From Octopus bimaculoides (lineage: Eukaryota): a DNA stretch of 64,000 nt. A program made the translations under genes and the position numbers. Of this stretch, positions 1-64,000 are shown in pieces (the first letter of the stretch is position 1; the number at the start of each line of letters is the position of its first letter). The notes under the pieces were generated by a model. That model did not search any database, was not told the DNA's origin, and saw only the letters and a program-made list of their open reading frames with translations. The stretch lies in assembly GCF_001194135.2 (NCBI RefSeq), contig NC_068991.1, positions 52,640,832-52,704,831 of the forward strand. Direction: 5' to 3'.

Positions 1-239
1 TTACTACATCCAACTGGTTGGCCAAAACTCACTAACACTCCCTTGCAGAGCAGGCCAAGCACATAACTTACGATACCTAGTATGTGAAAAGCGGTACCCA
101 CTAACTGGGTGGCCTTTACATGCCACTACAACTTTTGCAAGGTTTGTTATGAAAAATAGCAAAATATATCTTTGTGTATCACTCAACCTGCAAGTTCATT
201 CACTTCCAAAATTTTCAGAACCCTTACTGACACACTCTT

Positions 240-512
240 TATCAATTCTGATGTGCTCCAAGGCCATCCACATATAACTTCAACACCTGACATCAAACTT
301 CTGCAATTTTCAGCAGCTGAAACTCTCTAAAACATCCTCTCTAGTTGGGGACAATATGTAATTTAAACCCTTAAAGTCTTGACAAATTGTAAGTCCCCAG
401 TTTCTGATGGTCTTCCATGGTAACTCAATATACTTAGTATAGCTAAAACTGCTCTTACTTCGCAGAACCAGAATATTTGGTTCAGAAATCACTCTGAAGT
501 GGGCAAGTTTCA
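240..512 (-). mobile_element. RTE-clade LINE fragment (endonuclease-RT linker)
   Basis: Degenerate translation related to the same region in the copies at 20640-20760 and 43300-43520. Confidence 0.6.
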
Positions 513-2859
513 TCTACTATAGTCTTGGGCCGACCAGAACCATATGAGTGGATTTCATAGACGGAAACTAAAAGAAGCCCAACATATAGATATGTTTCTT
601 TGTACGTGTGTGCATGTCATTATGTTTGTGTTTTATGCAGCACAACTGTTTGACAACTGATGTTGTTTTGTTTATGAATCCATAATTTAATGGTTCTACA
701 AAGTTCAAATAATGCCAATACAAAATACTGCTTCCAAATCTAGGCCAGTGCTACTATTGCTCTATATATATATATACATACATACATACACACAGCTTTT
801 ACTACATCCAACTGGTTGGCCAAAACTCACTAACACTCAACCACTTCTGTTCTAGCTGGTGACATAGCACTTCAACCCAGGTCTACTTGATATCCCTGTC
901 TCCGTTCTTTGTATCATTTCTACTGTCTCACCTTGCAGCTATTAAACACCAACCACTTAGGCCCAATCTTTCTTTAAATAGTGTGTCAACACTAGAATTG
1001 CTTTCCTGCAGTCATGCATCAGTCTTAGTAATTTCACCATCTGAAAGATCCTGCTAAAGTCAGGTCAGGGCACTTGCTCTTCTGACCAAGCTATAAAAAA
1101 AAGCCCAATATTATTGTCAGACTTCTGTAACTGAGCTTCATTACCCACTGTAAGCTTTAAAAAAAAAAACTCTCTCAGTGACCCACCCTTCAGCCGTCCA
1201 TTATATAAATAGATATACCTATTGATATCAAGTTGATATCTATACTGCGTGGGTCATGTAAAATATACATTATGTAAACTATAAGCTGGTAAAATTCATT
1301 CTTTTTTGGAGAATGAAGTTTGCTGATTTTAGGGCCCTATATTAGGGATTCCTTTGAATGTTTATTACTTCTTATTCTAAATTACTGAGTTGCATTTTAT
1401 TGGAATGAATTCAGACATGGAGTTGACTTTTTCGTGGAGTCTAATATGAAAAGAAGCAATTTTTTATACAAATCTAATTGAAAAATGTGTTGCACTTAAT
1501 GTTTATGATATTTTCCTGCTTTAAGTAATATTTTGTTATCAATCCTGTATTGATAATCATTAATTTAACAGATATTTAGATTAGATTGGTCAGCATCATA
1601 ATTTCTTTACTCACTTTATCAACACCTATTATCTTGGTATCACATCATCTGTATATTAACAAACATCCACCAACAAACATATTAGTTACTGGAAATATCT
1701 GTAATCATCATGGCTAAAAACTGTGCAAGTTGCATTATTAGTTATGTTTCTGTGATAGTTTTCTGCTTTGAATTTTCATCAGTATATTCCTAACATTTTT
1801 TAAAAAATTTATACCTAGTTTTATTTCTCAAATAAACTTAGTCTTGTTTCCTATTTTTTCACCAGTCATTGAATTTTGGCATTTTGTTTTATTTTTAATA
1901 AATTTCAAAGGCTTATAATTGATTACGATTTGGTTTTTGTGATAAATTTATAAATTCTGACAACCTCTATATCATGGAATTCATTTTTTTTTTTTTTCCT
2001 TTGCAAATGAACAACTTTCTAAGACCAGCAGTAAACTTACCAGTCATTATTAAAATCTCGTTTGTTTGATTATTTAACTAAAAAAAAAAAAATATTAAAC
2101 TTTATGACTGTCTGGTCATTAATTCTATCTATTTCAAACACACCAACTTCTGATTTTGCATTATATGTGGTTATTACATCTCTGTTGCTATTATAATACA
2201 TTATCATCAATCAGTGATGATGAGGACCAGTAGATCTATTGGCTTATACAAATAAAATTGTTGATCTTCCATTATAAACCCATTCACATCTAGGATGTTT
2301 TATAGGAATTTAATAATAAGGAAGACCAAACTAGATTTAAACAAAGCAGAAAATAACTTCAAGATTCATCCAATATGTTTAGGACATCAAGAAATAAGTG
2401 TCTTGAAAATATATTTCCTTAATCTCTGCATCAGAAAACAGTGTGTTGATAAATGGACTGCTGTAGAATCACAAGGGACATTATCAATGTCAAAGATCTT
2501 GAAAATAAACAGAATGAATAGTTTTAAAATTTGAAAGATGTAACTTTTGTTTATTATTTGAAATTGTTCGGAGGGTTTTTATTCTCCACATTTTTCTTTA
2601 TTACAGTTCTTTAATTGGTTTGGACTGTTGTGATTGTGTGCAATTACATATGAATATTTCTCAGAGAATTAATAGAAAAAAAAAAAGAAAACTTGAAGGC
2701 CTCAAATTCTTGGAAGATATTACCTTTAAAAACATCAATAAAAAAAGTATGTCTATACACAAAATCAATGTTGAAACATGAATGCAACTGTAATTCCTCT
2801 GGCAAAACAATAATTATAATTCCTACAATCAATCTAGCTGATATTAAACATACAAACAT

Positions 2860-3010
2860 AGCTTTGTAGTAAGAAGTTTGCTTCCCAACCACATGATTCT
2901 GGGTTGAGTCCCACTGTGTGGCATCTTGCGCAAGTGTCTTCTATAGCTTCCAGCTGACCAAAGCCTTGAAAGTGGATTTGGTAGATAGAAAATGGAAGAA
3001 AACCATCATA
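2860..3010 (+). mobile_element. tRNA-derived SINE (Octopus-type; further copies near 515-580, 3728-3878, 10395-10530, 23328-23372, 36855-37000, 45330-45380)
   Basis: Recurrent consensus gtaagaagtttgcttcccaaccacatg..gggttcagtcccactg.gtggcaccttgggcaagtgtcttct..ccaaagccttgtgagtggatttggtaga, present on both strands. Confidence 0.8.
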
Positions 3011-6000
3011 TATGTGTGTGTGTGTTTGTCTCCCATGACTGCTTGACAACTAATGTCAGTATGTTTACATCCCTATAACTTGGTAGTGGGTCAAAAGTGT
3101 CCAATAGAATAAGTACTAGGGTTGATGTGTTCATCTAAAATTCTTTAAGGCAGTTCTCTAGCATGGCTGCAGTCTAATGACTGAATCAAGTAAAATATAA
3201 AAGATACATGATAAACGACCAGAAGTTGAATGGATTACATGTGCTGGTAATTATTTACAAAAAAATGCCATGTAAACTGTGTCTAGCAGGAAACGGATTA
3301 TAATGCACTTTAGGAATTTACCACATAATACCTACTACAGCTCTTTTTAATATGTGTGGAAACATTTGCTGGTTCCTTCTGTTTGCTACACAAATGTATC
3401 TAATTTTTAAAATTTTGAGACAACTCTGTAAAGCTGAAATCAACATTTGTAGTGAATAAAACCTTTGTTTACTTCAAAATATAATTTCATTTAACATCTT
3501 TCATCATTTATCTTTTATTTGTTTGAGTCATTAGACTGTGGCCATGCTGGGGCACTGCCTCAAGGAATTTTTAGTCAAATGAATCTACTCCAATACTATT
3601 TTTTTTTTTTAAAGCCTAGTACTTATTCTATCAGTCTTTTTTGCCAAGCCGCTAAGTTACAGGGATGTGCACAGACCGGCACTAGTTGTCAAATGCTGAT
3701 GATGAACAAACACATATATACAAATATAATGGACTTTTTTAGTTTCCATCTCCCAAATCCACTCACAAGTCTTTAGTCAACCTGTGGTTTTAGAAGACAC
3801 TTGCCCAAGGTGCCATGCATTGGGACTGAACCTGAAACAATGTGGTTTTGGGAAGCAAACTTCTAACCACACAGCCACCCTTTAAAGATAATTACTACTA
3901 GCTATGACATTTACATTCCATATTTAATTTAATTAAAGTTTCTCAATTGTCTCTCCAGGAGTTTTTTTTGGTTTTTTTTTTGTCTAGATTAGTCAATTAA
4001 AAAATGGCTATTCTCATCCCTAAGGGTGTCATTTTAATCAAAGTTTCTCAGTTTACAATATGTTAAGGCAACTTGAAATTTTCAGTTGCAGCTAAATAAT
4101 GTTTAATGTCTTCCATGATTTCAAGGAATATTAAAGCACCCATTACACTCTTGGAGTGGTTGGCATTAGGAAGAGCAACCAGCCATAGAAAATTATGCCA
4201 AGTCAGACTGGAGTCTGGTGCAGCTTTCCAGTGTGCTGGCATGGACAACAGATGTTAAATGATGATAATGATGATGATTAATGAGCTATTTCTGGTGGCA
4301 TCATTAAAGAATTTTATTAACATTTGTTAACCAGAGAATTTGTAGTATTATGTTGCATTAATCATTGCTTTTAGAAAAGATGCATTGCTTGTAGAACTAA
4401 TTATTCAGTTATAGAATAAGAATTATAAAAAAATAGTACAGTCCTACCTGCACTCTTATACACAAGTGAGACAGGCTACTATGAATAGGATAGAACATCG
4501 ATTGACTATGACATTAAGGGACAAGAAAAGATTCATGCTAGGATTAAGATTATGAGAGTACATTCAAAATGAGATAATTTAAGAATGGAGCGGTGACTAA
4601 TGTGATCACAGACAATAGGTGGACCTGCATAGTTGCCAAGTGGTATGCAGAGATTGGAAAAGACCACTTGGTAGCCTCCCACCCCACCCCCAAAAATGGG
4701 AAGGCAGATTTAGTTAAGCAATTTGGGTCAAGATGGAAAAGTATGGTGCAATCAAGACAGAATTGGAAGCGACTAGTTATGTATAACAGCATCTGCTGGT
4801 CTGGTGATAATAAAAATTAGAATATTTAGTTATATAATTATGCATTAGGATTGGCACCCAGCTATAAAAACCATGACAAAGCTTACCAGATTCCATCAAA
4901 CTAGCTAAGCTATGTCAGCATGGAAAACAGGTGCCAAATGATGCTTATTATGATAAATGTTCAAATCAATATTATCTTTCCGTAATGCTGGTTTTTATTT
5001 CTCTCATAGCTAACAATGTTGTTCCTCAATTATGCTAAAATAGCATATTCTGAACATTCTAGGCCAGGTAAAATTTTGTCCACATTCAAATTTGAAACTT
5101 GTAGCAGGAATATGGGCCAAATCCCAGACACCAACTCATTACCTCAGTCTGAATCCTGTGTTCAGATGTGAAAATGAAAATAAACAACAATACAGGATTC
5201 TGTCATGGATTAATGATAACAGCAAACAACTACCTATTCAGGTCTCTCTGGTAGACACATTAAGAAATCTTTTTCATCAGGAGATAGCTGATCAGCAAAA
5301 GCAATAGAACAAACGTGTTCAACATTAGATTCAAATTGTGATAAAACTACATATGGGATTGTCATTAACAGCTTTTCTTTGACACCTTTGGTTATATGTA
5401 GTTGGTGTGCCCAGAGACTAGTTAGTGGCTGTATCACAGCCAAGGTCAATGGCTACAGGAACTTACACTACTCAACTTTGGCAACAGAATTTGATGATGA
5501 TACAGTCGGCCATCATTGCTATCACACACATCACTCATGGACATACAGGAACTGACTCATTTGGTATATTTCTTCTCTGCCCTGCACTGCAAGCAAAAAA
5601 CGTTTTTGTGTTAACAATAATAAGTATTTGGAACTTCTCACAGACTTTTGGTCTTGTGTCAAAAATCAAAATATCTCTTCATTTCAGTGTAATAGAAATT
5701 ATTCTAAACACCCATAAGATATGAACAATTTCCTGTTAACTATAATTCTTATTTCATAACTTTAATCATAGAAGTTAGAATAGGTAAAGATTGATGATGT
5801 AATGGTTACATTCTTATTAGAATTAACTTAAGATGTATGTTTCTCTCATAAAACCATATTTTCAAATATTGGCTCTCATATATATAACTCATGACATCAT
5901 ACACTCTCATGTTACGTCTAATTTCTCTTTGTGTCCTTTATTCATCTCATAGTACTTATTTGCTCAATAAATAAATTTAGAATAATTGCAAGTGCTCAAA

Positions 6001-7216
6001 GATTGTGTTAGAACTTATAAAGTACTATAACAATCTCTTGTAATAATGCTTATTTTTAAAAACCCACTGTGTACAACAATCAAATTTTTTGAAAGGAAAT
6101 GAAACATCTTTATACTTGTTATAAGTAAATTAAATTCACTTTTCTATTTCTTCAAAAACACCCAACAAATATGAAAGGATACTGGAATCAACATATTTTG
6201 ACTGACACTGGATTAGACATATAATTTGGAGAAATGTTTTTATTGATATGTCAGTGGAAAGTAATGTCATGAAGGGTATGAGAAAGAGAAAGGACAAAAA
6301 GTTATTTCAATGCTAAAAATGCCTATCTTGCAGTCAAATCAGTTTTAGTAATTGAAATCTTGAATAATAAAAGAAACTTCAAAATCACATTTTGATTAAA
6401 AAAATCTATTAAAATTAGAATTTTTAAGAATTTTCTAGACAGTGTAGACTTTAATAATTACTTTCTTTTAGTAAAAGTTACTTACTACAATCTAATTAAC
6501 AAACAGCTTTCTTTATTATATAGTATAGATTGATACTATAAAGAGCACAAAAGCAACTTCATCTGCAGTGACTAGCATGAATAAAGGAGCAAAAAGATGT
6601 AATCAATGAAATTTGTGATTCAATGCAAAATGGAAAGATAGTTATTTTTTGATTGAATGGAAAATGTGTTTTACCTTCTCACCAGTTGCAGTTTATAAAA
6701 ATGTACAAATCTGAAGACCAATATGAAATATAATAAAAGAAATGAAAAATCAAAATAAATAAATAAATGACTCAGAAGCTAACCATTTTAAGATAATCTT
6801 TTATACAAACAGTAAACTATTTAAAAACAAACAAATATGAATAAAAGCCTTGGGTAAAATACACGGAAGTTAAGATGTATGAGAATCAATTGCACAGAAA
6901 GTAAAAGCACAAAACAAAGACAAGATTGTTAAATAAGTTATAGTTGCTGTTGCATGAATTTTAACTCAGTAGAAAGTTATTATTGTTTGAGAGTTTTAAT
7001 TCACTATGCAGAACAGTTTCTAAACAGAATAAAGAAAACGCCACTTGCTGTAAATATAATAGAAGTGGACATATTTTCTGTATGTAAGATAACAGCAAAC
7101 TTTACAATACATAAAGAGTTACTCACTTTGAAATCAGTGTATGAATACATGGTGTGAAGATTGTTTTTTGTTGGTTCTTTATCTGAGGTCAAATAAGCCA
7201 TAAGAGATTCATTGCA

Positions 7217-7253
<37 letters not shown>

Positions 7254-7394
7254 TACAGAAAGAGTATCATCCATGGTAGAATCTCAAAAAGTATTTGTTG
7301 CTTTAAAACAAGAAAGAATTGTAGAACGATCAACTGACTCTCTCTTTCTCTCTCACTTTCCCACCTCCCTGTTTCCTTGTCCTATTGGGGTAAC

Positions 7395-8030
7395 CAAGTA
7401 TCTTCTCTGTAGTAAGACAGCTATCCTTGACTTGCTATCATACTTCAACCTCATGCCTGGCACAGAGTTACTTCTCTCAGTTCCTCTCCTTCTCTCAGTT
7501 GAGACATCCTTGTCATGCAAGCCACTCGATGACCCTGCAAGTACCGGTGTCACGTAGAAAGCCACATATAAGGTACCTATGTTAGTGCCACATATAAGGC
7601 ACCTATGCCAGTGCCATGTAAAATGCACCTGTGCCAACGCCATGTAATATGCAGCTGTGTTGGCACCATGTAAAATGCACCCATGCCAGCACCATGCAAA
7701 ATTTACCCATGTTGGTGCCACATAAATTGCACCCATGCTAGCATCATGTAAAATGCACCTGTGCCAGTGCCCATGCCAGCACCATGTAAAGAGCACCTGC
7801 ACAGGCACCACATAAAAAGCACCCATTCCAGTGTCACATAAAAGCTCTCATGCTGGTGCCACAAAAGCACTCATGCTGGTGCCATGCAAAAAGCACACAT
7901 GCTGGCACCATATAAAGTACACTCCGTAAAGTGGTTGGCATTAGGAAGGGCATCCAGCTGTAGAAATCATACCAAAACAGATGACTGGGGCTTGGTGCAG
8001 CCCTCCAGCTTGCCAGTTCTGTCAAACCAT
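7395..8030 (+). mobile_element. SINE / RTE 3-prime-tail-type repeat with an expanded internal minisatellite (related copies near 4130-4280, 37080-37210, 39400-39840, 44000-44080)
   Basis: Many degenerate units of about 20-25 bp (g(c/t)tggtgcca(t/c)(g/a)taaaa(t/a)gcacc) at 7545-7920, followed by the family motif ggttggcattaggaagggcatccagctgtagaaa. Confidence 0.75.
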
Positions 8031-8034
8031 AAAT

Positions 8035-8790
8035 TTTTGAAGGACATCAAAGTGTTACATAATGAATTATTGTAACAAATCTGTGCTTCACTGGTTCAAC
8101 ATATGGCATAAGCTCACAAATTTCTATCTGCTGAAATATGTAGTGAGACTCTTCTTGGATGTCAAAGACCTTCTCATCTTGAAATTTGAGAACGAAGTTC
8201 TTTATGTAATTTGATATTTTTTGCTTGATATCACTAACATAAACAATCTAATTTTGAAATTACAAGGACCAAATAATTTTCTTATCACACTCCTTGCCAC
8301 TATCAGGAGCTTTGAATCAATATTGCAATTGTTTATCAGACAACTAGAAAAACAAAATAATTCATTATACACTTTTCTACCACTAAAAGAACAGAAATCT
8401 GAAGCAATAGTAGAGGCTACTCCTGCATTGTGTTTTAACCTTTAGAATCAATTCCAAAAGTGGCTTCAAGAATTACAATGTCATGAATTAAAACTATGAA
8501 TATTTGAAATTCCTGTCAATGAGATAAGGCCAGATGAAGATCCTAATTTCTGCAACTTGAGTAAATTCATTTTACAAATGTATGATGCCTTGGCACTCAA
8601 ATTTGATAGTTTTATCTAATTTGGAATTCTCTATCACTTACCAATGCAAACAAATTTTCCTGTATTAAACTTAGCCAAGAACCACTTCCCTGTGACACTT
8701 ACAAATAAAAATCTTCCAAATCAATAAAGAATTGTCAGTACCATCTAACAGAGTTTTCTAAAGTAAAGCAGAATTTACTCATTAACATGT
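8035..8790 (+). mobile_element. hAT (SPIN/Charlie, GTF2IRD2-like) transposase remnant
   Basis: Translation FLLDITNINNLILKLQGPNNFLI resembles the conserved AFLxDITxHLNxLNLKLQG motif; heavily decayed. Confidence 0.65.
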
Positions 8791-8865
8791 CAAGTAAGAA
8801 TTTAATTAATAATTAAAATATTATACTGTATCCTATTATAAATAAATATTATTTTATATACCAAT

Positions 8866-9230
8866 GAAGTCAGCTGTTGTGGCTTTCCATATAGATCAGT
8901 GCACTATTTCCTGCAGAAGATAGGTCTGGAATCCAGGCAACTGAAGGAAACAGGCATAGCGGCTGAAACTAGCTCAAGATGGCTATTGTTGATAAGAAAC
9001 CACAAGTGGAACCCTACTCAGGTGAAGCATACAGACTAAGGATTGAAACACTTAAGACCCTGAGATATCTGCTGATGATATGGAAGGATTTCCAGTATTG
9101 CAATGGACTTAAAAGAGCTTGCAAAACCCCTGAGTAGTTGCTGCAATTTCTGTGTGGGTCAAAGCATCTCTGATGTTTATTTCACCTATGACATCTTAGG
9201 TATTTTAATATTTCCATAACATCGCATAAC
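8866..9230 (+). mobile_element. 3-prime end of an R2-superfamily (Hero/NeSL-like) non-LTR retrotransposon
   Basis: EVSCCGFPYRSVHYFLQKIGLESRQLKETGIAAETSSRWL resembles the EVGCRGF...AExxSxWLW C-terminus of restriction-like-endonuclease LINEs. Confidence 0.6.
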
Positions 9231-9232
9231 TA

Positions 9233-10335
9233 CAAGGGTAGGCTCGAAAGTTCCTAGGCTGACTATGAAGGAGTGATGCTAGAGTTGTGAAATCTTGCAT
9301 GCGTTACTTTCAATGCTTCTTATTAATACATTCATTGTTTCTTTCCCAGTAAACTGTCAGCTGACTGTTTAAAGATGACTTTAAAAGTAACTAGTAGTGA
9401 CTTCTCTTGAAAGCAGACAAAACTTAGCATTGTGGTGTTATCAAGTACCTGCAGAAAAAGGGTTTAGCCCCAAAGGACATTGATGCTGACATGGTTGCTA
9501 TGTTAGGAAATGATGCTCCAGCTTTATCAAAAGTGCAAAAGTGGGAAGCTGAATTTAGGACAGGAAGGAGAGTCTTGAAGAGGACCCAGTGTCTGGAAAT
9601 TCTGCAACTGCCACCACCAAGGAAAACATTGATAATTTTTCACCATATGCTGATGGATGACAAGCAACTGTCATAAATCAAATAGCCAATGCTACTAGCA
9701 TATCCCATGAGAACGTTGAGAATATTCTGTCCAATGAATGAAGGTTCTGCTCAGTGGGTGTCATGTCTTCTGACACCTGATCAAAAGTGCACCAGGCTGA
9801 TGATATCACAGGAAAATCTAACATTGTTTGAGGCATATTCAGCTGGCTTCCTTGAGCATTTCCTAACCCAGGATGAGTATTGGGTTGATCACTTTGAGCC
9901 AGAGACAAAGAGACATTCCATGCAATGGAAACACCCCTCCTCACCAGCTCCAAATAAAGCTAAGGCCATTTTATCTGCAGGGAAGGTGATGGCCTTAGTT
10001 TTTTGGGATGCAAAAGGCATTGTGCTTATCAACTATCTTCAAAAGGACCACACCATCAATGGAGAGTACTATACCAATTAGCTAAGGTAATTATGAAAGA
10101 CTATCAAGACTAAACACCCAGGAAACTGATGATGGTAGTGCTGTTTCATCAGGACAATGCTTCAGCTCATAAGTCCTTGGTTTCAATGGCTACTGTGTAT
10201 GACTGGCTTTGAACTGGTTGATCACCCACCATATTCTCCTGATGTGACTCCATCTGACTATCATCTATTCCCTTACATGAAAATTAAAATTGGCTGGGAA
10301 CCAGTATCGCAGTGATGATGACATCATATCTGCTA
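9233..10335 (+). mobile_element. Mariner transposon, decayed
   Basis: TA plus caagggtaggctcgaaagttcc TIR-like start; motifs WV(P)xLLT, TQDEYWVDHFEPETKRHSMQW, FWDAKGI, QDNA and HPPYSPD. The right end is interrupted by a SINE. Confidence 0.88.
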
Positions 10336-11141
10336 TTTGGTAGATGGACTTTGTTGTACATGCGCACTGATGTTGAACATCCAACAGAGCATACTACCTT
10401 CTTTCAGTTTCCATCTACCAAAACCACTCCCAAGGCTTTGGTAGAAGACACTTGCCTAAGGTGCCACGCAGTGGGACTGAACCCAGAACCATGTGGTTGA
10501 GAAGTAAGATTCTTACCACACAGCCATGCAAGCAAATGACTTTAAATGCATTAAAATCTTTATAACAAGATTTTAATGTAAGACAAGATAAGGTAAATTT
10601 GCCATTTCACTTCTTCAGAAAACAGGCTCATACAGAAATGCAAAAAAAAAATTAAATAACTGTGTCAAATGAAAAAGGTTTAGGGGAAAATGGCACAATA
10701 TAAAATTAACCAAACTTGACTAAATAAAAAAAAAAAACTCAGCATAAAAAATTATCTATAGTTTCATCACGATCTGCTGGAGAGTCTCTTTTTGTGATAT
10801 ATCAAAAAGAAGAAATAATTGAAATTAGTCATTACTCATTTTACCCCGTTTTAGACATCTTTTTTTGAAATTTGAAAATTATCAAATTATATATTAGTAT
10901 GGCAAAAATTGACTTGGAATCCAACAGAGAAAAGGATATTAATTGTTAAACACCAAATATTATTCAAATATTTTATTAGCAATTTCAATGATATTGGGTC
11001 AAAGTTGAGGAAAAATTTCTTAAAAAGAAAGTACCTGTCACCTGACAAATTTTCAGACTCTCTAAACTTTAACGACTATGCTTACCAGTTTTTATCCCTA
11101 AAAATGATGCTGCAATACTTGCAATGTAATGATTTCGGTAA

Positions 11142-11358
11142 ATTTTCAGATTAACAGCCGCACGATCTTCACTACAGTGTTAGGGTTAGGGTTTTAGGGT
11201 CAGGGTTAGGATTAGGGTTTAGGGTTATGGTTACGGTTAAGGTTAGGGACGGAATTCCCTAACCCTAACACTAAACCCTAACCCTAAACTCTAACCCTAA
11301 CCCTGACCCTAAAACCCTAACCCCCTAGTGAAAATCGTGCAGGTGTTAATCTGAAAAT
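11142..11358. repeat. Fold-back MITE-like element with an internal (TTAGGG)n / (CCCTAA)n head-to-head array
   Basis: The arms attttcagattaacagccgcacgatcttcacta and tagtgaaaatcgtgcaggtgttaatctgaaaat are imperfect reverse complements and enclose degenerate telomeric hexamers. Confidence 0.8.
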
Positions 11359-11399
11359 CAGAAATTACTCATTTTACCTCGGTTACTAATCCACCCCCA

Positions 11400-12001
11400 C
11401 CCCCCACGGCGTAAATTTTAATAAAAAAATCTTACGTGGACTCCTGAGGGCCATAACGACCCCGATTGAAACCACCAAGCCAACAAACGTACATTCTTGT
11501 ATATTTACTAAGTGATTCTTCTACTACTTTTGGCCAATGTAGTGAAGTTTATGGTTCACTTGATAAAGTGAATAAAATACTACGGCCTTTTCTTTCACCT
11601 TCTTTTCTAATTCACTTTTTTAATACAGCCCGCATCTGTTGCGACATGCTTCTCATTCCAACCCTTCTATATCCGGTTATGTTTACCGAGCTGATATAGA
11701 AATTCACTTGTATTTCTGGAGTGTTAACTATTTACCTTGAGTAGCGACAATTTAAACCACGTATCCCAGGACATGATTTAAAATTCACATCTTTCACGAA
11801 AATAGATTTTATAATCGTTTATATTTACCGTGAAAATTGAATGTTTTCACTATACTTCAATTCGATATATACATATATATATATATATAAAAGAGAAAGA
11901 GGCTAATACTATAAATGTTCTGTTGTTAGCCCTACCTTGATATTCCGTCGTGACCTTAATTTGAGGACTTAATCTCGACTGAACTCGAAGTAGAAGTTAT
12001 A
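11400..12001. promoter_or_regulatory. Putative promoter / 5-prime UTR region of the IL17R-like gene, possibly bidirectional
   Basis: Repeat-free stretch locally enriched in CpG directly upstream of the ATG; a minus-strand donor (GTAAG) at 11431-11435. No TSS can be fixed from sequence alone. Confidence 0.4.
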
Positions 12002-12094
12002 ATGATTTTTGTCCTCATATTTTTGCTTACTACTCTGAATTCTGGTGAAACTACAGACTGTCCAGCATCTGGAAAAGTAACGCCTGATAATCTT
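12002..12094 (+). CDS. IL17R-like exon 1, signal peptide [31 protein letters not shown]
   Basis: ATG followed by a hydrophobic core; donor CTT|GTAAGT at 12095, phase 0; lies downstream of a CpG-richer region. Confidence 0.75.
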
Positions 12095-15000
12095 GTAAGT
12101 ACTGCAGAAATACAAGCTACCAATTATTTTGAAGTTTTTTTTTTTCTCTCCATGCCAGTTTTCTATATGGTATCTTATTTACACTATTTTTCTTATCATT
12201 ATACTTGTTTAGAAGATTTTATTTTAACTTTCAAACCACACGTAATATATTGTCATTGGTGTTAATTTGATGCATAAAAGTTTTGCTCTAAACTTATTTA
12301 TCCAAACAGCAATTACTATGAATTTAGGATGTGAACTGTTTGTTACCTGTGACTTGTCTTATTGTATACAATAATTGTAAGGTATATTCTTCGTTTCTGT
12401 AAATTACAGACGTGTTCTAAGTTTGTCTTCTATAGATGTAATTATGAATCAATTTATAATTTTATACATTATGTAGTCAACTAAACTGTTGAGCTTGCGA
12501 AACCCTGTCAACCTTCGCTCATCTGTATTGGTACAGCTGAATAATCTGAAAATGTAGGGCTAATACAGAAGTAATTTTGTCATTTGGTTTTTACAAGATT
12601 TACTTAAGTGAAAAAGTAATTAACATAATTAGTTCCCTTTTTTTCCCCAAAAAAGCTTTTGACGAAAGCAAACACTCGAACAAAACTGGAACACAATATG
12701 GCATATCGATTTCTGAAAGATCGAATCAGAGATTCGATCCGTTCCTCAATTTAGGTCCCTCAATTCTGAATTTTGTTTCTTTACAACTATCTTAATAATA
12801 CAGCTTTCGATGAAAAATTTTTAATAATATAGGTTTTCAAAGATATAGATTACAATTATATTGCTGAAATGCTTAGCCATTCAATCGCTCATTCATGATC
12901 ACTTACGTCACATAGCAACTTTTCTTATATTTTCAATCCATATTGTTCGTTAATGCCAGTTTGTTAACGACTTTAATCACTAAATACTTTTGATTTTATT
13001 TTGTAGTAAGTTAATTTAGAAATTTTATTTCATCATCACTACCAATTTCATATTGGTAATGAATAATTTGGCAATCTTATTTAATTGAATAATGTAAATA
13101 ATCGATTTGTCTTTTTTTTTTTTTTAAGCTTGTTCAATGATTATGAGCAAGTTCTTGAATGGGCTATTTTCTGAATATAAAAGAAAAACATTTTTAAAGA
13201 TTTTATCAGCATAATTGTCATTTACACCTTTGGAAATATATTTTTCTAAAAATTCAACAAGAAATGTGTTTTTAATAAAATTTCCTAAGACACTAAGTCC
13301 AGGTGGGAGTACACCTGTAAGGAAGTTGATGCAATTTCGCACCACTCTTTGGAAAAATGCATTTTTTAAAAAACATTTTTTCGGATTCCTACGTTTTAGN
13401 NNNNNNNNNNNNNNNNNNNNNNNNNNNNNNNNNNNNNNNNNNNNNNNNNNNNNNNNNNNNNNNNNNNNNNNNNNNNNNNNNNNNNNNNNNNNNNNNNNNN
13501 NNNNNNNNNNNNNNNNNNNNNNNNNNNNNNNNNNNNNNNNNNNNNNNNNNNNNNNNNNNNNNNNNNNNNNNNNNNNNNNNNNNNNNNNNNNNNNNNNNNN
13601 NNNNNNNNNNNNNNNNNNNNNNNNNNNNNNNNNNNNNNNNNNNNNNNNNNNNNNNNNNNNNNNNNNNNNNNNNNNNNNNNNNNNNNNNNNNNNNNNNNNN
13701 NNNNNNNNNNNNNNNNNNNNNNNNNNNNNNNNNNNNNNNNNNNNNNNNNNNNNNNNNNNNNNNNNNNNNNNNNNNNNNNNNNNNNNNNNNNNNNNNNNNN
13801 NNNNNNNNNNNNNNNNNNNNNNNNNNNNNNNNNNNNNNNNNNNNNNNNNNNNNNNNNNNNNNNNNNNNNNNNNNNNNNNNNNNNNNNNNNNNNNNNNNNN
13901 NNNNNNNNNNNNNNNNNNNNNNNNNNNNNNNNNNNTCTCTCTTTCTTTCTTTCTTTCAAACAAAACGTGGTTTCTTGCATTTCCTGAATCTCCGCCATCT
14001 AAAACAGGGCAAAAAAATTTCGAAAAAGTTCAAAATTTTAAACGGGAGTGGTGGTTGTTGTTGGGGGGGGGGGATTTCAATGTTTTCGATAAAGAAGAAT
14101 ACAATTTTGCCCAAAAATCACGTTTTCAAATTTTTATTGGTAAATATGAAGAATCTTTCTCAATGACAAATTAAAAAAAAAAAGCTCACAGGAGTAAACA
14201 CACACACACACAAGAACAAGCACGCACTTTGATATGTCAATAGAACAAGCGCACTGCTGATAGTTGACAAGACAACACGTGCTCACGGAAACTACCGAGT
14301 AGTAGTATGTTTATAGAATTCGAGTCAAAACGAAAATGAACGTGTAGATTACGGAAAACGTATAAAAAATAGGGCGAACTAACCGTCTCAGAGATATTCG
14401 CATTTTAGGATGGTTCCGAGTACAATTTGCTGTTTGCAAATATAACCGGAGGTGACGAATAAAAACGGTATGGTTGTTCGGTGTAATTGAAAGAGTTTCG
14501 AAAACAACATTCATGGTACCTTTATCTTCCGATTGTGACGAGGGTGAATCAAGGGATGCCGCAACTCTTATTCCCCTTATTCGTTAATGTTCAACCGGGT
14601 TCAGTGATTTTGGCTAAATTACGATATAAGTACCATAGTTGTCAAAAAAAAAAAATGCACGTGTATTTATGTTTCTGAAGAAGATCGTCGCTTCCGTAAA
14701 TTATTTTTACATATGTGGGGTGGAATGGGGGGAAAGGGGATCTTCTGAAGTCGGCGTAGAAGCGAAAGAAACAGAGAGAGCGCGATTGGATCAGGGAAGT
14801 TCTTTTGAAGTTGGCGTGCCGCGTGTGTGTGTTTGATGGGGTGTGCGAGACAGAAAGTGTGGTGTGTATGTGAAGTTCTTTTGTTAGTATGTGTGAAGAG
14901 ACAGAGAGAGTAATGTTGCTGGTGTGTATGTATGTGAGAGAGAGAGAGAGAGAGGGGTTCTCTATGTATGTATGGCTTCAGTGACACACACACATATGTA

Positions 15001-15185
15001 TATGTATTTGTATATACAGATGTATATGTGGCTATGTGGCGATCTTACGTATATGCATACATACAAAGATGTATATATATATGCATACATACGTAGATGT
15101 ATATATATATATATGTATACATACATAGATGTATATATATATATGTATACATACATAGATGTATATATATATGTATACATACATA

Positions 15186-15220
<35 letters not shown>

Positions 15221-17529
15221 CGTGGTGGTGGAACAATGTTGTTGACAGGGCTATTAGACAAAAGATACAGACTTGGAAAGACTGGAAGAACGGTGGTAGC
15301 AGGGAATTGTATCAGACTGCCAGAAGGGAAGCTAGGAGACAGGTTTATTTAGCCAGAGGGGAAGCAGATAAGAAAAAGTTTGCCAATGTTCTGCGCCGTG
15401 AGGACCAAAGACTTGAGGTATTTCGTGTTGCAAGACAGTGTGTGAGAGAGAATCGTGATGTCGAGGGAGAGAAATGTGTTCGCATGGATGATGGTACGCT
15501 TGCACTAAACGAGGCTGCAAAGAAAGAGGTTTAGAGACGCCACTCCGAAAGATTTCTCAATAAAGAGAATGAATGTCGACCCAACAGAGGGACCAGCTAT
15601 CCGAGTTGACAGTACCTTGGTANNNNNNNNNNNNNNNNNNNNNNNNNNNNNNNNNNNNNNNNNNNNNNNNNNNNNNNNNNNNNNNNNNNNNNNNNNNNNN
15701 NNNNNNNNNNNNNNNNNNNNNNNNNNNNNNNNNNNNNNNNNNNNNNNNNNNNNNNNNNNNNNNNNNNNNNNNNNNNNNNNNNNNNNNNNNNNNNNNNNNN
15801 NNNNNNNNNNNNNNNNNNNNNNNNNNNNNNNNNNNNNNNNNNNNNNNNNNNNNNNNNNNNNNNNNNNNNNNNNCCACTTATTATTTTTTATTTTCCTAAA
15901 ATTTTCGTTGCGTCTTGCAACCTTTTCAATAGTCAACACACTCACCGTTAAAATTTCCACTTATTATTTTTTATTTTCCTAAAATTTTCGTTGAGTCTTG
16001 CAACTTTTCAATAGTCTTGACTCTTGAAAACGTTGCAAAACTCAACGAAAATTTTAGGAAAATAAAAAATAATAAGTGGAAATTTTAACGGTGAGTGTGT
16101 TAAATTTTAAGGCACGATAAGAAAATGACTCTCCCCAGACACAACAGTATATATATATATATAATATATATCATATCGAAAAATCACCGTGATTTTTAGT
16201 GACTCTAGGCAGGCGTATGTGAGAATCACGGAATATCTATTTAGCCAGGCGATCTTTCTATCTAAAGTTCAATATTTCACGTTATCCTAAAGAACATCTT
16301 TAAAAATACAAGTTAAATTTTTTTAGGCCCCAACTATCGCATTATTTCATGTTTAGTAAGGCCATCGCAAATGTCAGAAGACAAGCATTTCAAAATAACA
16401 ACTGTGAAGTATAGTTGTCTCAGCATTTGTATGCGAAGAAGTTTATTCAACAACATTAAAATACAAAAATCCATTTCATATATACCTTCATACATGTTTC
16501 ACTTTAAAACAAAAGTAAATAAATAAAAATTTATACGAAAATAAATGAACAAAAGCAGTTGATATGGATAACAGTTCCGAGAATCAGAGCGACAGTTCTG
16601 AGAATCCAAACGAAAGATTACCCCAAGCGGATACCATTGCAAAAAATTTTTCGAGTGCATTCAACGTATCTCAGCTCCAAAGATTTGGCTGCTATTTCTA
16701 GCACTCCTTGCTACAACGTAACATCTATTTGCGATAACAGACCCGAAATACCTGTTATGTAATGGCAGGGCGTGCAAGAAATAGCAGCCAAATATTTCCT
16801 TTTCTGAGTGATTTCGATGTCACATTCGTTGAAAGCATGCAAAATAACCTGGAAAAGAAAAACAAACCCACGAAACAAAACTCCGTTGTTGGTCACTGGT
16901 AGCCTAATACAGGGGTTTTCAAACTTTTTGACTTGCGGACCCCTTTATATTTCAGTAAGTTATAAACGCTTATGAAATTTATACATAAATAGTTGCTTAA
17001 AATAACATATATTTTTACATTTGTTTATTTAACAGTATTTAACAAATAGGTTTATTGTCAATTAAAAGATTTCGATTAAAAACCATATATAAAATCAAAT
17101 TGCCCATAAAAAGTATTTGCTGTTCACGGACCCCCTGTCTTGTCTTTGCGGACCCCCTGTGGTCCGCAGACCACAGTTTGAAAACCACTGGCCTAGTATA
17201 TATCCAAAACTAATGGTACTTGAAAACTGATTGGGTAGAAAACACATCAAAAAAGCAAGCGTTTCAAATTAAAATCTGGCAATAAAAAATATGTATAAAA
17301 TAACATCACCAATATTTCCCACTAGGTTTACACATGCCCCAACTACAACATCTGAACATGCTGCCAAACACTATCTTTGAAAGACTGCAATACCTATAAC
17401 CCAGCCTGCAACAGAAAAACATACAAACAATAACAATAATCAAAAGCTTTTTACTTCCTGAGCAACCCATACCATCACACACACACACGCACGCGCGCGC
17501 GCGCACACGCACACGCACACACACACACA

Positions 17530-17560
<31 letters not shown>

Positions 17561-20500
17561 ACTNNNNNNNNNNCTCTCACTAAGCTACCACAAACACTTT
17601 TCTCCAGATATTACTTTCTCCTTCACATACCAGAATTAGGTCTCAGTAAGTTAACCTCAATTAGGTCTCAGTAAGTTAACCTCAATTAGGTCTCAGTAAG
17701 TTAACCTCAATTAGGTCTCAGTAAGTTAACTTCAAACTATGCTGGCACCACCCACAACAAATAATATACAATAAAAAAAAAGTCAAGGAAATAACTAGTA
17801 AGTGTGCAAAATAAATTTTTTAATTGATTCATATTACAGAATTGTTATGAGTATCACTTTAAACTGCATCTGGTAGCGAGAGCCTGCTTTAAGAGTTCTT
17901 AGCCACTATTGTTCCCAAGTCTACTCTGACCCAGAGTAGTAGTATCTGTCAGAGTCCCAACTATGATTTAACCCTTTTGCTACCATATTTCAGTGGAAAT
18001 TCATTACCTTTATTTCATTTAATTTTGAAAATAATTCAAAATTTAGTGAAATAACTGTCGTTATTAACCCAGTGTTTAGGGCATTAATTAGCATGAAATT
18101 TTGTTAGAGAGTTTTAATTTAGATCACTTGGATCTTTTCAATCTGACCAACAGATTTTTTAATTAATTTTTTTCTTAACTAAACACTTTGAAACTTTGGA
18201 TACTGGTAGAATGTGTCACATAGAACAGGGTTTACTCTTAAAGTTTTTGACGTATTGTATTTTAGAAGTTATTGCGTGTTAAATTTGTCATATTTGGGTA
18301 ATTTTAACCAACCAATGACGTGTATTCAGCTGAAGAAAATTACTGCTGCTGTTTGCGAACAACAACTTCCAGGTCCACTCCCCTAACAAAACCCTTCTTT
18401 AATAACCAGAGATATTTTTATAGCAACATGGGTTTGCTGTAATAGGGTTGATTTGAAGCTAACTAACAACAAAACTATTACTGAGACAGACCAACGACAG
18501 AGCCTGTATGTGGTTGCATGACCTGCTAGAAAAAGTAGCCAAACTTTTTTATATACAGAATAAAAAAAACTTCTATCCTGTGATATACACGTAGAGTCCA
18601 TTATGTCAGGGAAGAAAGATGGAATGGTCACAATATTGAGAGAGTTAAATAGCATGTAACTATCCAAGTCAGGGAAATCATGGGATGCAGCATAAATATC
18701 CCAAGATGCTGAATGGATGAACAGACAACAAGTTGTCAGTGGCCATGATCAAACTGATAGTAGTTAAATTACTACTATCATCTGCAGTCATGGTGTGTAT
18801 GCAGATTAATATTCAACTAGCTAGACCCGTGAAAACTTCACAGAAACAAACAATGTAAGCATCTGTAAATTGTGTACTGGTGCCATGAGAAATGTTTCTA
18901 TATTATGACAATTACAGAATATAGAAAGAAGTGTAAAACCAATAACAATATAATCCAACCAAAATATTTCAGTTACACAAATGTAAACTGAATTACTATT
19001 TAGCCTTAAAATACATTGTACATATTCAAAAAAACTTGTAGAAACGATCGTGCGAACCTAATATAATAACATGAGAGAACTTGCATGTGAAATGTGAGGA
19101 AATGCCAGCAAGGAAAGAAAGACACAACCATTAAAGATATATAAAAAGTAAGTTTCATTAGAGTAGGAAACTGTGTGTCTGTGTGTGTGTGAATGCGGCA
19201 TAATAAATAATAACAATATATATGACGCCTTTGTGTGAACAAGAGTGTGTATACATAAATATGTGTGTGTGAGTGAATGAGAAATACAGAGCATGGAATA
19301 AGAGTCTGTAACATGGACAATAAGCGTCCTGAACACAAAGATAAGAAAATACCGCCGTGTGAACAAGAGTGTGTATACATAAATATGTGTGTGTGAGTGA
19401 ATGAGAAATACAGAGCATGGAATAAGAGTCTGTAACATGGACAATAAGCATCCTGAACACAAAAATAAGAAAATACCAGTTCATAGTTGAGGTACACAGT
19501 AGATTGAATATCTGTACATAAGAGGTTGTGGCCGAATAGCAGAGCTGAAGTGTCACATGTCGTGAGAAGAAGTTGAGGCTTCGATGCTGCGACTGGTTAC
19601 TTGGTACAGAGAGTTCGCAGATCGAGTTCTGGCTGTTATTTTCGTGGTGGAAATAATCCACACAAACAGTGTCAAGAGAAGCTGCAGTTGCTGTTGGCGG
19701 TGTGTACGATGTCAACGAAGAAGCTGTAGTAGACAGTTGAACGGTGGTGTTGACGTTGTCGCTGGAAACTGGCTGGTTGGTGTTCTGTGTGGTCAACAAC
19801 CAGACCTCAGAAGAGCTGAAGCCGAAGATTTTCTTTTTATTCCTAATAAATAGGATACATAGAGGGGACAAACAAGGACAGACAAAAAACATATATATGG
19901 TCTTCAGCCTTTTACGAGTGTTCTATCAAATGGGTGTTATAATGGATGTTATAATGAATATAAAAATATATATAAAATATAAAAATTTTTAAAATTCTCT
20001 TTTTTAGTTTGGGTTGCCTTACTAACCTGCCGGTTGATTTCCCTTTTTCTCTTTTTGTGTCTTTTTCTTTTCCTTCTATGCCTGGTCCGGCCGTGTTGGC
20101 ATGGCTCCTTGCATACTCAACTTTCTTACGATATCCTTCCATCTTTTCGCAAACACTCTTTGTGGCAGGCTCCTCCTCCCCAGACAAATCTTGAAAACAA
20201 GATGGGCGGTGAAATGGTTCACCAGTCCTCATCTGGAGATGAACTGTCCTGTCACAATTCCTTCCAAATGCGTCTTCCATACCGTTTCTTTCAATATGGT
20301 TATTACACAGAGAAATGCTGCCTTCTTCTCTTTGGAAAGAGAGGAAGGCGGTACAATCTTAATCATGGACTCAGTCGAGAGCCATACTCCCTCTGCATCC
20401 GACATCAGTTGTTTGGCATAGGTTATCAAATCCCTCAGCTCCTCATAGTGTACGATTATTAAACAAAACAATGCAGTATGACTAACCATATGGCCACCTA

Positions 20501-23500
20501 TTTGGTTTATTAATTTGCATAATCTTGGTATAGTCTTAAACTTATTTTGCCAACAATTTCTAATCATTTGAATTAATTGTGCATTAAAATTATTCCAATT
20601 ATATACAGATATATAACTCCTATATCATTTAAAAGAAAAAAATTCTACATAAACTGTAAAAAGTGATATTATTTTATGGAAGGTCTTTGAGCTTCCATAG
20701 TCTTCTTTTCCAGATTGATTTATTTCTCTGAGTCTGTTTAGCTCTAATTCTGAAGTCACTAACTTGTAACTGATGTTGGGTTGTACACTCTTCACCTGGG
20801 AAAGACTTTGTATTTGTAACATCTGTCTATCTTGTTGCCTGATGAGGAAGTAGTCAGTCTGGCTTATGTTACCACCAGACTGATAAGTAATTAGGCTGCT
20901 GGTTGGTTTTCTGAAATTAGTGTTGCAGATCATAAGATCATTTGCATCACAGAACCCCAGCAGTCTTGTTCCCTCCCTATTCCTAGGTCCTAAGCCATAG
21001 CCACCATTCACTCCCTGGAATCCATGGGGATACTTCCCAACATATTGAAGCCACCAGCCACAGTAACAAAGTCTCTATCATTTGTAATTGTGATAGTCTA
21101 CAAAAAGACCACATGGAATTGGTCTTTCTGCTCATCAGCCAGCCCAGACTGAGGAGTAGAAGCAGAGATAAATGTAACTGTTAATTTGTCTATGATAAGT
21201 CTCATCTTAATTACCCTATCACATACTCTGACTGCCTTAATTACCTTATTCACCCACTTTTCTGCTAACAGTATGCCTACACCACCCGCTCCATCCCTCC
21301 TGCTTACCCAGAAGAATTTGAGTCTGTCTCTTACCCATGAGGTATCTAGCTGAGGCTCCCCTCCATCTTTTTTCTTGCACACCACACACATCAACTTGGC
21401 GCCGCTCCAACATTTCAATAATCTCCCCACTTCTTCCTTTCATTGTGCCAACATTGATGATAGCAACCGTGTGATTGTGTTTTTAGGAGTGATGGTGGTA
21501 AGGCAGTTGTGAAACTCTTGTCATCATATGTCTAAATAAAAGACGGGGTGGAGTTGACCTAATTATAGCTTGACTTCAGTACGGTTTACAATCGCAACAT
21601 ATTTTTATTGCGCTTTTCTAAATGTTTTAGTTAAAATTAAATTCCCAGGAAATGAAATATTTTTTTAAATTCCTCTTTTTTTTTTTTACAGCTACATTAT
21701 TCTCTTTATAAGACAGACTGTAAGTATTTGATTAAATTACCTTTCAAATTGAAAAATTATACTAGAATCATATTTATCTATATTAATAATCCATATAAAG
21801 ACGTGTACAATTTATCATTTTACATTTTTCAATTATTTTATATTGGCAATCCAATCATAACAACCACCATAGAAACTATTTGAGATATAATTATGTTGAT
21901 GCGATGAAAAATTGATCTAGAATATTGTAGTGATGTTATAGAGAATAAAGGTAGATATGTGGTGGCTCAAAGTGTTGATAGGCAGGGGAGCTTCTGCCAG
22001 ACTCTTCGCAGGCAATGAACACTGGTACAAATTCTTTTAGTTGGGTAACTACATGACTGTAGGTTGGGAAAGTATGTTGCATGCAAAGAAATTGAATAGA
22101 GTGGTTGAGGTAGTCAGAGTATGTAACAGAATAAATTTTAAATTAGGTGAGAAACAAAAGCAGTTGTTATATCTACTGAGACACCTCAGTCTGGATTGAG
22201 AGATGAGCAAAAGAACTATTTCTGTGACATCCGCTTATCATGGTTGGTGACTTTAATATACATGTTAGTACAAACATGGTAAAGTGGGCATAACAATGGT
22301 GATGACATTAGCAAATGTCATCATTATTGTGTGTGTGTGTGTTGTATATACACACTTGTTTATCTGCCTCTGTGTGTGTGTGTATGTATATATATAATTA
22401 TTCAATATTAATAGTTTTGTATTAGAAAACTAATAGAATTTATACAAGGCTGTAATAAGAAGTGCTCAAACTAGTCGAGACAAAGTACAAAATTAATTGC
22501 AGAATAAAACCATTAGGTCATCGATTCAAAAAGCCACAATCCACCAATGACCACATATAGGAAGTACAGCATAAACCACAAAACCAAAGTAGTAAAGGGG
22601 AGTAAAAATTTATACATAATAATAAAATCAATTAAAAATATAATAGAATAACGTAATTAAATAAACTGCGATTAAAAAGTGATTAAAAATATTATAGAGC
22701 GGTACATATATAGTGGAATAAAAATATATATAGAGAGAGAAAAAATAATATAGAAAAAACAATAAAATAAAATAAATAAATAGGGAAACGTAGTAAAATA
22801 GTTCATTCGTTGAGACTAAAGGCTAATAAAAGAAGTTTAAGTTTAAATTGTACGAAAGTTCATTACTTCCCTCAGGACAGCAAATTTAGCAGGCAAAATC
22901 CAATTTCGTAATTCATACACAGGAATACCGAAGTACACGGGACGACATAATAACACAACATCCAATGTGTAACAAGGTAAAATCCATATTTCACCATCAA
23001 CCTTATTTAAGTCCAAGAATATCAAGGCACACAAGTCGATACATTAAACCAACATCCAGCAGGTAACATCGGTAAAATCAAACCCTAATTTAACATCATT
23101 TACAAAGGATTACAAAAATAGGTCGGACTACAAACACAAAACACCTATGGCCATTTCGATGTATATATATATATGTGTAAATATATATATCATCATCATC
23201 GTTTAACGTCCGCTTTCCATGCTAGCANNNNNNNNNNNNNNNNNNNNNNNNNNNNNNNNNNNNNNNNNNNNNNNNNNNNNNNNNNNNNNNNNNNNNNNNN
23301 NNNNNNNNNNNNNNNNNNNNNNNNNNNTGGTTGGTAAGCAAGCTACTTACTACACAGCCACTCCTGCGCCTATATAAATATCTTGACCAAGAAAGACTGG
23401 TTTAGTGTACTTCTGTAAAAATATTGTTTTGTGTGTGATTTTTTTGCATGAGTTGGACAGGTTTGACAAGTATCATGTCATGCTTTTTCATCATGTGACA

Positions 23501-26500
23501 CCTACAGCAACAGAAAAAAATAATAAAACAACCAACTTCTCTGTTGTTAAGTACATAATGTTATTTTTAGCATGTCTCACTTTGCTCCAGTCCACTCAGA
23601 TGGCAAAAATGAGTAGTGCCTGTATTTCAAAGGGCTTGCCTTGTCTTATTCTGAGTCATGCTGAATCTCCCTGAGAATTGAATTAAGGGTATGCATATCT
23701 GGATTGTGCTCAGCCACTTGCACACTAATTTCACAAGCATGCTGTTCCGTTGATTAGATCAACTGGAATCCTCATCATCGTGACTGACAGAGTGCCAGTT
23801 AGAGCTAGCTGGATGTGCTTTTTGCTACCAACCATTCCACAGCATCAATACTTTTTATCATGCCACTGAAACTAGAGAAATTGTTTGATGTAGAACTCAA
23901 CTATTCTCTTTGATATGTGTTCCTTTCTTTCTCCTTTTGGCAAGTTTTTTTACAACTTGATTCCTCTCCTATCACAACCATTTTATATAACATTGATTGA
24001 ATGTATTTTATTATGCCACATGTACTTGAGGAATTGTCTTCTGTGAGATTGAAGAGCCCCACTTCCAAACCTCTTTGGCATAGTTTTTATCTTTAGACAC
24101 CCATTCTGTTGCCAGCCTCATTGTTGACCGGGTTAATTTTATCAGACCACCACTAGCACTAGAGTGTTTTGCTAGGGGCTAGACTAAGCATCTCTTATTT
24201 TGCATTAATCTTTCAGTTGAAGGGCCATTTATTGCTCTGACAAAGGGAAGATGTTTAGCTACCAATGGGCTGATAGTAGTAGTCTGAAACTACTGTGTAT
24301 AAAATGCTGCTTCCATAATGTAGGTAGACAGGATATGGTTTATAGATGCAATCTACAAATGAAATTTGTCTCACTGACATTACATAGTTTAGTTGTGAAG
24401 GGAGTATATATTGATAGAATTTAAAGAAATTAGTGGTAGGTGTAGAGGGGTGTATGGAAATATAAAATAAATGGTTCTGTTTCTATAATTTATAAACTAA
24501 AACTTTATGTTCATGACTCAAATTCATTTAAACAAAATTTACATATTTCATAATCTTGACTTTGAATATCTAAGAATTGTTAGAAATATTGATGAAGTAA
24601 ATTAGAAATAATGATAAGAATGGTTAATTATTTCAACTAAGTCCTTTCGCCCCTCATTCCATGCTTTTTCTTCTCATATAATATCCAAGAGTGTTGGCAT
24701 GTGGCCTAGGGGTGAGGGTGTTGCTCTTATGATTGCAAGACTGTTGGTTTGATTCCCTGACTGGGTTGCGCATTATAATCTTGAGAAAAACACTTCATCT
24801 TATGTTACTCTGCAATTACTTTGACATCTGATGCGTGACACAGTGTGAACAGGTACATGCATTGTTGATTTGATGGAGGGAGTGAGCTAATGTACAGCAC
24901 AAACATTTGATCATTATAACAGGGTACTGTAAAGTTCCTGGCTTTAAGGGATGCATGGAAGGATAGAGCTGTACCCTTTACAGGGGAGATAGGACAATTA
25001 TTTTGAAGATATGCAAAAAAAACCATGATGATATACAACATTTCTCTTTTTTGCAGATTTAATACATGATGACAGCTCTTACAGAGGATTTTGGTAAAAA
25101 TTGAAGCACAGGCGGTCAGGAAGTTCCTCTTTTTTGCAAAGTAAAAGAGCAGCAGCAATCCATGGCAAGATAAAATAAGTCTTGACAGATGGCTGCCCAT
25201 CTTACTCCACAGTGAAAATCTGGGTGTCAAAAGTTTGGGACTGGTCATTTCAATGTCACAGATATCCCTGATCAGGATGGCCATCTTCTGCGACCACAGA
25301 GGACAAAGCCAACACTGTGCATGTCATGATTCTTGGGGATTTCAGCTAAAATCACAGATGAGACTAGAAATTTCCAGGGAAAGTGTTGGCGACATCATCC
25401 ACAACATTCTAGACATGAGAAAGCTTTCTGCAAAATGGGTGCCAAAATGCCTGAATGCAAATCAGAAGTGCATCAGAGTGACAACATCAAAGGTGATTTT
25501 GGACTGGTTTGCAGTTGGAGAGGCTGATTTTATGGCTCAGTCAGTTGCCATAGATGAAACTTGGCTTCATCATTATGATCCCCAGACCAAGCAGCAATTA
25601 ATGGAGTGGCACCACAGTGGTTCACCACATCCCAGGAAAGATTCTGGCCTCAGTATTCTGGGACAAAGATGGAATACTCCTCACAAAATACCTGCCAAAG
25701 GGTTGTACTATCAATACTGAATACTTCATACCTCTGCTGGATGAACTGCATAAAGCTTTGAAGCAAAAATGCTGTGGAAAGCTGAGCTGTGGTGTCGTTT
25801 TTGCAGGACAATGCACCAGCACACACAGCACATGAAAATCTACAGGCAATATTTGACTTTGGCCTTGAATTAGTAGACCACCCATCTTGCTCTCCTGATC
25901 TGGCTCCCTCCAACTATTGTCTCTTTCTACAACTGAAGAAACATTTCAGTGGAATGAAATTTCACTCTGATTTGGAAGTGATCACTGCTATAGAACTCTG
26001 GTTGGAGGCCCAACCTTCCTAGTTCTTTTTACAGGGCATAGAAAAACTGAAGAACTGTTGCAATAAGTGTGAATCTGAGAAGGGAATCATAATTAACTGA
26101 TCCTTCAAACTGATCCAAAGCATGGAATCTTTCAGCACTCCTTGTATAAACAAATCATCTGTGCTGCTTTTTCAGCAACAAATTACAGGACCCTCATCTC
26201 TCATTCACATTCAAAAACCATTGATGATGTAAAAATTAGTTTTCTCTAATGTCAATGGATATCAAAGAAATACTTTCAATGTTTCAGGTTGTAATGCGAA
26301 TTTGGAAGTCTTCAAGCCTTTTTCTGATGGAAAGTTCCCAGAAAAGCCGAAGATTCTTCAACTAACAGACTTCCTGCAAAATGGGAAAAAAGGAATAAAA
26401 GCTGTGTGGAGTGCAAGTAAGAAAATTTCTCTTAAATTCTATATGCCATTATGATCTAATTGAATGGTGCATATCCATTAACAAATGGTTAATGCATAGA

Positions 26501-29500
26501 CAAAGATTCCATTTCTTAAAGCAAACTAAGAAATTTAGTTTTTACATAGATTCTGTACTATTATATCAGATCTAGTTTTTAAGATGTGAATATTGTGATA
26601 TTTTATCAGTTGATATTGTATAACGTTTAATTTTAATACTCTGTACCATATTCTGTGACCTGAAGAATAAGACAAAGAGCTATATAAAAAAAAGGAATGT
26701 CATAAATTCATGCTGCTTCTTCTTGTTATAAATATGTAAAAGACTAAAGGTAGAAAATAAAAAAATATATAGTGAGTTTGAGACTCGGTCTCAATACCTG
26801 ACCCTTTTGTTTATGCGTTGTGGATACCTCTCTACTCTTGGACTTCTTCTCCCGCACCTCATCTAATCTGGTATATTGCATTCAATGTACCCTTTGTAAT
26901 TGTGTACATGTTGGTCATTTGGGCCATCGGCTAGCCAACCAATTCATTGAACACTTAGGGGATGTCTGCCTGCAGAAAAATACTGCCGTTGCCTGTCATT
27001 TTTGCTCCACTGGCCACTCCACCTCACACCTCACTGTTTTTTGGCATGGCCTTGCACTAAGAATCCACCAACACCATATTTCACTTTGAACAGTGCTACA
27101 TCTTCACTCTCCAAGCCCAAACTCCATTTGGACTAAACACGACCCCCTTCACCCAGTGACATCTTCCACACACATTTTCTAAAAAATCTATTTTTAATTT
27201 TCAAAAATTTATTTTTATTTTTATTTTTTTATCCATTTCACACACCCATATACATAGCTGGCACCCCCCACATAATACATACATACATACAATACATGCA
27301 CACATCCATGTTTACATATGCTGACATGTACAAAAAGGAACCCTTCACACACAAGCACATGCACACTTGTACACGCATGCATGCACAGACATACACACAA
27401 CCACACATATGCACACACCTACACACATGCCCTCATGCTCATATACATACCTGCACATGCCCCGCGCACATACACACATACACACACACACAGCAACATC
27501 AATGTACTCATACACTTGTTACCTTGCCTCTCACATGCATGCACACTCACACATGTCCACACATGCCCTCAATGACACTCATACGCACACGTGCACACAG
27601 TCACATTATCACACCTTCATATGCACACATGCAAACACATGTCAACACTCATACACTCCTCACTTCCTCTCTTGCCTCTCACCACCAAATTAAACGCTAG
27701 CTCCTAATCTGTTCATTGATTTGACATCACACCACACCCCTATGCATACATCAAATACAAACACACATGCACACGGATACTACCATACACACACTGGCCA
27801 TGATTGCACTCGCCTGTCCCAAAAACCACTTTCTTCCCACATCTGGTTACTTCAGAACATGTAACCACATGTGCTGTTTGTAGACTTTTTTTCCTTCTCT
27901 AGACTTTTTCCTTCTTCCTCTTTCTGACAGAGCTATGCTTGAGGTGTTCAGAACCCACTCTTTTTTCCAATTTTACTGAGTGTCAATTTAATAAATTCCT
28001 TATGTATGTCCTTTTGTTGTTTTGTTATTGTTATTTTTAATGTTTGATCATTAATGTTTAACATGTAATGTTTGATTTGACTATATTTATATTTGTTTTC
28101 GTAGATTTTACCCGTTTAAAAGGATTTAGAATTGAATATGAGTTTCAAGATTCTAGTAAAAACATCTGTAGAATTTTGGACTTTTCTAAATCTCTGAAGA
28201 ACAAATCCATTAGTAATGTGAGTACAATTTCTATCTTTAAAGAATCTTTCTTGAACCCCAAGAAGATGGTCATCTACATGGAATATGTTACTGATCCTGC
28301 ATGTTCTATTGATTTGCTGGAGATGAAGTTATTTTTTAGCCCTGATCAAGATAACCTTTGATCAGAGATACATCAGTCTTGACCACCTTGTATTTCATTC
28401 ATACAGAGTGTTTTTAGGGATACATTTACAAATACCTTCATTTTAGAAACAGGATGGGAAGTGATTTTGAAGGAGATTTAACTGTTATATCTAGTAGGTT
28501 AAACAACCATTTAGAAGTTCTCTCATTGAGTTGGTGAAGTTGAAGTATTCGGTGGCATTGAACTAAATTTTAAGGTTGATTATAAAGATGATGTTAGAGA
28601 AAAAAGAACCAACGTGGACTCTTGGAGTGAAAGTTCTATTTTGAGTGTTGCTGGAGGAAGGGAGTTCTGACGAAATAGTTTGGTAAATATTTTGTTGCTA
28701 TTATGTTAAACTATGTTAAAATTTATGTTAAAAGTATATCCAAATTTGGCCAAATGTGGGTTTTTTTTTCCAATATTCAATTTTGCTTGCAGTAGCCGGT
28801 TCTTTTGGTTAAACTATTGTATCTCCAGCTGCTTTAGATGCCAAGATATGAAAATTGTCAAAGTATAGTACAATGGTTTGCAAACAGTTTTGTAAAAAAA
28901 TTTCTGACTGAAAATATCATACATGCATGAAGTTATGATTTTATGCACCTAACAAAGTATTATTGTAAAGCTGAAACTGTTGCTAATGTAAAAAGAAATG
29001 AAGCAATGAAACTATTTTCTTGTTTACTGAAAAAGCAATGTTTTGGATCTATGACACTTTTGCATAATAGCAGTGATTTGTTCCTTTTGAAGGCAAAATT
29101 GGAAAATTAAAGAAAGATGTGAATGTTTTTTGGTTTGGACTGTAGAAAGTAGTAGTTGTTGAGCATTGAAGGTTATAAAGGAGCTAATGAAGAAGAAAAT
29201 TTCCTCATCAAGTTTACACATGTGTAATATGTATGTAATGGCTCTGCTTCGTAGCTATGACTTAGTGAAGACTAACATCAACAACAGTAAACATGTCTAA
29301 AGAAGAATTATCACATTTCCTTGTATCTAAAATAGTAGGCATTCCTTGCTATATAAATGGTAGTCAGAGATATTGAAAAAAGGTGATTGTGAATTTAATG
29401 TTTAATTTGTGATGAGAAAAGTAATTGAGATAGAAATGAGGAGGATCAGTGAGGTTCTAGTGTACACAAATAAAATTCTGAATGTTGTTGATAATGATGA

Positions 29501-32500
29501 ATGTCAATGAAGGTGAGAAGTGCAAGAAGCTCTGGTCTAAGATATTAAAATTCCTGCAAAATATGTGTAGTCACTTCAAATGATATCTATATTAATATAA
29601 AAGGACCAAAAAAGAATTGTTTACATAATTCTTGTGGAAGAAGCTTGCAGTAAAATATTCTTAATGACAATTAGATTAAAACAATGAAAAATGTATTGAA
29701 GCGGTAAGAGTAAAATAGCTGAGTGTTTTTTTTTTGTTTTTTTTTTAAGTTTAAAATTATTGTTGTAACATGCAATTGAACTGAACAATATTTTATTCCA
29801 TTATTTTGATGAAATTTTTAAAAAATATATTTGCAGTATAACTTTGAGTTTGAAATATATCCTATGAGAAAGAATAGAATATATTTGGTTCATCTTTACT
29901 CATTGCCGGAATCTGGAAACAATTATCTTCCTGCTCGGAAAGTTGATACATTCAGTAAGGAACCTGAAATTATTATTTATTTATTTAAAATCTTGGAGGA
30001 AACTGGTGGTGGTATCATCATCATCATCTTCACCACCACCACCACCACCACCCTCATAACAACAATCATGATCTTGGAGTGGGATGTATGACCAGAGTCA
30101 TCAGTTCTTATGAGGAATTTCTCTCTCTTAAACAGGCTAGGAACCATTTCACATCATGTCTCATTTGATTTTTGACATGGTTTCATTGCTCTCCTGAATG
30201 CCAACAACTTTACAGAATGTGCTGGTACCTTTTATCATAGTACCAACACTAGGCAGGTTGTCATATCTTTGGTAAGACTAAAGAATTACCTGTATGCTCT
30301 CTATATTTACTCCAGACATTGTGACCAAGAAAAGAGAGATAACAGAAACAGAACCAGGGTAAGGGAGTAAAAGAAAAGTAAGATGGAAGTAGAGAGTGAT
30401 ATAAGAGAGAGAGAGAGAGGAGGCATGAAACATTGTGTAATGGAAAGGAGATTGAATAGAAAAATATTATGAATGGCATGATAGAAAAAATAAGTGTGAT
30501 AGGCAGGAGACAGTTTCTGTTCTTTCACTATATTAACCCGCATAAGTGGTCTTACAAGTGATAGGACGGAGAGTGAGTGATAGGTGAGAGGATAATGAGA
30601 AAGAATGCAATAAGAAGGAAATTTAAGAAAATAATGGAGAAGAGATCTAAACACAGATATTATACAACCATGCCATCTTATTGTTCAATTTGCTCTGCTT
30701 TTATGGATGGCTGCATTGATCTTCCTCAACATCATGTGTTGCTACTCATAGTTTTTTGTTATCTTTTCCATGAGATTCTACCCCTTTAGATCAGTGTTCA
30801 CCTCTTTGTTCCATGTCATTCTTAGTCTAATCCTAATTTCCTTCACAAACACCAGATTACATGGGACTCCATTCACTTTGACTCCTTGGTACTTCTTTAT
30901 GCAACTGACATCTTTCATATGCATCACATATCCATAGCAGCACAGTTTTCTCTCTTACACAGAACAATTTGTATCCAGCTTTACTCTCAGCTCATTTATG
31001 CTTTGTTTGTCATGCACACTAAACATTACACATACATTGGAGCATGCTTATTTTTTTTTTTTCTACCCTTTGCAAACCTTTTGCATTCAAGCCCAAAATA
31101 ACTGGAAGCTGACTGGAAGTTTCTAAAAGACAATACACTGGTGGCTACAAACCTTATATGTGGCTATCTGCTAGAATCCTGTACTAGCCACAGATCTGAA
31201 ATGCTGATTAATGAGGTAATAGAGGGAAATGTAATACATAATGACTGGTTTTTGGAGTATCATCATTATCATCAATATGGGTTAAGTAGATGTACTAGAG
31301 AGAGAAAACTACTGAAGAATTAAGCTGATAGACCAAGTTATGAAAGTTACTGAATGATTTCTAGCACATTTAAAAAGAGAATTAGCCGAGGTGAGATACA
31401 GTTCAGCTCTGTGTCAAGAAAAGGAACTACTGGTACCTCCATCTTCTTAGTGAAGCAACTCAGGAGAAATATTTAGGTTAGAGTTAGACAATTAACATAG
31501 CTTCTGCTGACCCAAAGAAGGTTTTAGACAGGATTCTGTGCTCTAGTTGGTACTAAGGAAGCTAGTGGCTGATAAATGTGTTGTGAGGGTTGTACAAACC
31601 ATACACAGAAGGGTAATCAGCAAGGTGAGAGTCTGTGATGAATTCAACAGACTGGTGTGTATCTGTCAGGGCTCAATTATCAGCCCCTCCTTATAGATGT
31701 TCAGGCTGTATCTGAGGAGTTAAAGACTGGCTGTTCATGGCACTTCCTGTATGTTGTGATAGTTCTTATTAGTTGGAGATAGATTTTAAAAATTCCAGAA
31801 AGAGAAGCAAAATTCTGGTATTGAAAAGCCTGAAAGTGAACTTGGTAAAAGACTAAAGTTTTAGCAAGTAGGAAATACACTCTGATACCATCAAGAAAAT
31901 GACTGTATTTGATATACAGAAAAAGAATATGCAGAAATTTCATATAGCACACCCAATGTAAACTATGGAGATAAAACAAGTGGACTTCATATGCACAAGA
32001 GAAGTCTGCAGTTAGAGCTTATGTAATATAATGTCTTTTAAATGCTCAGAAAACCTCTTAGTTAATAGTTAGTGTTACCTAGTTGACCTAATTTGTTGTG
32101 TAAATGGGTCTTCCAAAAGCATAGAAGCTGTTGGAAGAATGAGGAGGCAAACGTTGTCATTGATGATAATGTTGAAATGAAAGGTTAAAAATTATTTGTT
32201 TATTTCTGTATTTTAATATTGATGTGTAACTGGAGTATATATGTAGCCAGTATTATTAGTTTCAAATTTTGCCGCAAAGTCTGCAAGTTTTGGGGAAGGA
32301 TATGTCAATTATATTGACCTCAGTACTCAAAAAGTACTTTTTTTTAAAATCAGAATTCTGCCAGCTCACCACCTTATGTAGCCAGTAATATTGGTATTCA
32401 CATGTTTTTACTAAAATTGATGTATATTCGATGGAAGAGCATTGAAGCTGATTTCTTAACTCCTATCTAATTGCACAGAATTATATTAATAGGAAGAATG

Positions 32501-35500
32501 ACTTCTTTCTGCTGTTAATGATTCTAAACATTCATGGACATTTCTGCTGCAAGTTTCTGACATGTGAGAGAGCATGTTGACCTCTACTGTTAAATATGAA
32601 ATTTGGTAATAAAGGTATTGAAGCTTGTTGGTGGGAATGACTCTTGTAATATTGTGGGAACAACAATCATTCAGATATTGACATGAAAATTATAACCTTA
32701 AATATTTTCTGCTTAAATTTAGTCAGCCTTGGCCTATTTTAACAACATTTACTATCTGTGTAATGTTTATGTTCACATAAATGGTTTCCCTTTACTTTTG
32801 CAGTGTGTCGTGAATGGACAACCCCAATAGATTATAGACTAAAAGAGGACAAGTTAATTGTGGATTTTGAACAAGGACCTTCAAAGTGTAATATAAAAAT
32901 GTATAAAGTAGCACTTCATTATACAAATTCAACCATTTTAAATATGGTGGCTGTCAATTCTTCCAAGGTTTGTCAAATTTCACCCTTTCAGTGATTTTAA
33001 TATTTCTCTAATTCTCAATAATAAATAAAGAAAACGTTTCTTCTTTTTCAAGTCTTTATTTCCCTATCTTGATTCTTATCCATTTAGTTTTAAATAAAAC
33101 TTATTCCCTTGCATTGTTTTACTGATTTATCTTGGTAAATTATTTTTGACTATATTGATGTTAGTTATTTTGTAATAACTATAGTAAATGTAACTTTGCT
33201 TCAATAGTCTCCATTGTCTTGTACTCTACACAGTTTTGTTATTTTCAGTAAATTGCAGCCACAAAACTAAGCATAGTGGTACCTTGACTTACGAGTATCC
33301 CAACTAATGAGTTTTTAGAGATATGAGCTATCTCTCAGCTAATCTTTTGCTTTGAGATGCAAGCTAAAATTCAGGTTATGAGCCAACTTCATATACCCCA
33401 CCACTAGTTGGCATAGCAAACGCCACAGTGAATGCTGTAACATCCACCCAGCATCCCGTGTCTTACTCACTAGCTAGACAGATATACACGTTAGCAAGTG
33501 CAAAGATCGTTAGTGGGTCGTTAATTACATGGGTGTTAAAATGCTCACTTAGTTGTTGCAGGCTACAGAAGCATCAGTGTTGCTTGCAATTGTGCTTGCA
33601 GTTATTTTGCAAAACTTTGTTTTTCCAACCATGGGTCTGAAAAAAGTGAGTGCAAAGGACAGTGGTGAGAAGCAGATGATGTGCATTGAATTAAAGAAAG
33701 AAATTATCAAAAAAACATGACCAAGGTGTGCATGTATTGACATGGCGAAACAGTACAAGCATAGCATTTCTATGATTTTCACCATACTGAAGCAGAAGGA
33801 GTCAATAAAGGCTATAATGCCAGTCAAGGGCATTAAAATAATTTCTAAAAAGCTAATGTCTATCCATGAAAATATGGAGAAGCTGCTGACCGTGTGGTTG
33901 ACGAAGAAGCAGCTCGCAGGAGATACCATGATGGAGGGTATAATCTGTGAGAACGTACAAGCTATTTACATTAATTTGCTGCAGCAGACCCCAGGCACTT
34001 GTATGGACAAGGTATTGAGCAAGCCATTTAAAGGTAGTAGGGGCTGGTTGGAGAATTTTAAAAAGAGGACCAGCATCCACTCCCTGTTCAGGCATGGTGA
34101 GGCAGCGAGAGTGGATATGTAGGTAGCTAAGGATTACCTCAAAACTTTTGCCAGAATTATAGTAGTTGAAAGATACATCCCCCAGCAAGTCTTCAACTGT
34201 GACAAGACAGGACTTTTTTGGAAGAAGATGCCAAGGAGGACTTATATAACGGTAGAGGAGAAGCAGATGCAAGGCCACAAACCCACGAAAGATAGGCTAA
34301 CCCTTGCACTGTGCACCGATGCAAGCAGCGACTGCAAGATTAAGCCACTGCTTGCTTATCGTTCGCAAAACCCCAGAACCATTAAGTCACATAAGATTCT
34401 GAAAGAAAAACTGCAGGTTATGTGGAAGGCAAATCTAAGGGTGTGGGTCACCAGGTAGTTCTCTGTGGAATGGGTGAATTTGGTCTTTGATCCTGGCATT
34501 AAGAAATATCTCCAGGAAAATAACCTACCCTTGCAAGCCCTTCTTGTCCTGGACAATGCACCTGCTCACCCACCTAACCTCGAAGATGACATCCTCGAAG
34601 GGTTCAAGTTTGTGAAAGTTCTCTACCGTCCACCCAACACCATCCCTATCCTGCAGCCCATGGACCAGCAGGAGATTTCTAATTTCAAGAAACTCTTCAA
34701 GCACTTCGAGGATGCCACTGCTTTAAGGTGACAGAGAGTACAAACCTCACCCTTCGAGAGTTCTGGAAGGACCACTATAACATCGTGATATGCCTCAGAA
34801 CTAATGATATGGCCTGGCAGGGTGTTACAAAGAGGACCTTGACCTCTGTGTGAAAGAAGCTGTGAACTGAGGTTGTGTCTGAAACGGACTTTGTAAGGCT
34901 TGAACCCGAAGCGGCAGTGATAGAGGAGATTGTATCCCTTGGCAAGTCCATGGGCCTGGACATGGATGAAGGTGACATCAATGAGCTCATTGAGGAGCAT
35001 TCCAAGGAACTGACAATGGAAGGGCTAAAGGAACTACAGATACAGCAACGTACGGAGGTTTTGCAGGAAATAGATGATGCGAAGGAGACGGAGGAGATTA
35101 TCTCTACAAATATGAAAAAGGAAATGTTGAGAATGTGTGAGAAACTTTCAGACTTTATTCAAAAGAAATGCCCAGAAAAAGTTGCATTTGGGCGTACAAC
35201 AACACTATTTAATGACACTTGCCTAACTCATTTCTGAAATACTCTGAAAGTGAGGATGAAACAGACCTTATTGGACAGGTTTTTATCGAAAACTCCTGCA
35301 GATGAAAGTGAGGAAAGCATGGTGAAAAAGGCAAAAATGAGCGAATAAGATTCAGGTATTCAGTTCAGCCTTTCTCCTCTACCTCTGTCAGCATCCTCCA
35401 AGTTGTCTGATCTCCAAAGTAAATGTTGTACATGATACTTAATAAAATCAGTTTATTGCAGTACATGCTATTGTATTGTTTTTTTATACAATAATCGTTA

Positions 35501-38500
35501 TTTATAAGTACATTTTTTGTATTTAAAAACATGTTGCATAAAAAATTGTGTTTTTTGTGGGGCCGGGAAAGGATTAATAGCATTTCAGTTGAGAAATTTG
35601 ATTTGACATACGAGTAATTTGAGTTATGAGCCCAGTCACGGAATGAATTAAACTTGTAGGTCAAGGTACCACTGTATTTAAATTGTCTTTCTATTTTTCT
35701 ATCAGATCTAGGTCTGGCTATAAAACAAAACAAAGAAAATTAGTTTGTGGCTATTTTGTTTTAGATGATGTAATTATGTAAAGAATAATTCTTTTGGGTA
35801 TATCAATACTATTGCTAAAACAAACTTTTTTTTTCCTACTATTAAATGAATAATAATTTTTGTCTTGACTAAAAATTAATTTTAACCATTGAATTCGGTA
35901 AAATATAAATCATTTTACCTAATTTAATGGCACCAGAATTATTGGTGTATCTATAAATTTTATTTTATAGTTACACCAGGTTTCAAAGATATCTCTGAGA
36001 ATTATAGATTTACTTTGAAAAATATTCAGAGTCAAATTTACAAATTTGTTTTCTTTTTTTTTTTTTTTCAGACAACCTCAAGATTAACCCATGACTTTCT
36101 TGGAATATGTCCTGGAAGCTACTACATAACTGTAAGTTATTTTCCATATTGGTCTTCATTTACCACATTTTGTTAAATTATGACATTTAAAAAGAATTCT
36201 GTTAATTTGGATAATTGCATAAATTATTGTTGAATGTGTTCCCTGAGTTTCATTCTTGTAGAATTTTCCACTTCTTCCACATTTTCAGATTCTCAGGACT
36301 TACCACTAGCTATGTAATTTTAAAAAAAAATTTGTCTCTTCCATGACAAACACTTCTACACATACTCACACATCTACTGCTATCAGTCTCTACCAAACTA
36401 GGGACTTTCTTTCTTTTCCAGAATTTGTATTAGTTCACTTGACTTTTCATTACTGTTTTATAGTGTTGTTTCTAAATTTCTTCTTTCACAGGTTCCTAAA
36501 ACCTTGCCCATTTTTTTCTTTCCTTCTCAGCCACTTACATTTTCTCTCTCCTCCTTTGCTCTTCTGATGAAGAACTCACATCTAAAATGTCAACTCTTTC
36601 TCTTCCTTCATTTCAATGTCAAACTAATACAATACTTATTAAAACTTGTCTCTCCTGTGTTGTCTTTTTTTTGGGGGGGGGTCATTACCTTTCCAATACA
36701 TGTGTGTGTGTGTGCATTGATTTTTATCTTAGTACCTCTTGTCACTTGATATGTGATTACCAAATATGTAAACTTGAAAGGGTGTTATTCTGTATTCTTT
36801 AAATTAGATTTATTTCAGGTACTGTTCACATAATAAATTCTTTGAAATAGGTGTATGGCAATAAGTTTGCTTCCCATCCACATAGTTTTAGGTTCAGTTC
36901 TACTGTGTGGCACCTTGGCCAAATATCTTCTATAGTCCAGGGCTGACCAAAACCATGTGATTCAGTCTGGTAGATGAAAATTGTAAAAAGTCCTGTGTCT
37001 GTGTGTGTTACTGTCTCCATTGTTTGATACCATCCTGCAAACAGTGTCCTTCATTTTCAGTAGTTTGTGAAAACATGTCTGGCCATGGGAAAATCTTACC
37101 TTACTTGGAAACAGGTGAGGGTTGTTGACAGGAAGGGCATCTGGCCATAGAAAATCTGCTTTGAAAACTGTTGTCCACTCCATGCAATAAAGGATGTTAA
37201 AATGATTATGATAATCTATATTTTATTTAAACTTTTGTTGTCTTGACATTAACAAAAAACTTATTCTTTTGCAAAAGTGGGAATGAAAGACTAATTGTGA
37301 TTGGTATTTGATTGGGATGATACAAACATAATAGTATTAAAAAGTATTGAGTCCTCTCTTGAAGGTTTATTGAAATATTTATTCAGTAGATGTTTTTACT
37401 CTTTTTTAAAATTTTCTTTTTAAAGGTTGAAATATTTGATGAAAATCCCTTTACCAACTGTATTTGTATAAACCTTAATGAAAAATGTGGTGAAGGCTGT
37501 GTTCGGACCCGAACCAATTCCATTGAAAGTAAGCAATACTAAAACAATGCCAAAGAAAAAACTTTATTATGTATTGTGCATTTTGCATAAAATGTTTGGA
37601 AATCAGCCACAAAGGTTAATGGGGGAGGGGGTCTGTGAGAGTTTCAGAGTAATGTATTAGGTCATCCCACAAATAATGCAGTTTTTTTTTTATACTTCTT
37701 TGACTTTTCCAGATTAAGATAGTACTTTTTCACTCTAAAGTATACCCTCTATTTTCTACAATGCTCTGCCATCTATCTGGTAGACTTGCAAGGCTCCTTT
37801 TCCAAAATTCACTTGTCCGTGACAAAAAGTACTCCTCCAGTGCTGTTCTGACCTTGTCTATAGAATTCATTTTTTCCGTTCAGATGATTTTGAAGACTGC
37901 GGAATAAATAATCAGATGGAGCAATGTCCGGTGAATATGGTGGGTCGGGCATCGTTTCCCATTCAAACTGCTCCAGCCTTGCTGTACGTGGCTGAGCATT
38001 ATCCTGATGGAAGAATACCTTTCGTCTTGAAACCAAAGATGGTGGTTTTTCTTCTAGCACTGACTTAAGCCACTGAAGCTGCTCACAGTAGATCTTTATC
38101 TTTTGGTTTGGGTTTAAAAGTTCAAAGTGGCCTAAACCTTTCATATTCCACAATACATAACAGCACCTTATATGAGTGAAAACTTTCTTTAGCCTGGGGT
38201 ACTGGTGTTTCTCCTTACCCACTGTCTTTGGCACTGGACAATTTTATAGAGAACCAGTCACTATTCAGTCCAAAAAAAGGTCCATTCAGGAGATGTGACA
38301 GCAAAGAAGAGCACACATTCACTCTCTGTGCGCAGTTAGACTCGGAAAGTTTGTGAGGAACCCATTGACTCAATTTGCTAACTTTTCCGATGGCATGCAG
38401 GTCTCAATGAATGGTTGAATGACCAAATCCAAGCTTCTCTGCTAGTTCCTCAACAGTTACAATAGGATTTTGTTCCACCAGGGTTTGTAGGATGTCCTCA

Positions 38501-41500
38501 TCGAGCTCTACAGATCTTCCAGGATGAGGCTTGTCTTCTAGGCTGTAGTTTCCACCTTGGAATTTCTGGAACCACTGTTGACACTGGCTTACGCTTATTG
38601 TCTGATCCCCGTATACTGCATTAATATTCCTCACATTTTCCATTGCATGGTTGCCTTTATTGAACTCTTAAAGCAAAATATGCTGAATATGCCCCTTTGT
38701 CACTTCCATTATAACTTTGAAAAAATAACTGTTAAAATCGTACTGCACTCTTCAAAACTTGCACTAAGAATAAGTACAAGGTGAAATTACTACCTGCTTT
38801 TATAGCAAGTTGATGCAAATAGTTTATCGTGTCCCCCTCTGACTTTTAGTTCATGCAATTGAAAAAACCACATTATTTATGGGGTGACCCAATAGTTTGT
38901 ATGATGGTGGCAGTCATGAGTAAGGTGCTTAATGGACTTTTGGGGAATAAGACAGTATATGTAATGAGAGGAATTAGGGGTGATAGGTAGCCAGCCATTA
39001 CAGCCAGTAAAGTGGTATGTACCAACAAGGAATCTTCTTATTCTTTGAATATCTTCTACTTCTATAACTAAATATAAGACTGTTTGTTAGTCAGTGTATA
39101 ATGTAAATAGTCTCAATGTAAAAAGTTCACCATTTCAGGACACTTTCTCTGATAGCGATTGCTTCTTTATAAAAGTGATGAGAGATTTTGTTCAGTGAGG
39201 GAAAAAGTCCTGGACTGGAAAGTGACGCATTTATTTCGCTGTGAAAGAACACCTGCACTTGTAGTCCATGGAGCATCTGTTTCAATGTGTTGTGGACCTT
39301 CATATAAGGTAGATGAGAAAAGTTGAAAGTAAGTGAATAACATCCAGCATGCTTTTTTGAATAGCATGTAATTTTTGCAATGGAAGTCTACGACTTAACA
39401 GAATAACCATGTACCTCCTCTACAGTAAGACACCTATTTCTGCTTCTGTCAGTCTAAGCTTTCATCATCTGTCACAAGATTACCTCCTTCAGTGCCTCCT
39501 CCCCTCTCAAAGGATATTTGTCTTGCAAGTTACTTGGTGGCCCTGCCAGTGCTAGTGCCATCTAAAATGCATCCAGTCCATACTGTAAAATAGTTAGCAT
39601 TTGGAAGGACATCCAGCTGTAAAAAGATCATACCAAAACTGATTTACCTGTGCTTGTGCCACATAAAAAGCACTTAGTCCACTCTGCAGAGTGATTGATG
39701 TTAGTAAGGGCATCCAGCCGTAAAAAAATCATGCCAAAACAGACGCTGAAGCCTGGTGTTTTCTGCCTAGCCAGCTCCTGTCAAACCATCCAACTCATAT
39801 CAGCATGGAAAGTGGACATTAAATGATGATAATGATAGAAAGTATTTGAGAAAGTAAGGTTTACTCATAAACCTCTACTTTTCTCTTAACAGCTTCCAGA
39901 GACCAGCAACACTTGAGTAATAGAGCTACTGGATTCTAATCCAGTATACATGTATTTGATAAAATAAGAGTCCACTGGAGATTAGGATGGGAGGATGGCA
40001 TATGTGAAGATAATTTTACATATTAAGGAATATAGATGGCTTAAAATGTGTAAGTGGTTTGAACATTTTGTGTAGGAATTAGGAAATCTATTCAGAGTAT
40101 CCATTGAAAATTAGTGATTCAGGGGGAAATATTTTCAAAGCTATCAGAGGTTCATATTTAAAAAAAAAAAAATTTTTTTTTTTGTTCTGGTTCAGGTAAA
40201 AAATGTTTCATTTTCAAGTGATACTGTGTAAGTTTTTATTTTATTTTGTCTTAAATTTTCTTTTATAGAGATTGGTCAATCATGCTTAGAAGTGACAACA
40301 ACTACAAGTCCTTCGACAAAAGAACCTCCAAACCCCCCAAAATTAACCATTTTCCTTGCTGTTGTTGGAGCTACGGTTGGTCTGTTACTCCTAGGTCTCA
40401 CTGTTTATTGTTTAAAGCGTAAGTATACAATTCTTCTTCAAACATATAATGAATCAGAATCACAGTATATTGGATAGATATTATCCCTTAGTGGGTTGGA
40501 TTCACAACCCCTAACTTTCTTGGATTTATATATATATATATATATATATATTTGACAGGAAGGACAACAAAAGAAAGAAAGATACCTTGATATTATGCAA
40601 ATAGAGGAATTTATCTGTAAAAATATGTGACACTTATTCTTACAGATATATATATATATATATTGATGGCTTAGCAGGCCAAAACTTTGAAGTCATTGTC
40701 AATGCTATTAAAGAATAATAAATATATACTCCATGTAAACTATTGAACAATTCTTTAGTTTAATGTAAAATTGCTTTATTATATTGTTATATTTTGGGAT
40801 GGTCTCTTTTTTTAACTAAATAACCACATGTACTATATACTTGTTCTTCACGTCAGCTTTATTATGTTTGTTGATGCTACTCCTAGTGGTGAACTAGCAT
40901 ACCTTTCAGGAAAACCTTAGATAAAATGAATCTATGGATTAAAGTTGTAGAAAGGCCAGGAACCCCCATAACATTCCTGAACTGTAGAACGTATCCATTC
41001 AAAAGGATTCCACGTACGTATAACAGCTGTATAGTATGTAAGATGAACCCACAGGTTAACTGTAAGATTAGGAATGTAGACTGTAGAATATGGTGTGCTG
41101 AGGGACAGTGCAGAAACCAGACAATAACATACATTGCAGAGACAGCATGTAGCATAGGGAAGGAAATAGGTGAGCACTGTTGGGAGCTTAAGGAGGACAA
41201 AAGCCTGTCAGTGCTCTATGAACATGCTCACTTAAAAGCTTGGTCAATAACATAGATGTTCATATATTATCAACCCATAGAAATAGACATGGCACTTAGG
41301 TTACAGAGGCCACACACATAGTTGTGTGTGTGTGGTTCTGATTATATAGCCTTAAGCAGATGAGTTGAATCTCACATAGAAGATACCTGTTTTTCAAGAA
41401 ATATTACCTGTAGGTCTGGTTCTTATTTTGTCACAGCTAGAAAAAAACCTAAGGCCATAAAATCTTGAATATTATAACAAGAGACACAACAAATGACCAG

Positions 41501-43942
41501 CAATTCATGTGGACTCAAGATTTACAAACTGATAGTAAAATGCATTTCTTACTCAGCTCTTTCACCTTTATAGTAAGCTAAAATGTGGATATCTATATGG
41601 GACATTATCTATATATATGTGTGCTTTGGTGTATGTTTGCCATAATCATCATTATTTAATGTCTATCTTCCACACTAGCATGGGTGTTTGGCAGGAGTAG
41701 GCAAACTAGATGGCTACACCAAACTCCATTTGTCTGTTTTAGCCCAGGCTATTCTTATTCTAGCAGCTACACTCTTAGAGCATCTACCCCCACTACTGAC
41801 TTGGTCACCTAGGTAATGGAAGCTATCAACTATTTCTAGTTTTTTCCCCTGGCATGTGATGGAATCTGTTTTCTGTACATCTTCAGTGTTTATTGCCCCT
41901 GTGCATCTGCCACATACAAAAACTATCTTCTCAGTTAACCTTCCTTTGTTATTTCTGCACCTCTTATGTGGCCATAGCTTACATCGGGTACATCTTATGG
42001 CGTTTCTACCTACAACTTTTCTACAGATTGAGCAGGGCCATGTACCTGAAGGGATTTGTGATTTGTCTGCCTTCCTACTTACTAAGACTTTGGTTTTTGC
42101 TAGATTGACTCTAAGATCCTTTGATTCTAGACCTTGCTTCCACACCTGAAACTTCTTTTCTAATTCTGATAGTGAATCAGTTATTAGAGCAAGGTCATCA
42201 GCGTAGGCTGCTCCTGGGAGCTCCTCTGTCTTGAATTCCTCTGTTATTACCTCGAGGACTGTGATGAATAAGAGGGAGCTGAGGACTGATCCTTGGTGAA
42301 CCCCTACTTCTATCCAAGATTCTTCACTGTATTTGTTGTCAACCCTCACCTTACTGACAGCATCCCTGTACATGGCTTGTACATATGTCACCAACCACTC
42401 ATTTATCCCTAGTTTCAGTATTGACCACCAGATAAGGGATCAGGGGACCCTGTCAAAGGCTTTCTCCATGTCATTGAAAGCCAAGTACAGCGGTTTATCT
42501 TTAGTAAGGAATTTCTCCTGCAGCTGTCTTACCAGAAATGTAGCATCAGTGGTGCTTCTCTCTAGCACAAACCCAAACTACATCTTGTCTAAATTAACGC
42601 TCTCCCTAATTAATTGGGTTATGACCCTCTCCGTAACTTTCATCATCTGATCCAACAATTTGATACCTCTGTAATTATTCATATCTAATGTTGTAGCAGT
42701 TGACTATGGTGCTGCTACTCCAGTCATTGGATATGACTCCTTCATGTATCACCTGATTGACTATATGGGTGACTAGACTATAGCCTACACCACCAGGTTT
42801 TTTAAGCATCTCAGCAGTGATTCCTGATGGGCCAGGGGCTTTCCTTGTCTTCATACCCTTAATTATCTACCAAGGTACTGTCAATTCAAATAGCCAGTCC
42901 CTCTGTTGGGTTGACATTTAGCAAACTTTTCATAATGGTATCTCCAAGTCTCTCTTTGCAGCGTCATTAAATGCAAGTGAGCCATCATCCATACAGACAC
43001 ATTTCTCTCCTATGGCATCCTGATACTCTCTCACACACTGTCTTGCAATTCAAAACACTTCAAGTCTCTGGTCCTCATGATGCAAACATTGGCAAATGTT
43101 TTTCTTATCTGTTTCTCTTCTGGTTAAGTAAACCTGTCTCCTAGATTCCCTTCTGGTGATCTGATACAATTCCCTGCTACCATCACTTTTCCAGTCCTTC
43201 CATGCCTGTTTCTTTTCCCTAATGGCCCTGTCAACTACATTGTTCCACCACCACATTACCTTAGGTCAAAAGGGGATTTTACACTAACCACAGATCTGGT
43301 CAGTAACTCTCAACAGGTTGTCCTGTAGGAACCTCCATTTGTCCTCCACATTATATGATGCTATATCCTCTTTTTTTTCATCAAAATCTTCAAGTAATAC
43401 GTCTCTAAATCTCTGACCATTCCAAAGATCCTTAAGCTTTTAGACCCTTCTTTTCCATGCTGGTCGTCTTCTGGGCAGCCATTTAGCCCTGATCTTGAAG
43501 TTACTAACTACTAACCTATGTTGTGGGATGTATTTTTCACTTGGGAAAGTTTTAGTATTTATAAGTAGCCATCTTTTCTGTTTCCTGGCAAGATTGTAGT
43601 CAATCTAACTAGTGTGCCCACCAGACTGGTAGGTGAACAGGTGACTGGCAGTTTTCCTGAAGTTAGTATTACAGATCATAAGATCATTTGTATCACAGAA
43701 TTCCAGTGGCCTGGTTTCCACCTCACTGCAGGTACCAAGTCCATTGCCACCATGTACACCATTGAAGCTCCCTGGATGTTGTCCAACATGCCCATTGAAG
43801 TCACCAGTCACAAAGAGAAGGTCCCTGTCATCCCTCAATCAGGTAGTCTGCAAGAGGATGTCATAAAATCGGTCTTTCTGTTCATTAGGTAGCCCTGGTT
43901 GTGAGGCATGGCCGAGATAATGGTTGCTAATCCACATTGCAG

Positions 43943-43995
<53 letters not shown>

Positions 43996-46141
43996 GTTAC
44001 ACTCTCTGAGCGGTTGATGTTAGGAAGGGCATGGTCAAACCTATGCCAGCATGGAAACGGATGTTAAATGATGATGATGATAACGATATATATATATATT
44101 TGTGTGTGCGTGTGTGCATGTGTATAAATAATTCATGTGTGTGTCTTTGTGTTTGTTTCCCTCCACCACCTGACACCTGGTGTTGGTTTGTCTATATCCC
44201 TGTAATTTAGCAGTTTGGCAAAAGAGACCAATAGAATAAGTACTAGACTTAAAAAATAACTACTGGGATTAATTTGTTTGACTAAAACCCTTCAAGGCAC
44301 TGCCCCAGCATGGCCACAGTCCAATAACTGAAACACATAAAAAGATCAATTTAAGAAGTATGTGACTAGGTTAGTAAAGTGAAATGTCTTTGAACATGGC
44401 TTAGAGCTATTATTGTTAGGAACGAACTATTTCTCTAGAAATTCAATAATCTTTTGTTTCAATAACTGATATCAGATTAAGATTAGCTAGGCTTGTTTTT
44501 TAAGGTCATGTTTAAAAGTTCTTGCATGTCAAATGACCACATAGCAGCTTCCCTTCCTCTGTGGATGATTATGTCTATTTTGAAATCTCACTTTTCTGAA
44601 TTCAAGTTTAATTGTGGCTGGTTTTGGAATTTTATTTTTCTGGAGCCGTGTAAATCGGACCGACTCGAGAGTTGCGAATTGTTACGGACCCGGATTTTCC
44701 AGGGCCGCCGAGAGCGCACCGGATGCCGCCCGGGCTTTGGGCTCGCCGTCGCGTCGGTGCTCGCGGCCCTCTGTTCCCGCCTTGCGTGGGGTCGTGCGGT
44801 CGTTGCACCGCGACGCGCGGCAGGCGTTCGGCCGGCGGCGAACGGTCGACTCGGAACTGGTACNNNNNNNNNNNNNNNNNNNNNNNNNNNNNNNNNNNNN
44901 NNNNNNNNNNNNNNNNNNNNNNNNNNNNNNNNNNNNNNNNNNNNNNNNNNNNNNNNNNNNNNNNNNNNNNNNNNNNNNNNNNNNNNNNNNNNNNNNNNNN
45001 NNNNNNNNNNNNNNNNNNNNNNNNNNNNNNNNNNNNNNNNNNNNNNNNNNNNNNNNNNNNNNNNNNNNNNNNNNNNNNNNNNNNNNNNNNNNNNNNNNNN
45101 NNNNNNNNNNNNNNNNNNNNNNNNNNNNNNNNNNNNNNNNNNNNNNNNNNNNNNNNNNNNNNNNNNNNNNNNNNNNNNNNNNNNNNNNNNNNNNNNNNNN
45201 NNNNNNNNNNNNNNNNNNNNNNNNNNNNNNNNNNNNNNNNNNNNNNNNNNNNNNNNNNNNNNNNNNNNNNNNNNNNNNNNNNNNNNNNNNNNNNNNNNNN
45301 NNNNNNNNNNNNNNNNNNNTATATATATATGATATGGGTTTCTTTCAGTTTCCGTCAACCAAATCTACTCACAAGGCTTTGATTGCTATTTTATTATTGA
45401 TTGTGTAAATTTATATTTTCAGGAACACTCCAAGAGAAAAGAGGGCTGTTATTTTATACAGAGGACCATTCTTACCACTGTGAAGCCATCAATCAGTTTA
45501 TATCTTTCATGGATAAGAATAAATGTAAACTAGAAGTTGCTGCTCACTTAGTGAAGGGTGATAATCCATTAAAACTGAGTTTTGAAATTCAAAAGTCTGA
45601 TTTTATAATTCTTGTTTACTCCAAAGCTCTTCACAAAAGAATTCAGGCTTGGAAAAGCAACCAAGATTACGTAAATTTTTTAAAAGAGGATAACTCTGCA
45701 CTGTTGACAACTTCTATTCTCAAGGAGCTTCAAGCAAGCAACAAACTTACCATTTGTATGTTTCCTCAGGCACCAAACTCCAGTATCAGCAGTGAATTTC
45801 CTTCAGTTAAGTGTTACACTCTTACAAAAGAGTTGAACTTACTTATTCAAGAAATCCATGGAACAGGAGTGGATCAAGAGCTTGCTGTTCTTGTCAGAAG
45901 TAACAAACTCAATCATAAATTTAACTCTTTGACAAACACAATTAAAGATGCTGCCAACTTTGAAGAAACTAGTCCCAATTGGTTTGAAGACAAATATATT
46001 TGCCCCAAGAAAATAGAGTCTTTAAATGAAATGCCTGATTACAGTGAAAAATTTGTGGATGGAGGTGAACATAGTATTTACTCTCTCCCTGTAAGTGACA
46101 TATTGGAACAGATAAATGCAAAGAATGATTCTGTAGCTTAA
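12002..46141 (+). CDS. IL17R: Interleukin-17 receptor-like (SEFIR-domain) gene, 10 coding exons, 558 aa predicted (span includes introns)
   Basis: Ten exons join with canonical AG/GT sites and consistent phases (0,1,1,0,1,0,0,1,1). The exons sum to 1677 nt, an exact multiple of 3, with no internal stop. Domain order is signal peptide, FnIII-like ectodomain, TM, SEFIR. The family-level call comes from recalled IL-17R motifs; orthology to a specific vertebrate subunit (RA or RD) is not established. Confidence 0.88.
14400..14640 (+). mobile_element. Merlin (IS1595/ISXO2-like) transposase remnant
   Basis: [39 protein letters not shown], then frameshifted VQPGSVI. This matches the recalled Merlin motifs KRKYNRGR..WVFGGIER..RDAATLLPII..I.PG(S/T)xI. 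Confidence 0.7.
14900..15219. repeat. Compound (GA)n/(CA)n/(TA)n/(TACA)n microsatellite
   Basis: Directly visible low-complexity repeats. Confidence 0.95.
15220..15622 (+). mobile_element. RTE-clade LINE ORF fragment
   Basis: [46 protein letters not shown], the same family as 43050-43256. Runs into a gap. Confidence 0.85.
15935..16101. mobile_element. Palindromic MITE (partly duplicated on the left, next to a gap)
   Basis: aacacactcaccgttaaaatttccacttattattttttattttcctaaaattttcgttgag and its reverse complement form long inverted arms. A second copy of the left arm is at 15874-15930. Confidence 0.8.
16910..17190. mobile_element. hAT-type MITE
   Basis: TIRs CAGGGGTTTTCAAAC and GTTTGAAAACCACTG; 8-bp TSD gcctaata / gcctagta. 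Confidence 0.85.
17634..17733 (+). repeat. Minisatellite, 4 x 25 bp AATTAGGTCTCAGTAAGTTAACCTC
   Basis: Three identical units and one with a single mismatch; no spacers. Confidence 0.95.
19037..19860 (+). mobile_element. LTR-like repeat related to the solo LTRs at 57314 and 58744, with an internal 124-bp tandem duplication
   Basis: Begins tgtagaaacgatcgtgcgaacc (compare tgtaatagaacgaccgtgcaaacc) and shares internal blocks with 58850-59460. The duplicated units start at 19233 and 19357. Right end not defined. Confidence 0.65.
20070..20460 (-). mobile_element. L1/Tx1-like LINE ORF2 C-terminal fragment
   Basis: [21 protein letters not shown], then frameshifted [31 protein letters not shown], resembling Tx1-clade C-termini. 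Confidence 0.5.
20640..21520 (-). mobile_element. RTE-clade LINE, apurinic endonuclease region
   Basis: Motifs [56 protein letters not shown] and SQTDYFL; frameshifted. Confidence 0.9.
21692..21719 (+). CDS. IL17R-like exon 2 (28-nt microexon, LHYSLYKTD)
   Basis: Long poly-T tract plus ACAG acceptor; donor GTAAGT at 21720. It bridges phase 0 to phase 1, exactly what exons 1 and 3 require. Confidence 0.7.
24695..24917 (+). mobile_element. tRNA-derived SINE (second family)
   Basis: A-box/B-box-like 5-prime part (gtggcctaggggtgagggtg..ggtttgattccc) followed by a conserved-looking body. Confidence 0.5.
24918..26146 (+). mobile_element. Mariner transposon, near full length, decayed
   Basis: TIR-like ends cagggtactgtaaagttcctggcttt and ggaatctttcagcactccttg-TA; motifs [28 protein letters not shown] and [13 protein letters not shown]. 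Confidence 0.92.
26288..26416 (+). CDS. IL17R-like exon 3 ([43 protein letters not shown])
   Basis: TTTCAG acceptor and GTAAGA donor; 129 nt, phase 1-1, open frame. Joins exon 4 to give AVWSANFTRLKGF. Confidence 0.85.
26780..27170 (+). mobile_element. Penelope-like element, GIY-YIG endonuclease fragment
   Basis: [46 protein letters not shown] matches the recalled Penelope C-terminal pattern. Confidence 0.75.
27230..27800. repeat. Degenerate (CA)n/(TACA)n low-complexity tract
   Basis: Directly visible; it explains the His/Thr- and Cys/Val-rich spurious ORFs here. Confidence 0.9.
28105..28217 (+). CDS. IL17R-like exon 4 ([37 protein letters not shown])
   Basis: TTTTCGTAG acceptor and GTGAGT donor. 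The LxGFxI...CRxxDxS pattern is typical of the IL-17R first FnIII-like domain. Confidence 0.88.
29837..29954 (+). CDS. IL17R-like exon 5 ([39 protein letters not shown])
   Basis: TTGCAG acceptor and GTAAGG donor; YxVxxxSLP motif; phase 0-1. Confidence 0.88.
32804..32967 (+). CDS. IL17R-like exon 6 ([54 protein letters not shown])
   Basis: TTTTGCAG acceptor and AAG|GTTTGT donor; CxxW...VxF..P..C...YxVxL pattern of the second FnIII-like domain; phase 1-0. Confidence 0.88.
33274..35674 (+). mobile_element. Tigger/pogo DNA transposon, full length (about 2.4 kb) but disrupted
   Basis: TIRs tagtggtaccttgacttacgag and cttgtaggtcaaggtaccactg-TA. CENP-B-like HTH ([14 protein letters not shown]), [26 protein letters not shown] and ILQPMDQ across frameshifted ORFs 33742-35237. 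Confidence 0.93.
36072..36131 (+). CDS. IL17R-like exon 7 ([20 protein letters not shown])
   Basis: Poly-T plus CAG acceptor and GTAAGT donor; 60 nt, phase 0-0; FxxxxPGxY motif. Confidence 0.88.
37426..37528 (+). CDS. IL17R-like exon 8 ([34 protein letters not shown])
   Basis: TTTTTAAAG acceptor and GTAAGC donor; Cys-rich CxC..C...C membrane-proximal motif; phase 0-1. Confidence 0.86.
37657..38892 (-). mobile_element. Mariner transposon, full length, decayed
   Basis: TA-flanked TIRs ttaggtcatcccacaaataatgc and cattatttatggggtgacccaa; motifs [24 protein letters not shown] and [21 protein letters not shown]. Confidence 0.93.
40269..40418 (+). CDS. IL17R-like exon 9, Thr/Pro stalk plus transmembrane helix ([25 protein letters not shown])
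   Basis: TTTTATAG acceptor and GTAAGT donor; 150 nt, phase 1-1; about 23 hydrophobic residues followed by a basic stop-transfer sequence. Confidence 0.9.
40900..41260 (+). mobile_element. Penelope-like element, second GIY-YIG fragment
   Basis: [45 protein letters not shown]. Confidence 0.65.
41650..43935 (-). mobile_element. RTE-clade LINE, large decayed copy (EN, RT, 3-prime tail)
   Basis: RT motifs [21 protein letters not shown] and NLAKTKVL; EN motifs [10 protein letters not shown] and MICNTNFRK; [14 protein letters not shown]. Confidence 0.92.
44643..44863. pseudogene. 28S rRNA-derived fragment(s), two pieces in opposite orientation
   Basis: GC-rich island. The minus strand at 44688-44730 reads gcggcatccggtgcgctctcggcggccctggaaaatccggg (compare conserved LSU tccggtgagctctcgctggcccttgaaaatccggg). 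The plus strand at 44822-44863 ends ggtcgactcggaactggtac (compare ccgacttagaactggt(g/a)cggac). Abuts a 457-N gap. Confidence 0.7.
45423..46141 (+). CDS. IL17R: IL17R-like exon 10, cytoplasmic SEFIR domain and C-terminal tail
   Basis: Long clean ORF after a TTTTCAG acceptor. It contains [11 protein letters not shown] (SEFIR box 1-like), [10 protein letters not shown] and SPNWFEDKY, which resembles the PDWFE motif of vertebrate IL-17RA/RD. Stop TAA at 46139-46141. Confidence 0.9.
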
Positions 46142-48998
46142 AAGACCCACAGGCGGGATTCACTTGTTTTAACAAAGATTCGGTTTCATTTTTATATTTT
46201 TATATCTCATCCTGGATCCTTCTTGTTTTTCTTTTACACTCTGCCTCTTTTCTTCACTTACCTGATGTTCTGCATTCCTTTGTCTCTCATAGAAACAGAA
46301 ACGGCAAAAATCCACATTTAACATTAAAAAAACAAAACAACTTATATACTTTTGCCCATTTCATTGACATGTTAGAGAGAGAAATAATTATATTTTGATG
46401 AGCAAAGTTTCCAAACTTCAGTTTTATTTTAGCTAAGTCTTCAGTTTTTGATATTGATAAATATATATATTGTCATTTCAGTCTAGCATGGGTGATTACC
46501 CAAAACCAGAAATAAACTGCTATATTATTTTATCAACTCGGGAGGGATTTGAACTGAGAATGTAAAAAGAAGAAATAATTGCAAAGCAGTTATTTTTGAT
46601 GCTCTAATAACTCGGTCAGATACTGCATAATTAAATATAGTTAATAAGTGTTTAATTAGATTGAAGTGAAGAATGCAAATTTTCCTCTAACCCTGGAGGA
46701 GCCAACAGAAAACTGCATTATTGCAAGAAAATGTTGGAGATACTTCCTATTCAGAGCTATTGTTTCCACATATTTCAAAGTGCTTTCTTGATTATTTGTC
46801 ATTTCAATATTACAATGTATCAAGGTGGTGATCAGGCAGAATCATTAGCACATCAGGCAATACTCTTAATGGCACTTCATTTGTTTTACATTCTGAGTTC
46901 AAATTTCCCTCCATGTTGACTTTGCCTTGCATCCTTTTGGGGTCAATAAAATAAATACCAGTTGAACACTGGGGCCAATCTAATTGACTTAACCTCTTCC
47001 TCTAAATTGTTGGCCTTTTGCCAAAATTAGAAATTATTATTAAGGTAGTGAACTGGCAGAATTGTTAGCAAACTGGACAAAATGCTTAGTGGCATTTCAT
47101 TCATCTTTATGTTCTGAGTTCAAATTCTACCGAGATCAACTTTTTTTCATCCTTTTGGGGTTGATGAAATAAGTACCAGTGATGCATTAGGTTGATGTAA
47201 TCAACTAGTCCCGTCCCATAAAATTTCAGGCTTTGTGTCTACAGTAGAAATTATTATAAAACAGTTTGAGTTGATGAAACAGAACAATAAAAGAATTATA
47301 TGCTACAATCAACAGGCATATGCTGAAGTTGCTAAATTCTTTAATTTTGATTCTTTGCTAGACATTATGGACATAAGCATATCTGAATCTATAAGAAGAG
47401 AAATTCCTATATTGGTTGGTGCTATAAATATTTATGTGATCCATTTATTTTTGTATATATTAAGATATTGATTCATATATAATAAATATATATACATATC
47501 TTTATAAAAATTTGTTATCATCATACAGGTTTTGAAATTATTAAATGAAATGTTTCTTTTTTTTTAATATTCCATGCTGAAAGCAAAATGGATATGTGGT
47601 ATTAATTACTAAAACTAGTTGGGTTCACATTTTTCTTCATACAAAAACAATACTCTCCATTGATATGTAGCGAAGTTACATTTGGTTATGAATAGATTTA
47701 AACTTGTTTGGAAAAAAATTATGCATAACAACAAAGCTACATTTATGTTTACTGTCATCCTGTGGAGATGAACTTCATTGTTATTCATTGAACATTTATT
47801 TTTATGAATTGGTTGATTTTATATTTTCAGATTCTGGGATAATTAAAATGTTTTCATTACACATTGTGAATTAATCACTTTTCATCATATATATATTTTT
47901 TACTTGCAAACCATTCCAAAAATACACTTAAGCCTGTAATCTTTAAGAGGTTTATATTTTTATACTTTAACCATTGTTATCCCTTTTCAGATTAGACTGG
48001 AACTGAAATTGCCATTAAAGCAATATGAGTTTCTTTCTAACTCTTCTTTTTTTTCTTGCCTAGAATCTCATCTTAATTTTTTAGCTTTCAGATTACTCTG
48101 TCAAATTTAATAGTTATTTATTCACATTGCTTTGAATTAAACCTTCATTATCTTGTAGCTTTGAGATTTCAATGATGTAACTGTTTATTTTTAGAATGAC
48201 ACTGTAGGCCGATCTAGTAGGTTTGAACATAAAATAGGTCAAACCAGATATGGCTGGTTTAAATGCTAACAAGTTAATGAATTTCAACCAACTAACTTTT
48301 ATATAAACTGATATTAAATGCAATTTGACAATTTTTAATTATTTATACTAGCAGGGCCCACGAATATTTTACGGAATTAATGGTGAACTTTTTGGATTAT
48401 TTCTGAAAACTTTATCCCAAAAACCTGAAAGCGTAGCCTGTGTTGTGTCTGTATCAAATGATAGTTGCTCATCCGCTAATCACTGAAAAGTGAAGGAAAT
48501 TGGAATACGATGGTTACTTAATGCACTTTGTATATACATTTTATATACTTTATGCACAATTTCATAAACTTAATACACAGCACTCTCCTTCTTTCTCTCT
48601 AACTCATTGCCTACCCTCTTTTTCGCTCTCCTTTTTCTTTCACTCTTCACCTTGCCCTTCAACTAATCATGTGAAAGCATTACAGATGGGCTAAGTAAGA
48701 GAGAGAAAAAAACTTAGTTAAAAAAAATACACTTTACACACACCACAACCCCTTCATCTCCCTTCCTTTCCCCCTTCAACTAGTCACATGGAAATTTTAT
48801 GGACAGGCTAGGTAACAGAATTATTATAAGATTCCAATTGATGTTACAATATTTTACCAATTATAATTTCTTTTTATTTTTAGCATTTTTGTACAATAAC
48901 TCTTATAGCAATTTATTGTGCCAGTTCATTCCATTTTATACTTTTGTACAATTATGGTTCTCTATTTTGAAGTGTTTTGTTGATTATGCTTTGTTTAA

Positions 48999-49170
48999 CC
49001 CTTTAATAAAACTGATCAGATCCAGCTTCTCACACCTACCCTACAAAATCATTTAAAAAATAAACAATCACATCATCAAAACTACAAAGCTACATGATAA
49101 TGCATGATTAATTCAAAACAATGTGAATAAATAACAATACATTTAAGAGAGTAATCTGAATGCCAACGGG
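48999..49170. mobile_element. piggyBac-like MITE
   Basis: TTAA|CCC ... GGG|TTAA termini. Confidence 0.5.
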
Positions 49171-49525
49171 TTAAATATTTGTTACCATGACAATGGGGGA
49201 AGGAATTTTCATACATGTTCTGGCTGAAGCAAGAAATATGAAATAGTTTGACAAATCATTCACAGATGTAAGAAAATATTTGATGTACAAAAGGTTTTAC
49301 TTTTTAAAAGCATATTTCCTGTTTATAAGCATGTTTCAATACATGTGTATGTTTGTAAATGTTTATTTTATTAAAATATTTTTCAAGTTAAACTGGTTAG
49401 TGTTTTCATTTATTTACTTTACGACTGTATTATGTTAACAGAAACATAGAATTGTCTTTTCTGTCGATTTTATGTTTATTTTTTATGACACCAACTGTTG
49501 TAAATTGTTATTATTCCAAATGATG

Positions 49526-50364
49526 TACAAGGTAGTTTCAAAATGTTCCCAGCCTAGTTATGCTTAATGAAAGAATGACTTATTTATCTAAGTTTTAACA
49601 TCGTCTCCTTCAAAATAGTCACCTTGTGCAACAATACACTGGTCTCAGAGTTCCTGTCACTTTTGGAATCCAGCCAAGAATTTGTTTTTCATAAGTGAGT
49701 TGAGGACCTTCTGCGATTTGCTCTGGGATCTTGACAATAGTGTTAAAACAGCAACGTTAGAGCTGAATTTTTATCTAGATGGAAGTCCACAGGTCCTGAA
49801 TCTGGTGAATAGAGGATGTGGAAGTGATACCTTGTGTTTTGATGAGAAACTCACGAATGAGGAGAGCTCGGTGACAGTGCGTTGTTACCATGAAGAATCC
49901 AATACTTCACGCTCCACAGATCCAGTCACTTTCACTGAATGTCCTCCCTCAAATACTTTAAAACATTGCAGTAGAACTCTTGATTGATGGTCTCACCCTG
50001 GGGGATGAGTTCTTGATGCACAATACTGTGAATGTTGAAAAAACACAATGAGCATGCTCTTGATTGAGCTGTGGCTCTGTCATGCCTTTTGAAGTGCCTG
50101 TGACACTCGAAACATTGCATATGACCAATTGCCTCGTTGCTGTAATCTTGCCAAAGCATGCAGCAGACTTCTGAAGTTTAACACAAAATTTCATGTTGGC
50201 TCTTTCAACTTCCTGCCCATGACAAAAGATTGCAGACTACAGCAATGTTACCTGCTGCACTACCTTATGAAGGTCACTGCTAGCTCTCACTGTGCATGCA
50301 ACTGTGTGCTGCCATCTGTTGGTGCACTACAGAACTAACTCTGGACCTTTTTGATACCACCTCA
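49526..50364 (-). mobile_element. Mariner-derived internally deleted element
   Basis: TIR-like ends; minus-strand remnants MKFCVKLQKSA, CFFNIHSIVHQELIPQGETINQEFYCNVLKYL and a reverse-strand DLAP..FWL-like motif. Confidence 0.8.
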
Positions 50365-51419
50365 TAAGCATTACTCATTTGATGCCTCTCATTTGCAAAC
50401 TTACAGAATCTTACCATTCTTTACTTTGCCTGAAGCTGGTTCTATGTTTCTATAAAAGACAGCAACTAGAATTGGTTCACTGCATATAAACTGACATAGT
50501 TTGTAGTGAGCCACTCTTGCATGGACTATTTATATTTAAGTCACCGCCAGTTGGTTTATGTAGATTGTTACCAGGCTATCGTCAGAGGTTAGAAAAAATG
50601 AGAAAAGCTATCATTCTGCAACTCTCTCTGTAAATAAAATAATCATAGAGGCTGGTGCATAGATAGCAAGCAGACTGAAGTTCTTGTCAAATATATGACA
50701 TCAATTCCATTATGCATCTATGTCTACACACTGATATGTTATGAATTTGAATAATATGAATAGGTTTTACCTGTCAGTTCCCATTCTTCATATTACATTT
50801 CATTTTCTGTTCATTTTTCTTTTGTTTTAATGATAGTGTTCTAATCACCTCACCCAGTAACTACTTGCTCTCCTCATAAAATGTCTTGCTGACTAATGTC
50901 ATATTGTTAACTGGTCCAGAGAAAAGTGATACACAAGAGACAATTCTGGTTTTCTTCTCAAATATAGAAAGTATAGTATGGTTACCTAGAAGAGATAAAC
51001 TATGGAATCTTTTCTACTCTAGGCATAAAACCCGAAATTTTGGGGGAACTGGGGGCCAGTTGATTAGATCGACCCCAGTACACAACAGGTACTTAATTTA
51101 TTGACCCCAAAAGGATAAAAGGCAAAGTTGACCTGAGAAAGTATAGAATGTAGTGGATAGGGAAGAAATGGTGGATAGATTGGAGATTATATAAATAAAA
51201 TAGATGATTCAAAGAGAAAAAAATAAAGGATTAAAAGTGGCCAGAGAAAGATAAATTATTTACCAAATTATGTCATGATTTCAATATCATGCTTTTACTT
51301 TTTTATTGTAAACAATACTAATTCTAGAAATAACTGGGGTGTGGCAGTGATAGAGATGTGGTGAGAGGTATGTAGGATATAGTGTGGTCTGGGATGAATT
51401 ACTTCCTTTCTGGAGGTGT

Positions 51420-52400
51420 ACATGTGACCAGATGTCATAGGTTTGAAACATTTGGTGTCAATGTCAATTTTTGGTGTTGTTACATGTTTGTTACTGAAAC
51501 CAAACAGGGATCTGTTTTAGCCTCTGTACTTTTTTCCATATTCTCTTCATTGATGATACTACATGCTTTCAGGGATTACCATGAAGGTATAAAATTCCAG
51601 TTTTGCACAGAAGGAGGTCTGTTTAACATGAAAGGACTAAGTTTCAGATCAAAGAAAAAGACCAAGAAAGAGATCCTGCATGACTTTCTGTTTGCTGCTG
51701 ATTGTGCTTTGATTTCTCACACATTTAAAGGAATTCAGGAAACAGTTGACAAATTTGCTATGGCAGCTCGTGCATTTGGACTGACTATTTGTATCAAGAA
51801 GACTGAAGTTTTATTCCAACCAAGGCCTGGAGCAGGACATACTCAAGACTCGAACATGATGATAAACAACAAACCACTCAAATGGGTCAGGTCATTCAAA
51901 TATCTTGGAAGTATAGTAAACTTTAAGAGTACTCTTGACGATGAAATCAATGTTAGAATAGCTAAGGCTTTAAGTGCTTTTGGAAGACTTGCCCATCGTT
52001 TGCAGTAGGAACACAGTGTGAGTCTGAAAATGAAAATAAGTGCATACAAATCTTGTATTTTGAGCACACTTTTGTATGAACAGAAGCACGGATTTCATAC
52101 TACAGACATACAAAGAAACTTGAAACCTTCCACATGTGCTGTTTGCACAATACATGCAACATATAATGACAGGAAAGGATATCCAATACCAAAATCTTAG
52201 AAAAATGTGATATCTCAGTATCCAAAGCATACAGATAGGTAGAACATGTTTGAATGAAAAATGACCGTATTCCAAAAATTCTTTTGTGTGGCCAACAAGC
52301 GGAGAGATATTGTGGCAAAGAAGATCTCTCCTTAAGTAATTTGAAGCAATCACTAAAATCTCCACAGCTTAACCTGGTATCTTGAGAAAGTCATTACCTA
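51420..52400 (+). mobile_element. RTE (BovB-like) LINE reverse transcriptase fragment
   Basis: KQGSVLASVLFSIF..HDFLFAADCAL..FGLTICIKKTEVLFQP..FKYLGS..DDEINVRIAKALSAFGRL. Confidence 0.9.
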
Positions 52401-52454
52401 GATTGATCTGCATGGTGTAAAATGTGTCATGATGTATCCAGTAATGATGTATCC

Positions 52455-52925
52455 CCCCTCTCTCTCTCAGTCAATCACTCACTCAAAAAAGATGTGAGCA
52501 AAAATAAATTTTAAAAGTGTATGCTGTTACTCTTTCCCTTACACACACACACACACACACACACAGAGCGTACATTTTTAAAATTTATTTTTCCTCACAT
52601 CTTTTTTGAGTGATTGACTGAGAGAAAGAGAGAGTGAGAGAGAGAGAGAAAGAGAGAGAAAGTGTGTGTTGCTATGTGTGTGAGACAGAGAGAGAGAGAT
52701 AGCGTAAATTTTATTTACATTTTCTTGCATCTTTTTTGAGTGAGTGTGTATTTGACTGAGAGAAAGAGAGGCGTTACGCTATCACACACTCTCTCTCTCT
52801 CTCAGTCAATCACTCACTCAAAAAAGATATGAGGAAAAATGAATTTTAAAATGTATGCTGTCACTCCCTCTCTCCCTCACATGCACACACATCAACACAC
52901 ACCTTTTCTCTCTCTCTCTCTCATA
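52455..52925. repeat. Cluster of inverted repeats interleaved with (CA)n/(GA)n
   Basis: ctctcagtcaatcactcactcaaaaaagatgtgag..aaattttaaaa occurs forward at 52465 and 52798 and in reverse at 52575-52625 and 52705-52765. Confidence 0.75.
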
Positions 52926-55900
52926 CACACACTTTTGAGGTTAGTGATAGAAGAGATCCTATAGATGAAAGTATATTTCATTGGCGATCTTTTGTTTTTA
53001 GTCGAGAGATGTCAATGATCTATCAGCTGTTAAGGTACAGCATTCGGTAAATTCTGTAAAAAATGATCATTTATTTGTTTTTGTGGCTGGAGCAGACTTT
53101 AGCTATTGCTCTGGCAGCCAGGTGCTTGCAACTGAAGATAAGCCAAATAGCTTGGAACTGAGTTAGTCTCACGATGCTATAATCTGCTAGAGGATGGTAG
53201 CAATATATATTGTATATAAAAGGTAGTGTTGCACTGATAACCAGCTGGCAGAATATTTGCTAGTATAGATCGGAAGNNNNNNNNNNNNNNNNNNNNNNNN
53301 NNNNNNNNNNNNNNNNNNNNNNNNNNNNNNNNNNNNNNNNNNNNNNNNNNNNNNNNNATGTAGATTCAGGTGAATATGGTACATCAGTTGAGGCACCAGA
53401 ATTTAGTATGGTATTATCCATACAATTTCAAAGTAAGGTGATTAAAATCAAAATAAGCAACAAGGATATCCAAAGGTAAGGCAGCACAATCGTTTCATGC
53501 ACTCCATTTAATTGAACAATGTAATCATTCCACCAATTTAAAATGTAGAGCAATCCTCAGCTACACAAAAATATCAAATTTAATTAAATTAGAACAGATG
53601 GACGCGTTAGTATAATTATACTTAAAATCTCCAAGAAGTTAAGGAGATAGACAGAGAACATGTTGCTTCTACTATAACATAGAAGTTAATAAATAAATTG
53701 TCAAGAAGACTCTGCCTGTCACTGATTTTATTTGTTTTTATGGGGTCAGTTTTAATTTATAGACTAGTTTATCAAACCTTGTATATCTAAGGCTGAGAGA
53801 ATAAAGGGCATTATCTATTAGGGGTAGGACTGAGAGAGCAGACAGAAATCATAGTTGGTATAGTCATAAAAATCAAGAGGTTTGGTAAAAGAAAACTTAA
53901 AACAGGGGAAGTCTTATCATGTAGTACTATAGTTAAATGTTTTAAAACAATGTTGCTATATTGTATATGGATAAAGTTTATGGTTATTCAGAGGGGTTTT
54001 AAGAAGAATATATTAACAAAAGGATAAAAATTTATGGATACTTTTGAGTATATACCAAACTTTTACCACAATAGAGGGAGGAAAAGAAATTATTCAGAAA
54101 TAATTTAATATTTATACATATTATACACTTAAATACTAACTCATCAGATGGTATCAATTAGAGCAGAATACCATAGAAATAAAATAGCTTAATTACTAAT
54201 GCTATTGTAATGTATATTTAGCTTATTAACACCAATAGAGAAGATTTATGGAAAGAGTATAATAATTCAAAATATATTGGACTAAAAATTATATATTTAC
54301 TTATTTAGCAAAAAAAAAAAAAAAAAGACTGATGTCTGGTATCAGTTAAAGGAATATTTAAGTTATGGAACATTCAAATTTTATACTAATCTTTCTATAT
54401 ATAAACTGAGGGATTATATTATGGGTTTAAAACTTTTCTTTAACATTCTTTTCTATTTTCTTTAGGTGTGTCTCCTAAACGCTATTGAATTCAGTTTCAC
54501 CATTGGTTGCTGTCATTTGGAAGTTGGTAGTTCTCTTAAAACTAGTGTAGTATCTGGTTAGAGAATCATTAACTTGGAAAATAGATGTCATTTGCAAAGC
54601 TCCTCCAAACTTGATTTTTGTAGTTCAAAGGAGTGGACAGCTGCACTCAAGACATATCCAATAAAAATTAATCTTTTGAGTTAATCTGTATCCTTGAAAT
54701 TTGTTGTTAGTTATTTATTCTTTATAGAAAATAACCACCATATGCAAATGTATATGTATATATACATTCGTGTGTGTGTGTGTTCTCTTTTACTTTTAAT
54801 TGTTCAAAATCTTCTTGTAAGGAAGCAACTGGTTTATAACAAAGATACAAAATTCCATTGTTGAAATGTAGACAACAATGTCACATTTTAAACTTACATA
54901 TTTTTACTGTTATACTTACAGATTGTATTTGTAATGTGTGAAGTATTATAGGTACAAATATGAATTTATAATCTGGTTATAGAAGCTGGAGGTTCAAAGC
55001 AGTTTCTTGTAGTTATCCTCTTTCTCTTCGATTTTTCAGAGATATTCACATCAGCAGGGTAGCTGACCCATATCATGGTACATATTTTTTCTAGTCTGTG
55101 TCCCAAAGAATAATGTTTGGCCTGTTATGTTTGTAAATATTGATAGGGATGTTTTCCCAATAGCCCTTGTATTCATGTTTATGTATGTATTCAATAACAG
55201 TGCAGAGTGGGGGGTGAGGTGTTTCTATATTCATCTCAGGACATTCTTGTTTTTTTTTTTTGCGGGTGGTATTGTATATTGTTTTAACAACAACGGCATG
55301 TCACATTGAATGGTAGTACTTTGATGACATTTTTGGGTAGCTGCTGATATGTGTCATGTCTTCCACAGAAATGTTACATAATTTACATTTCCAGTTGCAT
55401 CTTGGGACTCTGCTGGCTTAACTGTCTCTTTTGTTTACTAGGTATTTTATAGCAATCTCCTGTTCTTGGATTGCAAATCTATAGTCATCAAAGCACAATA
55501 TAATGTAGCAGTTTCAAGTCCAAGAAACCCTGCACTTCATGTCAATATTACTGTTGTCTTTACATCATCAGGAAATATACAACCAACTGATGTCATAGAT
55601 GCATGATGGGATATTACTACATATAGTAGTATTAGTTTTCAGTAGTAATTATTTTCAGTCAATATAGTAAGACAAGAAGCTCACAGAATCGTTAGCAGTA
55701 TTTCGCCTGTCTTTATATTCTGAGTACAAATTCCATCAAGATCAACTTGGGCTTCATTCCTTCAGGGTCGATAAAATAAGTACCATTTGAGCCCTGGGGT
55801 TAATGTAATCAACTTATCTTTACCCTAAACTTGCTGCCTTTGTGCCAAAATTTAAAACCAATGTAGGACATGGTAGACATTCGATTACTGCTTCTTGTAT

Positions 55901-57313
55901 GGAATATTGGTAATTTGATGGGTAATTTGATGATAAACCTTTGGAGTATAAAATCTTTTTATCCTAATTTTCTGATTTTTGCTTGATGATTATTTTACTT
56001 ATGTGGATAACATCTTCTGAAAGATTTTAAGCATACTAATTTCCATTTTGGTGTGGCAGGTAGTTTAGATCAATAAACTTTAAAAGAATTACACTATTTG
56101 TTGTAAACAAATGATTCAACATTAAAAAAGTAGTAAATTATGTAGTGCTGCAGCTTGGCCTCAGCCTTTGGCTTGAAACTCACAATTGAATAAAACTTCT
56201 ATAATTTCAAACAAATTCTGTGTTAGAGAACAGCTTCCTTAAATTCAATGGATCTTAATTTTATTTTAATTTTTCCTTGATATCATGCATTTTAGCAGCA
56301 TGACTCTTTTTTCATGATTTACATGCCTTTCCATGCTGTCATGAGTTAATCCATTGTCATCTGATACCCATGAAAGATAACTGTTTGGTTTTGTCATGAG
56401 AAAATACCACTTTTCTAAAAGATTTGACTGGCATCCTCTACTTAGTATTGTTCACACTTGAAACAGTATAACATATATCCGTTACATACTTGAGAAATAT
56501 TCATTCAAGTGACCAAACCCTTTATGGCAATAATCATGTCAGTGTTATATATATATATGAAAAAAATATGAATCATATTAATAGTTATCGCCAAGCCAAC
56601 ATGGCAATCCAAAAAATAGGACAAAAGCTGCCATTGATTAGCTCCAAGAGGCCATCGCCTCTAGCTAGCTATGTGACACACGAACCTGTGTCCATTATAA
56701 CCTTCGAACAGGGGAGGTCAGGTGCTTCCCCTTGCTGGTCTGGCATCTACAGACTAGTTTCAGGGTATTGCCCCTTATCAATGTAGAGCAGCCAAACCCA
56801 GCAGGCGTTGCTACTGACCGTCTGTATGAAGGATTATTTACCTAAATTCAGTGGAATACATCCACTGGTTTTCAAAAATAGAAATATTAATATTTCTAAG
56901 TTTCTCTAAAGGAGACTACGGCAGCGGTACTGGATATTAAGTTATTGCCAAGCTAATATGGCAGTCTAGAAAAATAGGACGAATGCTGCTGTTAATTAGC
57001 CTCCAGCATTGTTTACATAAAACAGCTATATTTTGATATATTATATTCACATGTACTTATGTTAATTATTTTGTGTCAATTAGGTCAACAGAATACTTTT
57101 ACTTCACCAACAAAGTACAGTCATGAAATTACATACTCTCTCTGATTGATATTTTGAGTTTTAATGTAGTCTTCTGAATTGTTTTGATAGTAGGATGGTG
57201 GACATGTTAGAGCGTGGGACCAAATACATTGTAGTATTTAGTTACTAACTTTTACATTCTATATTCAAATCCCATCAAAGTTAACTTTGCCTTTTGTGCT
57301 TCTGTGTTAGATA

Positions 57314-58513
57314 TGTAAGGGAATGACTGGGTCACCGATTGTAAGGAACGACCGTGTGAACTCAAAAAAGGAGAAATAGTGACAAATGGAAAAACAGAGG
57401 ACTCCTTTTATTTAAACGTGTCACACGGTCGAACACAACAATATTATATATCAATAATGATATTCATGATATGTTATACGACGATAACATAGATGAACAG
57501 TAATGAAAGACCACAACCGTATTAGATGAATAACAGAAATATTTATTGTAGCGTTAAAGATGTATGTCTGTGTGAGAGTGTGAATGCGACATATAAGAAC
57601 ATAATCAAAGACAGGCCGTCGTACAAAGAAAAGTATGTATGTGAGTGATACATGTGTGTGTATGTTAGTTATTACAGCAGAGAGAAAGAGAGTCAATAAC
57701 ACGTGAGCAATTTTATACCAGTTCTTGTGTACCCAATAGTATGAGTCTGTATGTGAAGTGAGGGGAGGCTGAGTGTGGCAGAGCTGATCACTAGTTGTGA
57801 TGTCGTGGCATCGATGCCAGGCCGTGATTCTTGTTATACAGATGTTCGTCGCTGGCTGAGAACTCNNNNNNNNNNNNNNNNNNNNNNNNNNNNNNNNNNN
57901 NNNNNNNNNNNNNNNNNNNNNNNNNNNNNNNNNNNNNNNNNNNNNNNNNNNNNNNNNNNNNNNNNNNNNNNNNNNNNNNNNNNNNNNNNNNNNNNNNNNN
58001 NNNNNNNNNNNNNNNNNNNNNNNNNNNNNNNNNNNNNNNNNNNNNNNNNNNNNNNNNNNNNNNNNNNNNNNNNNNNNNNNNNNNNNNNNNNNNNNNNNNN
58101 NNNNNNNNNNNNNNNNNNNNNNNNNNNNNNNNNNNNNNNNNNNNNNNNNNNNNNNNNNNNNNNNNNNNNAATTGTTGCTGCTGCTGTCGTGTGGTACACG
58201 GAACAGTCTCTATAGAGAAACTGGACCGAGACAAATTTGTTGGGTATGAGTTAAAGCTATTTATAACAAACTATCGGCTCCCGAAGGCTTCAGTTTAATA
58301 CTCTATCACATGACCTTATTAAGGGCTGTGATTGGTCGGTTTGCGTTCTGGCGGGAACGGTTCGAAGAAGTTGCCGATTCGAATAATAATCAGTCACGTG
58401 ATGACAAGGAATGGGTTCTCTACTACGCTCGCGTTTATTTATATTTAAATGAGAAGATTGTATGTAATGGCGATAGTAGTTTGTATCTAATGGCGGGAGG
58501 TAGTTTCACTACA
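57314..58513 (+). mobile_element. Solo LTR (Gypsy-like), spans a gap
   Basis: TG..CA termini (tgtaaggg ... tttcactaca) with a 4-bp TSD GATA at 57310-57313 and 58514-58517. Confidence 0.75.
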
Positions 58514-58743
58514 GATAAACTAAAGTACTAGTCAAATACTGGGGTGTTTTCTACACCTATAAAAGATCCTAGATCTGAATGGAATTATGATAAAAGCCCA
58601 ACCTTCTATTTATGGTTCAATATCTTGTTTCTCTTTCCTCTTCCAGATCAAAAACCTGCTGGTTCTTCACTAATTTCTTCTAGCTTTGCTTTTATTCTGT
58701 TTGAGATGATTTTGAGTAGAATTTTGCTATAATGCAATAGTTC

Positions 58744-59726
58744 TGTAATAGAACGACCGTGCAAACCAAAGGAGAATGGCGACGTGTGGAAACAGGCTCC
58801 TTTTAATGTGACACACGGTCGACACAAAACATGTTATAACATAAGAGGGCTCACAATGTGAGATGCGAGCAAGTACCAGTAAAGGAAAGAGAGAGTGACA
58901 GACAACCGTTAGATATATATAAAGGGTAGGTTTATTAACATAGTGAACTGTGTGTCTGTGTGTGCGTGCATGCGGCAATATAAACAACACAATATATATG
59001 ACGCACCGTCGTGTGAACAATAGTGTGTATACAATGATATGTGGGTACTACTAAAGCAGCGCGGACCCGAACGCGCAGTCGCGCGTCCGCTCTAGCTAGT
59101 CTTGAGTGGTCGATCCTAACCCTAACCCTGTCCCTAACCCTAACCCTAACCCTAACCCTAACCCTATCCCTAACCCGCGTGTGCAAATGAATACGTGTTT
59201 AGGGTTAGGGTTAGGATCGACCACTCACGACTAGCTAGCGCGGACGCGCGACTGCGCGTTCGGGTCCGCGCTGCTTTAGTAGTACCTGTATGTGTGTGAG
59301 TGAGTGAGAAATACAGAGCATTGAATAAGTACTGTAACATAGACTATAAGAGTCCTGAACAAAGATAGAGAAATACCAGTTCATAGAAGAGTTACACAGT
59401 AGGTAGAATGTTCGTATGCAAGAAGTCGTAGCTGAATAGCAGAGCTGTGTGAGGTCTGAAGTCGAGACAAACTGGCGTGGATGAAGCGAGACTATAGATA
59501 AAAAAGGGGCTCACGAAACAAGCAAAAAAAAAATTCTCACGTGACCTTAACAGAAGGCCACGATTGGACGGTATGCACCCTTGAGCGAAACAAAACTGGA
59601 GATAAATGCCGCGCAAATAAGAGCCAATCAGGGTGATGGACACAAGGGTCCAAGCGGCCGAAAGCTAGATGTTAGCCGCTATGACATCATTCGTAAATAA
59701 ATACCCAAGAGAGAGGTTTCACTACA
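58744..59726 (+). mobile_element. Solo LTR (Gypsy-like) carrying a nested MITE
   Basis: Termini tgtaatag ... tttcactaca with a 4-bp TSD GTTC at 58740-58743 and 59727-59730. Confidence 0.85.
59044..59286. mobile_element. GC-rich MITE with long TIRs enclosing (CCCTAA)n ... (TTAGGG)n
   Basis: GGTACTACTAAAGCAGCGCGGACCCGAACGCGCAGTCGCGCGTCCGC and its perfect reverse complement. The element is absent from the related LTR copy at about 19255-19270. Confidence 0.9.
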
Positions 59727-60502
59727 GTTCTATTGCAATATCTTTTCTGGACATCTTTTTGGGGAATGAGTACAAATATTAATGTAACCTAATCATTTGA
59801 CCAGCTTTATTTATGCAGATTGAAGTCCATAGTTTGTTAAAGTATGCTGTTATATAATTATTGACACCTGTAATTAACTCAGCTGTTATTTAATTGAAAC
59901 CAGGACTTTTGTTATGTTTAAGTTCTCTAATTGCTTTCTCTACTTCAGAGTAGATGGGTTGTGTTTAATTGGTGTCAATAGGATTGTGTTTTAATGGTGG
60001 TACCTTACTGTTGTCATTTGAATTATAATGGTCATTGCAACGTGCTTCCATCTCTCTTTGATTTCATTACCTCCACAGAGTATTTTTCTAATCTCATTTT
60101 TAACTGTGTCAATTGTTGGTTTAAATTTCTTCGCTAGATTTTTCACTGCCTAGCAAAGACCTTTTCCTAGATTTGTGATCAAAGTGATTTCTGTGAGTAG
60201 GCGTTGTTTGTTTATTTGTCTTTCTGTATCTCTCTATTCATCATTCGCTGGACTGTTGCATTTTGGATTTAATACCTTGTTAAGTCTGTTGCACTGCAAA
60301 TTCCATTAGATTTCATCATCCTTCTTTTGTAAACTTCAGCTAGGGTTTCATTAGATATCCAATGGTTATTCTTTCTTTTCTTTTTGTGAATTTTCTCTTT
60401 GGCAGTGTTAATTATGATATGTTTTCCTTCTCAGAATTCATTTGGGGTCTTTTCTTCTTCACTTCATAGAAGTGTTTCAAAGTAGTTGGAAATATGTATC
60501 TT

Positions 60503-60538
<36 letters not shown>

Positions 60539-60604
60539 TCAGCAGCAGCAGCAGCTGAAATCCTTGAAATTTCAAAGTTCTTGAATAACATTATCCTTGA
60601 GTCT

Positions 60605-61895
60605 TTATCATCATCATCACCGTTTAACGTCCGCCTTCCATGTTAACATGGGTTGGACGATTTGACTGAGGACTGGCGAACCAGATGGCTACACCAGGCT
60701 CCAATCTGATTTGGCAGTGTTTCTACAGCTGGATGCCCTTCTTAACGCCAACCACTCCGAGAGTGTAGTGGGTGCTTTTACGTGCCACCGGCACGAAGGC
60801 CAGTCAGGCAGTACTGGCAACAGCCACGCTCAAATAGTGTTTTTTATGTGCCACCTGCACAGGAGCCAATCCAGCGGCACTGGCAACGACTTCGCTCAGA
60901 TGTTTTTTCACGTGCCACCGGCACAAGTGCCAGTAAGGCGATGCTGGTAAAGATCACGCTCAAATGGTGCTGTTTATGTGCCACTGGCACAGAAGCCAGA
61001 CAGCTGCTCTGGCAATGATCATGCTTGGACGGTGCTGTTAGCGCTCCACTGGTACAGGTACCAGTCATTGAATTTGGTTCAATCACGATTTTGATTTCAC
61101 TTGCCCCAACAGGTCTTCGCAAGCTGAGTTTAGTGTCCAATGAAGGAGAGGTTGGCATGGGTGCCAGTCATTGAATTTGGTTCGATTTCGATTTCATTTG
61201 CCTCAACAGGCCTTCGCAAGCAGAGTTTAGTGCCCAATGAAGGAAAGGTACTATAAGTGGGCTGGCTACACCCCTGGCAGAGGCCTCGGATTATGGTCTC
61301 ACGTGGCTTGCCAGGTCTTTTCATGCACAGCATATTTCCAAAGGTCTTGGTCACAAGTCATTGCCTCGGTGAGGCCTAATGTTTGAAGGTCGTGCTTCAC
61401 CACCTCATCCCAGGTCTTCCTAGGTCTACCTCTTCCACAGGTTCCCTCAATCGCTAGGGTGTGGCACTTTTCTCACAGCTATCGTCATCCATTCTCGCCA
61501 CATGACCATACCAGCGCAATCGTCTCTCTTGCACACCACAACTGATGCTTCTTAGGTTCAACTTTTCTCTCAAAGTACTTACACTCTGTCAAGTATGCAC
61601 ACTGACATTACACATCCATCGGAGCATACTGGCTTCATTCCTTGCGAGCTTACGCATGTCCTCAGCAGTCACGGCCCATGTTTCACTGCCATGTAGCATG
61701 GCTGTTTGTACACATGCGTCATACAGTCTGCCTTTTACTCTGAGAGAGAGACCCTTTGTCACCAGCAGAGCTCTCTGAACTTTGCCCAGGCTATTCTTAT
61801 TCTGGCAGCTACACTTTCAGCGCACCCTCCCCCGCTACTGACTTGGTCACATAGGTAACAGAAGCTATCAACTACTTTCATTGTTTTTTCTGCCA
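60605..61895 (-). mobile_element. RTE-clade LINE 3-prime end (RT C-terminus plus 3-prime UTR/tail)
   Basis: [36 protein letters not shown], followed by the family 3-prime UTR and a gatgatgat tail. Confidence 0.88.
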
Positions 61896-62806
61896 CTTCT
61901 TTAGGTGGGGTCAACGTCAGGCTGGTACCCTTCTTTGCGATGAGTTCGTTAAACTCCTTCAATCTTTTCTCTTCAAATTTCACTTCTCTCACTTGTAGTA
62001 TATCCGTAGTCAAACTCTTTCCAGTTGCTGCCGCATAGCTACCGACTGGTTGGGTCTCCATATTTTCGTTTGTTACAACTTCGCCCATAAATGTGGAAGA
62101 AAACAATTAAGCAAAAATAACAATTCAATTAATTAACAGTAGGTACGAAAGATCTTCAACAAGCATCAACAAAGCGATTTACAAGTATACTCAAACAAAC
62201 TTCACTCAACTCTGGGTCCCAGGTCGCTTGTCACAAAAACTCTTCTCCCTAGGAACTTAGCAAGCCAGAACTTCCCATTTTATAACTGAAAAATAGACGC
62301 TAGGCTAGTCCATTAGGTTAAAGATGTGGGCAGTCCAAGTAAAGCTAGATTGATCCATCCAACCGTCACGTGGTAAACCAAAATGTGTAGTTAAAAGCGA
62401 AAAGCTTCAATGTGGGCAGCTAAAGTTCAAGATCGCTCATGCTGCCGTTATAGGATGGGCAAGATTAAAGTGCAGAACGAGTCGAAATAAATTCCTCGAG
62501 TTAACGATCCTGCTAGCGCTATTACTGTATTTTTGACATATTCACAATTCTTTAAATATGTTTTTATATATCCGGGTCTTAAACGCAGCAGCTTTTTTTA
62601 AAATTTTTATTATTATTTTTGTTGTTGTTGTTTTTCAGTCTATTTATTCTGAAGATCTTGATTCTGAGTTTATTTCGAACGATACACGCCAATATAATAA
62701 TGTTGCTGCTAGTGTTGTTACTCTCCCGACCATGAATTGACTGAAACTATTCTTATTTACCGGATCAATATTTCAATCTCGACTAAATTTGCTACAGAAA
62801 GACACT

Positions 62807-62887
62807 ATGGAACAATTTTTAACGGCACTTATTCTGACACTGTTGTTTATTCATAACTCCGCCGAGTGCCCTGAACCTAAATATATT
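62807..62887 (+). CDS. First coding exon (signal peptide MEQFLTALILTLLFIHNSAECPEPKYI) of a second secreted or membrane protein gene, probable IL17R-like paralogue
   Basis: ATG, hydrophobic core, NSAE cleavage-like site, CP, then a phase-0 GTAAGT donor at 62888. Same layout as exon 1 of the first gene, with the same AATCTCGACT 10-mer about 22 nt upstream. The rest of the gene lies outside the window. Confidence 0.6.
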
Positions 62888-63641
62888 GTAAGTATGACAG
62901 TTAATGCAACAGTTTCATCTTGGCAATTTATGTATTTTTATCTCATTATCCAGGTATTTCTGCTTCATCTTTTGAAATGACTGTTTTTTTATATTTGTTT
63001 TCTCAAGTTGAATTTTCCTTTCAAACTGAAGTAATTTATTTTATCATTTATGCTATAAATTTGACAGTCTTGAAATGAATTAGCAGCGATTTATTTCTAC
63101 GAACTTTACCTGTTTAACCATTCTATATTAATCTATATACAGTTAATAATAATACAGTTAACAGTAATCTGCAAGCAATTAATATTTGATTATACTATAA
63201 TTAAACTAATCGACCTATAATTTTATATATTATGTGTTCAATGATACTATTTAAAGAGCTCCTTTAGAAACGCAGCTCTCCAAGAGAGTGAAATACAATT
63301 GAAAAAAGGTTATGAAAATGGAAAATAGCGCCCTATTCAATAACCGTAAGTTAGAAATATAAGTTCAATCAAGCATCACTCATCTTCTTGTATTGACTGA
63401 CATCTGTTGGATGCTACCTTAACAACCACAATCTGTTACGCTTGGCCAGGCCTGCTCAAGCATCTCACCCGTGACCATCCCGTCTTTTCCCTTTGAACAC
63501 GGAGCCCAAAACTACGCATCCACAACGTGTCCTTATCTAAGGCGGTTAGGAGTAATTTGAAGGAAATTGACTGTTATTTCGAGCGAGCCTCGAGCGCTTA
63601 CGCAGGGAGAGGCCCCTTCGTTGGTGTGTTGAACTCTAAAG

Positions 63642-64000
63642 CAGTGGTCCTCAACCAGGGGCCGTATGGCACCTCTCCCAGATATATAAAAAAAATTTTT
63701 GGTTTCCTTCGTTTTAGATGTCGGAGATTACGAATATGCCCCCCCTCCAAACCTTTTCAGATTTCCCCCTCTCCCTTCCCAATTTAAAATTTTGAACCTT
63801 TTCGAAATTTTTTTAAACCACCTATTCCAAATTTAAAATGCCCACCTCAACCTTCCTTCCCCCAAATTTATAATTTTTCAAATTTCACCCCACCCCCTCC
63901 GACGGACCTGGCGCACAGTCATCCCACAAAAAACGACATTTACGATATATTTTTTTTTTCAGCAGGTTTCTCTGTTTTCGATGACGGAGATTCCGAATAT
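63642..64000. mobile_element. DNA-transposon-derived repeat (hAT-like start CAGTGGTCCTCAACC), low-quality-looking sequence; related sequence at 13340-14170
   Basis: Shares tttt(c/g)g(a/t)ttcct(a/t)cgttttag and aaaaatttcgaaaa.g.ttcaaaattttaaa with the gap-flanking sequence in intron 1 of the first gene. Confidence 0.5.

What the first reader, a model, noticed from the sequence alone, without database searches (positions are those of the whole stretch)
12002..46141. Complete cephalopod IL-17 receptor-like (SEFIR) gene hidden in 34 kb of repeats
Seen: ten exons, three of them (28, 60 and 103 nt) too short to stand out in the ORF track, splice in phase into a 558-aa receptor with signal peptide, two FnIII-like Cys modules, TM and SEFIR. 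Established: IL-17 receptors signal through SEFIR-SEFIR contact with Act1/CIKS, and Octopus has a strongly expanded IL-17 ligand family whose receptors are much less characterised. Inference: this is a candidate receptor for those ligands. Automated gene models may fragment it or miss the microexon.
Basis: partly seen in the sequence, partly recalled or inferred. Interest (0 to 1): 0.75.

Follow-up and report, generated by a model that had tools for sequence, protein, structure and literature searches.

The report
Annotated octopus IL-17 receptor-like gene

Summary
There are ten GT-AG exons between 12002 and 46141, including exons of 28, 60 and 103 nt. They splice in phase into a 558-aa protein, and all five assembly gaps lie in introns.

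The protein has these parts:
- a signal-peptide-like N-terminus;
- an IL-17R D1-like module, supported only transitively;
- a full Ig_ILCR1 domain (72 bits);
- one transmembrane helix;
- a SEFIR domain, supported by Pfam above cut-off, a profile hit to human IL-17RA SEFIR (4nux, E=2e-11), and an AlphaFold model whose best PDB matches are IL-17R SEFIR structures.

It aligns end to end with a 562-aa Argonauta hians protein at 49% identity.

The window is O. bimaculoides CM046611.1:52640832-52704831. The 558-aa product is identical to XP_052827759.1 (LOC106875974 isoform X2). The suggestion that automated models miss the gene therefore holds only for older annotations and for the O. vulgaris orthologue, which is split into two models.

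The 5' end is the weak point. RefSeq lists three alternative first exons, and only X2 carries a signal peptide.

Ligand binding and signalling are inferred, not shown. Novelty: already known. Interest: low.

The parts
12002..12094 (+). Exon 1 (93 nt, aa 1-31): start codon, signal-peptide-like core [11 protein letters not shown] and a Cys-Pro motif. This is the first exon of RefSeq isoform X2.
   Evidence: The donor is CTT|GTAAGT at phase 0. The 11-residue hydrophobicity maximum is 2.96. The exon is present in XP_052827759.1 and in the old model P0006. blastn finds no nucleotide homologue in the paralogue or in O. vulgaris. Only a 13-nt 5'UTR motif and the Cys-Pro motif are shared. This is the weakest exon of the model.
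15569..15619 (+). Alternative first exon of RefSeq isoform X3 ([17 protein letters not shown]). It has no signal peptide.
   Evidence: Its donor GTA is the last three bases before the gap that starts at 15623, so this exon is doubtful.
16817..16954 (+). Alternative first exon of RefSeq isoform X1 ([12 protein letters not shown]...LYIS). It has no signal peptide.
   Evidence: The donor is GTAAGT.
21692..21719 (+). Exon 2, a 28-nt microexon (LHYSLYKTD plus one base).
   Evidence: It has a T-rich tract followed by ACAG as acceptor and a GTAAGT donor. Its 28-nt length and both splice sites are conserved in O. vulgaris and in LOC106875973.
26288..26416 (+). Exon 3 (129 nt), the start of the D1 module ([12 protein letters not shown]...AVWSA).
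   Evidence: tblastn hits with P0007 and P0008 have E=8e-15 and 7e-16. Splice sites are conserved.
28105..28217 (+). Exon 4 (113 nt), D1 module ([14 protein letters not shown]...SISN).
   Evidence: O. vulgaris has an in-frame 3-nt indel inside the exon and a 1-nt indel just after the donor.
29837..29954 (+). Exon 5 (118 nt), the end of D1 ([13 protein letters not shown]...LYSLPES...DTF).
   Evidence: A weak ILCR1_N match covers aa 85-150. The hhalign comparison with bivalve and annelid D1 gives E=5.4e-15.
32804..32967 (+). Exon 6 (164 nt), the first half of the Ig_ILCR1 (D2) domain.
   Evidence: Pfam PF23608 on the 63-aa ORF (32803-32994) that contains this exon gives E=2.1e-8.
36072..36131 (+). 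Exon 7 (60 nt), the middle of Ig_ILCR1 ([20 protein letters not shown]).
37426..37528 (+). Exon 8 (103 nt), the Cys-rich end of Ig_ILCR1 ([25 protein letters not shown]...).
   Evidence: With exons 6-8 joined, PF23608 scores 72 bits over the full profile.
40269..40418 (+). Exon 9 (150 nt): the stalk and the single transmembrane helix (aa 295-318).
   Evidence: The 19-residue Kyte-Doolittle mean reaches 2.5. There is an in-frame alternative acceptor at 40290.
45423..46141 (+). Exon 10 (719 nt including the stop): the whole cytoplasmic tail, made of SEFIR plus a helical extension with an NWFE motif.
   Evidence: Pfam SEFIR scores 26.9 and 25.1 bits against a cut-off of 23. The family profile hits IL-17RA SEFIR 4nux at E=1.9e-11. 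The AF2 model has pLDDT 76.8, and its top PDB matches are 9ot1 and 4nux. dN/dS against O. vulgaris is 0.44, p=0.003.
33742..35237 (+). Remnant of a pogo/Tigger-type DNA transposon inside intron 6.
   Evidence: HTH_Tnp_Tc5 and DDE_1 matches.
37809..38643 (-). Mariner transposase remnant inside intron 8.
   Evidence: Transposase_1 and HTH_48 matches.
41714..42394 (-). LINE reverse-transcriptase remnant inside intron 9.
   Evidence: RVT_1 at 51.6 bits.

Best explanation
Window 12002-46141 is the gene LOC106875974 of Octopus bimaculoides (chromosome CM046611.1). It is a ten-exon gene spread over 34 kb of transposon-filled introns, and its isoform X2 encodes a 558-aa type I membrane protein of the IL-17 receptor family.

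Shown here:
- the exon structure;
- the domain order: signal-like N-terminus, D1 module, Ig_ILCR1 (D2) module, one transmembrane helix, SEFIR domain with a helical extension;
- its position as the first of three clustered paralogues (LOC106875974, LOC106875973, LOC106875972).

Inferred from the family:
- the ectodomain binds a dimeric IL-17-type cytokine, of which this species has 31-36;
- ligand binding brings receptor chains together;
- the cytoplasmic SEFIR domains then recruit an Act1/CIKS-like SEFIR adaptor by SEFIR-SEFIR contact, leading to TRAF/IRAK-type signalling towards NF-kB or IkB-zeta-like factors, as in mammals and as with ILCR-1/ILCR-2 and ACTL-1 in C. elegans.

The ectodomain evolves about as fast as silent sites, while the SEFIR domain is constrained. 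This fits a receptor whose ligand-binding face changes quickly while its signalling end is kept.
For: - Gene model and phases.
- Product identical to RefSeq XP_052827759.1, and gene span equal to 12002-46141 with 0 mismatches over 54,140 nt.
- Pfam on the spliced protein: Ig_ILCR1 at 72 bits over the full profile, and SEFIR at 25.1 bits against a cut-off of 23.
- End-to-end 49% identity to the 562-aa Argonauta hians protein GAB1607498.1.
- BLASTP to oyster 'interleukin cytokine receptor-related protein 1' gives E=1e-12 for the ectodomain and 5e-7 for SEFIR.
- The family profile hits human IL-17RA SEFIR 4nux at E=1.9e-11 and the IL-17RB/RA chain 9ot1_B at E=8e-17.
- The AF2 model of exon 10 has pLDDT 76.8 and pTM 0.76. 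Its three best Foldseek PDB matches are 9ot1_D, 9ot1_C and 4nux, ahead of TIR domains.
- The D1 module matches the D1 of bivalve and annelid relatives by hhalign at 98.4% probability, E=5.4e-15. Those relatives reach IL17R_fnIII_D1 at 30.7 bits against a cut-off of 26.
- The reading frame has been kept. There are no frameshifting indels in 1271 aligned exon nt, against 16.4 expected at the intron rate. SEFIR dN/dS is 0.44, p=0.003.
- Literature: IL-17 expansion in this species, PMC8353272. SEFIR-Act1 mechanism, PMC4014126 and PMC12828022 (abstracts only). C. elegans ILCR-1/ILCR-2 and ACTL-1, PMC7190641.
Against: - No transcript data could be examined, so expression and the choice of first exon are untested.
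- RefSeq gives three alternative first exons and only X2 has a signal peptide.
- By blastn, exon 1 has no nucleotide homologue in the paralogue or in O. vulgaris.
- Ectodomain dN/dS is 0.89 against O. vulgaris and 1.27 against the paralogue. Neither differs from 1, so relaxed constraint cannot be told apart from diversifying selection.
- The SEFIR score is only just above Pfam's cut-off.
- phmmer of the single protein against PDB finds nothing.
- The profile and the AF2 alignment that gave the strong SEFIR results included distant relatives with strong SEFIR domains.
- The D1 match to ILCR1_N is below cut-off (15.9 bits against 27).
- No ligand, adaptor or signalling output was tested.
Confidence: 0.8

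Rival explanations
1. The gene is a young tandem duplicate drifting towards pseudogene status. It is still open and is picked up by gene predictors, but it is no longer a working receptor.
For: - Ectodomain dN/dS is about 0.9-1.3.
- Mismatch in exons (12.0%) is about the same as in introns (12.4%) against O. vulgaris.
- The ancestral-type first exon seen in O. vulgaris and in LOC106875973 is not found here.
- The neighbouring copy LOC106875973 has already lost its SEFIR exon.
- The window copy's protein is further from the O. vulgaris gene product than the neighbour's is, 65% against 79% identity.
Against: - All 558 codons are open and all 18 splice sites are canonical.
- There is no frameshifting indel where about 16 would be expected (P about 7e-8).
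- All ectodomain cysteines and the D1 and D2 motifs are kept.
- SEFIR dN/dS is 0.44, significantly below 1.
Confidence: 0.1
2. The 5' end is different from X2. The main transcript starts at another first exon (X1 at 16817, X3 at 15569, or one hidden in a gap), so the main product either lacks a signal peptide or has an N-terminus not seen here.
For: - RefSeq lists three first exons for the same exons 2-10.
- The homology shared with the paralogue starts only at about 21527.
- Three gaps lie in intron 1.
- Exon 1 shows no nucleotide homology by blastn, and its local alignment score to the paralogue's exon 1 is no better than shuffled sequence.
Against: - Only exon 1 at 12002 gives a hydrophobic leader and the Cys-Pro motif that aligns with the paralogue, O. 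vulgaris and Argonauta.
- A 13-nt motif about 30 nt upstream of the ATG (AATCTCGACTNAA) is shared with the first exons of the paralogue and of O. vulgaris.
- The X3 donor sits on a gap edge.
- A receptor ectodomain with 12 cysteines and 4 N-glycosylation sequons needs secretion.
Confidence: 0.12
3. It is a true SEFIR receptor, but not an immune receptor for the expanded IL-17 ligands. It could act in neuromodulation, as ILCR-1 does in C. elegans, or as a modulator of other pathways, as IL-17RD/Sef does.
For: - Its closest named relatives are 'interleukin cytokine receptor-related protein 1' proteins, named after C. elegans ILCR-1, which acts in neurons.
- The abstracts of PMC8021910 and PMC7805053 describe IL-17RD/Sef as a regulator of FGF and other receptor tyrosine kinase signalling.
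- No expression data were available here.
Against: ILCR-1 still signals in response to an IL-17 ligand, so this rival concerns the tissue and the output rather than the mechanism. A fast-evolving ectodomain in a tandem cluster is more typical of immune receptors.
Confidence: 0.2

Closest known systems
XP_052827759.1, uncharacterized protein LOC106875974 isoform X2 (Octopus bimaculoides RefSeq)
   Same: Identical over all 558 residues, with the same gene span on CM046611.1.
   Different: Nothing differs in sequence. RefSeq gives no function and also lists isoforms X1 (573 aa) and X3 (544 aa), which have other first exons.
Argonauta hians GAB1607498.1 (562 aa), the long-form octopod homologue
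   Same: 49% identity from residue 1 to 555, with the same order of signal peptide, D1, Ig_ILCR1, transmembrane helix, SEFIR and tail.
   Different: It comes from a different species and its SEFIR score is slightly higher (31.1 bits). Orthology was not resolved.
O. vulgaris syntenic gene on OX597824.1, annotated as two models (P0008 of 384 aa and P0001 of 277 aa)
   Same: Exons 2-10 are collinear and the splice sites are conserved. The SEFIR exon is 82% identical at protein level.
   Different: It is split by the annotators, and a retroelement gag-like N-terminus is fused on. Its first exon resembles that of LOC106875973, not exon 1 of this gene. Three-way intron distances are mosaic.
Invertebrate 'interleukin cytokine receptor-related protein 1' / C. 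elegans ILCR-1-type IL-17 receptors (for example Magallana gigas XP_065938370.1)
   Same: Same domain order: a D1 module (IL17R_fnIII_D1 / ILCR1_N type), then Ig_ILCR1, a transmembrane helix and SEFIR. BLASTP gives E=1e-12 and 5e-7.
   Different: The oyster, mussel and annelid proteins are 730-800 aa with long C-terminal tails and strong SEFIR scores (77-93 bits). The octopod proteins are shorter with a divergent SEFIR (25-31 bits). Identity is only 21-27%.
Human IL-17RA (SEFIR structure 4nux; IL-17RA/RB/ACT1 assembly 9ot1)
   Same: The cytoplasmic domain matches by profile (E=1.9e-11) and by predicted fold (Foldseek TM 0.58-0.69), including the helical extension that ends in a WFE motif.
   Different: Sequence identity is about 13%. 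The ectodomain has no detectable sequence match to vertebrate IL-17R structures. The human receptor is much larger, with a long distal tail.

Membership tests
IL-17 receptor family (SEFIR-bearing type I receptors) | Cytoplasmic SEFIR domain | tested here: met
   Pfam PF08357 scores 26.9 bits on exon 10 alone and 25.1 bits on the full protein, against a cut-off of 23. The family profile hits 4nux at E=1.9e-11. The top three PDB matches of the AF2 model are IL-17R SEFIR chains. Caveat: the score is close to the cut-off, and the profile and the AF2 alignment were helped by distant relatives.
IL-17 receptor family (SEFIR-bearing type I receptors) | Single-pass type I topology: a signal peptide, and one transmembrane helix between the ectodomain and SEFIR | tested here: met
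   There is one hydrophobic segment at aa 295-318 and a hydrophobic N-terminal core at aa 2-12. No dedicated signal-peptide predictor was available. The leader exists only in isoform X2.
IL-17 receptor family (SEFIR-bearing type I receptors) | Membrane-distal fibronectin-III-like D1 module | tested here: inconclusive
   There is no direct Pfam hit above cut-off (ILCR1_N 15.9 bits against 27). The octopod D1 profile matches the D1 of bivalve and annelid relatives (hhalign 98.4%, E=5.4e-15). One of those relatives reaches IL17R_fnIII_D1 at 30.7 bits against 26. The link is therefore transitive only, and no structure model of the ectodomain was made.
IL-17 receptor family (SEFIR-bearing type I receptors) | Binds an IL-17-fold cytokine dimer | not testable with these tools
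   This needs binding assays. The species has 31-36 IL-17 genes (PMC8353272).
IL-17 receptor family (SEFIR-bearing type I receptors) | Recruits an Act1/CIKS-type adaptor through SEFIR-SEFIR contact | not testable with these tools
   This is inferred from PMC4014126, PMC12828022 and PMC7190641.
ILCR1-like invertebrate IL-17 receptors (Pfam ILCR1_N + Ig_ILCR1) | Ig_ILCR1 domain (PF23608) | tested here: met
   72 bits, E=5.3e-20, aa 164-268 covering profile positions 2-114 of 114.
ILCR1-like invertebrate IL-17 receptors (Pfam ILCR1_N + Ig_ILCR1) | ILCR1_N domain (PF25519) | tested here: inconclusive
   15.9 bits, below the cut-off of 27, and covering only profile positions 82-150.
TIR-domain receptors (TLR / IL-1R type) | TIR domain rather than SEFIR | tested here: not met
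   There is no Pfam TIR hit. In the fold search, TIR structures rank below the IL-17R SEFIR structures and have lower TM-scores.
CUB-domain proteins (the UniRef name of the old fragment A0A0L8FVB3) | CUB domain | tested here: not met
   There is no CUB hit on the spliced protein at E up to 1. The 94-aa fragment consists of exon 1, the microexon and translated intron.

The most novel reading that the evidence does not exclude
LOC106875974 keeps a working SEFIR domain, while its tandem neighbour LOC106875973 has the same ectodomain type and transmembrane helix but a decayed SEFIR exon. The two could form a signalling-receptor and decoy pair. Their ectodomains diverge at about the neutral rate or faster, which could reflect diversifying selection driven by the lineage-specific expansion of IL-17 ligands in octopus. 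Mosaic similarity to the single O. vulgaris gene would then reflect gene conversion or unequal crossing-over that keeps reshuffling the cluster.
Probability: 0.15. Interest if true: 0.5.

Novelty: already known. Interest (0 to 1): 0.18.

Why it matters
Nothing new is added to the gene catalogue, because the locus and the exact protein are already in RefSeq. The work does give a functional label to a protein RefSeq calls 'uncharacterized', namely an IL-17 receptor family member of ILCR1 type.

It also shows three other things:
- The 5' end is the uncertain part of the model.
- The O. vulgaris orthologue is mis-split into two models.
- The gene sits in a three-gene cluster in which one member has lost its signalling domain.

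In the paper library searched here I found no study dedicated to cephalopod IL-17 receptors. For anyone working on the octopus IL-17 expansion, this cluster is a sensible place to look for receptors.

Tried and rejected
- I first concluded that the gene was unannotated, because the homology search returned nothing above 81% identity for the SEFIR exon. I rejected this after an exact look-up found the identical RefSeq protein. That search tool evidently leaves out proteins the window itself encodes.
- AlphaFold on exon 10 with a six-sequence alignment of close paralogues gave pLDDT 36.5 and was unusable. Adding six distant relatives gave pLDDT 76.8.
- phmmer of the single 558-aa protein against PDB sequences found only transmembrane-segment noise.
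I used the paralogue P0007 and the exon 10 translation instead.
- A search for an ancestral-type signal-peptide exon upstream of exon 2 found only the neighbour's exon 1 at 62807. blastn and tblastn of the exon 1 region against the paralogue and O. vulgaris found nothing convincing. A local alignment of exon 1 to the paralogue's exon 1 scored no better than shuffled sequence.
- The 551-aa variant using the acceptor at 40290 is not in the protein collection and fits the paralogues less well.
- Haplotype duplication as the origin of the two tandem copies was rejected, because the intron sequences of the two copies differ at about 11% of aligned sites.
- Rfam and tRNA scans of the whole window found nothing.

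Full report
**Where the window comes from.** The window is Octopus bimaculoides assembly GCA_001194135.2, chromosome record CM046611.1, positions 52,640,832-52,704,831 on the plus strand. A locus fetched from that record matches the window with 0 mismatches over 54,140 bases. Seven runs of N are present, and five of them lie inside the finding.

**Checking the observation.** Paralogous octopus proteins found with the last ORF and with the N-terminal candidates served as guides for tblastn against the window. I read the splice sites directly from the sequence and assembled the coding sequence.

The result is ten exons:

| Exon | Coordinates | Length (nt) |
|---|---|---|
| 1 | 12002-12094 | 93 |
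| 2 | 21692-21719 | 28 |
| 3 | 26288-26416 | 129 |
| 4 | 28105-28217 | 113 |
| 5 | 29837-29954 | 118 |
| 6 | 32804-32967 | 164 |
| 7 | 36072-36131 | 60 |
| 8 | 37426-37528 | 103 |
| 9 | 40269-40418 | 150 |
| 10 | 45423-46141 | 719 (stop included) |

All nine introns are GT-AG, all phases agree, and the product is 558 aa. My first pass used an in-frame acceptor 21 nt downstream (40290) and gave 551 aa. The paralogue alignment shows that the conserved 'G..SC' stalk motif needs the upstream acceptor.

**The gaps.** Three gaps lie in intron 1, one in intron 2 and one in intron 9. None interrupts an exon; the closest ends 103 nt before the exon 10 acceptor. The protein aligns from residue 1 to 555 with a 562-aa Argonauta hians protein, with no unexplained internal gap. 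No exon is therefore missing in an unread stretch.

**More than chance.**
- The ORF containing exon 6 hits Pfam Ig_ILCR1 at 34.6 bits over half the profile. Exons 6-8 joined give 72 bits over positions 2-114 of 114.
- The splice sites of exons 2-10, and the 28-nt length of the microexon, are conserved in O. vulgaris and in the neighbouring paralogue.
- In alignments with O. vulgaris the introns carry 16 indels per kb, 80% of them not a multiple of three. The 1271 aligned exon bases carry two indels, both of 3 nt. About 16 frameshifts would be expected, so P is about 7e-8.

**What the protein is.**
- N-terminus: hydrophobic core [11 protein letters not shown].
- Ectodomain: 12 cysteines and four N-glycosylation sequons.
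- Transmembrane region: a single hydrophobic helix at aa 295-318.
- Pfam hits on the spliced protein: Ig_ILCR1 (aa 164-268, 72 bits), SEFIR (aa 321-456, 25.1 bits against a cut-off of 23) and a sub-threshold ILCR1_N match (aa 85-150, 15.9 bits against 27).

**The SEFIR call was tested further.**
- An exhaustive search with the paralogue P0007 reached oyster, mussel, Solemya and annelid proteins of 730-764 aa. These have strong SEFIR (77-93 bits) and Ig_ILCR1 domains. The oyster protein is named 'interleukin cytokine receptor-related protein 1'.
- A profile of the window's exon 10 with its paralogues and these relatives hits the crystal-structure sequence of human IL-17RA SEFIR (4nux) at E=1.9e-11 and the IL-17RB/RA chain of 9ot1 at E=8e-17. 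The alignment runs through to the WFE motif of the helical extension.
- An AlphaFold model of exon 10 built on that alignment has mean pLDDT 76.8 and pTM 0.76. Its three best Foldseek matches in the PDB are two chains of the IL-17RA/RB/ACT1 assembly and IL-17RA SEFIR. TIR domains come next.

**The N-terminal module.** An hhalign comparison of the octopod D1 profile with the D1 of the distant relatives gives 98.4% probability and E=5.4e-15 over 103 columns. One of those relatives passes Pfam's IL17R_fnIII_D1 cut-off (30.7 bits against 26). 'Two FnIII-like Cys modules' is therefore solid for D2 and supported only transitively for D1.

**It is already annotated.** The homology searches returned nothing closer than 81% to exon 10, and only a 94-aa fragment (UniRef A0A0L8FVB3) for exon 1. 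That fragment reads through the microexon donor into the intron. I therefore first thought the gene was unannotated.

An exact-sequence look-up corrected this. The 558-aa protein is XP_052827759.1, 'uncharacterized protein LOC106875974 isoform X2'. The gene on record spans exactly 12002-46141. The homology tool evidently omits proteins encoded by the window.

Isoforms X1 (573 aa) and X3 (544 aa) differ only in the first exon:
- X1 starts at 16817-16954.
- X3 starts at 15569-15619, and its donor GTA is the last three bases before a gap.
- Neither has a hydrophobic leader.

The 2015 RefSeq model was a 428-aa protein starting at M131. It does not describe the current O. bimaculoides annotation.

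**The weak point is exon 1.**
- It has a consensus donor and the right phase.
- It has a leader and a Cys-Pro motif that aligns with the paralogue, O. vulgaris and Argonauta.
- A 13-nt motif about 30 nt upstream of the ATG is shared with the first exons of the paralogue and O. vulgaris.
- Its coding part shows no significant nucleotide similarity to those exons.
- The collinear homology between the two tandem copies begins only at about 21527.

**Neighbourhood and evolution.** The next gene downstream, LOC106875973 (P0007, 340 aa), has its first exon at window 62807-62887. It has the same exons 2-9. Its SEFIR exon is reduced to a fragment with an internal deletion and a stop codon, so it encodes a membrane-anchored ectodomain without a signalling domain.

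LOC106875972, a short form that lacks D1 but has SEFIR, lies about 22 kb further on, on the other strand.

O. vulgaris has one collinear gene at the syntenic place. It is annotated as two models, one of them with a retroelement gag-like N-terminus.

Three-way intron distances between the window gene, the neighbour and O. vulgaris are all 10-12% and mosaic along the gene. This suggests that the duplication is about as old as the species split, with later gene conversion or unequal crossing-over. I did not resolve it.

dN/dS results:

| Region | Compared with | dN/dS | Note |
|---|---|---|---|
| SEFIR exon | O. vulgaris | 0.44 | Fisher p=0.003 |
| Exons 2-8 | O. vulgaris | 0.89 | not different from 1 |
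| Exons 2-8 | paralogue | 1.27 | not different from 1 |

Together with the intact frame, this fits a constrained signalling end and a fast-changing ligand-binding end. Relaxed constraint on the ectodomain is not excluded.

**Introns.** The introns hold transposon remnants:
- pogo/Tigger in intron 6;
- mariner in intron 8;
- a LINE reverse transcriptase in intron 9.

'Hidden in repeats' is a fair description.

**Mechanism.** The gene structure, the domains and the family membership are shown. The rest is inferred from the family:
- an IL-17-type dimer binds the D1/D2 ectodomain;
- the receptor chains are brought together;
- the SEFIR domains recruit an Act1/CIKS-like adaptor (PMC4014126 and PMC12828022, abstracts);
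- C. elegans ILCR-1/ILCR-2 work the same way with ACTL-1 (PMC7190641).

O. bimaculoides has 31-36 IL-17 genes (PMC8353272). In the library searched I found no paper on cephalopod IL-17 receptors.

**Verdict.** The object is an already annotated, uncharacterised member of a known receptor family. Interest is low.

Noticed in passing
window 62807-62887 (+); locus L002 10001-51167, SEFIR remnant at L002 51157-51318: The downstream tandem paralogue LOC106875973 (XP_014779803.1, 340 aa) starts in the window. It has the same D1, Ig_ILCR1 and transmembrane exons. Its SEFIR exon is a fragment with a deletion and an in-frame stop (KRS*AWK), so it would encode a SEFIR-less, possibly decoy-type, membrane protein.
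   Followed up: partly
window 44650-44863: A stretch of about 215 nt with about 60-68% G+C, rich in CpG, sits directly against the gap at 44864 in an otherwise AT-rich intron. Homology to O. vulgaris stops at 44655 and resumes at 45383, while O. vulgaris has only about 68 nt between those points. The stretch could be an insertion, a contig-end artefact or foreign sequence. Rfam found nothing.
   Followed up: partly
window 15569-15622: The first exon of RefSeq isoform X3 ends with a donor GTA that is the last three bases before the assembly gap at 15623. This isoform may therefore be an artefact of the gap.
   Followed up: partly
loci L003 and L001 (O. vulgaris OX597824.1:34514866-34598795): The single syntenic O. 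vulgaris gene is annotated as two separate proteins. One is 384 aa, with about 150 residues of retroelement gag-like sequence fused to the receptor's N-terminal half. The other is 277 aa and starts in the transmembrane exon. Joined together they would give a full-length receptor.
   Followed up: partly
window 21720-44655 compared with L002 and O. vulgaris: Three-way intron divergence is mosaic. The two O. bimaculoides copies are closest near the microexon (6.5%). O. vulgaris is closest to the neighbour copy across 23.8-28.7 kb, and closest to the window copy near exon 6 and before exon 10. This suggests gene conversion or unequal crossing-over in the cluster.
   Followed up: partly
window 11973-11985, about 30 nt upstream of the ATG at 12002: The motif AATCTCGACTGAA is shared (12 of 13 bases) with the same position upstream of the first exons of LOC106875973 and of the O. 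vulgaris gene, although the coding parts of these first exons are not alignable. It is possibly a conserved 5'UTR or promoter-proximal element.
   Followed up: no
window 12002-12094 plus 21692-21883: The old UniRef entry A0A0L8FVB3 (94 aa, 'CUB domain-containing protein') consists of exon 1, the microexon and translated intron 2. The CUB name has no support in Pfam on the spliced protein.
   Followed up: yes
locus L006 (CM046611.1:52756545-52800837, minus strand): A third family member, LOC106875972 (412-424 aa, a short form with Ig_ILCR1, a transmembrane helix and SEFIR but no D1), lies about 22 kb beyond LOC106875973 on the opposite strand. A fourth, LOC128251274, is on another chromosome (L004).
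   Followed up: partly
window 9689-10081 (+), 25235-26022 (+), 51382-52008 (+), 20625-21430 (-): Further transposon-like ORFs lie outside or between the exons. By eye they look like mariner-like transposase and LINE-like fragments. The ORFs tested at 20625-21430 and 25235-26022 gave no Pfam hit at E up to 0.001, and the others were not tested.
   Followed up: partly
method note: The homology search did not list the window's own RefSeq protein at all, and one search also failed to list P0006 although the query contained it. 'No close hit' from that tool is therefore not evidence that a gene is unannotated. The exact look-up is needed.
   Followed up: yes

What the first reader, a model, noticed from the sequence alone, without database searches (positions are those of the whole stretch)
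62775..62893. Probable tandem paralogue: second signal-peptide exon sharing a positioned 5-prime motif with the receptor gene
Seen: both genes have AATCTCGACT followed by (G/A)AA, ending 21 nt (11971-11980) and 22 nt (62775-62784) before the ATG. Both encode a signal peptide, then NS(G/A)E..CP, and end exon 1 at a phase-0 GTAAGTA donor. Both are on the same strand, 51 kb apart. Inference: this is a tandem IL-17R array in which a 5-prime UTR or core-promoter element has been conserved while the coding sequence diverged, suggesting receptor diversification parallel to the ligand expansion.
Basis: partly seen in the sequence, partly recalled or inferred. Interest (0 to 1): 0.7.

Follow-up and report, generated by a model that had tools for sequence, protein, structure and literature searches.

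The report
Start of a neighbouring receptor paralogue
The flagged stretch is the first coding exon of an already annotated Octopus bimaculoides gene (LOC106875973), a tandem duplicate of the IL-17-receptor-like gene beside it whose signalling (SEFIR) exon has decayed; the shared 10-base motif is the best-kept remnant of their common 5' end, and its function is unproven.

Summary
AATCTCGACT occurs only twice in the window, 21 and 22 nt before two ATGs. Each ATG opens a signal-peptide exon that ends in a phase-0 GTAAGTA donor.

The window is O. bimaculoides CM046611.1:52,640,832-52,704,831.
- Gene A (12002-46141, 10 exons, 558 aa) is LOC106875974. It carries Ig_ILCR1 and SEFIR domains.
- The flagged exon (62807-62887) is exon 1 of LOC106875973 (XP_014779803.1, 340 aa). 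Its other nine exons lie beyond the window. Exons 2-8 match gene A in length.

So the tandem paralogue is real, but it is already in RefSeq. In this assembly its SEFIR exon is wrecked: a ~113-nt deletion causes a frameshift and stop after 19 aa, there is a second stop, and homology breaks off. Gene B is therefore a SEFIR-less (decoy-like) receptor or a pseudogene.

The two exon-1 modules are anciently diverged homologues (~60% identity in intron 1, dS>1), while the gene bodies are 80-89% identical. The motif is the most conserved spot in the 5' flank across ten family members (P~0.003). It is exact in only six, and only TYARTC...GACTRAA is invariant. An equally long identical run occurs in intron 1.

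Its role is unresolved: promoter-proximal or 5'-leader element, splice-acceptor region, or neutral relic. Interest is low to moderate.

The parts
62807..62887 (+). First coding (signal-peptide) exon of gene B = LOC106875973; 27 codons, MEQFLTALILTLLFIHNSAECPEPKYI.
   Evidence: It is identical to residues 1-27 of RefSeq XP_014779803.1 (P0018). The exon model was rebuilt exactly from L005, which overlaps window 52807-64000 with 0 mismatches. It is 23/27 identical to the N-terminus of O. sinensis P0006.
62888..62894 (+). Phase-0 splice donor GTAAGTA of gene B intron 1. The intron is 14.6 kb; exon 2 lies beyond the window at L005 24682-24709.
62775..62784 (+). 10-mer AATCTCGACT, copy B. It is embedded in TCAATCT (62773-62779; fits the loose initiator consensus YYANWYY) followed by GACTAAA (62781-62787).
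62788..62797 (+). TTTGCTACAG: a 3' splice-acceptor-like site ending 9 nt before the ATG. The equivalent AG is the annotated acceptor in three homologues (O. vulgaris P0010 and P0020, O. bimaculoides P0015).
   Evidence: Its use in gene B itself is not known.
62689..62700 (+). CCAAT box followed by a TATA-like ATATAATAA, about 86 nt upstream of the 10-mer. It forms part of the ~120-nt 5' block shared by all B-type paralogues.
   Evidence: The same block sits inside a 94-bp unit that is tandemly repeated 3.8 times in L003 and is also repeated in L004.
62524..63127 (+). Block conserved at 79% with the exon-1 region of O. sinensis LOC115217573 (-283 to +320 relative to the ATG).
62935..63065 (+). 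5' part of gene B intron 1 that is collinear and homologous (~60% identity) with gene A intron 1.
11971..11980 (+). 10-mer AATCTCGACT, copy A. It is embedded in TTAATCT (11969-11975) followed by GACTGAA (11977-11983).
   Evidence: It reads AGTCTCGACT in the O. vulgaris and O. sinensis orthologues.
12002..12094 (+). First coding (signal-peptide) exon of gene A = LOC106875974 isoform X2; 31 codons, followed by the donor GTAAGTA.
   Evidence: The exon is conserved in O. vulgaris P0017 and O. sinensis P0024.
12109..12271 (+). 5' part of gene A intron 1 that is homologous to the B-type intron 1. It includes a second exact 10-mer, CTTTCAAACC, shared with L003 and L004.
21692..46141 (+). Gene A exons 2-10: 21692-21719, 26288-26416, 28105-28217, 29837-29954, 32804-32967, 36072-36131, 37426-37528, 40269-40418 (TM) and 45423-46141 (SEFIR, stop).
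   Evidence: model. It is 100% identical to P0016. Pfam finds Ig_ILCR1 (5e-20) and SEFIR (25.1 bits, cutoff 23).

Best explanation
**What is there**
- Window 62807-62887 is the first coding exon of Octopus bimaculoides LOC106875973 (gene B). Gene B is the next gene in a small array of lineage-specific IL-17-receptor-like genes. These encode a signal peptide, a family-specific N-terminal region, an ILCR1-type Ig-like domain, a TM helix and a SEFIR domain.
- Gene B lies 16.7 kb downstream of its paralogue LOC106875974 (gene A), on the same strand.
- Gene B keeps an intact 321-codon ectodomain plus TM reading frame, but its SEFIR exon has decayed. It can at most make a signalling-dead, decoy-like receptor; otherwise it is a young pseudogene.

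**History of the two genes**
- The two exon-1 modules (5' flank, signal-peptide exon and the first ~170 nt of intron 1) are true but old homologues: ~60% identity, exon-1 dS>1.
- The rest of the two genes is 80-89% identical, introns included. That pattern points to a recent duplication or to gene conversion that stopped short of exon 1.

**The 10-mer**
- It is the best-preserved piece of the shared ancestral 5' module.
- Most likely (about 0.4) its invariant parts, TYARTC and GACTRAA, belong to the proximal promoter or 5' leader of the signal-peptide exon. They sit about 70-86 nt downstream of a CCAAT/TATA-like block.

**Shown:** gene identity, paralogy, SEFIR decay, homology of the exon-1 modules, and the conservation pattern of the motif.
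**Inferred:** any regulatory function of the motif, and the position of the transcription start site.
For: **Gene identity**
- P0018 residues 1-27 equal the translated exon.
- L005 overlaps the window end with 0 mismatches in 11,194 nt.
- Exact exon models were rebuilt for six family genes.
- Exon lengths 28/129/113/118/164/60/103 are identical in A and B.

**Family assignment**
- Pfam finds Ig_ILCR1 (72-77 bits) in A, B and their homologues.
- Pfam finds SEFIR at 24.7-27.7 bits (cutoff 23) in A, P0006 and P0005, but not in B.
- ILCR-1 is a C. elegans IL-17 receptor (PMC7190641).

**SEFIR decay in B**
- Searches show a 3-nt deletion, a ~113-nt deletion that leads to TGA, an extra TAG, and loss of homology after L005 51318.
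- No other SEFIR-coding DNA lies within 10 kb on either strand.

**Mosaic divergence**
- Gene bodies of A and B are 74-89% identical by blastn, introns included.
- dS for A against B is 0.22-0.33 in exons 2-9, against more than 1 in exon 1.

**Homology of the exon-1 modules**
- Intron-1 local alignments are collinear, with z up to 8.7 and 0 of 300 shuffles as good.
- A weak collinear nhmmer hit supports this.

**Motif conservation**
- 9 of 14 columns are invariant across ten genes, against 27 of 158 overall (permutation P=0.003).
- The in-register exact match has P=0.0019 under a non-homology null.

**Promoter-like context**
- A CCAAT plus TATA-like block lies 68-86 nt upstream in the B-type genes and in the O. 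vulgaris A orthologue.
- Similarity among B-type paralogues starts abruptly at about -112 to -126.
- The annotated upstream exons of four homologues are not conserved with one another and are absent from the window.
Against: **Against a special role for the motif**
- It is exact in only 6 of 10 genes. There are substitutions or an indel in the A orthologues, in L007 and in LOC106875972, and within each exon-1 type it is no better conserved than its flanks.
- At ~60% identity, runs of 10 are expected by descent alone, and one more is present in intron 1.
- The invariant-column test is partly circular, because the aligner anchors on the identical run and the sequences are related.

**Against a promoter reading**
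- No TSS data are available.
- Four gene models splice upstream exons into acceptors at -9 or -41. In those transcripts the exon is internal.
- The CCAAT box is mutated to CTAAT in gene A itself.
- YYANWYY is a loose consensus, expected about once per 256 nt.

**Against the IL-17R label**
- SEFIR scores sit only just above Pfam's threshold.
- No PDB relative is detectable by sequence.
- The AlphaFold model was too poor to test the fold (pLDDT 40.7).
Confidence: 0.75

Rival explanations
1. The motif is part of the 3' splice region (branch site plus acceptor) of a facultative 5'-UTR intron. On this reading GACTRAA is a branch-point-like CTRAA. The AG 11-12 nt downstream (CTACAG|AAAG in B, GAAGTAG|AAG in A) is the acceptor through which upstream non-coding exons join the signal-peptide exon.
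For: - Three annotated homologues splice exactly into this AG, checked at the DNA level: L003 10001-15 to 17897, L004 10001-27 to 14828, and L009 ~14114 to 30666.
- The GACT-to-AG spacing is 17 nt in both A and B.
- GACTRAA is invariant in all ten genes.
Against: - In 48 genuine introns of this family, CTRA occurs near the acceptor in only 11. It always lies 31-55 nt upstream and never at -12.
- Real acceptors have T-rich tracts (mean 11.7 pyrimidines of 15). The B site has 8 and the A site has 6, which is the family minimum.
- In the L002 and L007 genes the -9 AG is lost. The L002 model uses an acceptor at -41 instead, which makes the motif exonic.
- The upstream exons are not conserved between genes.
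Confidence: 0.25
2. The 10-mer has no function of its own. It is a neutral remnant of common descent that happens to be unbroken in the two O. bimaculoides copies.
For: - The A-type and B-type modules are homologous at ~60% identity. At that level about one exact run of 10 is expected per ~400 aligned nt.
- A second exact 10-mer (CTTTCAAACC) occurs in intron 1.
- Four of ten genes carry changes inside the 10-mer, including an indel.
- Local alignment of the upstream 140 nt is only weakly significant (z 0.8-3.7).
Against: - Invariant columns cluster at the motif (P=0.003).
- GACTRAA and TYARTC survive in both exon-1 lineages even though exon-1 dS is above 1.
- The position relative to the ATG is kept: 18-22 nt between motif and ATG across the family.
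Confidence: 0.35
3. Gene B is a pseudogene, not a functional SEFIR-less receptor. On this reading its open ectodomain frame persists only because the inactivation is recent or because gene conversion from neighbours keeps repairing it. This question is separate from that of the motif.
For: - The last exon carries multiple lesions.
- The ectodomain dN/dS of B against its O. sinensis counterpart is 0.75-0.81.
- Within-species A-B dS (0.22) is lower than between-species A-B dS (0.33-0.38). This hints at gene conversion.
Against: - Nine exons (961 nt) carry no stop or frameshift and have canonical splice sites. The ~250 nt of surviving exon-10 sequence carries at least four indels or rearrangements.
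- The intact gene A also has an ectodomain dN/dS of about 1, so a high ratio is the family norm and not a sign of decay.
- RefSeq models it as protein-coding.
Confidence: 0.5

Closest known systems
IL-17 receptor family (SEFIR-domain receptors), in particular the invertebrate ILCR-1 type (C. elegans ILCR-1; mollusc IL-17R isoforms)
   Same: - Type-I membrane layout: signal peptide, extracellular beta-rich domains including a Pfam Ig_ILCR1 domain, a single TM helix and a cytoplasmic SEFIR domain (gene A, P0006, P0005).
- The ligand family is known to be expanded in O. bimaculoides, with 31-36 IL-17 genes (PMC8353272).
   Different: - The proteins are very divergent. SEFIR scores are only 25-28 bits, and no relative is detectable in the PDB by sequence or by profile.
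- The N-terminal ~160 aa of the long forms match no Pfam family.
- Homologues found here were all from Octopus species.
- Ligand binding is untested.
- Gene B lacks the SEFIR domain altogether.
Decoy or truncated cytokine receptors that lack the signalling domain (for example IL-1R2; my own knowledge, not tested here)
   Same: Gene B retains the signal peptide, ligand-binding-type ectodomain and TM helix, with only a 19-residue cytoplasmic tail.
   Different: - In gene B the truncation comes from visible decay of the SEFIR exon (deletions, stops, breakpoint).
- The counterpart in O. sinensis is intact.
- Expression and function are unknown, so it may simply be a pseudogene.
Tandemly duplicated immune-receptor gene clusters evolving by unequal crossing-over and gene conversion
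   Same: - Three family genes lie within 160 kb in O. bimaculoides, and there are larger arrays in O. vulgaris and O. sinensis.
- Exon structure is identical across the family.
- Gene bodies are 80-89% identical, while the exon-1 modules are only ~60% identical.
- Ectodomain dN/dS is about 1.
   Different: Nothing unusual for this class of cluster. The mosaic pattern (old exon-1 module, young gene body) is the only feature worth noting.
Core-promoter elements: initiator (YYANWYY / TCAKTY) with an upstream CCAAT box
   Same: - TCAATCT, TTAATCT, TTAGTCT and TCAGTC all fit the initiator consensus.
- The positions that vary among family members are the degenerate positions of that consensus.
- A CCAAT box lies 68-86 nt upstream.
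   Different: - No TSS evidence is available.
- The consensus is loose.
- The invariant GACTRAA just downstream is not a described core-promoter element as far as I know.
- Several gene models transcribe through the site from upstream exons.

Membership tests
IL-17 receptor-like (SEFIR) receptors | Cytoplasmic SEFIR domain | tested here: met
   For gene A: Pfam PF08357 at 25.1-26.9 bits against a cutoff of 23. The same domain is found in P0006 and P0005. The margin is small.
IL-17 receptor-like (SEFIR) receptors | Cytoplasmic SEFIR domain, tested for gene B (the flagged gene) | tested here: not met
   - P0018 has no SEFIR hit.
- Its last exon has a ~113-nt deletion, a frameshift stop after 19 aa, a further stop, and loss of homology after L005 51318.
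- No other SEFIR exon lies within 10 kb on either strand.
IL-17 receptor-like (SEFIR) receptors | Extracellular receptor domain of the IL-17R / ILCR-1 type | tested here: met
   Pfam Ig_ILCR1 (PF23608) scores 72 bits in gene A and 74 bits in gene B, against a cutoff of 27.
IL-17 receptor-like (SEFIR) receptors | Type-I topology: N-terminal signal peptide and a single TM helix | tested here: inconclusive
   - Hydrophobic N-termini and one hydrophobic segment ([23 protein letters not shown] in A; KLTIFFAIISVMIGLLLLVLSFY in B) can be read directly from the sequences.
- The AlphaFold model has a helix at residues 295-322, but at low confidence.
- No dedicated signal-peptide or TM predictor was available.
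IL-17 receptor-like (SEFIR) receptors | Binds an IL-17 family ligand and signals through an Act1/CIKS-type adaptor | not testable with these tools
   This needs binding and signalling assays.
Tandem paralogue of LOC106875974 | Adjacent, same strand, homologous protein and conserved exon-intron structure | tested here: met
   - 16.7 kb separates the stop of A (46141) from the ATG of B (62807), both on the + strand.
- The two share a 10-exon structure with identical lengths for exons 2-8.
- Protein identity is 58-63%.
- Introns are alignable at 74-89% identity.
Initiator-type core promoter | Sequence match to YYANWYY / TCAKTY | tested here: met
   The match is present in all ten family genes. 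The consensus is weak, expected about once per 256 nt.
Initiator-type core promoter | Coincides with a mapped transcription start site | not testable with these tools
   - No CAGE, RACE or UTR annotation was available.
- Four homologous gene models start further upstream.
Branch site / 3' splice region | yUnAy motif followed by a pyrimidine tract and an AG at a typical distance, as in the gene's other introns | tested here: not met
   - CTRAA matches 4 of 5 positions, but the branch A would sit at -12.
- In 48 real introns of the family, CTRA is found only at -31 to -55 (11 of 48).
- Real acceptor tracts are much more pyrimidine-rich.
Branch site / 3' splice region | The downstream AG is used as an acceptor | tested here: inconclusive
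   It is used in annotated models of three homologues. Its use in genes A and B is unknown, and the AG is lost in L002 and L007.

The most novel reading that the evidence does not exclude
- Octopuses carry a lineage-specific, tandemly expanding family of ILCR-1-like IL-17 receptors that parallels their IL-17 ligand expansion.
- Within that family, LOC106875973 has been converted by decay of its SEFIR exon into a membrane-bound decoy that damps IL-17 signalling.
- The TYARTC-N(1-2)-GACTRAA element, kept in both ancient exon-1 lineages while gene bodies are homogenised by gene conversion, is a family-specific cis element (core promoter or 5' leader) that co-regulates the array.
Probability: 0.12. 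Interest if true: 0.55.

Novelty: new member of a known kind. Interest (0 to 1): 0.25.

Why it matters
- O. bimaculoides is known for a large IL-17 ligand expansion (PMC8353272). The receptor side has not been described in the papers I could search.
- This locus shows that the receptors are also multi-copy, clustered, fast-evolving (ectodomain dN/dS about 1) and subject to domain loss. That is useful context for invertebrate cytokine biology.
- Even so, the flagged gene is already in RefSeq, and tandem duplication of immune receptors is commonplace.
- The motif's function is unproven, so the practical value is modest. It offers a candidate decoy receptor and a short candidate cis element to test.

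Tried and rejected
- **Exon-1 peptide search.** A second search padded with intron read-through found nothing, although P0018 holds the exact peptide. That was a limit of the word index, not evidence of absence.
- **Contig look-ups.** P0005 and P0002 were not on record. I went through cluster members instead.
- **nhmmer.** A B-type exon-1 profile did not detect the gene A 5' flank. It gave only a weak, collinear intron hit (E=2.1).
- **Conserved upstream exon.** A blast of the L003 and L004 upstream exons found only simple repeats.
- **Structure.** AlphaFold on the 10-sequence family alignment gave pLDDT 40.7, too poor for a fold search, so none was run.
- **PDB.** Sequence and profile searches found nothing meaningful.
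- **Pure chance without homology.** Rejected on the in-register P of 0.0019 plus the collinear intron homology.
- **Transposon origin of the motif.** Rejected. It occurs once per gene, always at the same position, and nowhere else in about 500 kb of fetched loci.
- **Gene A's real exon 1 hidden in an assembly gap.** Rejected. RefSeq isoform X2 and the O. vulgaris and O. sinensis orthologues all use the MIFVLIFLL exon.
Full report
**1. The observation**

- AATCTCGACT lies at 11971-11980 and 62775-62784 on the + strand.
- In copy A it is followed by GAA and in copy B by AAA.
- It ends 21 nt before the ATG at 12002 and 22 nt before the ATG at 62807.
- Each ATG opens a short hydrophobic exon: 31 codons ending ...NSGETTDCP...NL, and 27 codons ending ...NSAECPEPKYI.
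- Each exon is followed by GTAAGTA in phase 0.

The 10-mer has only these two copies in the window on either strand (0.05 expected).

I shuffled the 140-nt upstream region of gene A while keeping its dinucleotide content. An exact run of 10 or more, in register within 3 nt, arose in 38 of 20,000 trials. At any offset it arose in 65 of 2,000 trials. Against a null of unrelated sequence the match is therefore unlikely to be chance.

**2. What the two genes are**

*Gene A.* The last large ORF (45401-46141) carries a SEFIR domain. Using Octopus homologues as guides, I rebuilt gene A as 10 canonical exons from 12002 to 46141, encoding 558 aa. This protein is 100% identical to RefSeq XP_052827759.1, O. 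bimaculoides LOC106875974 isoform X2 (P0016). Pfam finds Ig_ILCR1 (72 bits) and SEFIR (25.1 bits, cutoff 23). ILCR-1 is a C. elegans IL-17 receptor (PMC7190641).

*Gene B.* The flagged exon translates to exactly the first 27 residues of XP_014779803.1, LOC106875973 (P0018, 340 aa). The locus fetched for that protein (L005) is CM046611.1:52,693,638-52,754,804. It overlaps window 52807-64000 with no mismatch in 11,194 nt. The window is therefore CM046611.1:52,640,832-52,704,831.

L005 supplies what lies beyond position 64000: nine further exons that reproduce P0018 exactly with GT-AG introns. The exon lengths are:
- B: 81/28/129/113/118/164/60/103/165/62
- A: 93/28/129/113/118/164/60/103/150/719

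*The wider family.*
- A third member, LOC106875972 (L004), lies 21.7 kb beyond gene B on the opposite strand.
- Another pair of models lies on CM046630.1 (L002).
- O. vulgaris and O. sinensis have at least four or five loci each, mostly on one chromosome.

**3. Gene B has lost its SEFIR domain**

P0018 has an Ig_ILCR1 hit but no SEFIR hit. I aligned its last exon with gene A and with the O. sinensis counterpart. The alignment shows:
- a 3-nt deletion;
- a deletion of about 113 nt that shifts the frame into TGA after 19 cytoplasmic residues;
- a further in-frame TAG;
- a 6-nt deletion;
- complete loss of similarity after L005 51318.

No assembly gap lies at these points, and no other SEFIR-coding DNA lies within 10 kb on either strand. 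The O. sinensis gene is intact.

Exons 1-9 of gene B are open and have canonical splice sites. Gene B is therefore either a signalling-dead, decoy-like receptor or a young pseudogene.

dN/dS does not decide between these. For the B ectodomain against O. sinensis it is 0.75-0.81. For the intact gene A against O. vulgaris it is 1.0-1.1. Fast ectodomain evolution is the family norm.

**4. Relationship of the two 5' ends**

The gene bodies of A and B are alignable, introns included, at 74-89% identity from about 165 nt upstream of exon 2 onward. dS is 0.22-0.33.

The exon-1 regions are far more diverged.
- blastn finds no match between them.
- The signal peptides are about 30% identical.
- Exon-1 dS is above 1. 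With only 28 codons this estimate is noisy.

They are nevertheless homologous. The first ~170 nt of intron 1 align collinearly at about 60% identity, with z up to 8.7 and 0 of 300 shuffles as good. A weak nhmmer hit fell at exactly the expected offset.

Two old exon-1 lineages therefore exist.
- The A-type (MIFVLIFLL...) is also used by the O. vulgaris and O. sinensis orthologues.
- The B-type (ME(Q/R)FL...) is used by at least seven genes.

The rest of each gene has been duplicated or homogenised much more recently. Within-species A-B dS (0.22) is lower than between-species A-B dS (0.33-0.38). This fits gene conversion that stops short of exon 1.

**5. How special is the 10-mer?**

I collected ten exon-1 regions: window A and B, plus L001-L004 and L006-L009.

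| Genes | Form of the motif |
|---|---|
| Six genes | AATCTCGACT, exact |
| Both A orthologues (O. vulgaris, O. sinensis) | AGTCTCGACT |
| L007 | AATCT-GACT (1-nt deletion) |
| LOC106875972 | AGTCGTGACT, with conserved flanks |

Only T-Y-A-R-T-C and G-A-C-T-R-A-A are invariant.

*Evidence for constraint.* Across all ten genes, 9 of 14 columns at the motif are invariant, against 27 of 158 in the whole 150-nt flank (permutation P=0.003). It is the most conserved spot in the 5' flank.

*Evidence against.*
- The aligner anchors on the identical run, and the sequences are related, so that test is partly circular.
- At ~60% identity about one exact run of 10 is expected per 400 aligned bases.
- A second such run (CTTTCAAACC) occurs in intron 1.
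- Within each exon-1 type the motif is no better conserved than its flanks.

My estimate is roughly even odds that the motif is under selection of its own.

**6. What the motif might do**

*(a) Proximal promoter or 5' leader.*
- TCAATCT, TTAATCT, TTAGTCT and TCAGTC all fit the initiator consensus. The positions that vary are its degenerate positions.
- A CCAAT box followed by a TATA-like string lies 68-86 nt upstream in the B-type genes and in the O. vulgaris A orthologue. In gene A itself it reads CTAAT.
- That block is part of a 94-bp unit repeated 3.8 times in tandem in L003, and also repeated in L004.
- Similarity among B-type paralogues begins abruptly at -112 to -126. That is expected if the duplicated functional unit starts with a compact promoter.

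*(b) Splice region of a 5'-UTR intron.*
- Three homologues are annotated with upstream exons spliced into the AG 9 nt before the ATG. I verified this on the DNA.
- A fourth homologue (L002) splices into an AG at -41.
- GACTRAA resembles a branch site, and the GACT-to-AG spacing is 17 nt in both A and B.

*Points against (b).*
- The branch A would sit at -12. In 48 real introns of the family, CTRA occurs only at -31 to -55.
- Real acceptors are far more pyrimidine-rich than these two sites.
- The upstream exons are not conserved between genes.
- In L002 the motif is exonic.

*(c) No function.*

I weight these roughly 0.4, 0.25 and 0.35. Transcript 5'-end data would settle the question.

**7. 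Comparison with what is known, and verdict**

The literature I could search reports the IL-17 ligand expansion in O. bimaculoides (31-36 genes), but nothing on its receptors.

The genes found here are already in RefSeq and UniProt as uncharacterised, or as 'ILCR1 Ig-like domain-containing', proteins.

They are very divergent. There is no PDB relative by sequence or by profile. The AlphaFold model from the shallow family alignment was unusable (pLDDT 40.7). The IL-17R label therefore rests on the two Pfam domains.

- Its main inference, a tandem paralogue, is correct but already annotated.
- 'IL-17R array' needs the caveat that the second gene has lost its SEFIR domain.
- The 'conserved promoter/UTR element' is plausible but unproven, and less invariant than claimed.

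This is an ordinary immune-receptor cluster with two mildly interesting features: a candidate decoy receptor and a mosaic evolutionary history.

Noticed in passing
L005 51106-51318 (CM046611.1 around 52,744,743-52,744,955), beyond the window: The last exon of LOC106875973 is a decayed SEFIR exon: deletions of 3, ~113 and 6 nt, two stops, and a homology breakpoint. The O. sinensis counterpart is intact.
   Followed up: yes
window 12002-12271 versus 21527-46434; L005: The history is mosaic. The exon-1 module of gene A is only ~60% identical to that of gene B (exon-1 dS>1), while the rest of the genes is 74-89% identical, introns included (dS 0.22). Within-species A-B dS is lower than between-species A-B dS, which suggests gene conversion that excludes exon 1.
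   Followed up: partly
L003 17503-17859; L004 14478-14706: A 94-bp unit carrying the CCAAT/TATA-like block is tandemly repeated (3.8 copies in L003) immediately upstream of the motif in the short-form paralogues. The window genes have a single copy.
   Followed up: partly
window 15569-15619 and about 16820-16954 (+): RefSeq isoforms X3 and X1 of gene A use alternative first exons inside intron 1. These exons lack a signal peptide ([17 protein letters not shown]... and [15 protein letters not shown]...). The first abuts an assembly gap (15623-15873). They are probably transcripts without receptor function, or annotation artefacts.
   Followed up: partly
gene A and gene B coding sequences (window; L005; L001; L006): Ectodomain dN/dS is about 1 between O. 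bimaculoides and O. vulgaris/O. sinensis orthologues (1.03 for A, 0.81 for B in exons 2-9). For the SEFIR exon it is 0.40-0.65. This indicates rapid or diversifying evolution of the putative ligand-binding part.
   Followed up: partly
CM046611.1 (window, L005, L004) versus O. vulgaris OX597824.1 (L009, L003, L006) and O. sinensis CM016869.1 (L001, L008): Gene order differs between species. In O. bimaculoides, A and B are adjacent on the same strand, 16.7 kb apart. In O. vulgaris and O. sinensis the closest counterparts are 290-360 kb apart and convergent. dS of B against its O. sinensis counterpart (0.21) is twice that of A against its orthologue (0.11), so strict orthology of B is doubtful.
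   Followed up: no
window 9689-10081 (+), 33742-34731 (+), 37809-38643 (-), 41714-42394 (-): There are transposon fragments in and around gene A: mariner (Transposase_1, HTH_48), Tc5/pogo-type (HTH_Tnp_Tc5, DDE_1) and a reverse transcriptase (RVT_1). Copies of the RT element recur in L001 intron 1 and at window 61288-61894.
   Followed up: partly
L009 3001-14114 spliced to 30666; P0020: The O. vulgaris model CAI9729972 fuses about 150 unrelated N-terminal residues, from exons 16-27 kb upstream, to the receptor's signal-peptide exon through the -9 acceptor. The SEFIR half of the same gene is annotated as a separate protein (CAI9729973). This is probably a chimeric or split gene model.
   Followed up: partly
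L007 (O. sinensis VCDQ01005828.1): The family member LOC115232311 lies entirely within the span of a gene for a BAAT/acyl-CoA-thioesterase-like protein (Bile_Hydr_Trans, BAAT_C). It is either a nested gene or an over-extended gene model.
   Followed up: no
window 13400-13935, 15623-15873, 23228-23327, 44864-45319, 53277-53357, 57866-58169: Assembly gaps (runs of N) interrupt introns 1, 2 and 9 of gene A and the A-B intergenic region. L005 has further large gaps in gene B intron 1. Unseen exons or regulatory sequence there cannot be excluded.
   Followed up: no
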